Below are positions 1 to 64,000 of a DNA stretch of 64,000 bases, piece by piece. Where the stretch lies: NCBI GenBank assembly GCA_051294905.1, contig CM119372.1:25236001-25300000 (forward strand). The letters are read 5' to 3'. A model generated the notes under the pieces. The model worked only from the letters and a program-made list of their open reading frames with translations, did no database searches and was not told where the DNA came from. Source of the DNA: Botryllus schlosseri. Taxonomy: Eukaryota. The position numbers and the translations under genes were made by a program. How positions within the stretch are numbered: position 1 is the first letter of the stretch; every line of letters begins with the position of its first letter.

Positions 1-2325
1 GGGGCGTGAACCCGCTGTCAACTAAAATCTTTTTCGCACATGGCAGCTTCTACTTATTTCTCTATGTATGGTCAGAATTTAATATTTGAATATTCTCTCA
101 TCAACAACTATTACCGTCACTGCCATCCAACTATCAGTTGGGATTTCTAGCGTTCAGGTTGCTTTTTTTAATTTCATGATACGACGATAAGGGGTGTGTG
201 AAATTTTTTTGCTATCATAACGGGGCGTGTCCAAATATGTTCAAGAACCAGTGCCCTAATGACTTCCAGATTTCATATTTTGCAGCAGACTGGCAAATAA
301 CAACAAAATCTATTCTGTAGATCTGCAAAATTTGTATGGACTCAAAGAAACGATTTCTTTGTTATTTAAACAAAAGTGATAGGCATTAACCTGATATAAA
401 TCCTTGTAATGCAAGCCCAAGAATATTTTTGATGCCTGGTTAGCGGGCCCAATTTCATTAAGAGTAAAAAAATACTTTGTTACTTGTTTATCGTGGTAGT
501 GGTAGTGAAACTGATATATTCATTGATTGTTTTTTTACAATAAAATTAGAAATTTACAAGCCATAATTTGATCAATTATAAATATGTTTTAATGATTTGT
601 GTTGATCATGTTTTCCGCTAACGGACGTAACCAATGAATTTGATTCCACGCCATTGTCACAAAAGTTGAAGATACTAAATGATATTTTGTTATCACTATC
701 CCTAATTCCCTATGCATTCATTTTCATGATTGAACGAGTTGCATGATATTTGTAGTGAGTTTGCTCTTGATCATTTGTGATGTTCGTGATTTCATGGAGT
801 ATTCCGGAAACATTTTCAACTGCTGATCTGAATTTATGAAACCCTGTCACAGCAGCTATTGGAAATTTCAATGTTTGCACGTATTTAATCACCCATGTTG
901 GGTATTATAAGCGTCATCTATTCATGAATCAATAAAATCTGATTTTATTTTGAGCCCTGCGTTCCGGTGACTAGTCAACCAGCTACTTTGAGGCTGAACA
1001 CTTTTTAGGTAAACACTTTTAATTTAAACACTTCGCAACACTTCTAGGCGTTCAATTTTTGGATCACGTTTCGTGTTCAGTTTTCCGGGTTGAGCAACAC
1101 TTCAGAATTTACAGTGTAATTGATGCACGGCGAGCGTTTTCACTGGACGATCAGTGCCAATGTGCCCTTTATCTCCGATTTTTTTCTCGTCTGTGATAAC
1201 GAGAGTACTTCAGGTGTCATGTTACAACACAGCGGGACAACTCGCTATTTCGCGTTACAAATAAATATGATATCTTGCCATGTTTTAATCAAATGCCCAA
1301 TGCGGAATCTGTTTGAAACATGAATGAATTTGATACAACTCGGTTGTGTGAGTAACGACTGCCCGGTGCCCGCCTTTCAGTGCTATGGTATCTCGGAGTC
1401 TTGTCCTGCTTTCACACATTCAGCCAAAAATAGAAACAATCATAAACGCATCGGAGGCGCGAAAAATTAGGTATTTCAGCGATTGGCTATGTATTACAGT
1501 TCTATAAATGTTCGATGTAATGTGGTAATAACGAGATGATATAGTCCTGCGTAATCCACATTTGTCTCTTTTGCATCGTAATCCAATTAAGGAATGCTTT
1601 TTCGAATACTAGCCTGAGCCTAAGCCTGGGCCTGAGACGGGCTACTGACATCAACGATTGCATCGCGCTTTTGCACACATTTGGTCTTTACTCTTTACCA
1701 TCCCAATTCCCAACATAGAAAAAATGCTACATCAATTTAGCGAACGATACTATGTTGAATCAAGACTCATCATGGTGCATAATTTGAATTAATCCAGATC
1801 CGCAGAAACGATCTGTGAACATTTCATAGCAAAGGCGAAGGTGTATTTGCGCGAATATTAAACCATGACAATTATGAGATGTGTTAGAGGACGAGTAACG
1901 ATTAGCAAGACGGGCAGTCGTTACTCCAGCAACCAAGCTAGTTCATCGCCACTTTCATCAATAAATAAGAGATTCCGCATTCAACATTATTATTTGTGAA
2001 ATCTGTTATGATACCCGACACGAGGTCGCGTTCTTCGCGCGAAACGGCAATATCTCTGGCTGTATTGTAACTTGATCACGCTGGTCACTTTTGGTAATTA
2101 AGGACAAGTTATGTCTGTTTCTGCTGTTATCTCAGCTGACCAGTTGTGGTGCTATATTGTAATAATACAACTGGGTTACGAGGATGAGTTACGGGCCTAA
2201 ATAAAAAAGATCGGAACGTCGAGCGGGCGTTACATCGAACTGAATCATGTCACAACTTCTCATGATGTATCAGATTCCGACTGCATATATTAACATTCGT
2301 GAATCTGGTTATGGTACCATATTAA

Positions 2326-3621
2326 GGGGCTAGGCTACCCCTCGAAGTGGGAAATCAGTCATATACCATAACTTTGATACCAATGAAGCAATCTTTCTGA
2401 AATTTTGACACAACGTGCTGTGTTGGACATTCGAACTTTGGTGAAAATTTGGTGAAAAATGGTCAACGTTTTTTGACTTTCATCCGATTTTATGGTTTTT
2501 CAAACTATTTTTTTGTGAAAATTTTCGGGCAAAATTTTTGAGTGATATTTTTTCTTGGTGCTTATAATAGATTCAAATTACCCCAAATTTCCGGATGAAA
2601 CTCTTTTTTTTTCAACAATGGTTATTCTCTGGAAAAAAAATTTGAAAATTAAAAACAAATAAAAATTTTTGCAAATTTTTGAGTTGGATGAACCTAAAGG
2701 GAGGGACCCTTCACTTATAAAACAAAATAAACAGTTTCATCCGGAGAAGCATCCCAAGTTACATATACCTGCAAATTTTCCTGTTGATTGGACGATTTTC
2801 TCTGCCTCAAAAATGATTCATAACTTTCAAGGTACGAAAAATTGAAAATTTTGAGAAAAAGCCACTTTAATTTCGTATCATGTAAAAGTCACATTATCAC
2901 TCTGAAAATCCAAACTTTCACACAGTTAATAGTCTAAAAAGCGCCAAGATGCTATATTTTCCTTCTGTATTGCCATGTTTTCTGCTTTTGACAGCCCTGT
3001 CCATTCGTTCACAGTTCTGAATGAGTAGATTTCCATTCTTTGACTTTCCATTCCCCCCCCCTTGATTTCCCACGTTTTGCAATAGTCGCTCAACAGTCGA
3101 CCATAAAACAGTGAATGAGAATGGCTCGAACAAAATCCGATTCCGTGGTCAATTGCATGTCTTGACAAATGCCATGACACATCAAATGACACTGTGATAG
3201 ATGTGACACTCCAATCCAGCCTCTAACAGTGATCAATATCAGCTTTGATTGACAAAAAACAGTCACCAAATCCAGTCACTGAGAACCTACGAACCACCAG
3301 CTGCAAAGTGCTGAGACCGGCATACCGTTTGTTTTGATCTGTTGTAACGCATCGTTAATTACACCATAGATATCCTCAAAAGCCCTAGATCGACAGCGAC
3401 GTGCGTAGGTAATTAGGGCTCGGATATTCGCGGTGGTTGTAGCCGAGTTCACAATTATGGGGGGAAATTGACTACATGGTCTCATGAAAAAATCAATTTG
3501 TGACACTTAGGTGAATCCAATCATTATAATACTTGGGTATATGAAAGATGACATCTAATACAACAAATATCCACAATAAAAAAAATTGATACTTTTTCAA
3601 TTTCTGGGGTAGCCTAGCCCT
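2326..3621. mobile_element. TIR element, Kolobok-like (TTAA-preceded, purine termini)
   Basis: TTAA|GGGGCTAGGCTACCCC ... GGGGTAGCCTAGCCCT; the right-hand TTAA is not preserved. Confidence 0.6.
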
Positions 3622-3837
3622 GCCGAGGCCGCTACTCATCTGAATGCGAAATTATAAGATCTCCCGCTGCTGCGTTGACTGAAATATGATCTGCGCGCGC
3701 CTGTTGTCGATGTCGTAACTTGCTCTCAGTAGTTAGAGGCGCGCATACGAAGAGACGTACTCGGGCTGCTAGAGATTGTAGCGTACGACATTGGCGGTAT
3801 ATTTTGCTATAACAGGGCTATGTATATGCGTATAGAG

Positions 3838-4260
3838 TAGGCTTACCATACGTCCTCTTTTAAGAGGATTTGTCCTCTTTTTTGACTTTTTTGAAAGCGT
3901 CCTCGGAGGACCCCCTTTTGTTCTCTTTTTTGAGATTTAGTCCTCTTTTTTGAAAATTTAGGTCAGATTTAGAGCAGATTGCGAGTGATATGACGCAAAT
4001 TAGCACAGAAGTGACGCTCCGGCGGGTATTTCGGATTGAAAAACGTTTTTTTTTTTTTTTTTTAGTCATCCACCTGGCAATGTGGAGAGAAAAACGTTTT
4101 TTTGATCTCTGGGCGGAATAGATGACCTTTTTTTTTTCAAGTCAACCGATCGCGAAGTGGTAAAAATTAACCGGTTTTTGAGAATTCTACTCCGGTTTTG
4201 CAAGTTGCAAATTTCTGAAAAAGTGTCCTCTTTTTAGATTTCCAAAATATGGTAAGCCTA
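3838..4260. mobile_element. hAT-like MITE
   Basis: TIR TAGGCTTACCATA...TATGGTAAGCCTA; perfect 8-bp TSD GTATAGAG. Confidence 0.88.
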
Positions 4261-5220
4261 GTATAGAGTTGTTAACATATGAGCGAGATTATCTGATTCC
4301 TGTATTAGAAGCACTTGTGCATACAATTAGCCTGATAAATCGGGTATAATTCAGAACATCCTTTGTCGACAAAACACCCCCCTTTACTTTAGAACACCCC
4401 CCTTTATTCTCGGCTGGCTACGCCCCTTTCACCTAATTTGAATATCGACTGAATATATCGGTGTTATCGGTGAAGGTGTTAGATATCGGTTCTATCGGTA
4501 TCGGCCCAAAAATCCAATATCGGTCGGGCTCAAATAGATTTTGAATCGCGAGAAGCGCGAAGTTTAAGAAATCTCTCACAAAATACTCTCAGATTTATAT
4601 TGATTTACGAAATAATTTTGGGCCCCCTTAGAGCTCGCCTCCATAGTTTGATTAACTGAGTGGTCACTCGACCTGATTTAAGCCCGGAAGACTTTCGGAA
4701 GTTGAGCTCAACTACATACTAAAGATTCGCTTCGCGAGTTTTATGATGTATGCACGAAGGGGATAGCTTGCTCATAAAGTATGCGATGCATGCTGCCTTG
4801 TTTAGAACTGAATTTAAACGTATTTCAATGCTATCGTGAGTTGAAGTAAGTCGATACAGCCATTTCCTTGCTAACCTCTTCTCAATACACCTTTGAGTAC
4901 TTACTGATTCACTATTAGACGTATATTTCAGTGAAACTTGAGTTTCTCATAATATTGTTATTTGGTTGATCTTGCTCTCCTTATGACATCATATTCCAAA
5001 ATGGATGCAACTTTAACTGCGGCGAGTACTGATGACTGATGAGCTGATACTGCTCATTGTCAGTGCTTGTTAGAAATGTGATATAAGAAACGATTTATTT
5101 ACTATCATCACACGAAAAACAAGCAGTTTGATGGGATGTTAAAGGTATAAATGGCAGGATAGTCTGATAGATATAACAACAGCATTTTGAATTTCCACGA
5201 AAATATAGGCTACTTTTAAG

Positions 5221-6254
5221 CAGCGTTGCCACTCGAGATTCGTGAAAAATACTAGATTTGCCAACTAAATAACACTATCGACAAAAAATACACTGGTTTT
5301 GAAATTTAGGCCAAAACTATTGAGTAAATCATGAACGACAAAGAAAATGATGTGATTAACAACAATAACATCACGATTATACTCAGTAAATGACAAAATT
5401 AGCACGTTTGTGCAATCTTTCGACATCTGACAATATTGCCAGGTATTTTATTTCCCCATAACAAAATTTTACTTCAGTTCAGATCAAAAGTAAAAACGCA
5501 AGAATATGAAAATCGGTGGAACATAATACACTCAAATTTTTACACTGTCAAGGGCTCAAAGGAATCTACACAAGAACCCTGTACCCAGTATCTTGTGTGG
5601 AAGACTGCCTATCACAAATTTATACTTCGTCTTTATGACACCTCGTCATTTTTCAAATAATACGGCCCTATAAATTTACTTTCTGGCATGGCATTCGACC
5701 AAGGATACATACCTGCGTGAATATCGCCGGGCTTTAGGATACATACACCTATGGTAGCCATTCAATATTGGGTCCAGTCAAATGGAGAAAGATCGCCTAA
5801 CCTATCCGCCTCGTGTAAGTAATACAGTTTTCACTTTCTGGGACTTGCAACCTGGTCTCAGGCTAGGATGAAAACTACGGTAACCTTGATGGCTGGCCCG
5901 GGCTATTTCAGTTTTTGTCATAGAAACTTCACCCGTACTAGGATCATGTTTACAAACTGCCAGTCCTGGATTTAATCTCAGGATATTAAACAGTCTGCTA
6001 CTGATAGAAATGTGAGGCAAGCTTGACATCGTCCTATTGGGTTGATTCATGTGCCAAATGAGCAAGTGTAGACAAATATTAATGGGTAACTCTCCAAGAA
6101 CAAATTATTTGAAGCCCATCAAAATAGCATTCTCATTTACAAATATTTTTTCAACACTAGATTTGCCGAGTTTCGAAAAAAATACACTAGAACGCCAGGT
6201 CAAGTCAAAATACATACTGAATCTGATGTAAAAGCACTAGGAGTGGCAACCCTG
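5221..6254. mobile_element. hAT-like MITE
   Basis: TIR CAGCGTTGCCACTC...GAGTGGCAACCCTG; TSD CTTTTAAG/CTTTCAAG; subterminal AAATACACTAG repeats. Confidence 0.8.
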
Positions 6255-7277
6255 CTTTCAAGAATACTGTTCTGCTGTATGTCCTATTTGGCATACCTTG
6301 CCAATTTGCATAGGAAATTTATGCCGTACTTGCGATTAGTTGTGGTGCTCCATGTGGTTCCGGGATGTTGCAGCCCAAACCCGGGACCGCATTCGGATTT
6401 GAAAAATTTGCTCATTACTGGCAGAGATGAGCATCGATTTACATTTGGATTTAAACCAAAAGCGAATTTGAATATTTTAGTCAGATTTATATCAGATTCC
6501 GACTCTTTTTTCTAAACTTTATATTTCAACTTGAATATAAAATTTCTAATATTTTATATTTTCATATTCTATTTTGAAGAATATTGGACATTTTTTTATA
6601 TAATGTTAACAGCTTAATCCAAATCCTGGATTCATATTGTACAGCCCCTGTTCATTGTTCATCGTCACCTTTTCGGCTAGTTTGACATCTGCTAATCTCT
6701 TATATTGTTTGATAGGCAAAGAGAAATCAAGACAACAGAAGGAATTCTCGCGCCAAAATACCGAAATGGATGCGACTGAATGATCCTTTTCTTTGATGCG
6801 AATCAAATACTGTTCGCTCAAACTGAACAAGCATGTTGCAGTGATTATTAGGGGTATGAATATAAATGTGAGTAGTAGTGTACCGCATCATAAAGTGGCG
6901 ATATCAGAAGATTTACACATCTACATGAATGCGAAATTTACAGCTCCACAAATATAGCAACGTAAATTAACTTTTGTGTTATACAGCTCCGTGTCGCCTG
7001 TCAAACGTTATAATGTGGAATCAATATCGCATCAGACAATATGTTTATAGCGTAAATATTGGATGCTCGGTAGTATCTTTTATCGACACCGAATGAGTTC
7101 ACGATCCTGGATCCGATGGAGAGAATGAATCCGACAGTTTATTTGATTTTTGCGACCGCTGATTGCATCGTGAACCTCAATAGAATTCCTCCCATAATAT
7201 CCATTTTCATCTCGAAACAAAGTTGTGCGCGCTTAATGCCTATACTTCGATAGTTATACAGTTTGGATGGATGCACG

Positions 7278-8259
7278 CAGTGTTGGGATGACTCGAGTCA
7301 TGACTTGACTCGAGTCAGACTCGAGTCACCTTTTTCGTATGACTTGACTTGACTCGAGTCACTTAGCTAAAATGACTTGACTTGACTTGACTCGGCGTAT
7401 CAGAAATGTGGATTGACTCGTGACTCGGAGCAAAATTCACGAGTCAATTTCAAGTCATCAAGTAATCGGTGCCGATAAAAATCACTGTATCTAGCATATG
7501 TTCGGATTGTTCGCACCGCTGGTGTAACCCATGAGAGCGACCAATCATTCAATAACCATGCGTTTTACTGAGCCTTCATTGATCTCTCACAATTAAATTG
7601 ACCACAAACGAAGTGATCGAAGCTTACAGCTTACGTTGTCGTAAACTAGTAGTAAAGTAATTTAAAAGCAAAATTACTATTTCTATTTTCTGTTCTTACC
7701 TTAACCAAACCTCTCGTTTTATTGAAATTAAATTCGAATGTAGTTTATAACATAGGCCTACTCCCCAACCATTGGCGCAGACTCGAATTGCATCATATCA
7801 ATATGTATAAATGATATTGCATTTTATCAATTCATTTCTCTATGCTTTATGCTCTATTTTCGAGGGTAACTATAAACTGAGGCTATGCAATTACATACGG
7901 AATTCAACAGTTCTACGTATATGTGAGCGATACAGCTACTTCTTGCGTGTATATTTAACTCTATAGTCGTTCATAAGTTTAGAATCAATGACCACTCAAT
8001 CTGTATTTCAGACAGATAGCAAAATGCAATGACGTAATCATGCCTCATACTTCGAAAACGCAACTTGACTTGAATTGTGACTTGACTCGTGACTTGACTT
8101 GAATTGACTCGACTCGACTCGGGTCGCCTCCAAAATCTAGTGACCTGACTTGACTCGAGTCACTTTTGACAATCGAATGACTTGACTTGACTTGAGTCAA
8201 AATGTGCAATGACTCGAAATGACTCGTGACTCGAAGGTAGGTACTTGATCCCAACACTG
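7278..8259. mobile_element. MITE with (GACTC/GACTT)n subterminal arrays
   Basis: TIR CAGTGTTGGGAT...ATCCCAACACTG; a partial copy of the right end lies at ~14700-14858. Confidence 0.8.
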
Positions 8260-9119
8260 GGATACAGAATGGATGATAATTTTGCTTCAGCTTGCATCCT
8301 CTTTCCACCGCATTGTTGTTACAATTCGTGATTCAGAAAACCATCTGATAATTTGAGCTGTCGTGGATATTGATGATGTATGGCGGGCAACTTCTCCTGT
8401 CGGCAGGCCAGGCATGAATAAAAACGAAGCATTTGGCAGGTCGGATCATAATTACGTGACATCACTTATATTACGTAGTGACCGCAGATGTCGTCAAAAT
8501 ATACGAGTTGATCAACAATTTGGCAAGGGCAGGATAAAATCCGACGCAGGTCGTAAGCGCTGTTCGTATAAGATGTCCCTGATGTGTGGTGTTCTAACCT
8601 CCTATATAGTGTCGTTGGTTGCTTTGGAGAACAGATTCCCAAACCTTTTGTATCCACGTGCCATTTCGAGCTTTTCTACCGAGTCAACGTACCAACACCA
8701 TTACACCTTGATATCTCGGCCGGTTACTGATTTGGAAATGCTATGGGCCGCTGTTTTAGCTTGGCTACATTAGTATACCGAGTGTGGCGCAAATGGTGTT
8801 GCTGTGACGCAAAATTTGGTAAGCTGATCAGATACGGTATCTTTTGAAATGGTGACAAGGCTAGACAAGGAGCGATACAGTCAATCGCACGAAGCGCTAA
8901 AAATAATATTTTAAAATTTATTAAACTTGTTCACAAATAGTCTTGCAGCAGTTATAGGAAATAATTTCCGCGATAGGGAATATGAAACAATCCTGACTTG
9001 TCCCACATCTGCGAGCCCGCAATGTAAACTGACGTTGCTATTTAGCAGCGAACAACCGAGCATACTAGTTTGTTTGTGCTATAAGTTGTTGTTTGCGGTA
9101 TTCATGGTGCTTGTCAACT

Positions 9120-9359
9120 ACAATAGTCATTTACACCAGGCCGATTTTCTTTATTTCGATTCCGTAACTGTCGACTTGTAGCACGGCCCACTTGTAGCCT
9201 CTTTTAAAGACACTGCTCATGCGAAGGAGATGGAGAGGATGAGCTCAGACAAACCTCCAATGAATTCTGGAGTCGACCTCGGTCGGACTCGAACCCGCAA
9301 ACCAGTCAGTGGTGTTGCAGGTTGCAGCTGTTGATTATACCACTATGCCATATCGCCAC
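9120..9359 (-). mobile_element. tRNA-derived SINE
   Basis: On the minus strand: A box TGGCATAGTGG and B box GGTTCGAGTCC followed by GAGGTCGACTC. No cloverleaf. The 3' boundary is approximate. Confidence 0.65.
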
Positions 9360-10381
9360 TATGTTTGTGCTATAGGTCACCACTTCATTGACGAGTCGTA
9401 TTAACTGATTGATGACATAGGGATTCTTAGTCTTAATTGTACAAATTAGTTTTGGGAGGGCTCGGCGTCACTTGGATACAAAGCTTTAAAATTAGAAATT
9501 TTGACATACTGTTTTTTGTTCACAATTTTATAGGTGTCCTGAGGTTATTCTCTTACCACTTGAGAGGCTTCGAGGTTTGGCCGATTTTTTTCGAGTCAAA
9601 AGTGAATTCATAGTTAGTGTTATTTTTAACTCATCGACCAATATAAATAAGAATTCAGATACAGCATTTCTAAGTTATGTACACAATACACGCACGCATT
9701 AGTTTAGATGGCGACTAAGTCGACTTGGAGTTTTTCGAGCTAAAAATGACTTCATAGTTAGTGCTATTTCGAACAATTTTTAACCAACTTCACGACGAAT
9801 GTAAATGAAAACTCCGATTTGTTGCAACATAACTTTCCAAGTTTCGTGTACAATACACATGCGAAAGTATAAGTTTAGTTGCGAGATCAGTCGATTTGTA
9901 GTCTTTCGAGCTACTGCTTATTATTTACAAAGTTCGTGCTATTTCAAGACAATTATTAGCCAATTTCCCGACCGATAAAAACTGAAATTCGGATATAACG
10001 TAATGCACAATGCTTATGAATTTAGTTGCGCGATTAGCGCATTTGGAGTTATTCGCGCTCGAAATAATTTTATCGTTGGTGTTATTATGAAAAATATTTG
10101 ACATACTAATGTAGTGGTTCTCGACCTTTATGACCTTGCAGCACTCTATCAATGGGATATATAGTTCGCGGTATCCCAACATGGATAAACTTACGAGGTT
10201 TGGGCATTTTTAAGAACGGTGTAAAATAGCGCCGAATAAGTTGTGAAGTATATTGCAAGTCAACATATTCATAGCAATAATAATGCGTTGAAATCTTATC
10301 GGAAGAAAGGCAGCTACTTCAAAATCCTTCAACGCCTTTAGACACACTGCGTATGTATAGCGACTTGCCGCATATATATTA

Positions 10382-10931
10382 CGGGTGTTGAAAAATGACT
10401 TTTTTTAAAATTGTACTGACTACTTGATAAAATTGTTAGGTTACCTAATTGAAGGCTGTGCACCAAATTTGGTTCAATTCCAACCAGTAGCCGCATTGCG
10501 ACAGGAGAAGAATTTTTTTATTTATTATATAAAATTGAATATAATATATTCCAAAATTTTCTGTTCACCCCATGAAATTGTTAGGTTTTCTATAGAAACG
10601 ATGCTCACCAAATTTGGCTCAATTCCAACCACAGCGGAAGCGGAGTTATTGCCGTCGAAAACTTTGGATTTGAAAATAAATAGTATTTACGGTGGAAAAT
10701 TCTTTGATTAAATTTAATTTTAACCTAGCAATTTCATGGGATTATCAAAAAATTTTGAGTTTTTTTTCATTTATTTTTAGATAAAAAATAAAAAACTTTA
10801 TTTTCCTGTAGCAATGCGGCTACTGGTTCGAATTGAACCAAATTTGGGGTACAACCTTTAATTAGGTGACCTAACAATTTTATCAAGTAGCCAGTACAAT
10901 TTGAGAAAGTAAGTCATTTTTGAGCACCCCG
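10382..10931. mobile_element. Foldback/long-TIR MITE
   Basis: GGGTGTTGAAAAATGAC..GTACTGACTACTTGATAAAATTGTTAGG is mirrored by CCTAACAATTTTATCAAGTAGCCAGTAC..GTCATTTTTGAGCACCC. Shares motifs with 61167-61767. Confidence 0.8.
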
Positions 10932-13394
10932 AATGTATATGTAATTGGAAGCGATGTGTACATGTACAATTATAGTGTCCCATAGTGGTGTGGACACAGC
11001 GGAATCGAACGTCTCACCGCGTATACACTTTCCATTTGGCAAGAGGCAAAGACGCAACAAAGCCGTCTGGAATTATGATGCCGCAGGTCAGGAGCAAGTT
11101 AGCATTAGATTAGATTATGTCGATATAAGCGGAACTGTCAGCTTCATACATGCGTCGGCAATGAATGCTTGGTAGAAGCCATACTGCAGTTTGGCAGTGT
11201 ATAACGAACTGTTTCGGGACCATAAACGCATCATAGAATGGAGAATAAGTTCCTCGTAGTACAGAATTTGAATATTGCAACGAACAACTCATCCATATTC
11301 GCAATTTATTCACTCTAAGCTTTTCAACTGACACTCATCGGGAGCGGCCGTCAGTAAATAGGGAGATTGCAAATCGAAATATAAAGATGAAATAGGTAGT
11401 GTGACGTAAGAATGGTATAAAAACAACAACGAGAGAATTCACAAAACGAAAGCGTTAAGCAAAAATGCAATTAACGCAATACAAATTGGCTATATAGCCG
11501 GAGACGCAACACTAATGAAATACACGGAGAGAATAGAGCCGGTCTTTTTGTCGACGAAGAATCGGTTGCTCGAGTTTTATTATAGTCGATTCGAGAACTT
11601 TTAAATGGAGCAGAGTACGCAACCAATCTTGAATACGTGTGACGTCAGTCTGAAGTGCTCGGTTTGGAGACGAAACAAGATCAATTCAAAAAGGCGATTT
11701 GATTGACTTCTGGCGCGTTGCCGATATCGATGATTGTAACATCCAGTAGCGGTATCCTCTCTCATCTGCATGGAAGTCCGCTTGTCGTTGGTCTCGACAG
11801 AGCTGGTAATGAATGATCGCTTTAGCCTCAACCAAAACTAATATCTCCTGTTGACTTTGGTGCAGTGTCGTGTCTGTACGACAGAATGTGTTCAAGATAT
11901 AATCACGCACGCACAGATTGTAACAGTGTACACTACAATCAGAGCGTACCGGCAATATACGGATCATTCTATGGGTGTCGTCATAAAATTGGCACTTGAT
12001 GGGGCAAATAAATACCACAAAAAAACACAAAAAATCTTGGTGGGCAGGAGTACCACCACAATTCATTCCATAGATCAGTCGAGAGCTGCATAGTATCGGA
12101 TTACCCAAAATCATCTCAAAGTCTATCGGGAAAAGGACTTCGTACTACTCGGCGATGGAGGTCAGGCGGTTGCGTAGCATGTCTACTCTATTCAACGAAC
12201 TTTGGTAGGTTAGTTGATTTAACGTATTTGGAGGGAGAACTGGTGTTAATATTATCTTGGAAAGTTTACTTTATGCAGATTTGTAGCCCGTGTTTCAGAC
12301 TTTCATGCTATTGCGCAAAAAGCACGCCTTTGTTTGGTTTGGGTAAACACTTCAATGTCACTGTGACATCTCATCTTGAACTTCTTCGTTGGAATTTATT
12401 AGGTGGAATTAATACATCATTTTACAGACGTGGTACCACTGCTGTTGTCGTATCAATTTATGGAAGTCTTGTTTAAACAATAAAGATATACACATCGTTA
12501 AAAGGGTTACATATAAGAGATAGACTTTCCACGAAACTGAAGAATAATTGTGAAACACCTGGTACAGTAACTGGTGAGTTATATCGTTTCATTGTTATCA
12601 TATGAAATATATTATATAGCTGAAATTATTCTATTGTGTCGTATTCAAAGTAAACAATTATCCAATCCCTATCACGTAATACAGTACTGTTGGAAATAGG
12701 CACACGCTTCATGTCAACCATTAGGGCCTTTGACGAACCGTTCGAATGACAAGTGTTGCATCATTGGCTTTGTTAGTAGGTTGCGACAGAGACTTACAGC
12801 TGAGAGACATATCCAAACACAAAATCTCAACTAGAACATTGAATTAAGACGACGTATGATTAACTTGAAGGTAAATCCCCAAATTCGTATGCTCTACTTT
12901 GAAGCGGGCGAATATTTACATTTTCCGAAGAATCAATGGTGAAAGATCTTGTGTATATCTGATATCATTTAAACGAGAGGATAGAACTCAATATCATCAC
13001 AATGATTAGAACTGCAGGGGATACGAGACGTAGAACATTCTCAATTATATTTTCATTCGGTTTTACGTTGCATCTGCTTGTGTAAGACTATCAGATAGTG
13101 CTTGATAACAGATCTACCCGGCATTGAAGATGCATGTCGGTAACAGAGCCTAGCGTGCGGTATCGGCTTATGAAGTCAACCGGATAGCCCAATAATTTTT
13201 CGTATAGCAGGGAAATGTATTGGTTATGTCATGCCACATCGACAGAAAGGTCGAGATCCATTCAAGATCATCGGCATGCGAACAACACTATATCTTCATA
13301 GATGTTTATGACCGTTATAATGTATACTGTATTGCAGTGTTTGGATGGCTTGAGTCACGTTTTTGAATGACTCTAATCGGACTCGACGAATGCG

Positions 13395-13640
13395 AGGGAT
13401 TGTGTGCACGTGAGGTTCACGTTCGCGTTCTGTGTGTGAACCTCAGAAATTTGGAGAGCTTCACGTTCACAAATGAACCTTGGTAGGTTCTGCACTGTGA
13501 ACCTTTTTCATAAAATACAATTTGTCTCGTCATTATAACATCTTTGGTTGGAATTCTTTGTATCTCAACATCGGACAACTCTATGCATGGCGCTGGTAGC
13601 AAAAAAATCAGCACCAAACGAGCATGCACCTTGCCAATCT
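13395..13640 (+). mobile_element. 5' fragment of the same MITE family
   Basis: AGGGATTGTGTGCACGTGAGGTTCACGTTCGCG...GAGCATGCACCTTG matches the first ~250 nt of the family. Confidence 0.8.
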
Positions 13641-15178
13641 CGATGCAGGCATACTTATGTGCGTTGTTCCGAATGTCGATAGTCGAAGAGGAATCCACGC
13701 CGCCCACATGGATTTTGGTGTTAAACAATCTCAAAGACACAGATATTCAACATTCAGTTAACTCAGTGGCTCTCAACCGGGGCGGGGGGAACTCCCCACT
13801 TAAGGGATATTTGTAATTTATAAGGAAATTTGACTTTACGATTACAAGGAATGGTGCAATTGGACTCACCAATTTTTTTCATTTTTCACGGTAGAACTGT
13901 AAAGTATAAAACAAGTTTTTCCCGCATGCGTGTTTCTTTAGCTCAATTTTGGTCAGAAAGGTCTTTTCAATACTTTAAATGTTATTTGAAATCTTTACGT
14001 GCATTTGGTATAAATCCCCATCATTATTTTGAAACTGTAGCTCATGTGTGGCAAATGTGCGACTCGCGAGACGATTTTGATTGGCCTACGGCAGTCTCTC
14101 GACGGAAAAGTCATGCCGAATTACAACGAGGCCGATAGCGAAAGTATTTACCCTTTTTCAAGTCAGCATCTGTCTAATCGTGAAAAATACATTGCAAATT
14201 CATCAATTCAACTCAAGCGAACTTGATGATCCCAATCGGGAAAGATCATTTCTAAATTTAGAGAAATGATTCCACAACGGAAAGTGACGGTTTGTTTCTT
14301 TTGATTTATTTATTTTGTAGGCAACAGAATAAATTAATGCAGAAGTGGCCAGCGGTACATTACCAAAGTGTTATGCGGTTCGTATTCGAAATAGATAGGT
14401 CATCTTTGTCCTAGAGCTTTAACGCCGCGGCGACCGTCTTATCTCGCCTGAATTATCATACAGCATGTATGGCATGGCGTACACGAAAACCCCGTGCATG
14501 AGGAACCGTCTCAACAACTTACATTAAAAAAAACGTGAATCCTTTTATTCAGTCGTTTAGAAATGGCATGGCATCAGGCTAGCAAGCTTGGCGGGGTCTG
14601 GCTTTTCCTGCGAATTAAACAACTTCATTCGAGCAATAAATCAAACGACAAAAAGTGACATTTGAATACCTGAAATTAAGCCGAAATAGGATAATATGAG
14701 ATAAATAGACTTGACTTAAATCCATTTGATAATTTGTGTGATTTGACTCGTGGATTGACTCGAAAAATTTTGAAAGTACTTGACTTGACTCCGCAGGCAA
14801 TATTTGAGTGGACTCGAAATGACTTGTGGCTCGATGGTTGACTTGATCCCTACACTATACTTTATATTATATATATTCGTATTTGTAACACGGGATGTAA
14901 GTTCCCTGTATACGTTTACTGAAACGCAAACGCATTTAGTATACATCTCATCTTAATCTTCATCAGTTACTATCAGTTACAGATTTTCGTAATCGAATTT
15001 GTCCTCGATTAAATCCACGTCGACAAAATGACGCCCCTGTCAAACCATATTCAAATTACTTCCACTTCAGTATAATATTACCGTCGCCTGAGGTTATATT
15101 CATTAAATATATAGGGTTCGAATCTCTCATTTTAGATCAGTACTTCGGGTAGCATATATCGATAGAGCACTCAAGATC

Positions 15179-18100
15179 ATGACTGGAACTGAATTTTCGC
15201 GCGATGGTGGATGTCATCATGTAGACAAGGCAAAGATACTCGGTGTCCATAAACAGCAACATGATAAAATATCTCATGTAAGTGTTGAGTTTAAAAATGA
15301 CATTGAGATATAATCGTATACTGGTCACTAGTCAAAAATGAAGCAATTGCCGGGATGTCTTACAGCTCAATTTTTAATTAGACGTGAAGACGTGAGGCAA
15401 TCTTATATCAGAATGTATCCAGTCATTGCCATACCCCATTGCATGAATTCCTCTTTTGTAGCATTTCATTGTGGTGGGTATTTGGAGCGATAAGAGTCAA
15501 GTCACGGTGTATCGGAAATTGCGGCAAATCAGGTCTTTTCAGAAAGATATCATGCAGGTAAGTGATGTCTTTGAATCGATCAAACCTTTCCATTTAAAGA
15601 TAGACATTTGCAATATGTGATTACGAGCTATAGATGCTCTAATAAAATTAGCACAATAGCATCATTGCAAATGCTGATAGAAGCCCGATGGTTGCTGTCG
15701 ATGGAATGCTGTCGATAGTGAATAATCCATATTACACCCAGTAAGTTATAATTTCGTGATTTTATTTGATACGATCTTATTTCAGTGCCACAAAGTCGGC
15801 GGTGGAAACGACGACTCCAAACGGTGTCTGAAGAAGGTTGCGCGAGGATTAAACAACGTCATGCGATCAGGTCGCGGTACAATGGGCAAGCTGAAGATGA
15901 TCGACAGTTTGAATAATTTTTTATCGGTACGTAGATCAACTTTTCATTGATTCACTCAACACAGTATGGCGACAATATCACTGCCTGGTGAATGGTCGAT
16001 TTCACTCCTAAATAAATGGGCCGTGCGAATCCAAAAAAGATCTTTGAGTTTAGCATGCGAACTTTCGTCGATCGTCTACCTACAAAAAAAAACTTGCTAA
16101 ATTATACCCCACTAATTAGAGCAGGCGAACCAACGCTCTGGAATGACGTGTCTATTGGGAGGTAGCCAACAAAATAAAGTCGCAATGCTCCAGGATTGGT
16201 CCGTGGTCTCGTGACATATCCATCTGATATGCATTGTTCCTATATAAATTTATATATTTCCTCTCGATATAAATTTTGCAATTCTATATATTGAAATGCA
16301 TAACATTTTATCGCAGGTTATCACGCATTACGAAGAATTGGCCCAGTCGGAAATCATGAGCAACTTCTTCAAGCCCACTGAGATTGATACCACTTCAATG
16401 ATCTGGAGGTAAAATGTCAACCTTGTTTTGAGAATAGAGATTATTATTTTCATAAATGCTACTGCTTCCCAATACAGTACATTTCTCTGACTGATTTTTA
16501 GAGAAAGCTAATGATAATTGACATTATTTACTTGAATTTCATTTCTACAGCAAGAACGGGAAAACCTATATGTATGTACCACGAGATACATTAGGCCGCA
16601 ACAACAAAAGCTCTGAATCGGATGATGAACAAGAGATCTTCGGTGACGATATAAACCAAAGCATTCGTTTGGATAGTGCTGGCGAAGAGATCCAGGTACA
16701 TCGAGATATCCCATTATATTCCGAACAGCTTCGCTTATCATTAATACTTAATTTCAAAGGACCGGGATTATGACACTGATTCAAGCAGTAAAGGTCAATT
16801 CATGCCACAATCGAATACCGTTACCTATATAGCAGTCGCAGACTTCGAAGGAGACTCTACAAATTTCGGAAAAGACTTGATTTCAATACACAAAGACGAA
16901 GAAGTTGAAGTTGTTGAACAAGATAAATCAGGTATAAGACATTCGAATTAGTCCCGACATTCACGTGATACCTTGCTGCAACCAAACGGATTGACTGTTC
17001 GTAACGTGACAGATGAACATTAAACACTGGGTGCAATAACGGAAGTTATGTTTCAGGATGGTGGCTAGTGAGAAAATCTTCTGAAGATTCGCAATCGGAT
17101 AATTCACCGTGCGGTTACGTACCAGCGAGCTACTTGAGACAATCAACGAGCGATGAGTCGAATGATTCGTTCGACGCGGTTGATTCCAATTCGCCACAAC
17201 TTCCTGTTTTTGTAAGTAGGCTTATTTATGATTACTTCATACAATAAATTACCGTGAACTTGATTTGGCGATGAATATCAATATGACTAAGATTATGACT
17301 CTAAGACTTGATGTAACTGCGAATTGACCAGGATTTAATATTGAATTACTTATATCCAAATTTTTATCAATGCATTTGTAAAACATTTGTTAAACGAGTA
17401 TATGTTAGGGATGGTGTGAACGTGAGGTTCACGTTCGGGTTCTGTGTGTGAATCTCGGAAATTTAGAGGTTCGCGTTCACACACGAACCTTGGAAGGTTC
17501 GGCACTGTGAACCATTTTTATATATTACAATTTTCACTTCAACATAACATCTGAAATTTACTGCATTTCAACTGCGAGCCACTATTTGTATGGCGCTGGC
17601 AGCATAAAAAAATCAACACTAAACGAGCATGCACCTTGACAATCCCAACAATTTTACCTGCTTTGTTCAACAGTTTGCTCGAAATATCCAGCTTTCCGTT
17701 TGTGAATATTTAGTGACTCTCTGCTGTGAGCTTGACCCGCAATCACACAACATCAAGAGCGAAATACACTACATGTAGATGTAGGTAGTCGGCGAATGAT
17801 TCTTATTCAACCAATCAATGAAATTGGTATCATTGTCTGATGTAAAGAATCTAGCAGGCGTACGGGGTCAATCTTGATTTCATATGCTTATTGTATCATA
17901 AAAACCAAATCCGCGCTATTGGGGTGTTGGCTACTGCTGTATAACTAGTTGTAGTAATATCGGTAGCAAGTACAGAAACCCGTTTTATACTCTGCTCAAT
18001 ATCAACGCAGCAATACTCACACGCCGAATGCATTGTGCGGTCTGGCCTAGACCGTTAAGGCGTAAAATTCCCTTGCAAGTCTTCGTCGAGATTGTTGGCA

Positions 18101-19774
18101 AAGCGACGGAAGATATTGATTTTATGGGACCATTATATCATTTGATTGCCACAGTTTATGTATTTGGCGAAGTTTAAAACGTCATGTACTTTAACATTGT
18201 GGCATTATGTGGCCCGAGTCGTCGCTAGGTATCGTGTACATTACTATAGGCTATAACTTCACTGAAATGGAGGGTTGGAATTAGCAATATGACGTCACGT
18301 GACGTCATTAGGTTCACGGTCGCGTTCACACAGAACCTTCCAAAAAGGTTTGCGTTCACACGAACCTGAACCCTTCAGAGGTTCACACCATCCCTTGACT
18401 ATATGTATGTATAATTGTATATTTAACTTACGGGTGCATTTCCGATGTGAAAACAATTGAAAGCATGGGTTGACTTGTAGTCGACTTTAATCAAACCCGC
18501 CGACCTAGTTTGTGCTAAGCAAAGGAGTTTTTATCTGAAATTAGCACATTGAGCCCAAGTCGCGATCATTCGAATTTTCCTACCGTTGACGTCATATTTG
18601 GTGATACGATTGTTGCTATACAATGTTATTTTCAATTATCGACTATAGTTGCATTATGGTTATCCCTGGCTAATGCCCGCCAAAATTTTTCGGGTTTATT
18701 TTAATATGAATAGACTATTCCACTATATATACTCAAGAGTTTCGATCAGTATACTTCATGATTTATGTCTCAATTCATAGGGCCCAACCATGCTCATACC
18801 CGAGGAAGCGGTGAATTATGACTTGTCGGGGGCAGCGTTTGATTCGGAGTCTCCAAAATTAACGAAATCAATAGTAAACAAACTGCGCCGAGAGTTCACC
18901 TTTGGCAGCAGTGATTCCGAACTATCTGATATGACTCGCAGTTCCGAGGAGATAAACGAAATGAGCGACGGACTGACTGAAATGACCGGGACAGCGGAAT
19001 GTCGCTCCGCCACATCCTCTCCCTTCGGTAGCAGACGACAATCGAATGCTATGAAGAATCGAGAAATACGATCACGTCGCCGAAACACATTAGCGCTGGC
19101 AACGTTAGGAACGCTTTTCAGACCATCCGAAAGTTCAATCTCCCAACCCAATTACATAAGGCGCCAGACATTTGCAGAGATTTCAACCGGCGCTGATAGC
19201 TTGTTCAGAAGCTCATCCACGGGGAACATCGTGAGTCAGATTGGGTACGAGGACGTTAAGTAATACATAAAAGCAATGAAAATTATGATTTTCAATTGTA
19301 TTCAGAGAGGATTATATTTCGAAGGAATCGTACGAAGCAACTTCGTCAGACGAGATAAGTTTCTCCAAGGGATCTGTTTTGAAAGTACTTCGCAGGAATA
19401 AGAATGGATGGTGGCTAGCAAGGTACGTTTCAGTCACATGAACATGAACACAGAGGTATTCAGTAATGAAATAATTTTTTCTGCTTGTTCAAAGTAAAGT
19501 GATTTTTACCACGCACCCAAGAGGTTTTGTTTTGTACTATACATCCACTTGTACTTGAATACCATGGATGTAGAAAGTAGTTTTGTGATGAGATTGCATC
19601 ATTCTGTCACTGTATTTCCGAATATTGTACCTATTCGCAGCGTCAATTTTACTTATTCAAGACAGTTTCATTTTTAGTTATAACCAAAAGACTGGACTAG
19701 TTCCCGGTGTGCATCTCCAGCGATACCAAGACCCGATTAGAAAATTGAGTCTGCGAATGTTGGATTTGATTTGA
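15179..19774 (+). CDS. PX-SH3-SH3 adaptor protein, p47phox/NCF1-NOXO1-SH3PXD2-like, tandem copy 1 (10 coding exons, ~525 aa, intact)
   Basis: Hand-spliced GT-AG exons 15179-15277, 15462-15557, 15786-15926, 16317-16408, 16551-16695, 16760-16931, 17057-17211, 18781-19244, 19306-19422, 19678-19774 give one open frame of 1578 nt. PX-like N-terminus: AKILGVHKQQ..SH|HFIVVGIWSDKSQVTVYRKLRQIRSFQKDI..LAQSEIMSNFFKP (cf. p47phox LLGFEKR..YMFLVKWQDLSEKVVYRRF..LLDFFK). SH3-1: YIAVADFEG..ISIHKDEEVEVVEQDKSGWWLV..GYVPASYL. SH3-2: GEDYISKESYEATSSDEISFSKGSVLKVLRRNKNGWWLAS..TGLVPGVHL. Exon sizes and phases are conserved in the paralogues. Confidence 0.88.
17406..18396 (+). mobile_element. TAGGGATGGTGTGAAC-family MITE in intron 7 of copy 1
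   Basis: Full-length match to 24574-25565 with both TIRs. Confidence 0.9.
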
Positions 19775-20292
19775 ACTGTTCCTCTGAGATGAAGGCAGCA
19801 TCATAATTGAACGGAGAAGAAAGCCTGTAGTCGGATGAGAGGCTCCGCGGTCACCGATCTTCTGACAGGGAGAGCGAATGCGACATGATCGCCTATGTCG
19901 TTTATATCGATCTCAGTACTCCAAAAATCACTGGACTGAAGAGCCTGGGTATTCAGTTCGACGTGCTTCGCGAACCATTGCACATATCTCTGAGCACTTC
20001 GGAAGTTCAATATAAATTGCGGTATAGATCAAACATTTCTAACCCATTACTCAACGACCAAGCGTTGCCGGAGACGATGTTGAAACCTTCTTTTCCTACT
20101 CATTGATCTAAATATTTTTAAACAGTTCAAAATAATGTTCAAATTAAATTTTCAAATACATATGTATTGTATATACAGAACTATATGCACGTGTACGACT
20201 ATTTGCAGAAATCAGACGATACAGTGCTTGTTCAGAACGACATTATACATAACAGTGGAAATGTTTTATCTTTTCCTTGCAAAGCAGGTATT

Positions 20293-21711
20293 CACTGGGC
20301 AACAATTTTGAACGAAAAATTTGTTGACTTTGATTTTGCACTTGATTTGGGCTAATTTTGGCGGCCTGATTCCAAAAATGCCGTTGGTTTTCTTCTAGCC
20401 CGTCCAGTTTTTGCTCTACAACATATGGGCAAAATATGTGAATTTTCACGAATTTTCCCATATTACTTTTCCATACCACATAGAAATCCACCCTTTTATC
20501 ATATAATAAGCTATACAGCCAAGGGCTCAAATGAATTATTAAGAAAACGGAACTGGTATCGATCTACACCGATGCTTTCACCCACTTTTGGTCAGAGGAT
20601 GCAATCATCCGAGGTTATTTTAGACACATATTTGATGCAAACTGCAGGATATGGCAAAAAAATCATTACCTTTACTATCAGCTGTAGGTCCAATGTCCCA
20701 TTCACCTTATCCACTGTAACTTGAAACTCCTACACGCTCCATAATTTGGATCAACAGGAAGATCTGACCTAATGGTGAAGATGTTGAGATCGATGATGAT
20801 TCAGAACGTAGAGTAGTCCATCAGCACATGTTAAATGATCTGACACGGCTTTGGGACTTGGTTCGGAACATTTAGCATCCTTGCGAATTGAGAGAAGATT
20901 ACTTGGCAAGGGAGAGAAGATATCTCACAATACTGTTACCATGAGTTGCTGGAGGGGTTAAGAATCCAGATTTCTAACTCAAGTGAATGGCAAATGTCTA
21001 TTGATAGCTCATAACGGATCCTAAAGTGTCCAAATTACTGAAATTATCCAAAATGGCAGCGTCTTAGGTGCTGTAACAATTGCACACTCAGTTAGTCTTC
21101 GTGAATAATACAGAAACATTTAGAATAATACAGAAACATTGAATTGTTGCAATATCACCAGCACGATTGTATTGTATGTGTCAGCTTGGAAATATGGTAT
21201 TTTCTTAGTGGTCAGACAATAAGGATGCACAATGCACACGTAACCCTGATACACATGTGCCACTGCCATATGTTTATGTCGGACAGCAGATATTCAAATA
21301 TACTAAAATATATAAATAATTTCCCGGAAAACCTTGGCATAGTCAGCGATGGGCAAGGAGAAAGTGTCCCCCAATATCCGAAGATGATGGACCCTGAAAC
21401 TCGCACTTTATTTATCCTGCAGAAGCAATATCAGTTTAAATCAAACATATGAAGTAGCGAACATGTTTATTTGAAGACTGTTGACTTACTTTCGACTATG
21501 CTTGTGATTTTTGAAACGTTTTATACAATAAACACAAAATAATAAAATGGCTGGGTAGTTTTATGTGGGTTGTGAGACAATGTCGGGAGCACCTAACCCA
21601 AAAACATGACGTGATAGAGAAAAAACGGAAGTCATTTTTTTTATTCAGTGCCCAAAAGTTAGTCAGAACCAATTGTCTGTTCAAAGTCAACAAATTTTGT
21701 GTTGACCAATG
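20293..21711 (+). mobile_element. Second, older Chapaev-type transposon remnant
   Basis: Termini CACTGGGCAACA..AAATTTGTTGACTTTGA and TCAAAGTCAACAAATTT..GTTGACCAATG. Decayed transposase pieces LNDLTR, SEWQMSIDSS*RILK, LQYHQHDCIVCVSL..FLSGQ and NFPENLGIVSDGQGE. Confidence 0.75.
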
Positions 21712-24573
21712 TATTGATGAATTTCCTTCGTGAAATTTTGCGCTGGGCGTGATTACTTACAGCATAAGACACTGGATTAATATACCTGAAGATACGCGAT
21801 AGCTGCGTAGTAAGCATATCGGCAAGTCGTAGAAAGGGGGTCTGGGGGATAGGTCCGGAGAAGCATGGTTGATCACCTTTTGGGAGACCCGACACAAATG
21901 CTTCGTGGAGCCTCACGAAATGCCGTTTCGGTTCTCCATATCTATTACACGTGAAGCGCAACGAAAGTTATGGACTCTCTGCAAAAACACAAAATATTAC
22001 GAAGTAAAGTAAAAGTAGCAGGAAATTTGATATACTTGAGTAAGTACTAGGAAACTAGAAAAATTAGAAGTACGTCGTTACTGACCACCTCTATGGGTGG
22101 ATGCCATTGTCGCAACTCTTATCAATTAACTTGTACTGACTGGATATCGTTTCGTGTATCTCTGTTCACTGTCGTTTATTCACAATGCGATGGATATCTT
22201 GATATTTCAAGCTTATACGTAACTGTGACAGGATGTGACAAGAAACTGTTGAAAAACAACCATCAATAATAATTAGGCATTGTTATATATTTATATTCAT
22301 CGGACATTTTTTCTACACCTCACGTTTATGCTATGCCTCAGGAATCACAATGGCTAATCTTGCATCAAATTCTCAACAGTTCACAATATGAACTTAATAT
22401 TTTACTAACGCAAGCTGCTTGACCCCGCGGACGAAGGACGGCACTCTCATTCAACGAACTGTAGATAGTTTTGTTGACTTGATGCAATCGGAAGAAGAAT
22501 TTATATTCATACCTAGTATACTGTGGTCGCTAACTGCGAATGTATGCGAATCTCACAAATTGTAACAGGGGCATTTTGTGATACATTACACATTGCAGAT
22601 GCATAGGACTATCGAGCCCAGGTCCAACACCAGGGCTCGAGAGCCTTGAGAATACAAAGAAAACTTTTGGACCATTAGGAATCGGAAGCGACAAACATAA
22701 CATGATGGTATAATGGTATATAGAATTTGTGACATCTAGGACTACACAGAAAACTACTGAAATCATATTTGTGGGTGCAAAACAAGTAGACCGTTACCAT
22801 AATATGATGGTTATTGCAATGTTACTGATTGTGTATAAAAGAAAACAACTTGTATAATATTCTCAAGGCATGTAGGCTATCTCCTTTATATTCAGGAAAA
22901 CAAGCAACTTGGAAAACCAACGGCAGCTCATATTTTATTATAATGTAGGTCTATTTCGTTGTAGTTTTCTTCCATTATTTCTTTGCCACTCATAGGCGAC
23001 ATTATAACCAGCTATAAAAAGAGGAAAAATCAACAGAATGAAAATTGAGGTCTGAGTGAACGACATGAGGTTGAAATTTTGCTTTTCAGGAAGAATGTGT
23101 ACGAAAAATATATGAAATACATGGACATTTCAGTTTCTATTGACGCTAATAGTGAATTCACCATTATAACCAATTTACCAAATTTTGAATTTAACTCGAC
23201 TGTAGGTAGGTAGGTAGGTATAGGTATTAGGGGGTAATGGAGCATAGCTACTCGGCTATTGCCCCATGACGATATCTGGCGATAATGATTCCAGTACTGT
23301 TTTCAATGGTTTACTATTATTTATATATCCCTTCCACTATAAATCGTGAATTTGCTGATTGGCTGGCATATAGTATGTACGTCTGTGAGTAGGGACTCTG
23401 GCGTTAGTGGTGCTTTATTACGCTCGGCGGTTTGAATTAGATCCATTCTGGCATGGTCTTGGTCATACCTAGGGCAACGGAGGAGGAAATGCTCCACTGT
23501 TTCTGTGATCCCGCATGTACCATAAATGCCATTTTGGTGACATTTAGTTCTGTTGAGATGGCCGTTCAGCCTAGAGATTTAGCTCGGTTCTACTTGCACA
23601 AAGCTGGGGTTAGAACTAATGTCACTAACTACAGACCGATATCTGTTCTTCCGTGTATTGGGATTGTCTTCGAAAAGCTGCTCCTGTCCCGCCTATCTTT
23701 ATACCTCGTCAAAATGTATATAATTTCCCCTCACCAATTTGGATTCCGCAATAAACACCAAACCTCACATGCCCTCCTAACTGTGGCCGAGCAGCACTAC
23801 GATATCCCGGAGACACAAGATGTGGGGTGTAGTATTGTCCTTGATCTAAAAAAGGCGTTTGACAGTGTAAATCAGAGGTCTCAAACACGCGGCCCGCGAC
23901 GGCATTTGGGAATTTCAAGTACTCAACAATATATTCAAGTGACATATATCTTTTTCAGATATAAGAACTTAAAGTTCACGCTAAAACTACTATAGAAATC
24001 ACTGAAATCTCAACAAACTTCGCTATCATATCACTTTTAAAAGCCACCATGCGGTAGAAGATCAGCTATTAGGCTACGTCACATTTCTAGTTCATGATGA
24101 TAAAACATGACCCATTGATGATTCGTGACTGAAAATTGCGATTTGGTTTGGTGCGACCTTCTAGTAAAATTACTCGATTTCGAAGTGACTGGGTGATTAA
24201 GTAAAAATGACTTGAATTTAGTCGGGTCAAACTTTAAGATCAGAAAAGAACTTGCGAATCGGAACGATGACTTGGTAATCCTACGGACGCAACAATCTAT
24301 GAAACTGTCATGGGGAATGGTAATATATCAGAAGGTCGTAGCTTGGGTTTGCGTAGGGTATATAGCTATCGAATCAGGTCAGTATGGAAAACATTGGTAT
24401 TCTGTGACCCCCGTGAATTATAGTTGGTTACATGGGTGTTGTTTGTTCTATTTATCCATTTTATTATCGGTGGCGAGTAAGGTAGTGGTACGCTCTACAG
24501 CTGTAATACCAATGAATTCTTCGCCGATTGGACATTTCTATTCCAGGGGTTCTTAACCAGGGTCCGTAGAGAC

Positions 24574-25565
24574 TAGGGATGGCGTGAACATGAGGTTCAC
24601 GTTCGCGTTCTGTGTGTGAACCTCGAAAATTTAGAGGTTCGCGTTCACAACAGAACCTTGGTAGGTTCTGCACTGTGAACCTTTTTGGTAAATTGCCATT
24701 TTCACTTCATTATAAGATCTTTGGTTCAAATTTATTGCATTTCAACTGCGGGCCACTCTATGCATGGCGCTGGCAGCATAAAAAATCGACACTGAACGAG
24801 CATGCACCTTGACAATTTTAAAGGTTTTACTTGCTTTGTTACAAAAATTTTCTCGAAATATCCAGCTTTCCGTTTGTGAATATTTAGTGACTCTCTGCTG
24901 TGAGCTTGACCCGCAATCACACAACATCACGAGTGAAATACGAAGTCAGCGAATGATGCTTATTCAACCAATCAATGACATTCATATCGTTTTCTGATCT
25001 AAAAAATCTAGCAGGCGTACGGGGTCAATCTTGACTTCATATCTTTACTGTATCATTAAAACCAAATCCGTGCGATTAAGGTGTTGGCTACTGCTGTATA
25101 AGCTTTTGCTGTTTGTGGTATCGGTAGCCAGTATAGAAATCCGTTTTACACTCTGCTGAATATCAATGCAGCAATACTCAGACTACGAATACATTGTCCG
25201 GTCTGGCCAGCACCGTTAAGGAGTAAGCTTATATTTCCCGGTAAGTCCACGTCGTAATTGTTGGCAAAGCGACGGAATGTCTTGATTTTATGTGATTAAT
25301 ATATCCTTTGATTACCGCTGTTGATACATTTAGCGACGTTTAAAACGCCAATATGTACTTCAGCTTTGCGGCATTATGTGGCCCTAGTCGTCGCGAGGTA
25401 TCGTGTACATTAATTTAGGCTATCACTTCATCGAAAGATAGGGTTGGAACTAGCAATATGACGTCACGTGACGTCATGGGGTTCACGTTCGTGTTCACAC
25501 AGAACCTTTCAAAAAGGTTCGCGTTCACACGAACCTGAACCTTTCAGAGGTTCACACCATCCCTA
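24574..25565 (+). mobile_element. ~1-kb hAT-like MITE (TAGGGATGGTGTGAAC family), first of a tandem pair
   Basis: TIR TAGGGATGG(C/T)GTGAAC...GTTCACACCATCCCTA; 8-bp TSD GTAGAGAC on both sides. Confidence 0.9.
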
Positions 25566-25573
25566 GTAGAGAC

Positions 25574-26472
25574 TAGGGATGGTGTGAACGTGAGGTTCAC
25601 GTTCGCGTTCTGTGTGTGAACCTCGGAAGAGGTTCGCGTTCACAACAGAACCTTGGTAGGTTCAGCACTGTGAACCTTTTTCATATATTACAATTTTCAC
25701 TTCATTATAACATCTTTGGTTCATATTTATTGCATTTCAACTGCGGGCCACTCTATGCATGGCGCTGGCAGCAATAAAAATTAACGCTAAATGAGCATGC
25801 ACCTTGACACCTCTCAAAAGATTTACTTGCTTTGTTACAAAAGTTTGCTCGAAATATCCAGCTTTCCGTTAGTGAATATTTAGTGACTCTCTGCTATGAG
25901 TTTGACCCGCAATCACACAACATCACGAGCGAAATACGTAGTCAGCGAATGATGCTTATTCAATCAATCAATGAGATTGATATCGTTTTCTCGTGCAAAA
26001 AATCTAGCTGGCGTACGGGGTCAATCTGCTGCATAACTGATAAATGGGGTAACATTGGTAGCAAGTATAGAAAGTAGAAACCCGCTTTACACTCTGCTCA
26101 ATATCAATGTAGCGATACTCAGACGCCGAATACATTGTCCGGTCTGGCCTATATTCCCTGGTAAGTCCTCGTTGAAATTGTTGGCAAAGCGACGGAAGAT
26201 ATTGATTTGATAGGAGTATTATATCCTTTGATTGCCTCAGTTGATACGTTTAGCGATGTTTAAATCGCCAACATGGAGTTCGATGTGGCCCGAGTCGTCG
26301 CTAGGTATCGTGTACATTATTACAGGCTATCACTTCATTGAAAGATAGGCTTGGAATTAGCAATATGACGTCACGTGACGTCACGAGGTTCACGTTCGTG
26401 TTCACACAGAACCTTTCAAAAAGGTTCGCGTTCACACGAACCTGAACCTTTCAGAGGTTCACACCATCCCTA
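25574..26472 (+). mobile_element. Same MITE family, second of the tandem pair
   Basis: Same TIRs; flanked by GTAGAGAC at 25566-25573 and 26473-26480; has internal deletions relative to the first copy. Confidence 0.9.
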
Positions 26473-26501
26473 GTAGAGACCCTATCGGGCTACGAAGCAT
26501 C

Positions 26502-27388
26502 CAGACTTGAACAACTAGATAATTCCCAGATAAATCTAGTTGTCTAATTTCACTAAATTAAAGCGAAATGCCAGTAATCTAATTCTAATCTAATTTGTGA
26601 ACTGCTCCTATGCTCTAATTATACTTCTAATCTAATTTATGATTTGTTCTTATGCTCTAATTCAAATTCTATCTAATTTGTCAAATGTTCCTATTCTCTA
26701 ATTTTAATTCTAATATAATTTATCGTTTTCCTGAAAATGCCTCTTTGTCCGCGGCATTTTGCTGCGAATTTACAAGAATATCCCTCTCGCGCAAGGAAAT
26801 CCAGTGCCAAGTAGTTATTGTGCGACGAATATTCGCCATTGGCATAGTAGCTTGTAGTCTGCGTTCAACATTCTAGTTTCGATCACAAACAGAACAGCAG
26901 CAAAGAATAAGAGATGGTTATCACATGCCGTTCTCTAAGCGTCTCGGTCCTGGTAGTGTCTGGGCCATTGTACGTCAAGGCAATATGACCTCGCGGGCCG
27001 CGTAATGGTGACTCCTGGTATAGTACAAAACGAGCAGCCAAGCTATGCACAGTAGTTAACCATTTTCATCGCTATGGGAATGCACTGCGATTCGATATGA
27101 ATTTTTTGCCGTATTTCTTTCTCATTCACAATTCATTTAATTTCCAAGTTTTTGCGAATTCGGTGATTCTAATTCTAATCTAATTTGGAAAAAACTGTAC
27201 AGCTCTAATTCTAATTCTAATGTAATTTGGAAAACGCTGTGTATCTCTAATTCTAATTCTAGTCTAATTTGGAAAAATCGTGTATCTCTAATTCTAATTT
27301 TAATCTAATTCGAAAAAAACTGTGTAGCTCTAATTCTAATTCTAATGTAATTCGGAAAAGCTGAAAATTTTCTAGTTGTCCAAGTCTG
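26502..27388. mobile_element. hAT-like MITE with (CTAATT)-rich subterminal repeats
   Basis: TIR CAGACTTGAACAACTAG...CTAGTTGTCCAAGTCTG; TSD GAAGCATC/TAAGCATC. Confidence 0.75.
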
Positions 27389-30300
27389 TAAGCATCCCAT
27401 CAGGGTGTACGAGATGCATTGTGGAATTAGGCCTATATATTGTCGAATATTCTCTTGGCCAATTTATTCCACTGGAAAATAGTTTTCGCGCTACGCGCGA
27501 TTTTATGTGAATGGGCTTTCTGATTTTAATATAGGTAACATCAGAAATAGTGTTAAAAATGGACAGGGGCTACGAGTAAACTTATTGATCGTTAAAAAGG
27601 TTAAGAAGCAATGGTATTACTATGGCTCAATAATGATTAATTTAAGTTGTTATTGATATGTTCCAATAATAATCGAAGACAAAATCTAACGCTGATTTAA
27701 TTTGACTTTGGCAATGAGAGTAACAATAGCGTTATACTTATCACGACTATATCAAAACCAGGATTAGGCTACACCGCCCAAATGCTCTGATATCAGATCA
27801 ATCTTGAGTAGATTTTAAAATATTCTACATAAAATAGCGGCACGTCAAAGGTCCACTAGCTTATATTATAACCGGACAATTTTACGATATCATGATGCAT
27901 CTTCTCGAATGATGTCTATAACTCAATAAATAAATAAAAATTATGCCCGACACAAAAACAATTTTATTGAAATATTTGAAAATGTGATTTTTTCCGTGTC
28001 AAGCGTGAATAGTACAATACTAAATTACATTTCCACGATGTTTGTGGAATGCCTGTCTGCAAGGTCCCGTCAAATAAGGCCTACTTGGAAATTATACATT
28101 GAATATCCCTATTATCGATGCTGCGGCCCGCGGCGTCATCAAAAACTAGGAAATTGGCCTCGAGCACATTTGAGTTTGAGACCTCTGGTGTAGATCATAA
28201 TATTCTCCTTGCAAAATTGACGCGTTACGGATTCCGGGCCCCACAACCGGATCTCATGAAAAGCTACCTCACTGGACGCCAAAAATGGTCTCAATCACTA
28301 ACATCTTGTCCTCTCCTCAACTAGTTACCTGTGGTGTACCCCAAGGCTCAGTGCTTGGGCCGGTCCTCTTCACCTTACATGTCAACGACATTTCTGAGTC
28401 CTCCTCATTGAATACCACACTGTTCCCAGATGATACTCACCTCTACTCTTGCTCATCCTCTAAGGCTAAGTTGGATGCCGTCACCAGTGACCAAATGCAC
28501 AAAGTGCATGAGTGGACGGCCCTCAATAATCTCTGCGTCAACGCTGCGAAATCCCAGTTATTGGCCTTGAACCCCGAAAAATAATTAACCGTTACCGTCG
28601 CTGGTCAACTTATTTCCAACTCGGAATATGCGAAATACCTTGGGATTTTACTAGACTCGAATATGTCCTTAAAGAGTCACATTCAGTTGCAAGAAAAACA
28701 ATTATCACGAGGCTGTGGTCTGTTCTACAGCCTTAGAGACTACATGCCAGTCTGGGTCCTTCTGATACTCTTTGAGTCATTTTTCCTATCGAAGTTACAA
28801 TATGGCATCATCTGTTGGGGGGGGGGCGACCAGTAAAACTGCACTGAAGCCACTACAAAAACTACAACATCAGGTCCCCCGTATTATAGCCAGGGCCCCA
28901 AAGGGACCAGGATGTGTGTCCAACAAATCACTGCCCACGGCCACTGCTCCGAAAACTTCAATGACTTCTTTACCTCGGTATTAAAAGTGCATCAGTACGA
29001 CACACGTGCGTCCATGTCGTCCTACTATCATATGGTTGAAAAAAAATATCATCGCTCTATCAAATATGCCGGACCTGAAGTGTGGAACAGTATCTCGCCG
29101 GCTATCCGTCAGTCGTCTAGCATTTCCACATTCAAGTCAAAATACAAGCAATTTCTGCTGAATGAATACTTGTCAGCCCTCACCATTTACCGGGCCATGA
29201 CCCGACATATTGATCTCGCCTTCCGTCACTTGCCACCTTATATTATCTTCTTTTACTTTCATCCAGCAGTGTGCATGCCTCCTCTTTACATCGCCTAGGC
29301 CCAGGTAGGTGTCTGATCTTAAGACTACTCCTAGTCGTTTCGACATCCTCCTATCATTCATTGTATTGCAGTCTTGTGATGTTTTGAAGTGATGAAATTT
29401 TATGAATAAACTTGAACTTGAACTTGAACTTTATTGTGCCGGTAAATCTTGATAGCAGGTGTTTTTGCGAGGCCCGCGAACTGATCGGGTGGCGACTATA
29501 TATGCGCAGAACCCAGTCTAATCTTGACGGTAAGGTAACGCAGTTATAAATCAAACACAGCCTTTGGTCAGCAAAGTAACCAAAAGAAGTAAGCTCGCCA
29601 TTGAATATATACAGAGAAACAAAAGCGCCGATTGATAATAACGCATAGATTGAAGCGTGCGGTAATTAAATCGAAATAATCAAATAAGGAAATGCTTGTG
29701 AACAAGGGGCACACGAAAAGTTCTTCAAATAATAAACGTTAATTTGAACTTACTTTTGAAAGCACGGAATTTTCATTAGGTCTGACAAATCTCTAATTGA
29801 AAGGTTTCGAATATTCCAATATCTGGAAAATGAATAAGTGATTTCCTCTAGTTTTGATGTTTGCAAAATAGCATATATGTAACCATTCGGGAGATAGGCA
29901 ATGAGGTTACTAAAAACCTGAAACCGATAAAGAAACAAGGACAACATAATCGGGATCGGCACACTCGATAGCGTGGTTCCGATAATTATTATAGCGACAC
30001 TTTATCTAATTTTCTAGTCTTACCAGACTGGTGTTATTTAGTGACATTTTAGAAAGCTAGACAGGGAGCATCAAATTCGTTCGCACACGTTAGCGCAGTG
30101 TTTATAAATAATAATCTTGGAACAAATCCATCTCCAATTCAGGTTCAGTATATTCAATACAAAATTTAAGAGTCGCATGGAATTCACTTTATTGTCGCAT
30201 TCTGATTCCCGCATGAACTTATCTGTTAAACATACAGATCGCGAGTAATTCGTTAATTAACAATGACAGTAAACACGGTCGCTCCTACACTATACAGGAG

Positions 30301-30814
30301 TTTTCATGAATTCGATTCAGTTTAAAACGGGGTCACCAACCTTTTTGAGAACAAGAGCTACTTCTTGGGTACTGATTAATGGGAAGGGCTACCAGTTACT
30401 CCTGCTACTACCTGTTTACCAGCACTTGGTTGAATTTCTTTATGTTTACATTCAGAGCACTCAGCAGGGTAAGAAAAGATCACTCTTCCTGGGACATACG
30501 CCAGTTCACGCGAGTTCAGTTGCGTTGTCGCAATAGGCGCTGAGTCGCCATTCTTCCCAGCGAGGCTCGGAAATAGTAACCAGATTCCCTTTCGGACTCC
30601 ATGGGGGCGTTCGCATGTTCCTTAGGGTTGACTATGTGACCCATATTCAACTTCTCCACTTCGACCTTCAAATCTATCATTTTTGAATATTTGCTACATG
30701 TCAGCAATTATGGGCCACTCATCTGGTCCTGTTGAGCTACCTAGCGCCTGCGGGCACCGCGTTCGTGACCCATGGTTTAAAATAATGATCAAGATTGGGC
30801 ACATCTACATCACG

Positions 30815-31180
30815 GTGTTTGTTTGTTTGTTTGTTTGTCTATTTCACATACAACAGTGGTGCTTATCGCCTGTTAAGGTCATGTGCACCACGACAATGCG
30901 TTTCTGATGTTCAGGACGTTTTTCCTTCGTAATCTTCCGGACGACTTCCGCACTCGCGCGCTCCCAACATCAGTTTATCTCTCTCTCACTCTCTTTTATG
31001 CACCCGGACTTGATCTTTTGCTGCCGACTTCTTACTGACTCGGCTCACCATCATTCTGGGATTTTTGAGACACTGCTATGGCAGCGAGTTTAGCGATGAG
31101 GAGCCCAGATAAATCTTCGACACAAAGAAGTTGGTCCGAACCTGGATTCGAACCACTGCCATTGGTATCGTGACGCTGGC
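30815..31180 (-). mobile_element. tRNA-derived SINE with (AAAC)n tail
   Basis: Minus-strand B box GGTTCGAATCC; 3' end GGCGATAAGCACCACTGTTATGTG..(AAAC)n; same family as ~62110-62460(+). Confidence 0.72.
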
Positions 31181-32498
31181 GCTAAACATCACGGTGTTAA
31201 ATCGGAGACAACCACATTAGTAAATTATGTTGCAGTAATTTCGTTCTTATGTACACTTGCAAGAATAATCAAGTAAGGCATCAATGAATCTGTATAGTTT
31301 TATGTAATAGATATTGTTAATATAATTAGCAAATCTTTATGATTCGATAGAACAGAGTAGCAAATGTTTATCACGGCGTTTTGTACATTGCCCGTTGATA
31401 AGCAAACACACCGAGAGAACTATACCGAAACAAGTTTCATTGTAACTAGAACATTTATGCTGGATGACTCATTGATAAAACAAAGGGAATCTCCGCATTC
31501 AGAAGGTATTTCAAGAGAGTATTTGCACATTTATTCGTAGAACTACAGCGTTGTGGCGAAAAAGACAAACGTTGTCTTCATCCCGAAACTTTAAAAAGCG
31601 GGATTCGAAATCTATCATCACATGGAGCGTGTGGCACGGGATAGCGGGTGTTCAAGGACTATGTTTCTTATTACAAGTATAGGGCTGTGCAAAATCAAGT
31701 ATATGAGTGATTCAAATCCTAATAGTGTACAGTGTACGTACATTCGAGTACCACCCATTATGACGGAATAACAGTAGTAATTACTTGAAAAGTTGAAATA
31801 TGTACTTGGGTTCAGTCACAGGGAAAGCGATGCAACCTGCACGCCATGCAAAATAATTTCGTATTACTGGACCATATGACTTTTCGTGGGGCTTTGTGTC
31901 ATTATGAGAGCCGATCGGAAATTTCGTTCCGTGAATATCCGTAGCCTCGTGCAACTAGTTTTCCGACGCTGAGACTCGGTTTACTGAGGTTCCCAGGCTC
32001 CAACGATGGTATTAAAACTATATTTTTTGTTGTTAAAATACTACTTTTGGCGTGAATTGTCGTCACTGGAAAAAATGACTATTACTTTATACTCGACTCA
32101 AATCTTTACAATTGATATTCCACTCGGATTCGAGCGCAGGCATCGCCATGGCTAGTCCTACTTACAAAGGGTGCTTCCACTGCACCATAATAATGTAACT
32201 ACATTGACATTGCTACACAGTAGATTTTCACTCGTATATAAAACGGATAACGGTGCATTGTATAGAGAAAAGTAAAAATACATCCGGGTTCCAACATAAT
32301 ACCATGTCTAGTTATTTCTAGCGTATTTCGAAATTCTAAAATACAGGTGAACGTTCCAATCTCAGTTGAAAATTATGTGTAATCCATAAACCTATCCACG
32401 CGGGGTGATACTTAGAAAATATACATAAGGCTCAAACTCTCATTACAGATAAATTAGCGCGGTGTGCTTACCGATACAGCATCTAGGTTGTAGAAAAA

Positions 32499-35400
32499 AT
32501 GACCACCAAGGAATTTCCACACGTTTATCGCTGTCATGAAGTGGAAAAGGCAGAAGTAATTGGTATTTACAAGCAGCACCAGCATGGTAAAGTATCTCAT
32601 GTGAGTATCAGATAACAAAAATATATTGGACCATTTATGTAATCGTCAATTGTGTATGATTGATGAATCGGGTGCTCAACCCGGTGTACTATTATTTCTG
32701 ACAGGACACATTCAGTAATCTATCTATTCCTGAACGTACGTCTAGCTAGGCTTTCATTATATCAAAAGCTTGTGATGTTTTTGAATTGATAAAAATTTCA
32801 ATACATGACTGACTGACCGAAAAGTGCAGCAATAAAATACTATGTATGCATGTAATTCGTGGTATAGCACAAATTTAAATTTAATCCTTTTGTTTCAGTG
32901 TTACATTGTAACGGTCATTTGCAGCGACAAAAGTCAAATAACAGTATACCGAACATTGCGGCAAATCAAATCTTTTCAAAAGGATATTGCCCGGGTAAGT
33001 TATCGGCATTGGTGATTCCACAAGTAGCTTCGCCAGAAGAAAAATATATAACGTAGGAATTGGACAAATCGAAATAACGCCTTATTTTCAACGAAACTTC
33101 CAAAGAGCGATGATTTCACAAACATACATCGTCATTGAAATCTGACAATGTTGAAAATCATGCATATTTCAGACCCTCAAAGTTACTGGAGGAAATGACG
33201 ATTCCAAACGAGATATGAAAAGAGTTGTGCAAGGACTGAACAACGCCCTCAGGTCGGGTCACGGGACAATGAGGAACTTCAAAATGATCGAAAGCTTGAA
33301 TAATTTCTTCTCGGTACGTTACCTCTTGACGGATTCACTCCTCCAGTCCTTTTGTGTCGGCATTCGGCATCAACTAAACATAATTCTAGCACACCATGCC
33401 ATGGGCTGTATATGATAAGCCATGAAAGCTAAGCCTACTTGATACAGTTCAGCATTCGCTCATTTCTTTACATTGAACTGCTACTCAATTTATCACAGGT
33501 GTCCACACGTTTCAAAGAGATGTCACAGTTACAAATTACAAAAAACTTTTTCAAGCCGTCCGAATGCGATGCGACTGCAGCGCAATGGAGGTAAGGGCTA
33601 TGCTATATTAGTCAATGGGACATTGCTTACTCTTATGTAACGCTGTGCGTATATGCACACTATACGTGCGTATACGCACACGCACATCTTGTATTACATC
33701 TTGTTTAATATATATCTGGTTTCACCTGTGCTACACTTACACATGTACAGAATCCAACAGAAATACAATTGTTAGTACGTTATCAATCATGTGACAACTA
33801 TGCATTTCACAGTAAAAAGGGAAACACCTACATATATGTACCACGAAATACGCGAAATGATAAAACCTCGGAATCAGTTGATAAGTGCGAAGACCCGAGA
33901 CAAAGTATTCGTTTGGATAGTGCTGGCGAAGAGACACAGGTATATATAAAAGCGTAGGCCTTATAGTAAGCCAAAATAAATCTGGATGGTCGACTTATCA
34001 AAGTTAATTCCCTTTTAATGCACAGGACGATTCTGACAGTGATTCAAGCGGTAAAAGCCAATCCACGACAAATTCACACGCAGTCAGTTCTGTAGCAGCC
34101 GTAGACTACGGGAAAAAACTAATTTCAAATCACAAAGATGAGGAAGACGAAGTTGTGCAACATAATATGCAACATAATAAATCAGGTAAAAGTCAATACT
34201 AATACCACTGGATTGTTTTGGGGAGAATTGCAGAACTTCAGGTTCGTGGGACCTGTCGAGTGTTTTATTCCCTGCAGAAGCAAATATTTGATCAACGCAA
34301 TTATTGCGTATATATGACCCGCTATAATGATGGCAGGCTACATTCTTTTCCTATTTCAGGGCGGCGTTTAATAGGAAGATCATCACAAAGTTGCGAACCT
34401 GATAAGTCATCAAGTGGCTTCGTACCAACGTCCCACTTGACGGAGTGCACCAGTGATGGATCTAACAATTCCTTCGATGCGATCGATGACAATTCGCATC
34501 TCTTTCCGGCTTTTGTAAGTAGCCCCAACATTTAATCTGTACTTGTCAATTACAAATGCTGTCAACCAATGTCATGATACTGGAAAGGCTAACAATTGGC
34601 AGGGTTCAAATACGAATTGGCCTGCAAGTATCATATTCGACACATTTTACTATGTCTTTGGTTTCAAACAGTTTCGGATATTATTTCATGGATCGCTTTC
34701 TATTCAGGCTCGTTCTACGCCAGCCCTTGATGACATGTTTGATTTGAGCCAATTGGAAGCAGATCTTGGTGCGGCATCATTGAAATTTAAAAAGTCAAGT
34801 GTCAGCAAAGCGCGCCAAGAACTCGATCATGAGATATCGAATGGATCTTCCGATAGCTCCGAAATATCCACAACATGCGACAGACTTGGGAAATCGATTA
34901 AAACAACGGAATTTCGTTCTGCGAAGTCTTCTCCGTTTGTACGACGACGGCAGCCAAACGCCCGGGGAAATTGGGAATTAAAATCTCGTCATCGAAACAC
35001 GGTGGCTTTGTTAACTTCGGACACAATTTCCAGACCGGCTAACGGCTCAGTTGCTAATCGCCATTTCGAAGGCCGTATTTCGAACAGTACTGATAATTTG
35101 TTCCTAAGCTCGTCCACGCGAAACATCGCGAGTGAGATTGGGTAAGTAAGCTACGCGATCCTTACAAGCCATATCATTACGTTAATTTGTGACTTCCATT
35201 TAGTTGTGACTACATCTGTAAAGAATCTTTTAAAGCGACATCTTCCGATGAATTAAGTTTCACCAAAGGATCCGTCCTGAAAATTCTACGGCGAAACAAG
35301 AATGGCTGGTGGCTGGCAAGGTACATGTACTTTCGCAATAGACATGCACATCGGCATCAGCCTGCCTTTATCTCAAGACATAAAATATGATGTATCAAAC

Positions 35401-35535
35401 TATCAATATAGACGTGACATACAACACCTGTTTTACAGCTATAAGGGCCGAACTGGAATCGTACCTGGAGTGCATCTGAAGCGATACGACGACCCGATTA
35501 GAACGTTGAGTCTACGAATGTTGAACACGATTTGA
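32499..35535 (+). CDS. PX-SH3-SH3 adaptor, tandem copy 2 (10 coding exons, ~506 aa, ORF intact, first SH3 degenerate)
   Basis: Exons 32499-32600, 32899-32994, 33173-33313, 33499-33590, 33813-33939, 34026-34185, 34360-34514, 34708-35141, 35204-35320, 35439-35535 splice to an open frame of 1521 nt with the same phases as copy 1. An in-frame TAG upstream of the ATG supports this start. SH3-2 is intact (KNGWWLASYKGRTGIVPGVHL); SH3-1 has GWW changed to GRR. Confidence 0.85.
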
Positions 35536-37125
35536 GTTGCGTCTGTATATAGAGAACCGTGCTCACCGAGTTGATGGATTCGAGAACCATGCGTATAGGG
35601 AACTGCAAACTTGCTAACATTGTTATCAATGATCCAGCGAAAGCTTTATTTTGGGAGTCATTGGGGCGGATGGACAGTTGGACACTGTTTACCTAAAGGA
35701 ACAATCATTTGTATATTCGTGATGTGGATTATAATGTATATCTACCTATAGGTGAACTAAAGTTGTGTGTAATGTTTTGACATTTCTAACAAATATTTAG
35801 ATATTATTGTAAGAAATACTTCCCACAAGGCAGCAAATGTCAAGATCATAGGCAACATCATAAACATCCGACAGAGGTGGTATGGTTTCACTCTAGTCAC
35901 CATCAGAAACGAGTTAGTGAAACTGATATCCAGGGCGGAGATAATAAAGTTGGATTAGCAATAAAGTCGATTATTGCGTTCGTCAGGATTTATCAACCCA
36001 GGATTAAGGAAACCGGTTGATCGCAGCGCATAAAGTCAGTGTTAATCTCATGATTTAACAAACCGGAACAACTATGGATAAAGTTTCCTATAAAAACTGC
36101 GTACACTGCGTGGGCGTATACCATTCCTACCCACAAATATTTCCGATAATGAGCGTGCCGATTGTCTCCTAGGTAATGGCTTCACTAAACAATCAACGAA
36201 TTATGTACCCGCCATTGCAAAGCGATATCAATATTCTATCATCCGTTTCTTAGCTGTACCGTACAAATCGGATGCACACGACTTTCATTTCGCGATGACG
36301 ATAATTCGACATATTACAGTGGCAACAGGCTGCTGTTTCATTCAACTAATTGACAACTGACAGCGATAACGCGTTTCCGCATTATGATGCAACAGATAAC
36401 GCCACTTGATTAAAAACTCTGGACGAAAAAAAGGGCGTGCATTTTGAGGTAATATATTGGAACCATTTGACTGGTCCGGCCCGCGAGTGATTTGAAGGTT
36501 TGAATCCGGCCCGCGACGCAAGTTGAGTTTGATACCCCTTCTCTAGTGTATGCCGTTTGTATGTTATTACATTCTGTCTGTGCTGTCAAAACGTAATATT
36601 GTTTTTGATAGTTTGACCGTTGATAAAAGTTCATTTTGCAGTTGAACAGGGTCGAGGTAACATTTGTTTAGCTTGCAATTTCTGTCTTTATTGATTCCTG
36701 ACGAAGCGTCACGACAGCTCAGCTCCGCCTGCTGGGGTTTATAAATGGCGTAATATAAATAAATACATAGTTGTCAGTATAAGGTTGAAGTGTATAAATG
36801 TAAGTTGAGAGTGTAAGAAAATAATGTATCAAAATGAGATTCTTCACTTGATTTAACAATTTCATCAAGAATTGGGAGACCGAAAAAAAACTAGCATTGA
36901 ATCAAAAATAAGCATATTGAGGTGCAACAGCAAAATGTTGGGACCTATTTTCAATACGACAATTGTTTGAATCTTATTTCTCTATGGTTGATCGTGCAGT
37001 CAGCCGTTTACAAATGAAAAGTCTTTGGGCTACTTATGGGGGAAGGTACAGTTGTGATATTTAAAATTTGAAGTATTCAGAGACGTCTCTAAGTACTGCA
37101 TTGACAGCTCGTAATTCACAATTAA

Positions 37126-37309
37126 AGGGGCACTGCACTCTAAAAACGATGTGGTCTGCGTGACTGCTGGAGCGCGAAGTTGTTGCGGAAATTTCAATAA
37201 ATTCCAGCTCCCTTACGGCGGCGTTCTAAAGAAAATGGCCGCGGCCAAAAATTTTTTTCGTTTTGCCCTTCAATTTGAGACCACATCATTTTTATAGTGC
37301 AGTGCCCCT
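37126..37309. mobile_element. Small TTAA-flanked MITE (Kolobok-like); mirrored at ~47590-47773
   Basis: TTAA|AGGGGCACTGCACT...AGTGCAGTGCCCCT|TTAA with ~30-bp TIRs. Confidence 0.8.
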
Positions 37310-38118
37310 TTAAGCAGAAAAAATCCGCTCAAATTTGGTTCGATACGCATACGCGTTTACGCGATACCGAGTTTTCGACATTATTTTCGAAATTTTCGCA
37401 AATCACATCATAACCAACAAACTAAAGCTTATATTGTAAAACTTCAAGTGTAGCCTACCCTTTAAGTGTAGAACATCGCTGATGTGAGGCTAAGTTTGAT
37501 CAGTATTGGAGTTCTGCTGATACCAAAATTTCCTTCTGCAGGAAAACCATATCAACGAAAAATAGAAAGCTGAAAAAATTAACTTTGAATATTGAAAATT
37601 GTATTCGTGTAAAATTAGAAAAGGTCTAAATTCTGATAATTTTGCATCGTTCAGGCATGCTTAACCTGTAAACTCATTATCTATGATCGAATTTGCTCAA
37701 AAGGCAGGGTTTAAAGGTTTTAAAACCCTAGTGAGTTTTTCGTAGGCCTCTATCGCTTGTCATCAGTCTAAATACCGTAATCTGAGTCAAAAAGCGATTT
37801 TCACCCTTGTTCCCATCCAAACGATATATCTCTGCAAGTCGGGTTTTCTGCTCTTGATGAAATGCAATTAAAAAAAACGAACAAAAGTGTTGATATGCCT
37901 ATGCCATGAGCACTAGAAGCACGGCTACTGCAACAAGTTAAAGATATCAACGTGGATTTCTTTAAATATGCACGGCGCATTTCATATAGTATGCAAGCTT
38001 GCTCATCCTTACTCCGATCAGGATGAATTCAGATTCGATGTGTTACGTGGGCTGGGGTGTATTGAGTAAACATTAACAGGGTGTACCATTCTGAAAAAGG
38101 CTGGCAATACTGTTCTAC

Positions 38119-40791
38119 CTCCAGCTCTTTGAAGACGGATCGATCTCAGTAGGTTTCAAGAAGATGCTCATCGTTTTCGATTGTGCTAATTCGTCGTAAT
38201 GTGTGACGACCTGTGGTAAGGTGGTGCACATTTTAATTCATATAATTATTTATAATCATATATTTCTATTGAGAGGAAATGTATATCCAATCTGAGGAAC
38301 GCAATTCCAATGGAAGTTTCACGGGAGCACGGGTCAATCCTCCTCAAATTTCGGAAACATTGGCACAATGCGACTTTATTTTGTTGGTTACCCTAAAATC
38401 AATCTACGTCGTCACGTCATTGCTGTTATTTACTTTTTTTACCTCAGGCCTATCTAATTGTTATACAATTGAAGTTCTGTGTCTCCAAGAAGGTCATATA
38501 ATGGTTACCATTTTTTGAAGGAGATCATCGAAGGTTTGCCCACTAAACTCGAATACGATTATTCGGTGAATACACACGAATCACCGGACACTTATAGTAA
38601 TCATGATATTGACAAAAAAACTGAAAATGAATGAATGAAAAGTTGATCAACGTACCGAAAAGAAATTATTCAAACTGTCGATCATTTTCAACTTGCCCAT
38701 TGTACCGCGACCTGATCGCATGGCGTTGTTTAATCCTCGTGAAACCTTTTTCAGAGAGCGTTTGGTGAGTCGTTAACGCCTCTTACTTTGTGACACTGAA
38801 ATAAGATAGTATCACATCGAATAACGAAATTTACATCTGTCTGGATAAAGGATGGGTTATGCACTTTATAACGACTGCTGTCATTAATGTGAAACTAAGT
38901 ATCGACATTTTTTGGATATTGCGTTTGGTTGTTTTGATGGGATATATATCATCCGGAATTGCTCATTCAATCTATATTGAAACTGGTTATATTAATTTAT
39001 GTTGCTATATGTTCATTGTTCATGTTATATATATCAGTACATCTCGAGAGATCAATTTCAGGGAAACGGTCGTTATGGGTTTTTATTGGGGATTGTGTGA
39101 ACGCGGGGTTCACGTTCGCGTTCTGTGTGTGAACCTGAGAAATTTAGAGGTTCACGTTTACAAACGAACCGTGGTATAGGTTCTGCACTGTGAACCTTTT
39201 TCATATATTACAATTTTCATGTCATTATAACATCTTTGGTTGAAAGTTATTGCATTTCAACTGCGGGCCACTCTATGCATGGCGCTGGCAGCATAAATAA
39301 TGAACACTAAATGAGCATGCCCCCCTGACAATCTCAAAAATGTTACTTGCTTTATTACAAAAGTTTGCTCGAAATATCCAGCTAGTTCCGTTTGTGAATA
39401 TTCAGTGACTGGCAGCTGTGAGCTTGACCCGCAATCACACAACATCAATAGCGAAATACGCTACATGTAGGTAGTCATTGATATCGCTGTCTAATGTAAA
39501 AAAGTTAGCAAGCGTACACGTTCAATCTCGATTTCATATGTTAATTGTATCATAAAAATCAATTCCGTGCGATTAGGGTGTTGTCTACTGCTGTATAACT
39601 TGTTAAAGGGGTAATATCGGTAGCAAGTATAGAACCCCGTTTTACACTCTGCTCTATATCAATGCAGCAACACTGAGACGCCGAATAGATTGTCCGGTCT
39701 GGCCTAGGCGTAAGCTTATATATTCCCTTGCAATTCTCGTCGAAATTGTTAACAAAGCGACGGAAGATATTGATTTTATGGAATTATTATATCATTTGAT
39801 TGCCCCAGCTGATACATTTGGCGACGTTTAAAAAGTCAGTATGTACTTTAGCATTGTGGCATTATGTGTTCCGAGTCGTCGCTAGGTATCGTGTATACGT
39901 ACATTATTATATCACTTCACTGAAATGTAGGGTTGGAATTAGCAATGTGACGTCACGTGACGTCATGAGGTTTACGTTCGCGTTCACACAGAACCTTTCA
40001 GAAAGGTTCGCACTCCCACGAACCTGAACCTTTCGGAGGTTCAAACCATCCCTGGTTTTTATGACACTTTTCAATGAAACAGAGTCAGCAGTAGGCCTAT
40101 ACTGGGCACGGTATTGTATCATGTATAAGTATATGGATAAAATATGATTTGAATTAGTGATTTGGATGTTGAAATAGTACACTATAGCTATATCTCTCTT
40201 GATCGCGGAAAGGCTACGTAGTTCTATTACCTAAGTCCGAAATAGTTCTAGAACGGAATGCAGGTGGAATTTGGTATTCGAAAATAAATTATGTTTACGA
40301 ACCATCAGGCTTTTATTAGTATTTTCAATAAGTTAGATATGCCTTTTATTTGAGTTTTCGCTCGAAATTGAACATCTCAAAGCTCTATCTTTAACAACGG
40401 GAAACTTCAAATTGAAGCATGGAGATCACTTACCTGCATGATATCTTTTTGAAAACACCTAATTTGCCGTAATGTTCGGTACACCGTTACTTGACTTTTG
40501 TCGCTCCGAATACCCACCATAATGAAATGCTGCAAAATGGATTCCATATGATAGGCATGACAACGATTTGGATACATGATGATATGTGCTTTCTAAAGGC
40601 TCTGTAAGACAGCCAATCATTTGCCAATCATTGTTAAATCTTCGACTAGTGATCACGGTTATAGCTCAATATCATTTCAAGTCAATACTAACATGAGATA
40701 TTTTATCATGTTGCTGTTTATGGAAACCGAGTACCCTTGCTTTTTCTGCATGGTGACATCCGCCGTCACTCCCGAATCCAGTTCCTGCCAT
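38119..40791 (-). pseudogene. Truncated inverted copy of coding exons 1-4 (PX region) of copy 3
   Basis: Reverse complement of 44107-46780 inside the left arm of the large inverted repeat. It carries the same exon-3 frameshift and has no downstream exons. Confidence 0.85.
39087..40054 (+). mobile_element. TAGGGATGGTGTGAAC-family MITE (left IR arm)
   Basis: TIRs present; 8-bp TSD GTTTTTAT. Confidence 0.88.
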
Positions 40792-42154
40792 TATCCTGGA
40801 TGTTTTATCAATATATTCAACGTGAACTATAACTGATCTAGAATGAGAGATTCGATACTTATATATTTAGTGAATATCACGTCATATGATGGATAATATA
40901 ATATTCAACTGGAGTGCTTTGTTGATGATTTGATAGTGGCGATCGTGACAGATGATAAAGATTATGATGAGATGTATAGATGCACAGAACGCAGACACCT
41001 TTTATCGAAATTTCACCCTGTTACAAATATTAATACATACAATGTAGTATGTGTAAACGGCCAAGCAATTGATGAAGATCTATAGCCCACACGCATTTTC
41101 AATGCTAGGACAATCCATCGTTAAAACCAACCTCATAGTGTTGCAAAAGCAGTCGCACCGTAAAACCGTATATACTTGAAATTGTGGATGCTTTACATTT
41201 CTTATCCCAGCCAATCCTCATCCTTGTGACGACATTGAAACCTATCCAGTCATTAAAATGATCGTCGAGATTTGTGTTCAGTAAATGTTACATTCTTTGA
41301 AAAGTGCATCTGTAAATATTCGTCAGTCTCCAAATATGATCCGCGATTTGGAAATTATGAATACGGTATATTGAACCAATGTCAAAGTTACAAATGATTG
41401 TGTGGATATTTCTCTCAGCTGCACTCTATTTTACATATAAATGCGAAAACCCATGATGCAACCCTTGCGCCTGTTTACCACAGTTCGTAATAGGGATTGC
41501 ATAATTGTTTACCTTCACCACAAAGCAGACCTATACAAAATAATATCAACTATATGGTTTTACAGCATTACTTTCCAAACTTGCTTGTGGAGCATTGGAA
41601 AAACTATAAAATATTCGCACCAGACATGCAAGACAAGAGCGTGACTCACGTGATAACGTGATCGACGAGCTTGATTATACGAACGACTGAAACGGGACTG
41701 TATTGATGAAAACATACCCGCATTTTGTCGCCAATATCAAGTAGTCTATCTCGTTTACAGCTTTTAATTCCTGTCGAAACAGAAAACAGCCGACCTCCTG
41801 AACTCATCCATATTTTGGTGGAAACTGCGTTTATAATCCGGTCGTTTCGTAAATTAATGAACAGTATTTCATCTCCTACACTCCTTCATCGCTTCCGATT
41901 GGATCAACTATCTTATAAAGACAATTTTGGGAAGTAATGTTGCAGTTAGGGTTGCATTTAAAACAAAAATCAATTTAAAACAAATATGTCTAAAACAAGA
42001 CCCTAATTTAAAACATGTTTATTATTGTTGTTGTTTTTTAGCCATGACGTCACGAATATTCAATTGTGACGTCATAGTGGATTGACATTGACAATTGAAA
42101 ATATAGGGTAAATATAGCTCCCATGACGAAATATCTGTACTATAGCTGTTGAAC

Positions 42155-43309
42155 CGGTTGCCAGTGAACTCGGCACCTGGTGAACTCGGCACCTTCAACT
42201 CGGCACCTTGAACTCGGCACTTGGTGAACTCGGCACTTGATGAACTCGGCACTTCGTTTGATCGTAGATGCTGTGCGATCTCTATTGTTTCAAGTTTATG
42301 ACAATACAATGTTCCCCATGACACCAATAAATGTCTCCCATGAACACATCGAAACTTATGAAGGCCAAAATAATCAGTCTTTGCCTTCAAAGAAACGGAT
42401 ATTATAAATTAAATATCGTCCTTCAACTATATTCTTTTAGCAGGATGTTTCCCTAATGTCACCCTTCAACCTTCTCCTGACCAGATACCCGTGACAAAAT
42501 CACACCTTCCTATAATTAATCAGCTAATACAAAATCAGTATTGTTGTGTTGTATTGAACTTATAAAATCTCTAATAAACCTAACAGTTCAACTTATCAAT
42601 AACTAATCAACTAATAAATAAGATATATATATTTTGCACGATCCTTGCATCTCATGGTTTGCATATGCACAGATCGTGTGTATGTGTATCACGAGTTGGG
42701 TGCATATGCCGCAAAAACATCAAGGACAATAATAAACTACGTCCTTTCCTTCCAAAGAATTGAGGCATGTTTTTTTTCATCTTCCTGGTGTAAGAACGAT
42801 CGACCTTAGTCGTCAAACAGCATATCTCCTCCTCTTTGCGATACAACCTCCAATATTTTATTAGTTGACTCAATGAGATCATCTTCCTGCAAACAGGATT
42901 ATAAGTTAAAATCTGACCACTCATATCGAATTAATTAGCACTATTCAACTTACCTGGTTGTTAAGATCGGCTACCGGTAGCGGCCCCACTTCAATCTCAA
43001 CGGCACCTTCCTGCAAACAAAATTTAGTTAAAATCTCATAGCTCACATCGAATTAATTAGCACCATTCGACTTACCTGGTTGTAAAGATCGACTACCAGT
43101 AGCGGCCCCACTTCAATCTCAACGCATATGTCCGTCCATGTCCATCGCATATATCAATCATGAATCATTCCCTCTATCCGTCACATTAGCAATAGATGCA
43201 CCGAGTAGACCAACACCGACAGACGGCATTGTTGCGTCACAATACAAGCGCCGATTTCACCAGGTGCCGAGTTAAAGGTGCCGAGTTCACCAAGGGCCGA
43301 GTTCACTGG
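42155..43309. mobile_element. TIR element with tandem GAACTCGGCAC subterminal repeats; right tip cut by the inversion breakpoint
   Basis: Left end CGGTTGCCAGTGAACTCGGCACC followed by about 6 repeats; right end GTGCCGAGTT..GGCCGAGTTCACTGG, lacking the expected CAACCG. Confidence 0.75.
42883..43123. repeat. Two ~120-bp tandem units, each an intron plus exon on the minus strand
   Basis: CTTCCTGCAAACA..GTTAAAATCT..TCGAATTAATTAGCAC..ACTTACCTGGTTG..GCGGCCCCACTTCAATCTCAACG occurs twice. Confidence 0.85.
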
Positions 43310-43317
43310 AAAGTAAT

Positions 43318-46300
43318 GTTTGGAAAGTAATGCTGTAAAACCATATAGTTGATATTATTTTGTATAGGTCTGCTTTGTGGTGAAGGTAAACAATTATGCA
43401 ATCCCTATTACGAACTGTGGTAAACAGGCGCAAGGGTTGCATCATGGGTTTTCGCATTTATATGTAAAATAGAGTGCAGCTGAGAGAAATATCCACACAA
43501 TCATTTGTAACTTTGACATTGGTTCAATATACCGTATTCATAATTTCCAAATCGCGAATCATATTTGGAGACTGACGAATATTTATAGATGCACTTTTCA
43601 AAGAATGTAACATTTACTGAACACAAATCTCGACGATCATTTTAATGACTGGATAGGTTTCAATGTCGTCACAAGGATGAGGATTGGCTGGGATAAGAAA
43701 TGTAAAGCATCCACAATTTCAAGTATATACGGTTTTACGGTGCGACTGCTTTTGCAACACTATCAGGTTGGTTTTAACGATGGATTGTCCTAGCATTGAA
43801 AATGCGTGTGGGCTATAGATCTTCATCAATTGCTTGGCCGTTTACACATACTACATTGTATGTATTAATATTTGTAACAGGGTGAAATTTCGATAAAAGG
43901 TGTCTGCGTTCTGTGCATCTATACATCTCATCATAATCTTTATCATCTGTCACGATCGCCACTATCAAATCATCAACAAAGCACTCCAGTTGAATATTAT
44001 ATTATCCATCATATGACGTGATATTCACTAAATATATAAGTATCGAATCTCTCATTCTAGATCAGTTATAGTTCACGTTGAATATATTGATAAAACATCC
44101 AGGATAATGGCAGGAACTGGATTCGGGAGTGACGGCGGATGTCACCATGCAGAAAAAGCAAGGGTACTCGGTTTCCATAAACAGCAACATGATAAAATAT
44201 CTCATGTTAGTATTGACTTGAAATGATATTGAGCTATAACCGTGATCACTAGTCGAAGATTTAACAATGATTGGCAAATGATTGGCTGTCTTACAGAGCC
44301 TTTAGAAAGCACATATCATCATGTATCCAAATCGTTGTCATGCCTATCATATGGAATCCATTTTGCAGCATTTCATTATGGTGGGTATTCGGAGCGACAA
44401 AAGTCAAGTAACGGTGTACCGAACATTACGGCAAATTAGGTGTTTTCAAAAAGATATCATGCAGGTAAGTGATCTCCATGCTTCAATTTGAAGTTTCCCG
44501 TTGTTAAAGATAGAGCTTTGAGATGTTCAATTTCGAGCGAAAACTCAAATAAAAGGCATATCTAACTTATTGAAAATACTAATAAAAGCCTGATGGTTCG
44601 TAAACATAATTTATTTTCGAATACCAAATTCCACCTGCATTCCGTTCTAGAACTATTTCGGACTTAGGTAATAGAACTACGTAGCCTTTCCGCGATCAAG
44701 AGAGATATAGCTATAGTGTACTATTTCAACATCCAAATCACTAATTCAAATCATATTTTATCCATATACTTATACATGATACAATACCGTGCCCAGTATA
44801 GGCCTACTGCTGACTCTGTTTCATTGAAAAGTGTCATAAAAACCAGGGATGGTTTGAACCTCCGAAAGGTTCAGGTTCGTGGGAGTGCGAACCTTTCTGA
44901 AAGGTTCTGTGTGAACGCGAACGTAAACCTCATGACGTCACGTGACGTCACATTGCTAATTCCAACCCTACATTTCAGTGAAGTGATATAATAATGTACG
45001 TATACACGATACCTAGCGACGACTCGGAACACATAATGCCACAATGCTAAAGTACATACTGACTTTTTAAACGTCGCCAAATGTATCAGCTGGGGCAATC
45101 AAATGATATAATAATTGCATAAAATCAATATCTTCCGTCGCTTTGTTAACAATTTCGACGAGAATTGCAAGGGAATATATAAGCTTACGCCTAGGCCAGA
45201 CCGGACAATCTATTCGGCGTCTCAGTGTTGCTGCATTGATATAGAGCAGAGTGTAAAACGGGGTTCTATACTTGCTACCGATATTACCCCTTTAACAAGT
45301 TATACAGCAGTAGACAACACCCTAATCGCACGGAATTGATTTTTATGATACAATTAACATATGAAATCGAGATTGAACGTGTACGCTTGCTAACTTTTTT
45401 ACATTAGACAGCGATATCAATGACTACCTACATGTAGCGTATTTCGCTATTGATGTTGTGTGATTGCGGGTCAAGCTCACAGCTGCCAGTCACTGAATAT
45501 TCACAAACGGAACTAGCTGGATATTTCGAGCAAACTTTTGTAATAAAGCAAGTAACATTTTTGAGATTGTCAGGGGGGCATGCTCATTTAGTGTTCATTA
45601 TTTATGCTGCCAGCGCCATGCATAGAGTGGCCCGCAGTTGAAATGCAATAACTTTCAACCAAAGATGTTATAATGACATGAAAATTGTAATATATGAAAA
45701 AGGTTCACAGTGCAGAACCTATACCACGGTTCGTTTGTAAACGTGAACCTCTAAATTTCTCAGGTTCACACACAGAACGCGAACGTGAACCCCGCGTTCA
45801 CACAATCCCCAATAAAAACCCATAACGACCGTTTCCCTGAAATTGATCTCTCGAGATGTACTGATATATATAACATGAACAATGAACATATAGCAACATA
45901 AATTAATATAACCAGTTTCAATATAGATTGAATGAGCAATTCCGGATGATATATATCCCATCAAAACAACCAAACGCAATATCCAAAAAATGTCGATACT
46001 TAGTTTCACATTAATGACAGCAGTCGTTATAAAGTGCATAACCCATCCTTTATCCAGACAGATGTAAATTTCGTTATTTGATGTGATACTATCTTATTTC
46101 AGTGTCACAAAGTAAGAGGCGTTAACGACTCACCAAACGCTCTCTGAAAAAGGTTTCACGAGGATTAAACAACGCCATGCGATCAGGTCGCGGTACAATG
46201 GGCAAGTTGAAAATGATCGACAGTTTGAATAATTTCTTTTCGGTACGTTGATCAACTTTTCATTCATTCATTTTCAGTTTTTTTGTCAATATCATGATTA

Positions 46301-49119
46301 CTATAAGTGTCCGGTGATTCGTGTGTATTCACCGAATAATCGTATTCGAGTTTAGTGGGCAAACCTTCGATGATCTCCTTCAAAAAATGGTAACCATTAT
46401 ATGACCTTCTTGGAGACACAGAACTTCAATTGTATAACAATTAGATAGGCCTGAGGTAAAAAAAAGTAAATAACAGCAATGACGTGACGACGTAGATTGA
46501 TTTTAGGGTAACCAACAAAATAAAGTCGCATTGTGCCAATGTTTCCGAAATTTGAGGAGGATTGACCCGTGCTCCCGTGAAACTTCCATTGGAATTGCGT
46601 TCCTCAGATTGGATATACATTTCCTCTCAATAGAAATATATGATTATAAATAATTATATGAATTAAAATGTGCACCACCTTACCACAGGTCGTCACACAT
46701 TACGACGAATTAGCACAATCGAAAACGATGAGCATCTTCTTGAAACCTACTGAGATCGATCCGTCTTCAAAGAGCTGGAGGTAGAACAGTATTGCCAGCC
46801 TTTTTCAGAATGGTACACCCTGTTAATGTTTACTCAATACACCCCAGCCCACGTAACACATCGAATCTGAATTCATCCTGATCGGAGTAAGGATGAGCAA
46901 GCTTGCATACTATATGAAATGCGCCGTGCATATTTAAAGAAATCCACGTTGATATCTTTAACTTGTTGCAGTAGCCGTGCTTCTAGTGCTCATGGCATAG
47001 GCATATCAACACTTTTGTTCGTTTTTTTTAATTGCATTTCATCAAGAGCAGAAAACCCGACTTGCAGAGATATATCGTTTGGATGGGAACAAGGGTGAAA
47101 ATCGCTTTTTGACTCAGATTACGGTATTTAGACTGATGACAAGCGATAGAGGCCTACGAAAAACTCACTAGGGTTTTAAAACCTTTAAACCCTGCCTTTT
47201 GAGCAAATTCGATCATAGATAATGAGTTTACAGGTTAAGCATGCCTGAACGATGCAAAATTATCAGAATTTAGACCTTTTCTAATTTTACACGAATACAA
47301 TTTTCAATATTCAAAGTTAATTTTTTCAGCTTTCTATTTTTCGTTGATATGGTTTTCCTGCAGAAGGAAATTTTGGTATCAGCAGAACTCCAATACTGAT
47401 CAAACTTAGCCTCACATCAGCGATGTTCTACACTTAAAGGGTAGGCTACACTTGAAGTTTTACAATATAAGCTTTAGTTTGTTGGTTATGATGTGATTTG
47501 CGAAAATTTCGAAAATAATGTCGAAAACTCGGTATCGCGTAAACGCGTATGCGTATCGAACCAAATTTGAGCGGATTTTTTCTGCTTAAAGGGGCACTGC
47601 ACTATAAAAATGATGTGGTCTCAAATTGAAGGGCAAAACGAAAAAATTTTTTGGCCGCGGCCATTTTCTTTAGAACGCCGCCGTAAGGGAGCTGGAATTT
47701 ATTGAAATTTCCGCAACAACTTCGCGCTCCAGCAGTCACGCAGACCACATCGTTTTTAGAGTGCAGTGCCCCTTTAATTGTGAATTACGAGCTGTCAATG
47801 CAGTACTTAGAGACGTCTCTGAATACTTCAAATTTTAAATATCACAACTGTACCTTCCCCCATAAGTAGCCCAAAGACTTTTCATTTGTAAACGGCTGAC
47901 TGCACGATCAACCATAGAGAAATAAGATTCAAACAATTGTCGTATTGAAAATAGGTCCCAACATTTTGCTGTTGCACCTCAATATGCTTATTTTTGATTC
48001 AATGCTAGTTTTTTTTCGGTCTCCCAATTCTTGATGAAATTGTTAAATCAAGTGAAGAATCTCATTTTGATACATTATTTTCTTACACTCTCAACTTACA
48101 TTTATACACTTCAACCTTATACTGACAACTATGTATTTATTTATATTACGCCATTTATAAACCCCAGCAGGCGGAGCTGAGCTGTCGTGACGCTTCGTCA
48201 GGAATCAATAAAGACAGAAATTGCAAGCTAAACAAATGTTACCTCGACCCTGTTCAACTGCAAAATGAACTTTTATCAACGGTCAAACTATCAAAAACAA
48301 TATTACGTTTTGACAGCACAGACAGAATGTAATAACATACAAACGGCATACACTAGAGAAGGGGTATCAAACTCAACTTGCGTCGCGGGCCGGATTCAAA
48401 CCTTCAAATCACTCGCGGGCCGGACCAGTCAAATGGTTCCAATATATTACCTCAAAATGCACGCCCTTTTTTTCGTCCAGAGTTTTTAATCAAGTGGCGT
48501 TATCTGTTGCATCATAATGCGGAAACGCGTTATCGCTGTCAGTTGTCAATTAGTTGAATGAAACAGCAGCCTGTTGCCACTGTAATATGTCGAATTATCG
48601 TCATCGCGAAATGAAAGTCGTGTGTATCCGATTTGTACGGTACAGCTAAGAAACGGATGATAGAATATTGATATCGCTTTGCAATGGCGGGTACATAATT
48701 CGTTGATTGTTTAGTGAAGCCATTACCTAGGAGACAATCGGCACGCTCATTATCGGAAATATTTGTGGGTAGGAATGGTATACGCCCACGCAGTGTACGC
48801 AGTTTTTATAGGAAACTTTATCCATAGTTGTTCCGGTTTGTTAAATCATGAGATTAACACTGACTTTATGCGCTGCGATCAACCGGTTTCCTTAATCCTG
48901 GGTTGATAAATCCTGACGAACGCAATAATCGACTTTATTGCTAATCCAACTTTATTATCTCCGCCCTGGATATCAGTTTCACTAACTCGTTTCTGATGGT
49001 GACTAGAGTGAAACCATACCACCTCTGTCGGATGTTTATGATGTTGCCTATGATCTTGACATTTGCTGCCTTGTGGGAAGTATTTCTTACAATAATATCT
49101 AAATATTTGTTAGAAATGT
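43318..49119. repeat. Right arm of the ~5.8-kb inverted repeat (native arm, continuous with the downstream exons of copy 3)
   Basis: Begins GTTTGGAAAGTAATGCTG (rc of the 41563-41580 end) and ends TTGTTAGAAATGT (rc of the 35780 start). Confidence 0.97.
44844..45811 (-). mobile_element. TAGGGATGGTGTGAAC-family MITE in intron 2 of copy 3 (mirror of 39087-40054)
   Basis: Reverse complement of the left-arm copy. Confidence 0.88.
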
Positions 49120-50094
49120 GTTTGATAATACAGGGATTTTTCAATCTACTCAGAATTGCTTCGCTGGTCGGATGAAATCGCCTGACGGGCTGGATGATTG
49201 TATGATCTAGCATATTTGTAACAAACGTTCTTCACAGAAACGCAAACGCAAATGTAAAACTGTCTCAGTCCCCGGCATCGACATAAACCCGAATCGCGAT
49301 TTAATACTGATGAACCAAATTCCAACGTTAAATTTTATTCCTCATAACGCATACTCGAGACTATAATGCCAGAATACGACTTTATAACAAAGGGATCATA
49401 GAATTATACCAACTTATATCATCGTTAGAGCCAATATTTCAGCGGTTAATAACTGTATTCAACCCGCCAATCATCGTACTTTTACCAATTCGATTGTTTG
49501 CGAATAAAGGCGTTATTACAACAGAACCCCAATAATCGGTAATATATACTATCATGTACACAGGCTTGATAATAATGTGTTCGAGTAAATAATACTTTGG
49601 AATAATTTGTCTGGTGCGGCCCCCGATCAGGAGGTTTGAATCCGGCCCTCGACTCAAGTTGAGTTTGACACCCCTGACGTACAGTACACCCTTGGATCCA
49701 CGATACACTGGCGGCTGAAAAGCCCTGAGGTACAATATTACCTTCCCTTTTAAATATGGGCACTAATTCTCTACATGCTACTGCTACCCAGTTCATTTTT
49801 GTGACTGGTCGTTAGACTAAGGTTAGGCAATGATAAAGACAACATATTAATGTTTTACATTATTTACGTGAATTTCATTTCTTCAGCAAGAGTGGAAAAA
49901 CGTATATGTACATTCCACGAAACACATTAGGTCGCAACTCCCAAAACGCGGAAATGTATGATGAACAAGGGAGCTTTGGCGACTATATAACCAAAAGTAT
50001 TCGTTTGGATAGTGCTGGCGAAGAGACGAAGGTGATATTTATCATCAATATATCACATTTTGTTTTCAGCAGCACTTCCTATCAGTAATAATAA

Positions 50095-51811
50095 CACTGG
50101 TCTACAAAATGAAGAAAAAAAATATGCAGAACATCTGAGAGCCGTTTTTGGGGTTTTGAGGTTTCTGGAATATCACATTAGTTTTCCCAGATTGGCTCTT
50201 TGTCAGAAGATATTTGGACCCCTAAAAAAGCCCAAAATTACAGTATTAACCCTTACATATTTCACTTGGTAGGAAGAAAATTGTAGTTTTTTTCTAATTT
50301 AAACTGCGCATGAATAGATAATTGACTATGAAGAACCCTCATGTCGTTCTCAGTCATTCTATCAATATAGACATGACATGATGCTAAATATTTGTTTGTC
50401 AAAAAAGCAGTTTGTCAAGCCTAAAAATTGTACTTCTGCACAACAGAAACACATATTCTCCTGTATCAATTGGTCATTCTACCAAGATTAAAGACAAGTA
50501 TAAAAACTATAAAAATTTTCCTGGAAAAGCTTAACTATACAATACTCGTATGCGGCTCATTTCTTTTGACAGGTAAATGGATAATTTCCCGCTGAGTCAA
50601 CAAAGTGGGTATACCTTGTATTGTAACCCTATCAAACGAGAAGCCTAAATCTGGTATCTGGTATATTCGAATACCAATGAAAGATTCCAATTTCACTCTG
50701 GGAATGAGTTCATTGCATATAATTTCTCCTAAGATGTAGTAAATAAAACTTTTTAGATGATCACAAAGCACCCAACTACAAACAATTGGTCCGAAAATTC
50801 GTATCTACATATCGAAAACTTCAGCACAAACATGAGCATAAAAGTTCACTTCCTGTTCAGTCATCTTGATATATTTCCTGATCATCTTGTTGATTAGCAA
50901 AGGAGAGGTTCTACCAAGACATCAGAACAACAAAAGAAAGATATCGGGGCAGATGAGATGAACAATTGAATACATTATGGCAGACCATTGCCGGAACCTT
51001 TCGAGAGACTGCACTAAATAGCTTACAGGGAAAAATCGTACAAAATATGTGCTTTAAAATGAATTAATAACATTATGTTCCAACCGTTTATTTCAAATTT
51101 ACAATGGGCGGTTGACCTAAAATTGATTGAATTAATGCCACGTTATTTGAGTATCTAGGTAAATACTTATATATGACTGGAGTTTATTTATGTACATGAT
51201 ATCCGTGAAAGTCTGTAACTATGATAAATCTGTTACCCCTAAATATAGTGCTCTTGCTGTATCTTAATTTAAAAGAGTCTTCTGTGTGTAAAAATAACAA
51301 GTAGATTTAGGCCTACCATACGTCCCGTTTTAGGCGGGACAGTCCCGCTTTTTAACGTCTTGTCCCGGCGTTCCGACCAGTCAGCCAAACGTCCCGCTTT
51401 TTAAAGCCGGCGGGTATTTCGGAGTGAAAAACGGTGATTTTAGCTCTGAGCGGAAAGATGACCTTTTTTTTAGTCAACCGATCACAAAGTGGGATAAATT
51501 CACCGGTTTTTGAGATTTCTTCTCCGGTTTTGCAAGCCTCAGATTTCTGAAAAAGTGTCCCCCTTTTAGATTTCCAAAATATGGTAAGCCTAAGTAGATT
51601 GAATTTCTAAACTTTATAGTAGCCTACGACTGAGCCGATTTCTTATCAACTCATTACCACGAAAATGGGAGATTTTGGTCAAAATAGCCCCATGGATTAT
51701 CTCCACAACATGAGCAAATTAAAAAAATAAGGTCATATTCGGAGTCAGTGCCCTTCAGAACCCCCAAAACCCCTCTTACTTTCTCTGCCTAAAAATATGT
51801 GTTGACCAGTG
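50095..51811 (+). mobile_element. Chapaev (Chapaev3-type) DNA transposon deletion derivative in intron 5 of copy 3
   Basis: Termini CACTGGTC...GACCAGTG with a 3-bp TAA TSD. Degenerate transposase NMSIKVHFLFSHLDIFPDHL..GERFYQDI..ERYRG..IMADHC at ~50829-51010 resembles the Chapaev KxHFLHSHLDxFPxNLGxVSxExGERFHQD motif as I recall it. Confidence 0.78.
51308..51592. mobile_element. hAT-like MITE nested in the Chapaev element
   Basis: TIR TAGGCCTACCATA...TATGGTAAGCCTA; perfect 8-bp TSD AGTAGATT; same family as 3838-4260. Confidence 0.88.
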
Positions 51812-53165
51812 TAATAATATATCATTTATAGAGCTGTAACTATCCACTCATGTCGCAGCCGAATACACTCAGCTGTATTGCACTCGCAGACTTTGAAGGA
51901 GACAATTCGAATTTCGGAGAAGACTTGATTTCAATACAGAAAGATGAAGAAGTCGAAGTTGTGGAACAACATAAATCAGGTATTCGGACAGATATTTTCG
52001 GTATACTTTGCTGCCACCAGACGGGACAGTTCACTTGAAACGTGACATTTGCAAGCTGATCAGAAACTAGCGTTTTCGCGTACATTGCAACAACGACCGT
52101 TATGTTTCAGGGTGGTGGCTAGTGAGAAGATCATCTGTAGATTCGGAATCAGATTTTTCATCATGCGGTTACGTACCAGCGAGCTACTTGAGGCAGTCAA
52201 CGATCGATGACAATTCGCAACAACTTCCAGTTTTTGTAAGTAGGCTTAACATATGATTATTCATTTCATGTGACAAGCATAGATAGGGTTTAATGTTTTT
52301 CTCAATTTCTAATTCTCGACACTGGCCAACAGGATAGAAAGCAAATGGTAGAAAGCGATATTATTATTGACATGGCCGGAAACGGCGACAGGCGCCATTC
52401 AATCCTCACTATTATTAAAAATAAATATGACATTATTTCTTAGCATTGTATTGCTGTCTACTTGACTTGACGTTGGCTATGAATATTGATAAGACTATGA
52501 ATTCACACTTGACTATGCATTGACCAGAAATTGACATTGAATTGCTGTGAACCCTAATTTTTACCCATACATTGGCGAAATCTTTCTAGAGAGTGCAGAG
52601 AGTATGTGTATAGACTTAACCCAGCGGTCATGTCTTACAGTAGATTCACACTTCACAGCACAATGAGTTCACAAGATAGCTGTCCTATTTTACTAGAATT
52701 TGATGGGGCATATTTCCAATGTGCCCAACTGCAATGAAATGCAGAGCAGTAACCCATACTCGGCACAGAAATTTAGAGCAGTATATATTCTACGATTTCT
52801 ATTTCCATTTAGAGCCCAACCATGCTCATGTCCGAAGAAGCGGTTGAATTTGACTTATCGGGGACTGCAGTTTGTTCGGATGCGCCGAAATTGTATAAAT
52901 CGATAGTAAACAATCAGCCCCGAGAATTACCCTTCGACTTCAGTGATTCCGAACAATCTGATATGACGCACAGTTCCGTAGAAATATGCGAAATGAGCGA
53001 CGGGCTGAGTGAAATGAACGAGACATCTCGCCGCTTTGGTAGAAGACACCCGTCAAACACTCTGGGAAATTGGGAATTGCTATCCCGTCGCCGACACACG
53101 TTAGCGTTGCCAACGTTGGGAACACTTTTCACGCCGACCAACAGTTCATTCACCAAATCCAATTC

Positions 53166-53372
53166 AGATACAATATTTGAAAAGTGCGGCGAGACGGAAC
53201 CATGTCGACATGACAGTACGGGCCCTATTATCCAGTCCATATACAATTCAGACTGTTATTGAAGTCGTATTAGCCACCCGATTAATCTAATTTTTGCGGA
53301 TATAATATTTTCGACGTGGTCTGGTGCACAAGACCTTAGTAGTTAAGCACCATTAACCCCACATACAACACA
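53166..53372. mobile_element. 207-bp insertion with a 15-bp TSD (likely retroposed fragment) in exon 8 of copy 3
   Basis: CACCAAATCCAATTC occurs at 53151-53165 and 53373-53387; the insert is absent from copies 1 and 2 and ends in a CA-rich run. Confidence 0.8.
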
Positions 53373-54364
53373 CACCAAATCCAATTCCATAAGGCGACAG
53401 ACGATTGCAGATATTTCAAGTGGGGCTGGTAATGTGGTCCGAAGATCGTCCGCGGTAAACATCGAGATCCAGATCGGGTATGATGTCGTTAAGTCATGCG
53501 TAGAAGTATTGTCATAATAATTTTTGCACCTCCATTCAGAGAGGAGTATATTTCGAAAGAATCTTACGAAGCAACGTCGTCCGATGAGATAAGTTTCGCC
53601 AAGGGTTCTGTTGTGGAAGTGCTTCGTAGGAACAAGAATGGCTGGTAGCTAGCAAGGTACGGTACGGTCGTGCTAGCTATTGCATATCACAGAGCAACGA
53701 TATAGTTCTATGATGTTTGCAATTCTTGTATATCGAAGACTTTTCAATTTTTATTTACAAGGAAAAGACTGGGCTAGTTCCCGGTGTGCATCTCCAGCGA
53801 TACCAAGACCCCATTAGAAAAATGAGTTTGCAAATGTTGGATTTGATTTAAAGTATTCGTCTGCAAGATGAAGACTGCGTCATAGTTGAAACGAGAAGAA
53901 AATCATCAGCTTTCTAACAAGTTTAGTCGAAACCTCGACCCAGTGCTGTTGGGGAAAGAGAGAGAGAGAGAGAAATTTTGCAACCCGTTTCCTAATCTTT
54001 CATTATTGAATATGTTCATTGTTCAACCACTTCATGATTTTTAAATTACACCGTGAAATATCATAGCATAGCCTACACATGTATTGTATATACAGCATCC
54101 ACATAGGCCTACAGGACGGGTCTGTTTCTGATTCCTGGTCGTTGCGTATGCAGTTCAGCATTTCGGTATCTGCTTTCACAAACAATTTGGATCGAACTTT
54201 CAATTTCGCCAAAATGGAATACAACGACGTGACGGTTGTGAATTGATATCTATTTCCGATGGTTTGGTATCAAATATCATAAGAGAGTGATGCACATCAT
54301 TATTAACCTCTGTCGTGCAACTATTGAGGGTAGACCCGATAAGATTCCGCGTGCAACTTGACTG

Positions 54365-55717
54365 ATGTCGAAGAAAAGATTGTACATATTTGCAGTAGCG
54401 TCTGCGATGATCCTCGGGCCGAAACTTTGCTTGCTGAATCTGAGGAGCACTGTACAAGTCAAAGGAGGTATCGGCGGAATTTCTCTGGCTCTGCATTATG
54501 TAGCGACTGTCTTCAGTGCTCTTGTATATCCTTTTGCAGTACGAACAATCGGTCTGACGCGTTTTATACTCCTGGGAGATTTCGTGTGCATTATCTTTAT
54601 TGTGGGAAGTCTCTATACCGGATGGGAGGGTGTTATTTCAACCACGACATTGGTAGGTTTGGCCAGTGCACCATTGTGGTCCGGTGCGTGTTCCGCAGCT
54701 GCTTCGTTTCCTATTAATAGCGACGGCATCTCGATAAAAGACGGGGAGAAAAATGTTCGTGTGTTTCTCGCCATTGTAACTCTTGGACAAGGTTTGACAA
54801 ATCTCGTACCGGAAATAGTTCTTCGAAATTCGGACGGAGAATTCATTGCAACAAATGAAACCGACATTGCGCAATGCGCTGCTCAAGATTGTACTACGAA
54901 GTACGAGTTCGAAAGCAATGTGCCTATATTTGGAAGACTGACCCCTACACTGCTAAGCTACTACATTCTGATTGCTATATTAGCTGGGCTGGTTTCATGT
55001 GGAATGTTCATCCATTACTTGGTGCTGCCCAAAGATGAAAGCCGGATTTCTGAAGAATCCAAACATCTAGTGGAGAACGATGGCGATAGAAATCATGCAG
55101 TGGATCAAAGCGAAAACTTTTGCGATGCGGTCAAAAGATCATTTACTTCGATGCATGGTGTATTAAAGAATCCAATGAATTTCTTTACATCGCCGAGTGC
55201 TCTGTGGTTTGGATTTTTTCTCGGATTTCTACGTTCCTCGTTCACTCGATCGTACGCTGCATGCACTTTGGGTGTTCAAAACGTGGGTCGTGTGATAGCC
55301 ATCGTTGATTTCGCTGCATGCTTAATGTGCTTAGTAATTGCATGTCTTCGCGAATTTCTATCACTTTGGCATCTATCCATCGTCAGGTCAATGACCGATT
55401 GTATTACCGTTGTAATGGCGTTGACATGGATACCTACTTCCACAACATTGTACGTGCCATACGTAATTGCGTTGCTTCTGGGAGTTACTCTAGCTGTGGG
55501 TAGAGTAGTCCAATACACCACCCCAGTCGTATACTACAGTGGCAAGGATCCTGCATATTCTCTGAATATCATGTATCTTTGCATTGGATCAGTGATTTCC
55601 CTTATTATGTCTATAGAAACGTGCACGAATTGGAGCATTTATGTTGTTGGTGCATTTTCGTTGTTGTCCACAGTGCTACTTCTCATCGGACACTACAGAA
55701 TGTACAAATCGCAATAA
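54365..55717 (+). CDS. UNC93A: UNC-93 family MFS membrane protein (UNC93A-like), single exon, 450 aa
   Basis: Long ORF with about 11-12 hydrophobic segments. Motifs LVGLASAPLWS (cf. UNC93A LLGLGAAPLWS), a luminal CAAQDC (CGA.DC/CGANFC type) and FTRSYAACTLGVQNVG (cf. FT..YV.CALG...IG). The symbol is a family-level call; orthology is not shown. Confidence 0.85.
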   Translation: MSKKRLYIFAVASAMILGPKLCLLNLRSTVQVKGGIGGISLALHYVATVFSALVYPFAVRTIGLTRFILLGDFVCIIFIVGSLYTGWEGVISTTTLVGLASAPLWSGACSAAASFPINSDGISIKDGEKNVRVFLAIVTLGQGLTNLVPEIVLRNSDGEFIATNETDIAQCAAQDCTTKYEFESNVPIFGRLTPTLLSYYILIAILAGLVSCGMFIHYLVLPKDESRISEESKHLVENDGDRNHAVDQSENFCDAVKRSFTSMHGVLKNPMNFFTSPSALWFGFFLGFLRSSFTRSYAACTLGVQNVGRVIAIVDFAACLMCLVIACLREFLSLWHLSIVRSMTDCITVVMALTWIPTSTTLYVPYVIALLLGVTLAVGRVVQYTTPVVYYSGKDPAYSLNIMYLCIGSVISLIMSIETCTNWSIYVVGAFSLLSTVLLLIGHYRMYKSQ

Positions 55718-57059
55718 TCATTGAAGTTTAAGTGATTAAGCAAATTCGCGAGTGGACAAACTTTTCTGTGTTGAGTGTGCCAAGCAGGTGTCTCAGGGTA
55801 ACGAAAGCCCAATTTTGTGAAATTCGTTAATAAAATGTGGATGTAGCGCAGGCGCGGTCAACTGTGCCTGATACGGGAAAATAAAGTACTTGGCGGCCTT
55901 GTCTTGTTACTGCTCATAGTCAAAAAAAGTTTGCTCGCGAATGCATGTATTGTAGACCCGAACAGAAAATTAAGTAGTTTCAACACCTTGACCATCTTTC
56001 TCAGGCTGGCATATTTGAATTCATTCTGTGACGAATAAAATTTGTCAATACTTTCAGATTAGAATTTCACTTTCAGGGTAGAAACTCTCTGCCTACTGAA
56101 AATTCCGTCGCGGGCCTGATCCGCCCCGATATAGACAGAGTGTAACCAGATCGGCACTTCAAGCCCTTGACGACTAAATATGCAGTCGATATTTCGGCAT
56201 TACGCATGTCTAAAATCATGTTTAAAACATAGCCCTTGTTTAAAACTTTTTAGTCATGACGTCACGGATTATTCAATTGTAACGTCACAGTGGAGTGGCA
56301 TTGTTTTATGGCTCAAGAATTACAATTGAAAATATAGGGTCAATATAGCTCCTCAGGCGAAAAAGATTTCCGACCGGCCTCAAACGGACTATAGGACCAG
56401 AGCTACATCGCCATGCAGCATTTTTACAATCGACGGTCATCATCATCAGAACATCCATTCCGTTCCGTTCCAGTAATTTATACCTATACGTGTTATAGCT
56501 GTTGAACCGACAACGACGACTTCGGGGTTCCAACGTTTCTATATCGTATACGTCGACTGCACTGTAAGCTGCCCGAATGTTCATTCTACATGTTTTTTCG
56601 AAAGTAAGCCATATTTAAACGATTATGACATAATTTTACAACGTTTGAAAAATCAAGCTACAACCTTCTGATATATTACTATTCCCCATGACACGCGAAT
56701 AGTTTGTTGCGTCCATGGTTGTAACCAAATCACGGCGTGCCGTGTTCTAACATTTTAACGTTTGACTCGACTCAATTCGAGTCATTTTCGTTTTGTCACC
56801 GAGTCAGTCAGACTCCACGTTAATCTATTAAATGTCGCTTCCAAGTCCAATTCACAATTTTCAGTGACGAATCATCAGTGGGTCAGGGTCATGTTCCATC
56901 ACAGTGGTTCTTAGCGGGTATTGCTAGGGCTTCCCTGCAGGTCAAGACGCATAATCAACTCATACATATGAATGATATGATTGGTGATGATACGCTCGTT
57001 TTGACCATCATGAGTTGCATGTAATAAGATCCTATGAGAAGCCGAATTGCGACTGTTGT

Positions 57060-57950
57060 GGGGGTAAGGAAAGGACGTTATGTATTTTGTCCTTCATGTT
57101 TTGCGGCATATACACCGACTCATGATATAGCCTACTTACACACGATCTATGCATTGCATCTGCATGAGGGCATGAGGATGCTGTATAATGAAGATGCATA
57201 TGTATTATAGCCTTGTACGGCCTTCTAAGTTTTGCGCCAACCTCCACGCTATCCCGGTAATGTTTAGCGCCAAGTGGAGAAGTCATGGATGCCAGTGTTA
57301 CTAATCAGTAGGGAAAGCTTTTGTTGCAGTCAAATCCGTGGAAAGTTGCACTTATTTTTCACAAAAGTTGCGGTAAAAAGCTGCATTTAATTTTCTCAAA
57401 TGTTGCATTTATGAAGAAGTCCCTAGAAATTATTAGGTTATGAGATACTCGAATCCTTCCGTATCCAAGGCACTGTAACAAAATAAATAACTTCAACAAA
57501 ACCAATAGCTTGAAAAAATTGACCCAGTGAAAATATATTTTTCGGCGGTCTAGCCTGAATGTACGTCGAAGCAGACAGGAGCTCAAATTTAAACAACAGT
57601 GAAATAATCACCTGATCTATTTACATATAGGGCCAAATATTTCCAGTAAAAAGATAGTTGCATAAAAAATCGGAAAAACTTGCAAAATGTTGCGTGAAAA
57701 ATCTACAAAGTTGCAAAAAGTTGAGTTAAAAAATGAAGAAAAGTTGCAAGAAGTTGCAATATCAGATTTCTCCAAATAGCTTAAAACACCATACTACACA
57801 ACTTCTGAGTATTTAGGAAGCCGCCGGAAGTTGTAAAAAAAAGTTGCCAAAGTTGCAAAAACTTGCCCTACTAATGAGGTCTTTGGTCTGGCCCGGTCGG
57901 GGATTGAACCCACGGCGTACCGACCAAGAAGTCTGACGCTTCCCCAATCT
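57060..57950 (-). mobile_element. Same SINE family, interrupted by a MITE
   Basis: GGTCTTTGGTCTGGCCCGGTCGGGGATTGAACCCACG and the body match 60318-60647. Confidence 0.78.
57309..57870. mobile_element. hAT-like MITE (AAAGTTGCA-rich) inserted in a SINE
   Basis: TAGGGAAAG...TTGCCCTA; TSD CTAATCAG/CTAATGAG; the empty site TACTAATCAGGTC is seen in the 60318-60647 copy. Confidence 0.8.
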
Positions 57951-60317
57951 TGCGGTGGTACGTCGTGTGCAATGGTGATCGTAGGGGAGGCTGGTATTCG
58001 AAATCGAAGCGCCGTCCTTCTGACATACCAAGTCACTCCCTAATATTTATAAGCTCGTTGTAATTAAGCAATTGGTGTCACGCTGCTGTGTTTCGACTGA
58101 AAAATACGATCACCCTTTCCAAGGTGAAGGTTCATATTTCTAAACTGTTATCTGATCTGAAAGAAAACAGCAGAAGTCACAATGATCTGCAATAAATATT
58201 CATTATAATTAGGGCGATTTTTTGTCAAAATTGTACCGTTTGGTCAAAAAATTATCAAAATTGTTTACAAGTCAAATATTTTTCGCAACCTGCATTTCGT
58301 TTGTATCAGAGATGTTTGGACTGTCGGTGAACTTATATCATTTGACATTTTACATCTTGTAGCCTAATTTACAGGCCTGCTCATTGTGAATCATAAACGG
58401 TCAGATGAAACAAACAGGCTGACATGGTATTATGTTCAACGGACCGCAATATCATAACTGAAGCAAGACTACGTGCGCATTGGTTCTTTCTTATACCAAG
58501 GACCGCAACATGAAAAATTTTGATTATAATGTTTTCGATTTCTTGTGGAAAATACATTTATTGGTTTTGTTCGTTTAAAACTCTGCTGATGCACAGTTTA
58601 TTTTGTGCAACGGCAGACTATATTAACGTATTCGATGTGTGGTTAGGCCTTGATGTGCATTGTGGTAGATTTTCGTTTTTATGTAACTTGGTGAACATTT
58701 GAGGATCAGTCAAGGCTTGCAGATTACCTCAAGTGTTCCGCGCGTCAGTAAAGGTTACGAACCACGGTATTGTCATCAGAATAGGCAGCGCGGCGGAATA
58801 GCAGATATCTTCCGCAGCATGATGACTTTTGAAAGTGATGTGAGAATGAAATTTGATTACTAGTATCGGGTTTTTAGAGCATTTTTAGAGTGGAGAATCT
58901 ATCATGGAAGGTCCTGAGAATGCCTCGAAACAACAATGATGCATTTTATTTGAGAGTAGAGCTTGAAGAGCTATTTAAATTCTTAATCATGGAATGCTTC
59001 CGCACTTTGATTTCCTCATATTTAGCCTAAATATTCCATGCCAGAGGTTGGCAACCTTCGCCGTAAAGATGTTATTTGAATACATTCGACATCACATAAA
59101 ACCATGCAAGTATTAGCCGCAAACTCCATTTCACCCCTAAAATGACGATGAAACCCCTTAGGCCTACAGCAGGAGTCGGCAACCCCACGCACGCGTGTCA
59201 TTTGTGACACGCGAGATGATTTTTCATGGCACGCGCGCCAAATGATTTGACGTAACAGCATGTTCGTGTTTGTTGCAAAACGCCTTACATAAGTTTTCAA
59301 CATGGAAAAGGCTCGAAGACGACACAAAATTATTTCGTAAATCAACATAGAACAAAGTCTTTTGGAGCAGATTCTATTCATCTTTTTTCGCGCTTCGCGC
59401 GATTTACTAATTTCTTGATTACAATTATTTTTCAGATGTAGATGAAAATGTCCAATATCGACAAGTCATAACAGAACGCTACAGACCGTGCACTGGTGGA
59501 CGAGGATATTACTATGTCTGATGTCGAAAAACCTGAAACTGTCACTGACACCCAACCCATTTGCTGGATATGAAGAGTCATGGCTATCTTTCATGTTAAC
59601 CGTGTTTATACTTTGGTATCTGCGTCTTCATCTATCCAGCTGTGCCCCGGATAGCTTTGCAGAACTGGCAGGCATCTAGCAACTTGTTGATCAATTTACA
59701 AGATTCCTTTTAATTCGTCAATATACATACAATCCTGCACAATGCACATGAATATTTAGAGTAGATGAGAAATGAGAAGCTTACAAACATATAAATAGCA
59801 GTCAACAATATCTCGGATTTTAGTGTTCATAAGACCACGGTATTCTATCCTCCTTTTTGTGGTAGTGTTTGATGATATAAGCATCGCCATTGATCCATCG
59901 TAGCCTTCTATGTGATAACGTTCCTTGATGACCGTGCGATAACTGATAACAATCATTAGATGCGCAGGGAAATAGTCAAGAGGGCGATTACCAGTGAACT
60001 CTGCCGTCGGTGAATGTGTTAATATGAAAAAATACAACAGAATATTAGAAATTACAAGTGTCGAGAGCATAATAAAAATCATGACGTTCAGTAAGAACTA
60101 AGTGCCGGTAGTGCTATGCAGATGCGCTAACAATATAATACACACATGCAGGCTCGGTGCTGTCGAATAATAACTTATAGATCGTTATCTATATTTCTAT
60201 CTATTTAACTTTCGATTGGATATAGATAGAAATCTTTTAAAAAGACTAATATACTTTTCTATATTCTTGATTGATTTTTTTAATCTAAGGAAGGAGGTTG
60301 ACGAGCTACTGCGCACA

Positions 60318-60647
60318 AAGGAAAGGACGTGGTTTATTTTTGTCCTTGATGTTTTTGCGGCATATATACCGACTCATGATACACATACACACGATCTGCG
60401 CATATGCATACCATGAGTGCATGATGTGCATATGCCGCTGGACAAGGAAGTGCAGATATAGCCTTTACAGCTTTCTAAGTCATGCACCACCCCTCCATGC
60501 TATCCCAGTAATGCATGAGCGCCAAGCAGGGAAGCCATGGATACCAGTATTACTAATCAGGTCTTTGGTCTGACCCGGCCGGGAATCGAACCCACGACCT
60601 ACCGATCAAGAAGCCGGGCGCTTAACCATTACGCCATCTTGATCGGC
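60318..60647 (-). mobile_element. tRNA-derived SINE
   Basis: On the minus strand: A box TGGCGTAATGG, B box GGTTCGATTCC, then a non-tRNA body. Related copies at ~57060-57950 and ~42650-42750. Confidence 0.82.
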
Positions 60648-61166
60648 ACATATATAGTCGCCAGCTTCACTGGCTTTTTTTAGTAACCATCACGCCAAGT
60701 TGAGAGGTGGGGTCGCGACCATAAAAAGTTTGGGAACCCCTGGTCTAGATGCTAGCGACATAATTAAACACAATCCTGTATTGATGGATCAAAAGTGATC
60801 GGAATTGGTGTAAGCTGGTCGGATAACCAATTACTATCCAATTTATGATGCAATTCAAACATGTAGCATTGCAGTCTAAATACTACATATCGTAAAGCAC
60901 TATAGCCTATTAGAAACTACAAAGGACCCTGGCGTCGATGTTCAACTTGATAGCGACGTACAGTCATTATACTACATGAAAATTAATTTAGACTGGTCAC
61001 GATAACGATAAGAATGACCCTTACTTAACCCGATGTAGGCTATGTCTGTAAGCTTTAGCATCACAGCAAAACCACCAAAACATTCTGGGTTGATTGATTG
61101 CTATCTACTGATTGTTATTCAACCGTAAATGATTGACAGGCCACGCAGTTTTCCATGGGTGTACGC

Positions 61167-61767
61167 TAGGGTTGTTCAAAAATAACTTTTTTTTTCAAAA
61201 TTTCACTCGCCTAGTGACTAAATCGTCAGGATGTCCAAGAAAACGATGCATGCCAAATTTGACTCAATTCCAACCAGTAAAGGCCGTGCAATCTTGAATT
61301 GAAATTTATTTATTATTAAAAATTTAAAAAAAAATCTCAAATTTTTCTGTCAACCCCATGAAATTGTTGAGCTGTCTTCAAAGACGATGCAAGACAAATT
61401 TGAGTCAATTCCGACTAGTAGAAGCGGAACTATTTGAGTTTTTCGTTGATAATCCCCGGATCAAGGATAATCCGAGAATTATCAACGAAAAACTCGAATA
61501 ACTCTGCTTCTACAAGTCGGAATTGACTCAAATTTGTTTTGCATCGTCTTTGAAGACAGCTCAACAATTTCATGGGGTTGACAGAAAAATTTGAGAATTT
61601 TTTTTTTTTAATTTTATCAATAAATTAAAAATTTCATTTCAAGATTGCGCGGCCCTTACTGGTTGGAATTGAGTCAAATTTGGCGTGCAGCGTTTTCTTG
61701 GACAACCTGACGATTTAGTCACTAGGCGAGGGAGATTTGGAAAAAATGTTATTTTTGAACAACCCTA
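61167..61767. mobile_element. Almost fully palindromic foldback MITE
   Basis: About 290-bp arms TAGGGTTGTTCAAAAATAAC...GTTATTTTTGAACAACCCTA; perfect 8-bp TSD GTGTACGC. Confidence 0.92.
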
Positions 61768-62109
61768 GTGTACGCTGCCAAATTGGATGATGGCAATAAA
61801 AGATTGAAATGAAATAACCGCCACGTGTTGGCCAAAACGTTCGACATTGATATGTCTACTGTTCCGGAGTCGAAATGACGGACGCCGAATAGTCCAGCGC
61901 CCGCAGCGTGAGCCGCACGTATCAAATGAGATCCGCAGAGGAAAATAATGAGCCACATGTCTAAATGTGAATTTGGGATCGTGTTCGTCACACGAAAGGA
62001 CATATTCTTTTAGTTTCGTCTTATACGAGTAAGCGATTTCAATATCTGGAGCAACGACAACCGTTACCGCTTCACCGCGACCTTTGGAGATTTGCAGACA
62101 AATCTAGTG

Positions 62110-62462
62110 TCAAAGCTAGCACAGAAGACACCAATCCAAGTGGGTTCGAATCCCGGTTCTGATCAACGTCTGAGTGTCGAAGGTTTCTCTGGGCTCCTCA
62201 TCGTTAACCCCATTGCCATAGCAGTGTTTCAAAAACCAAGATTGATGGTAAACTAAGCCAAGAAAGTCGGCTGCAGATATCAAGATCCAGGCGCTCGCAA
62301 TACGAGAGAGAATGATGTTGGAAGCACGCGAGTGTGGATGTCGTCCTGAAGATTACGAAGGCAGAGATACTGAACATTACCAAATCATTGTCGTGGAGCA
62401 CATGACCTTAATATAGGCGATAAGCACCATTGTTATGTATTAAATAAACAAACAAACAAACC
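62110..62462 (+). mobile_element. tRNA-derived SINE with (AAAC)n tail
   Basis: B box GGTTCGAATCC at ~62142; ends CACATGACCTTAA..GGCGATAAGCACCATTGTTATG..AAACAAACAAAC. Confidence 0.72.
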
Positions 62463-62815
62463 AAAGAAGATCGATCATTGCGCGACTAAAATTAAACAAT
62501 GCAAATATTACGTAGGCCTATATTAAGCGACAGATCCATTGCGGTAACGACCTGATTTTTTTAGACCCTTCGCGACTGTGTTAGAATCACTTCGTAATCG
62601 ATGCCGTTGCTGCCGTAGCTGTAGATGAGCGGTTGGTGGGATTCCTCACTTGAAAAAATTAAGAATGCTTGGAACGCCAGTTGGTAATATTTTGACATGT
62701 TTTGACATTTTGGCGCTGCATACACAATAGGCATTGCATTGCATTGCACGCAGGATTACAAAATATTTATGAGATCACAGACACACACCGTGGGAAATAT
62801 TTGATGAGGTAAAAG

Positions 62816-62819
<4 letters not shown>

Positions 62820-62847
<28 letters not shown>
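62820..62847. repeat. (GA)n microsatellite
   Basis: Seen directly; a shorter run lies at ~53957-53973. Confidence 0.95.
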
Positions 62848-62850
<3 letters not shown>

Positions 62851-63520
62851 ACGATACGACCGTGAAGGTAACACCCGCATCAAACACTTGACTCTATGGA
62901 TAAAGTCTGGCTGTAAAAAATGTTAGCTAATAAAGGAAAAGAAAAAAGAAAAAGTAAACGATGGTAGCAAATGATCAAATGAAGCAATGTCTGGGCAAGG
63001 TAGGACAACGGTGTTAATATAACGACAAGAGGTGGAAAGTAGTAATAAAACAATGGTCTTGGACCCGCATTGGATGATTAACACAACTTTGGGGGGATCT
63101 TTACGCACATAGGCAATTTCACATACATAGTGTTTTGTTCTGGAAAATCAGCAGCTTTAGTCTATATAGGCTACTTCCGCGTGAAAAATGTTCAAGGTTA
63201 CTGAATGAAATTGGTCAATAATATTGCTACTTGCATATTACATATTCGCTATCATTATCAGATTTACCCGTAGACATGATGGAAGCAGTGTCTTCAAAGT
63301 CGTTAGTGTGCCGCGCACGAATAACGATTCGCATTTATTCACATGGCGCAATATTTCCCGCCGGCCTTCGAAAGTTTATCTGGGCATCAATGAATCGAAC
63401 GAAAATGACTAAGGAAGAGCTGTCTAAAATTGATTGACAGGGACGAAAATATCAAGAACGAGCAATGTTACATCGGTCACTAGACCGAGGTGGAAGCCAG
63501 ATTGAGAGACCCGTAGCTAG

Positions 63521-64000
63521 TAGGGATGGTGTGAACCTCTGAAAGGTTCAGGTTCGTGTGAACGCGAACCTTTTTGAAAGGTTCTGTGTGAACGCGAACG
63601 TGAACCTCGTGACGTCACGTGACGTCATATTGTTAATTCGAACCCTGTCCCTCAATGAAGTGATAGCCTATATTAATGTACACGATACCTAGCGACGACT
63701 CGGGCCACATAATGCAACAATGCTGAAGTACATCATGGATATATAGAATATAGAATAGTTCTATATATCCCTGAAGTACATATTGGCGTTTTAAACGTCG
63801 CTAAATGTATCAACTGAGGCAACCATAGGATATAATACTCCCATAAAATCAATATCTTTAGTCGCTTTGCCAACAATTTCGACGAGGACTTACCAGGGAA
63901 TATACGCTTACCCCTTAACGGTTTAGGCCAGACCGGACAATGTATTCGGCGTATGAGCATTGCTACATTGATATTGAGCAGAATGTAAAATGTGTTTCCA
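63521..64000 (-). mobile_element. TAGGGATGGTGTGAAC-family MITE running off the window end
   Basis: Starts TAGGGATGGTGTGAACCTCTGAAAGG, the rc of the family 3' end. Confidence 0.88.

Follow-up and report, generated by a model that had tools for sequence, protein, structure and literature searches.

A tandem array of putative p47phox-family derivatives with a degenerate PX domain and a widely spaced SH3 pair in Botryllus schlosseri

The window, a stretch of 64,000 nucleotides of Botryllus schlosseri DNA, contains a real tandem array of genes which, judged by their sequences and by structural modelling of a relative, are derivatives of the p47phox family and not canonical organisers. The p47phox family, to which proteins that assemble the superoxide-producing enzyme of the cell belong, has two defining features, a PX domain that binds phosphoinositides and two SH3 domains joined by a short linker. 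The array itself is an ordinary small duplication of an unusual and apparently undescribed organiser variant, and its striking feature is the altered protein, common to Styela clava, in which the fold and the pairing residues appear to be kept and the pocket, the short linker and the docking tail dropped. We tentatively favour the reading that a gene from the p47phox/NOXO1 side was rewired and later duplicated, and that its product, with the PX domain on membranes and a spacer-gated SH3 pair, is a non-activating tuner or adaptor. With these genes, two questions can be put to a natural test: whether superSH3 pairing requires the linker to be short, and what function is left to a PX domain that has no proline loop.

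The array and the states of its genes

The array comprises two open ten-exon genes (A and B), a pseudogene (C) and an inverted partial copy (D).

15179-19774, forward strand: gene A, intact, 10 predicted exons, all 9 introns GT-AG, open frame of 525 aa
15179-15277, 15462-15557, 15786-15926, 16317-16408, 16551-16695, forward strand: gene A, exons 1-5
16760-16931, 17057-17211, 18781-19244, 19306-19422, 19678-19774, forward strand: gene A, exons 6-10
Protein A: degenerate PX, aa 13-138; SH3a, 212-283; Ser/Arg-rich spacer; SH3b, 456-515; short tail
15786-15926, forward strand: gene A exon 3, proline-free basic amphipathic segment replacing the PX proline loop (aa 76-93, net +6)
18781-19244, forward strand: gene A exon 8, bulk of the spacer separating the bis-SH3 pair
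32499-35535, forward strand: gene B, 10 predicted exons, open frame of 506 aa
44107-53851, forward strand: gene C, pseudogene, 10 exons in order, 73% aa identity to A
44107-44205, 44369-44464, 46103-46242, 46689-46780, 49887-50031, forward strand: gene C, exons 1-5, approximate
51833-51980, 52111-52235, 52813-53467, 53540-53656, 53755-53851, forward strand: gene C, exons 6-10, approximate
40791-38119, reverse strand: gene D, exons 1-4 only (40791-40693, 40529-40434, 38795-38656, 38210-38119)
35780-41580, reverse strand: left arm of an inverted duplication, starting about 245 nt past the stop codon of B and housing D
41581-43317, no strand: unique inter-arm spacer, 1.7 kb
43318-49119, forward strand: right arm of the inverted duplication
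54365-55717, forward strand: UNC-93-like intronless membrane-protein ORF, neighbour of the array

The initial annotation had described three full-length paralogues with identical exon phases and a partial inverted one, in four states, and the array as described is confirmed. A and B, which are 56% identical, have the intron phases 0,0,0,2,0,1,0,2,2 in common, and C carries all ten exons in the same order; A is intact, B is open with an altered SH3, C is a pseudogene and D is truncated. The accompanying remark that no single ORF reveals the genes did not hold, because the exon-9 ORFs of A and B each match Pfam SH3_1 (E about 1e-10). In B, the first SH3 is degenerate, with GWW changed to GRR and a deletion of seven residues, and the second is intact; an SH3 profile finds the first SH3 of A and misses that of B. 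Gene B may now encode a one-SH3 version of the protein. Five lesions were found in C: exon 3 lacks 1 nt, the 5' end of exon 6 has diverged, exon 8 is interrupted by an insertion of about 0.2 kb that contains stops, exon 9 carries TGG>TAG, and exon 10 has lost its acceptor. The tandem copies of mixed age, three of them full length in the window and C and D broken, form a birth-and-death pattern, in which C was broken after it had long been functional.

Reads were mapped to 15120-35119 from four of the 24 listed runs, a stretch that leaves C, D and exons 9-10 of B outside. No listed run is recorded as RNA, and the contig pieces of run X1 are only "RNA-like"; their ends coincide with predicted exon borders of gene A. 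One piece (18821-19243) stops at the predicted donor of A exon 8, another (34789-35075) lies inside exon 8 of B, and the pieces are compatible with the long-spacer form of A.

The two arms of the inverted duplication, each 5.8 kb long, are 99.86% identical and differ at eight positions (seven substitutions and one homopolymer indel). D matches exons 1-4 of C with no mismatches, the frameshift of C included. The right arm runs on into intron 4 and exon 5 of C and is therefore the original copy, and D appears to be a young inverted copy of an already broken C. For D only, an assembly artefact, either a fold-back read or a mis-joined haplotype that would leave A, B and C, is rather improbable: the near identity of the arms speaks for it, as do junctions known here from the assembly alone, but the eight differences and the unique 1.7-kb spacer speak against it. 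So does one junction with a transposon-like end; inside the spacer, an element at about 42158-43312 has subterminal repeats that are inverted, abuts the right arm and shows a short templated duplication at the right-arm junction.

The UNC-93-family neighbour named by the initial annotation is real, with a Pfam PF05978 match (E 0.014, under the curated cut-off) and an ESM Atlas score of 0.98 to UNC93-like clusters. No link between it and the array was found, adjacency alone having been examined.

The Styela orthologue and the PX domain

The closest relative is the uncharacterised Styela clava protein LOC120342189 (XP_039266842.2, 705 aa, row P0076), which matches with 113 bits across the PX region and is 34% identical to A over 524 columns. 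Like A, it has a degenerate PX, an SH3a with the same loop insertions, a long Ser-rich spacer, a C-terminal SH3b and a short tail; unlike A, it carries an N-terminal extension of about 85 residues, in which a long helix is predicted, and a 270-aa spacer. Since its layout is the same, the layout is older than the array. No upstream exon matching the Styela N-terminal helix was found within the window, and one search limited by words gave no second Styela copy. The Styela PX-SH3a region retrieved only itself among 2,389 candidates, with no Ciona or other tunicate orthologue, and our literature search found no study of LOC120342189.

With a PX profile derived from 33 independent relatives, A scored 35.3 bits, B 29.3 and Styela 43.1. 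The 1,002 shuffled or reversed decoys reached at most 5.9 bits, so the resemblance is not due to chance. Pfam PF00787 matched neither the Styela orthologue nor any of ten single PX exons, A exon 2 matched the p47phox PX at E 1.6 only, and exon 5 had no match in the PDB. The best PDB sequence match of the Styela protein is p47phox (E 5e-15). Its AlphaFold model aligns with the p47phox PX (1kq6) over 128 residues (Z 14.7, rmsd 2.8), and the ESM Atlas score of 0.84 to a PX cluster is a lead only.

Arg42 (PMC2121648), together with Pro73, the PxxPxK loop and Arg90 (PMC2121648, PMC6449406), serves as a criterion for the organiser PX. Arg42 is retained in A, B, C and Styela. Pro73, a proline in all 49 other rows, is Lys in all four of these family rows, and Arg90, found in 43 of the 49, is Met in all four; Arg43 is also replaced and RRY is absent. 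Between alpha1 and alpha2 the four rows have no proline, and the 49 others have two to six. The organiser-like PX of the initial annotation could not be upheld, given these three replacements and the failure of PF00787 on the Styela orthologue; by sequence and model, the PX fold survives without the phosphoinositide pocket. A basic helix is predicted in place of the lost proline loop, at residues 149-167 of the Styela model (pLDDT 67-84). The second PX Arg is replaced in the ascidian genes, likewise in NOXO1 and amphioxus. At the alpha1 position the ascidian genes have Gln, as in Tks, and NCF1, NOXO1 and amphioxus have His. A post-PX hydrophobic motif, whose pattern was written after the alignment was inspected, occurs in nine of 52 rows (A, B, Styela, two amphioxus, three NOXO1 and one NCF1) and in no Tks-like row.

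The separated SH3 pair and the C-terminus

Tandem SH3 domains have been defined by a linker of under 60 aa, and in Tks5 a longer linker blocks SH3 pairing (PMC12730246). Between SH3a and SH3b lie 173 aa in A and 270 aa in the Styela protein, as against 8-55 (median 13) in 62 relatives. The initial identification of p47phox/NOXO1-like PX-SH3-SH3 genes stands as regards family descent, the PX fold and the two SH3 domains, but the word tandem does not, because the spacer splits the pair. A and Styela nevertheless retain all the SH3-pairing signatures defined in PMC12730246 (GWW in both domains, C-[DE][DE] and N-PxxPhiL), in the form of two GWW motifs, the acidic pair and PxxYL; A also retains Trp193, an aromatic at Phe209, and Trp263 (p47phox numbering). 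In B, the first SH3 has lost them (GRR, and His for the aromatic), and in C a stop falls within the second GWW. The SH3 domains are unpaired in the Styela AlphaFold model (rmsd 12.5 against 1ov3; pTM 0.36, 30-row alignment). A complex prediction for the Styela SH3a, SH3b and spacer was uninformative (0.02). The last SH3 fits the profile of the second bis-SH3 domain (78 bits) better than those of a third (62) or first domain (54), which rules out a third, Ciona-type SH3.

The spacer of A is 17% Ser and contains several R-R-x-(x)-S/T sites; B has no R-R-x-S/T site. The spacers of A and Styela resemble each other only marginally (p 0.02-0.04). An origin of the spacer as a relocated NOXO1 or NCF1 tail was unsupported (p 0.07-0.97; NCF1 tail p 0.11-0.27), and a comparison of A exon 8 with 777 candidates of 271-2000 aa yielded no relative, which is weak evidence. 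No PPR[RP], PP[RP]R or PxxPxRP motif was found in A, B or Styela, and no PxxP follows SH3b, the proteins stopping about 10 residues beyond it. The p67phox-binding proline-rich region and C-tail and the autoinhibitory PPRR motif are absent.

Descent, selection and possible roles

Trees were built on PX+SH3a+SH3b, a quick one of 53 rows and a careful one of 31 rows that omits 22, including C and three long branches; one NCF1 and three NOXO1 sequences were sampled across them. A, B and Styela group with NOXO1 and the amphioxus NCF1-like proteins (89/86 in the 31-row tree; 888 of 1000 bootstraps; SH-aLRT 92 in the 53-row tree). Of the 1000 bootstraps, 717 make NOXO1 their direct sister (support 72/0). 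The branch leading to the ascidian genes is very long (2.44), and the NOXO1 grouping is unstarred. A sister position to p47phox/NCF1, represented by one NCF1 sequence, is marginally rejected by the AU test (p 0.037). A and B join against Styela (97/85, 31 rows), and A, B and C fall together (SH-aLRT 87, 53 rows), in agreement with the lineage-specific tandem expansion proposed earlier.

The fast, selection-driven evolution that had also been proposed is not borne out. Pairwise Nei-Gojobori dN/dS is 0.20 for A-B (dS near saturation), 0.28 for A-C and 0.33 for B-C, values that give no arms-race signal, and no region of A-B or A-C reaches 1 (upper 95% bounds 0.19-0.74). These estimates indicate that A and B are under purifying selection. 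Constraint is strongest on the C-terminal SH3 with its tail (A-C dN/dS 0.13; A-B identity 77%). dS is 1.48 for A-B and 0.53 for A-C, and C-D divergence is about 0.1%.

On the reading that we favour, an older gene from the p47phox/NOXO1 organiser side would have been rewired first and then, in an ascidian of the stolidobranch type, duplicated in tandem on a small scale. The PX domain would be held at anionic membranes through the basic amphipathic helix, with no lipid-headgroup pocket. The spacer, probably through Ser/Thr phosphorylation, may gate the SH3 pair and let it clasp a PPPR[RP]-type motif, of which p22phox has one, only in a permissive state. As there is no activator-docking tail, A could compete in Nox assembly or tune it without activating the enzyme, or could serve other proline-rich partners as an adaptor. 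With the lipid pocket gone and the paired modules far apart, the genes probably tune or redirect the superoxide enzyme and do not switch it on.

A somewhat unlikely alternative is that the genes are fast-diverged paralogues of a tunicate Tks or Ciona-type p47phox-like gene that lost the extra SH3 domains and encode a general membrane or cytoskeletal adaptor outside Nox control, with two independent SH3 domains, the NOXO1 grouping being long-branch attraction. AU tests reject neither a position with vertebrate Tks (p 0.114) nor one with the Ciona p47phox-like protein (p 0.148), and the Tks-like Gln at alpha1 and a spacer far above the 60-aa tandem definition fit this view. For the PX region of Styela, the top scores come from Tks-like proteins and not from NOXO1, and for its first SH3 from the Ciona savignyi protein; as the Ciona protein, too, contains GWWLV and GWWLARY, these are not NOXO1-specific. 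However, no bootstrap tree in 1000 joins the ascidian genes with the Ciona protein, which instead groups with vertebrate Tks (95/97). The post-PX motif common to organisers only, the replaced second PX Arg, the best match of the A PX region to amphioxus NCF1-like proteins and the complete pairing signatures of A and Styela also argue against it.

We consider it unlikely that the NOXO1 lineage predates vertebrates, with amphioxus and ascidian members, and that the ascidian "split superSH3" is a natural Nox inhibitor or switch. A pocket-free PX with a basic helix would here be combined with two SH3 domains whose hold on p22phox still spans a long, phospho-regulated spacer or follows the skipping of exon 8, which in gene A is in frame only via the third of three adjacent AG acceptors (19310; one of three tried). 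This would contradict the model in which NOXO1 arose by vertebrate duplication of p47phox (PMC2121648); should the NOXO1 placement hold, p47phox and NOXO1 would have separated as far back as early chordates. The literature searched contained no description of a split-superSH3 type of Nox regulator.

It seems improbable that the protein is a working Nox organiser with new wiring, in which each of the split SH3 domains has its own target, p22phox for one and the proline-rich tail of ascidian p67phox for the C-terminal one, and the basic helix anchors the complex constitutively. Kawahara and Lambeth proposed such a reversed tail-to-tail binding in Ciona, with the SH3 on the organiser and the proline region on p67phox (PMC2121648). 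The constraint on the C-terminal SH3 and tail would suit this wiring, as would an I-T-x-P-I segment before the Styela SH3a, aligned by eye with p47phox Ile152 (for its role, see PMC11647612). Yet NOXO1 SH3 domains fail to bind p22phox when isolated (PMC2864300), the Ile152-like residue is lost in A and C, PX residues required for Nox2 activation are gone, and Ciona has a canonical p47phox-like gene. The initial view, a fast-evolving immune expansion of canonical organisers under host-pathogen conflict, is very unlikely: three copies and a fragment in four states, a first SH3 of B that changed or lost its function, and the respiratory burst in ascidian phagocytes described in PMC5465252 fit it, but dN/dS below 1 throughout A-B and A-C and the absent canonical features do not.

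Among known systems, Tks4/Tks5 (SH3PXD2) and the Ciona p47phox-like protein (C. savignyi H2YLR2, P0048) have GWW signatures like the window genes, and Tks4/Tks5 also have the Gln at the alpha1 His position. Unlike the window genes, they have a canonical PX, a bis-SH3 linker of 9-55 aa and one to three more SH3 domains; the Tks layout of a canonical PX with four or five SH3 domains differs from the two SH3 domains and missing RRY and proline loop found here. The tie to innate-immune ROS control suggested in the initial annotation is not supported, and the canonical tunicate p47phox-like gene of Ciona is a different gene from those in the window, and Ci-p47phox has no C-terminal PRR (PMC2121648). 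p47phox/NCF1 and A have the same ancestral PX-SH3-SH3 core, with Arg42, Trp193, the aromatic at Phe209 and Trp263, whereas the PPRR autoinhibitory motif, proline-rich region, Pro73 and Arg90 of p47phox are not found in the window genes. In NOXO1 and the amphioxus NCF1-like proteins (P0118, P0155-P0157), Pro73 and the alpha1 His are retained, the SH3 linker measures 9-43 aa, and the C-terminus carries PxxPxRP and a C-tail; the window genes have none of these. Like the window genes, NOXO1 and the amphioxus proteins consist of a PX and two SH3 domains only, with GWW signatures, a replaced second PX Arg and the post-PX hydrophobic motif, and the RT-loop insertion in SH3a is common to the window genes and vertebrate NOXO1 only.

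Structure of the gene array

Self-comparison of the window, which is eukaryotic (about 39% GC), revealed four related p47phox/NOXO1-like loci, and tblastn with A and B detected no fifth array copy in the window. Their coordinates and their four gene states had been described correctly in the initial annotation. The array itself is small and ordinary.

Array genes and repeated elements
15179-19774, gene A: 10 exons, GT-AG introns, open frame of 525 aa
32499-35535, gene B: 10 exons, GT-AG introns, open frame of 506 aa
44107-53851, gene C: all ten exons present, five lesions
38119-40791 (within 35780-41580, the left arm of the inverted duplication), minus strand, gene D: exons 1-4
17405-18395, 24574-25569, 25574-26476, 39086-40056, 44842-45812 and 63517-64000: six copies, 78-90% alike, of a non-coding TIR element of about 1 kb

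The intron phases are identical in A and B (0,0,0,2,0,1,0,2,2). In C, exon 3 has a 1-nt deletion, the start of exon 6 has diverged, exon 8 contains an insertion of about 0.2 kb with stops, exon 9 has a TGG>TAG change and the exon-10 acceptor is lost. Because the exons of D match those of C with 0 mismatches, and the arms of the surrounding 5.8-kb inverted duplication differ at 8 sites, D was evidently copied after the frameshift in C. That D is an assembly artefact, a question separate from gene function, is improbable. D is antisense to B, and the copy of the duplication that holds it starts about 245 nt past the stop of B (region 35536-49119); the first AATAAA downstream of B sits within the duplicated arm. 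A read-through transcript spanning both arms could, speculatively, form a 5.8-kb hairpin. An element at 42158-43312, with inverted, internally repeated ends and flanks that do not match, adjoins the right arm, and a transposon-linked origin of the duplication is possible.

Upstream of the ATG, A (15134-15178) and C (44059-44106) share an open in-frame stretch following a good splice acceptor, and B has an in-frame stop in the matching region. The stretch is possibly a 5' UTR, a trans-splice acceptor or, in A, an N-terminal extension. Two copies of the TIR element lie head to tail, one is in intron 7 of A and one in intron 2 of C/D. Decayed reverse-transcriptase fragments (23441-23995 and 28201-29298, plus strand; Pfam RVT_1, E ~1e-11) lie between A and B, and two fold-back elements of about 0.6 kb (61161-61773, 89% self-complementary; 10371-10941, 83% arms) are about 71% alike. 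An intronless ORF of 450 aa for an UNC-93-like membrane protein (54365-55717, plus strand) begins 514 nt past the stop of C; it is divergent (Pfam E 0.014, under the cut-off; Atlas 0.98), and its exact sequence was absent from the protein collection searched.

A remodelled PX domain and a displaced SH3 domain

With exon 9 of A as query, a search of 1.84 billion representatives yielded 698 matches. Among the best 150 of these 698, which were retained, P0076 also matches the N-terminal 143 residues of A (113 bits; the next, 33), and Pfam PX was among the top five families in 37 of the 59 scanned. P0076 is the uncharacterised Styela clava protein LOC120342189, with 34% identity to A over 524 columns, and it was used in place of spliced A and B for the Pfam scan and the structure comparison. 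By this match, the source of the window is probably an ascidian of the stolidobranch group. Pfam PF00787 did not match the Styela protein. A PX profile built from 33 PX-positive relatives gave 43.1 bits for Styela, 35.3 for A and 29.3 for B, and at most 5.9 bits on 1,002 decoys. Among PX domains, the Styela AlphaFold model most closely resembles p47phox (1kq6; Z 14.7, rmsd 2.8, 128 aligned), with p40phox tied (Z 13.8) and NOXO1 (2l73) at 11.9. The protein belongs to a known family, in a form that our searches of open PMC and bioRxiv did not turn up; nor did these searches yield an account of a NOXO1 from tunicates or amphioxus.

PMC2121648 names Arg42, Pro73 and Arg90 as essential in the p47phox PX domain, and in PMC6449406 PX domains are described as having a PxxPxK loop and, besides the canonical pocket, a secondary His/Tyr site. 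The window and Styela domains retain Arg42, and Arg43 is replaced by K or T. In all four family rows (A, B, C and Styela), the Pro73 position is K (P in 49/49 others), the Arg90 position is M (R in 43/49), the loop has no proline (2-6 in the 49 others) and the alpha1 His position is Gln. Both known lipid sites are thus altered. At the proline-loop site, the Styela model has a helix (149-167, pLDDT 67-84), and the replacing segment is basic and amphipathic in 4/4 family rows (net +4 to +7, moment 0.42-0.64). The PX domain may bind the membrane through this predicted basic helix.

Between the first and second SH3 domains lie 173 aa in A and 270 in Styela; the corresponding distance is 8-55 aa (median 13) among 62 other PX proteins, near-duplicates included. 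The last SH3 scored 78 bits with the second-domain profile, 62 with the third and 54 with the first. Judged by sequence, it is the displaced second member of the bis-SH3 pair, and its assignment as a third SH3 domain was ruled out by the 62 bits against 78. PMC12730246 gives as signatures of SH3 pairing a GWW in each domain, an acidic pair and PxxPhiL. All of these are retained in A and Styela, and those of the first SH3 are lost in B. The same paper limits Tks5 pairing to the short-linker isoform. The spacer contains 17-20% Ser, and its conservation between A and Styela is weak (p 0.02-0.04). Basic phospho-type sites were found by pattern in A and Styela, and none by that pattern in the B spacer. 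A motif search found neither the PPRR autoinhibitory motif nor the C-terminal proline region.

Expression of A and B

Four of the 24 listed sequencing runs were mapped against 15120-35119, of which X1 consists of contigs classed as RNA by the tool's guess. Its pieces on A end at predicted exon borders: 16758-16927 (in a 760-nt record), 18821-19243, with 126 more letters after it, and 19676-20071. The 192 letters past exon 6 in the 760-nt record would, on an exon 6-7-8 model, end at 18813, one base short of a variant at 18814 in run X18. We infer that this record fits a long-spacer transcript of A. Among the raw RNA runs, depth over the repeat-free exon bins of A was below 0.3 in X18 and zero in X22 and X15. 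Given the X1 pieces and this depth, A is probably expressed, at a low or restricted level. Support is thinner for B, which has one X1 piece (34789-35075) and nothing from the three raw runs in the mapped stretch. Exon 9 of A has three adjacent AG acceptors (19306-19310), the third of which would keep a candidate exon-8-skipped, short-linker isoform of 369 aa in frame.

Ancestry and possible function

A search with an amphioxus relative gave ten matches, including one NCF1, three NOXO1-type and three further amphioxus proteins. In a careful 31-row tree, the window genes group with Styela (100/100), and together with NOXO1 and amphioxus (89/86; 888/1000 bootstraps), a grouping seen again in a 53-row quick tree (SH-aLRT 92); the window/Styela branch is long in these trees. 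Also on the organiser side are a post-PX motif in 9/52 rows, all organiser-type (a post hoc pattern), and an SH3a loop insertion common to the window genes and NOXO1. Against it stand the alpha1 Gln and the Styela PX domain, which scores best against Tks-like proteins. Pairing with NCF1 was marginally rejected by the AU test (p 0.037). Several introns of the window genes probably match human NCF1 introns in position. Overall, descent from the NOXO1 lineage has about an even chance.

Our somewhat tentative proposal, nearly as probable as not, is a membrane-held adaptor that tunes or competes with oxidase assembly. A PX domain without a lipid pocket would hold it at the membrane, and the SH3 pair may close, under certain conditions, on a motif of the p22phox type. 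Lacking an activator-docking tail, the protein could act on assembly without activating it. Less likely, though the strongest alternative, is an adaptor of Tks or Ciona-p47 origin unrelated to Nox: AU tests rejected pairing with neither Tks (p 0.114) nor the Ciona savignyi protein P0048 (0.148). P0048 agrees by eye with the published Ci-p47phox rows and groups with vertebrate Tks (95/97); the window genes are therefore not evident orthologues of the Ci-p47phox gene. A rewired but active organiser is unlikely; reversed tail binding has been proposed for Ciona (PMC2121648), but single NOXO1 SH3 domains fail to bind p22phox (PMC2864300).

Pairwise dN/dS is 0.20 for A-B (0.14-0.26; dS 1.48), 0.28 for A-C (0.21-0.37; dS 0.53) and 0.33 for B-C. 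The low A-C value, with the strongest constraint in PX (0.16) and the last SH3 (0.13), indicates that C was constrained for most of its history. An immune arms-race array is very unlikely, since these copy-against-copy values give no sign of one. The initial annotation is thus confirmed in its observation and supported in part in its interpretation.

The protein bears, testably, on superSH3 pairing and on the age of NOXO1. Among the species that it covered, PMC2121648 assigns the proline region to vertebrates only. The amphioxus proteins P0118, P0155 (named NCF1) and P0156 (NCF1-like) have a C-terminal PxxPPRP and a C-tail-like segment, and in the 31-row tree P0118 and P0156 group with NOXO1, not NCF1.
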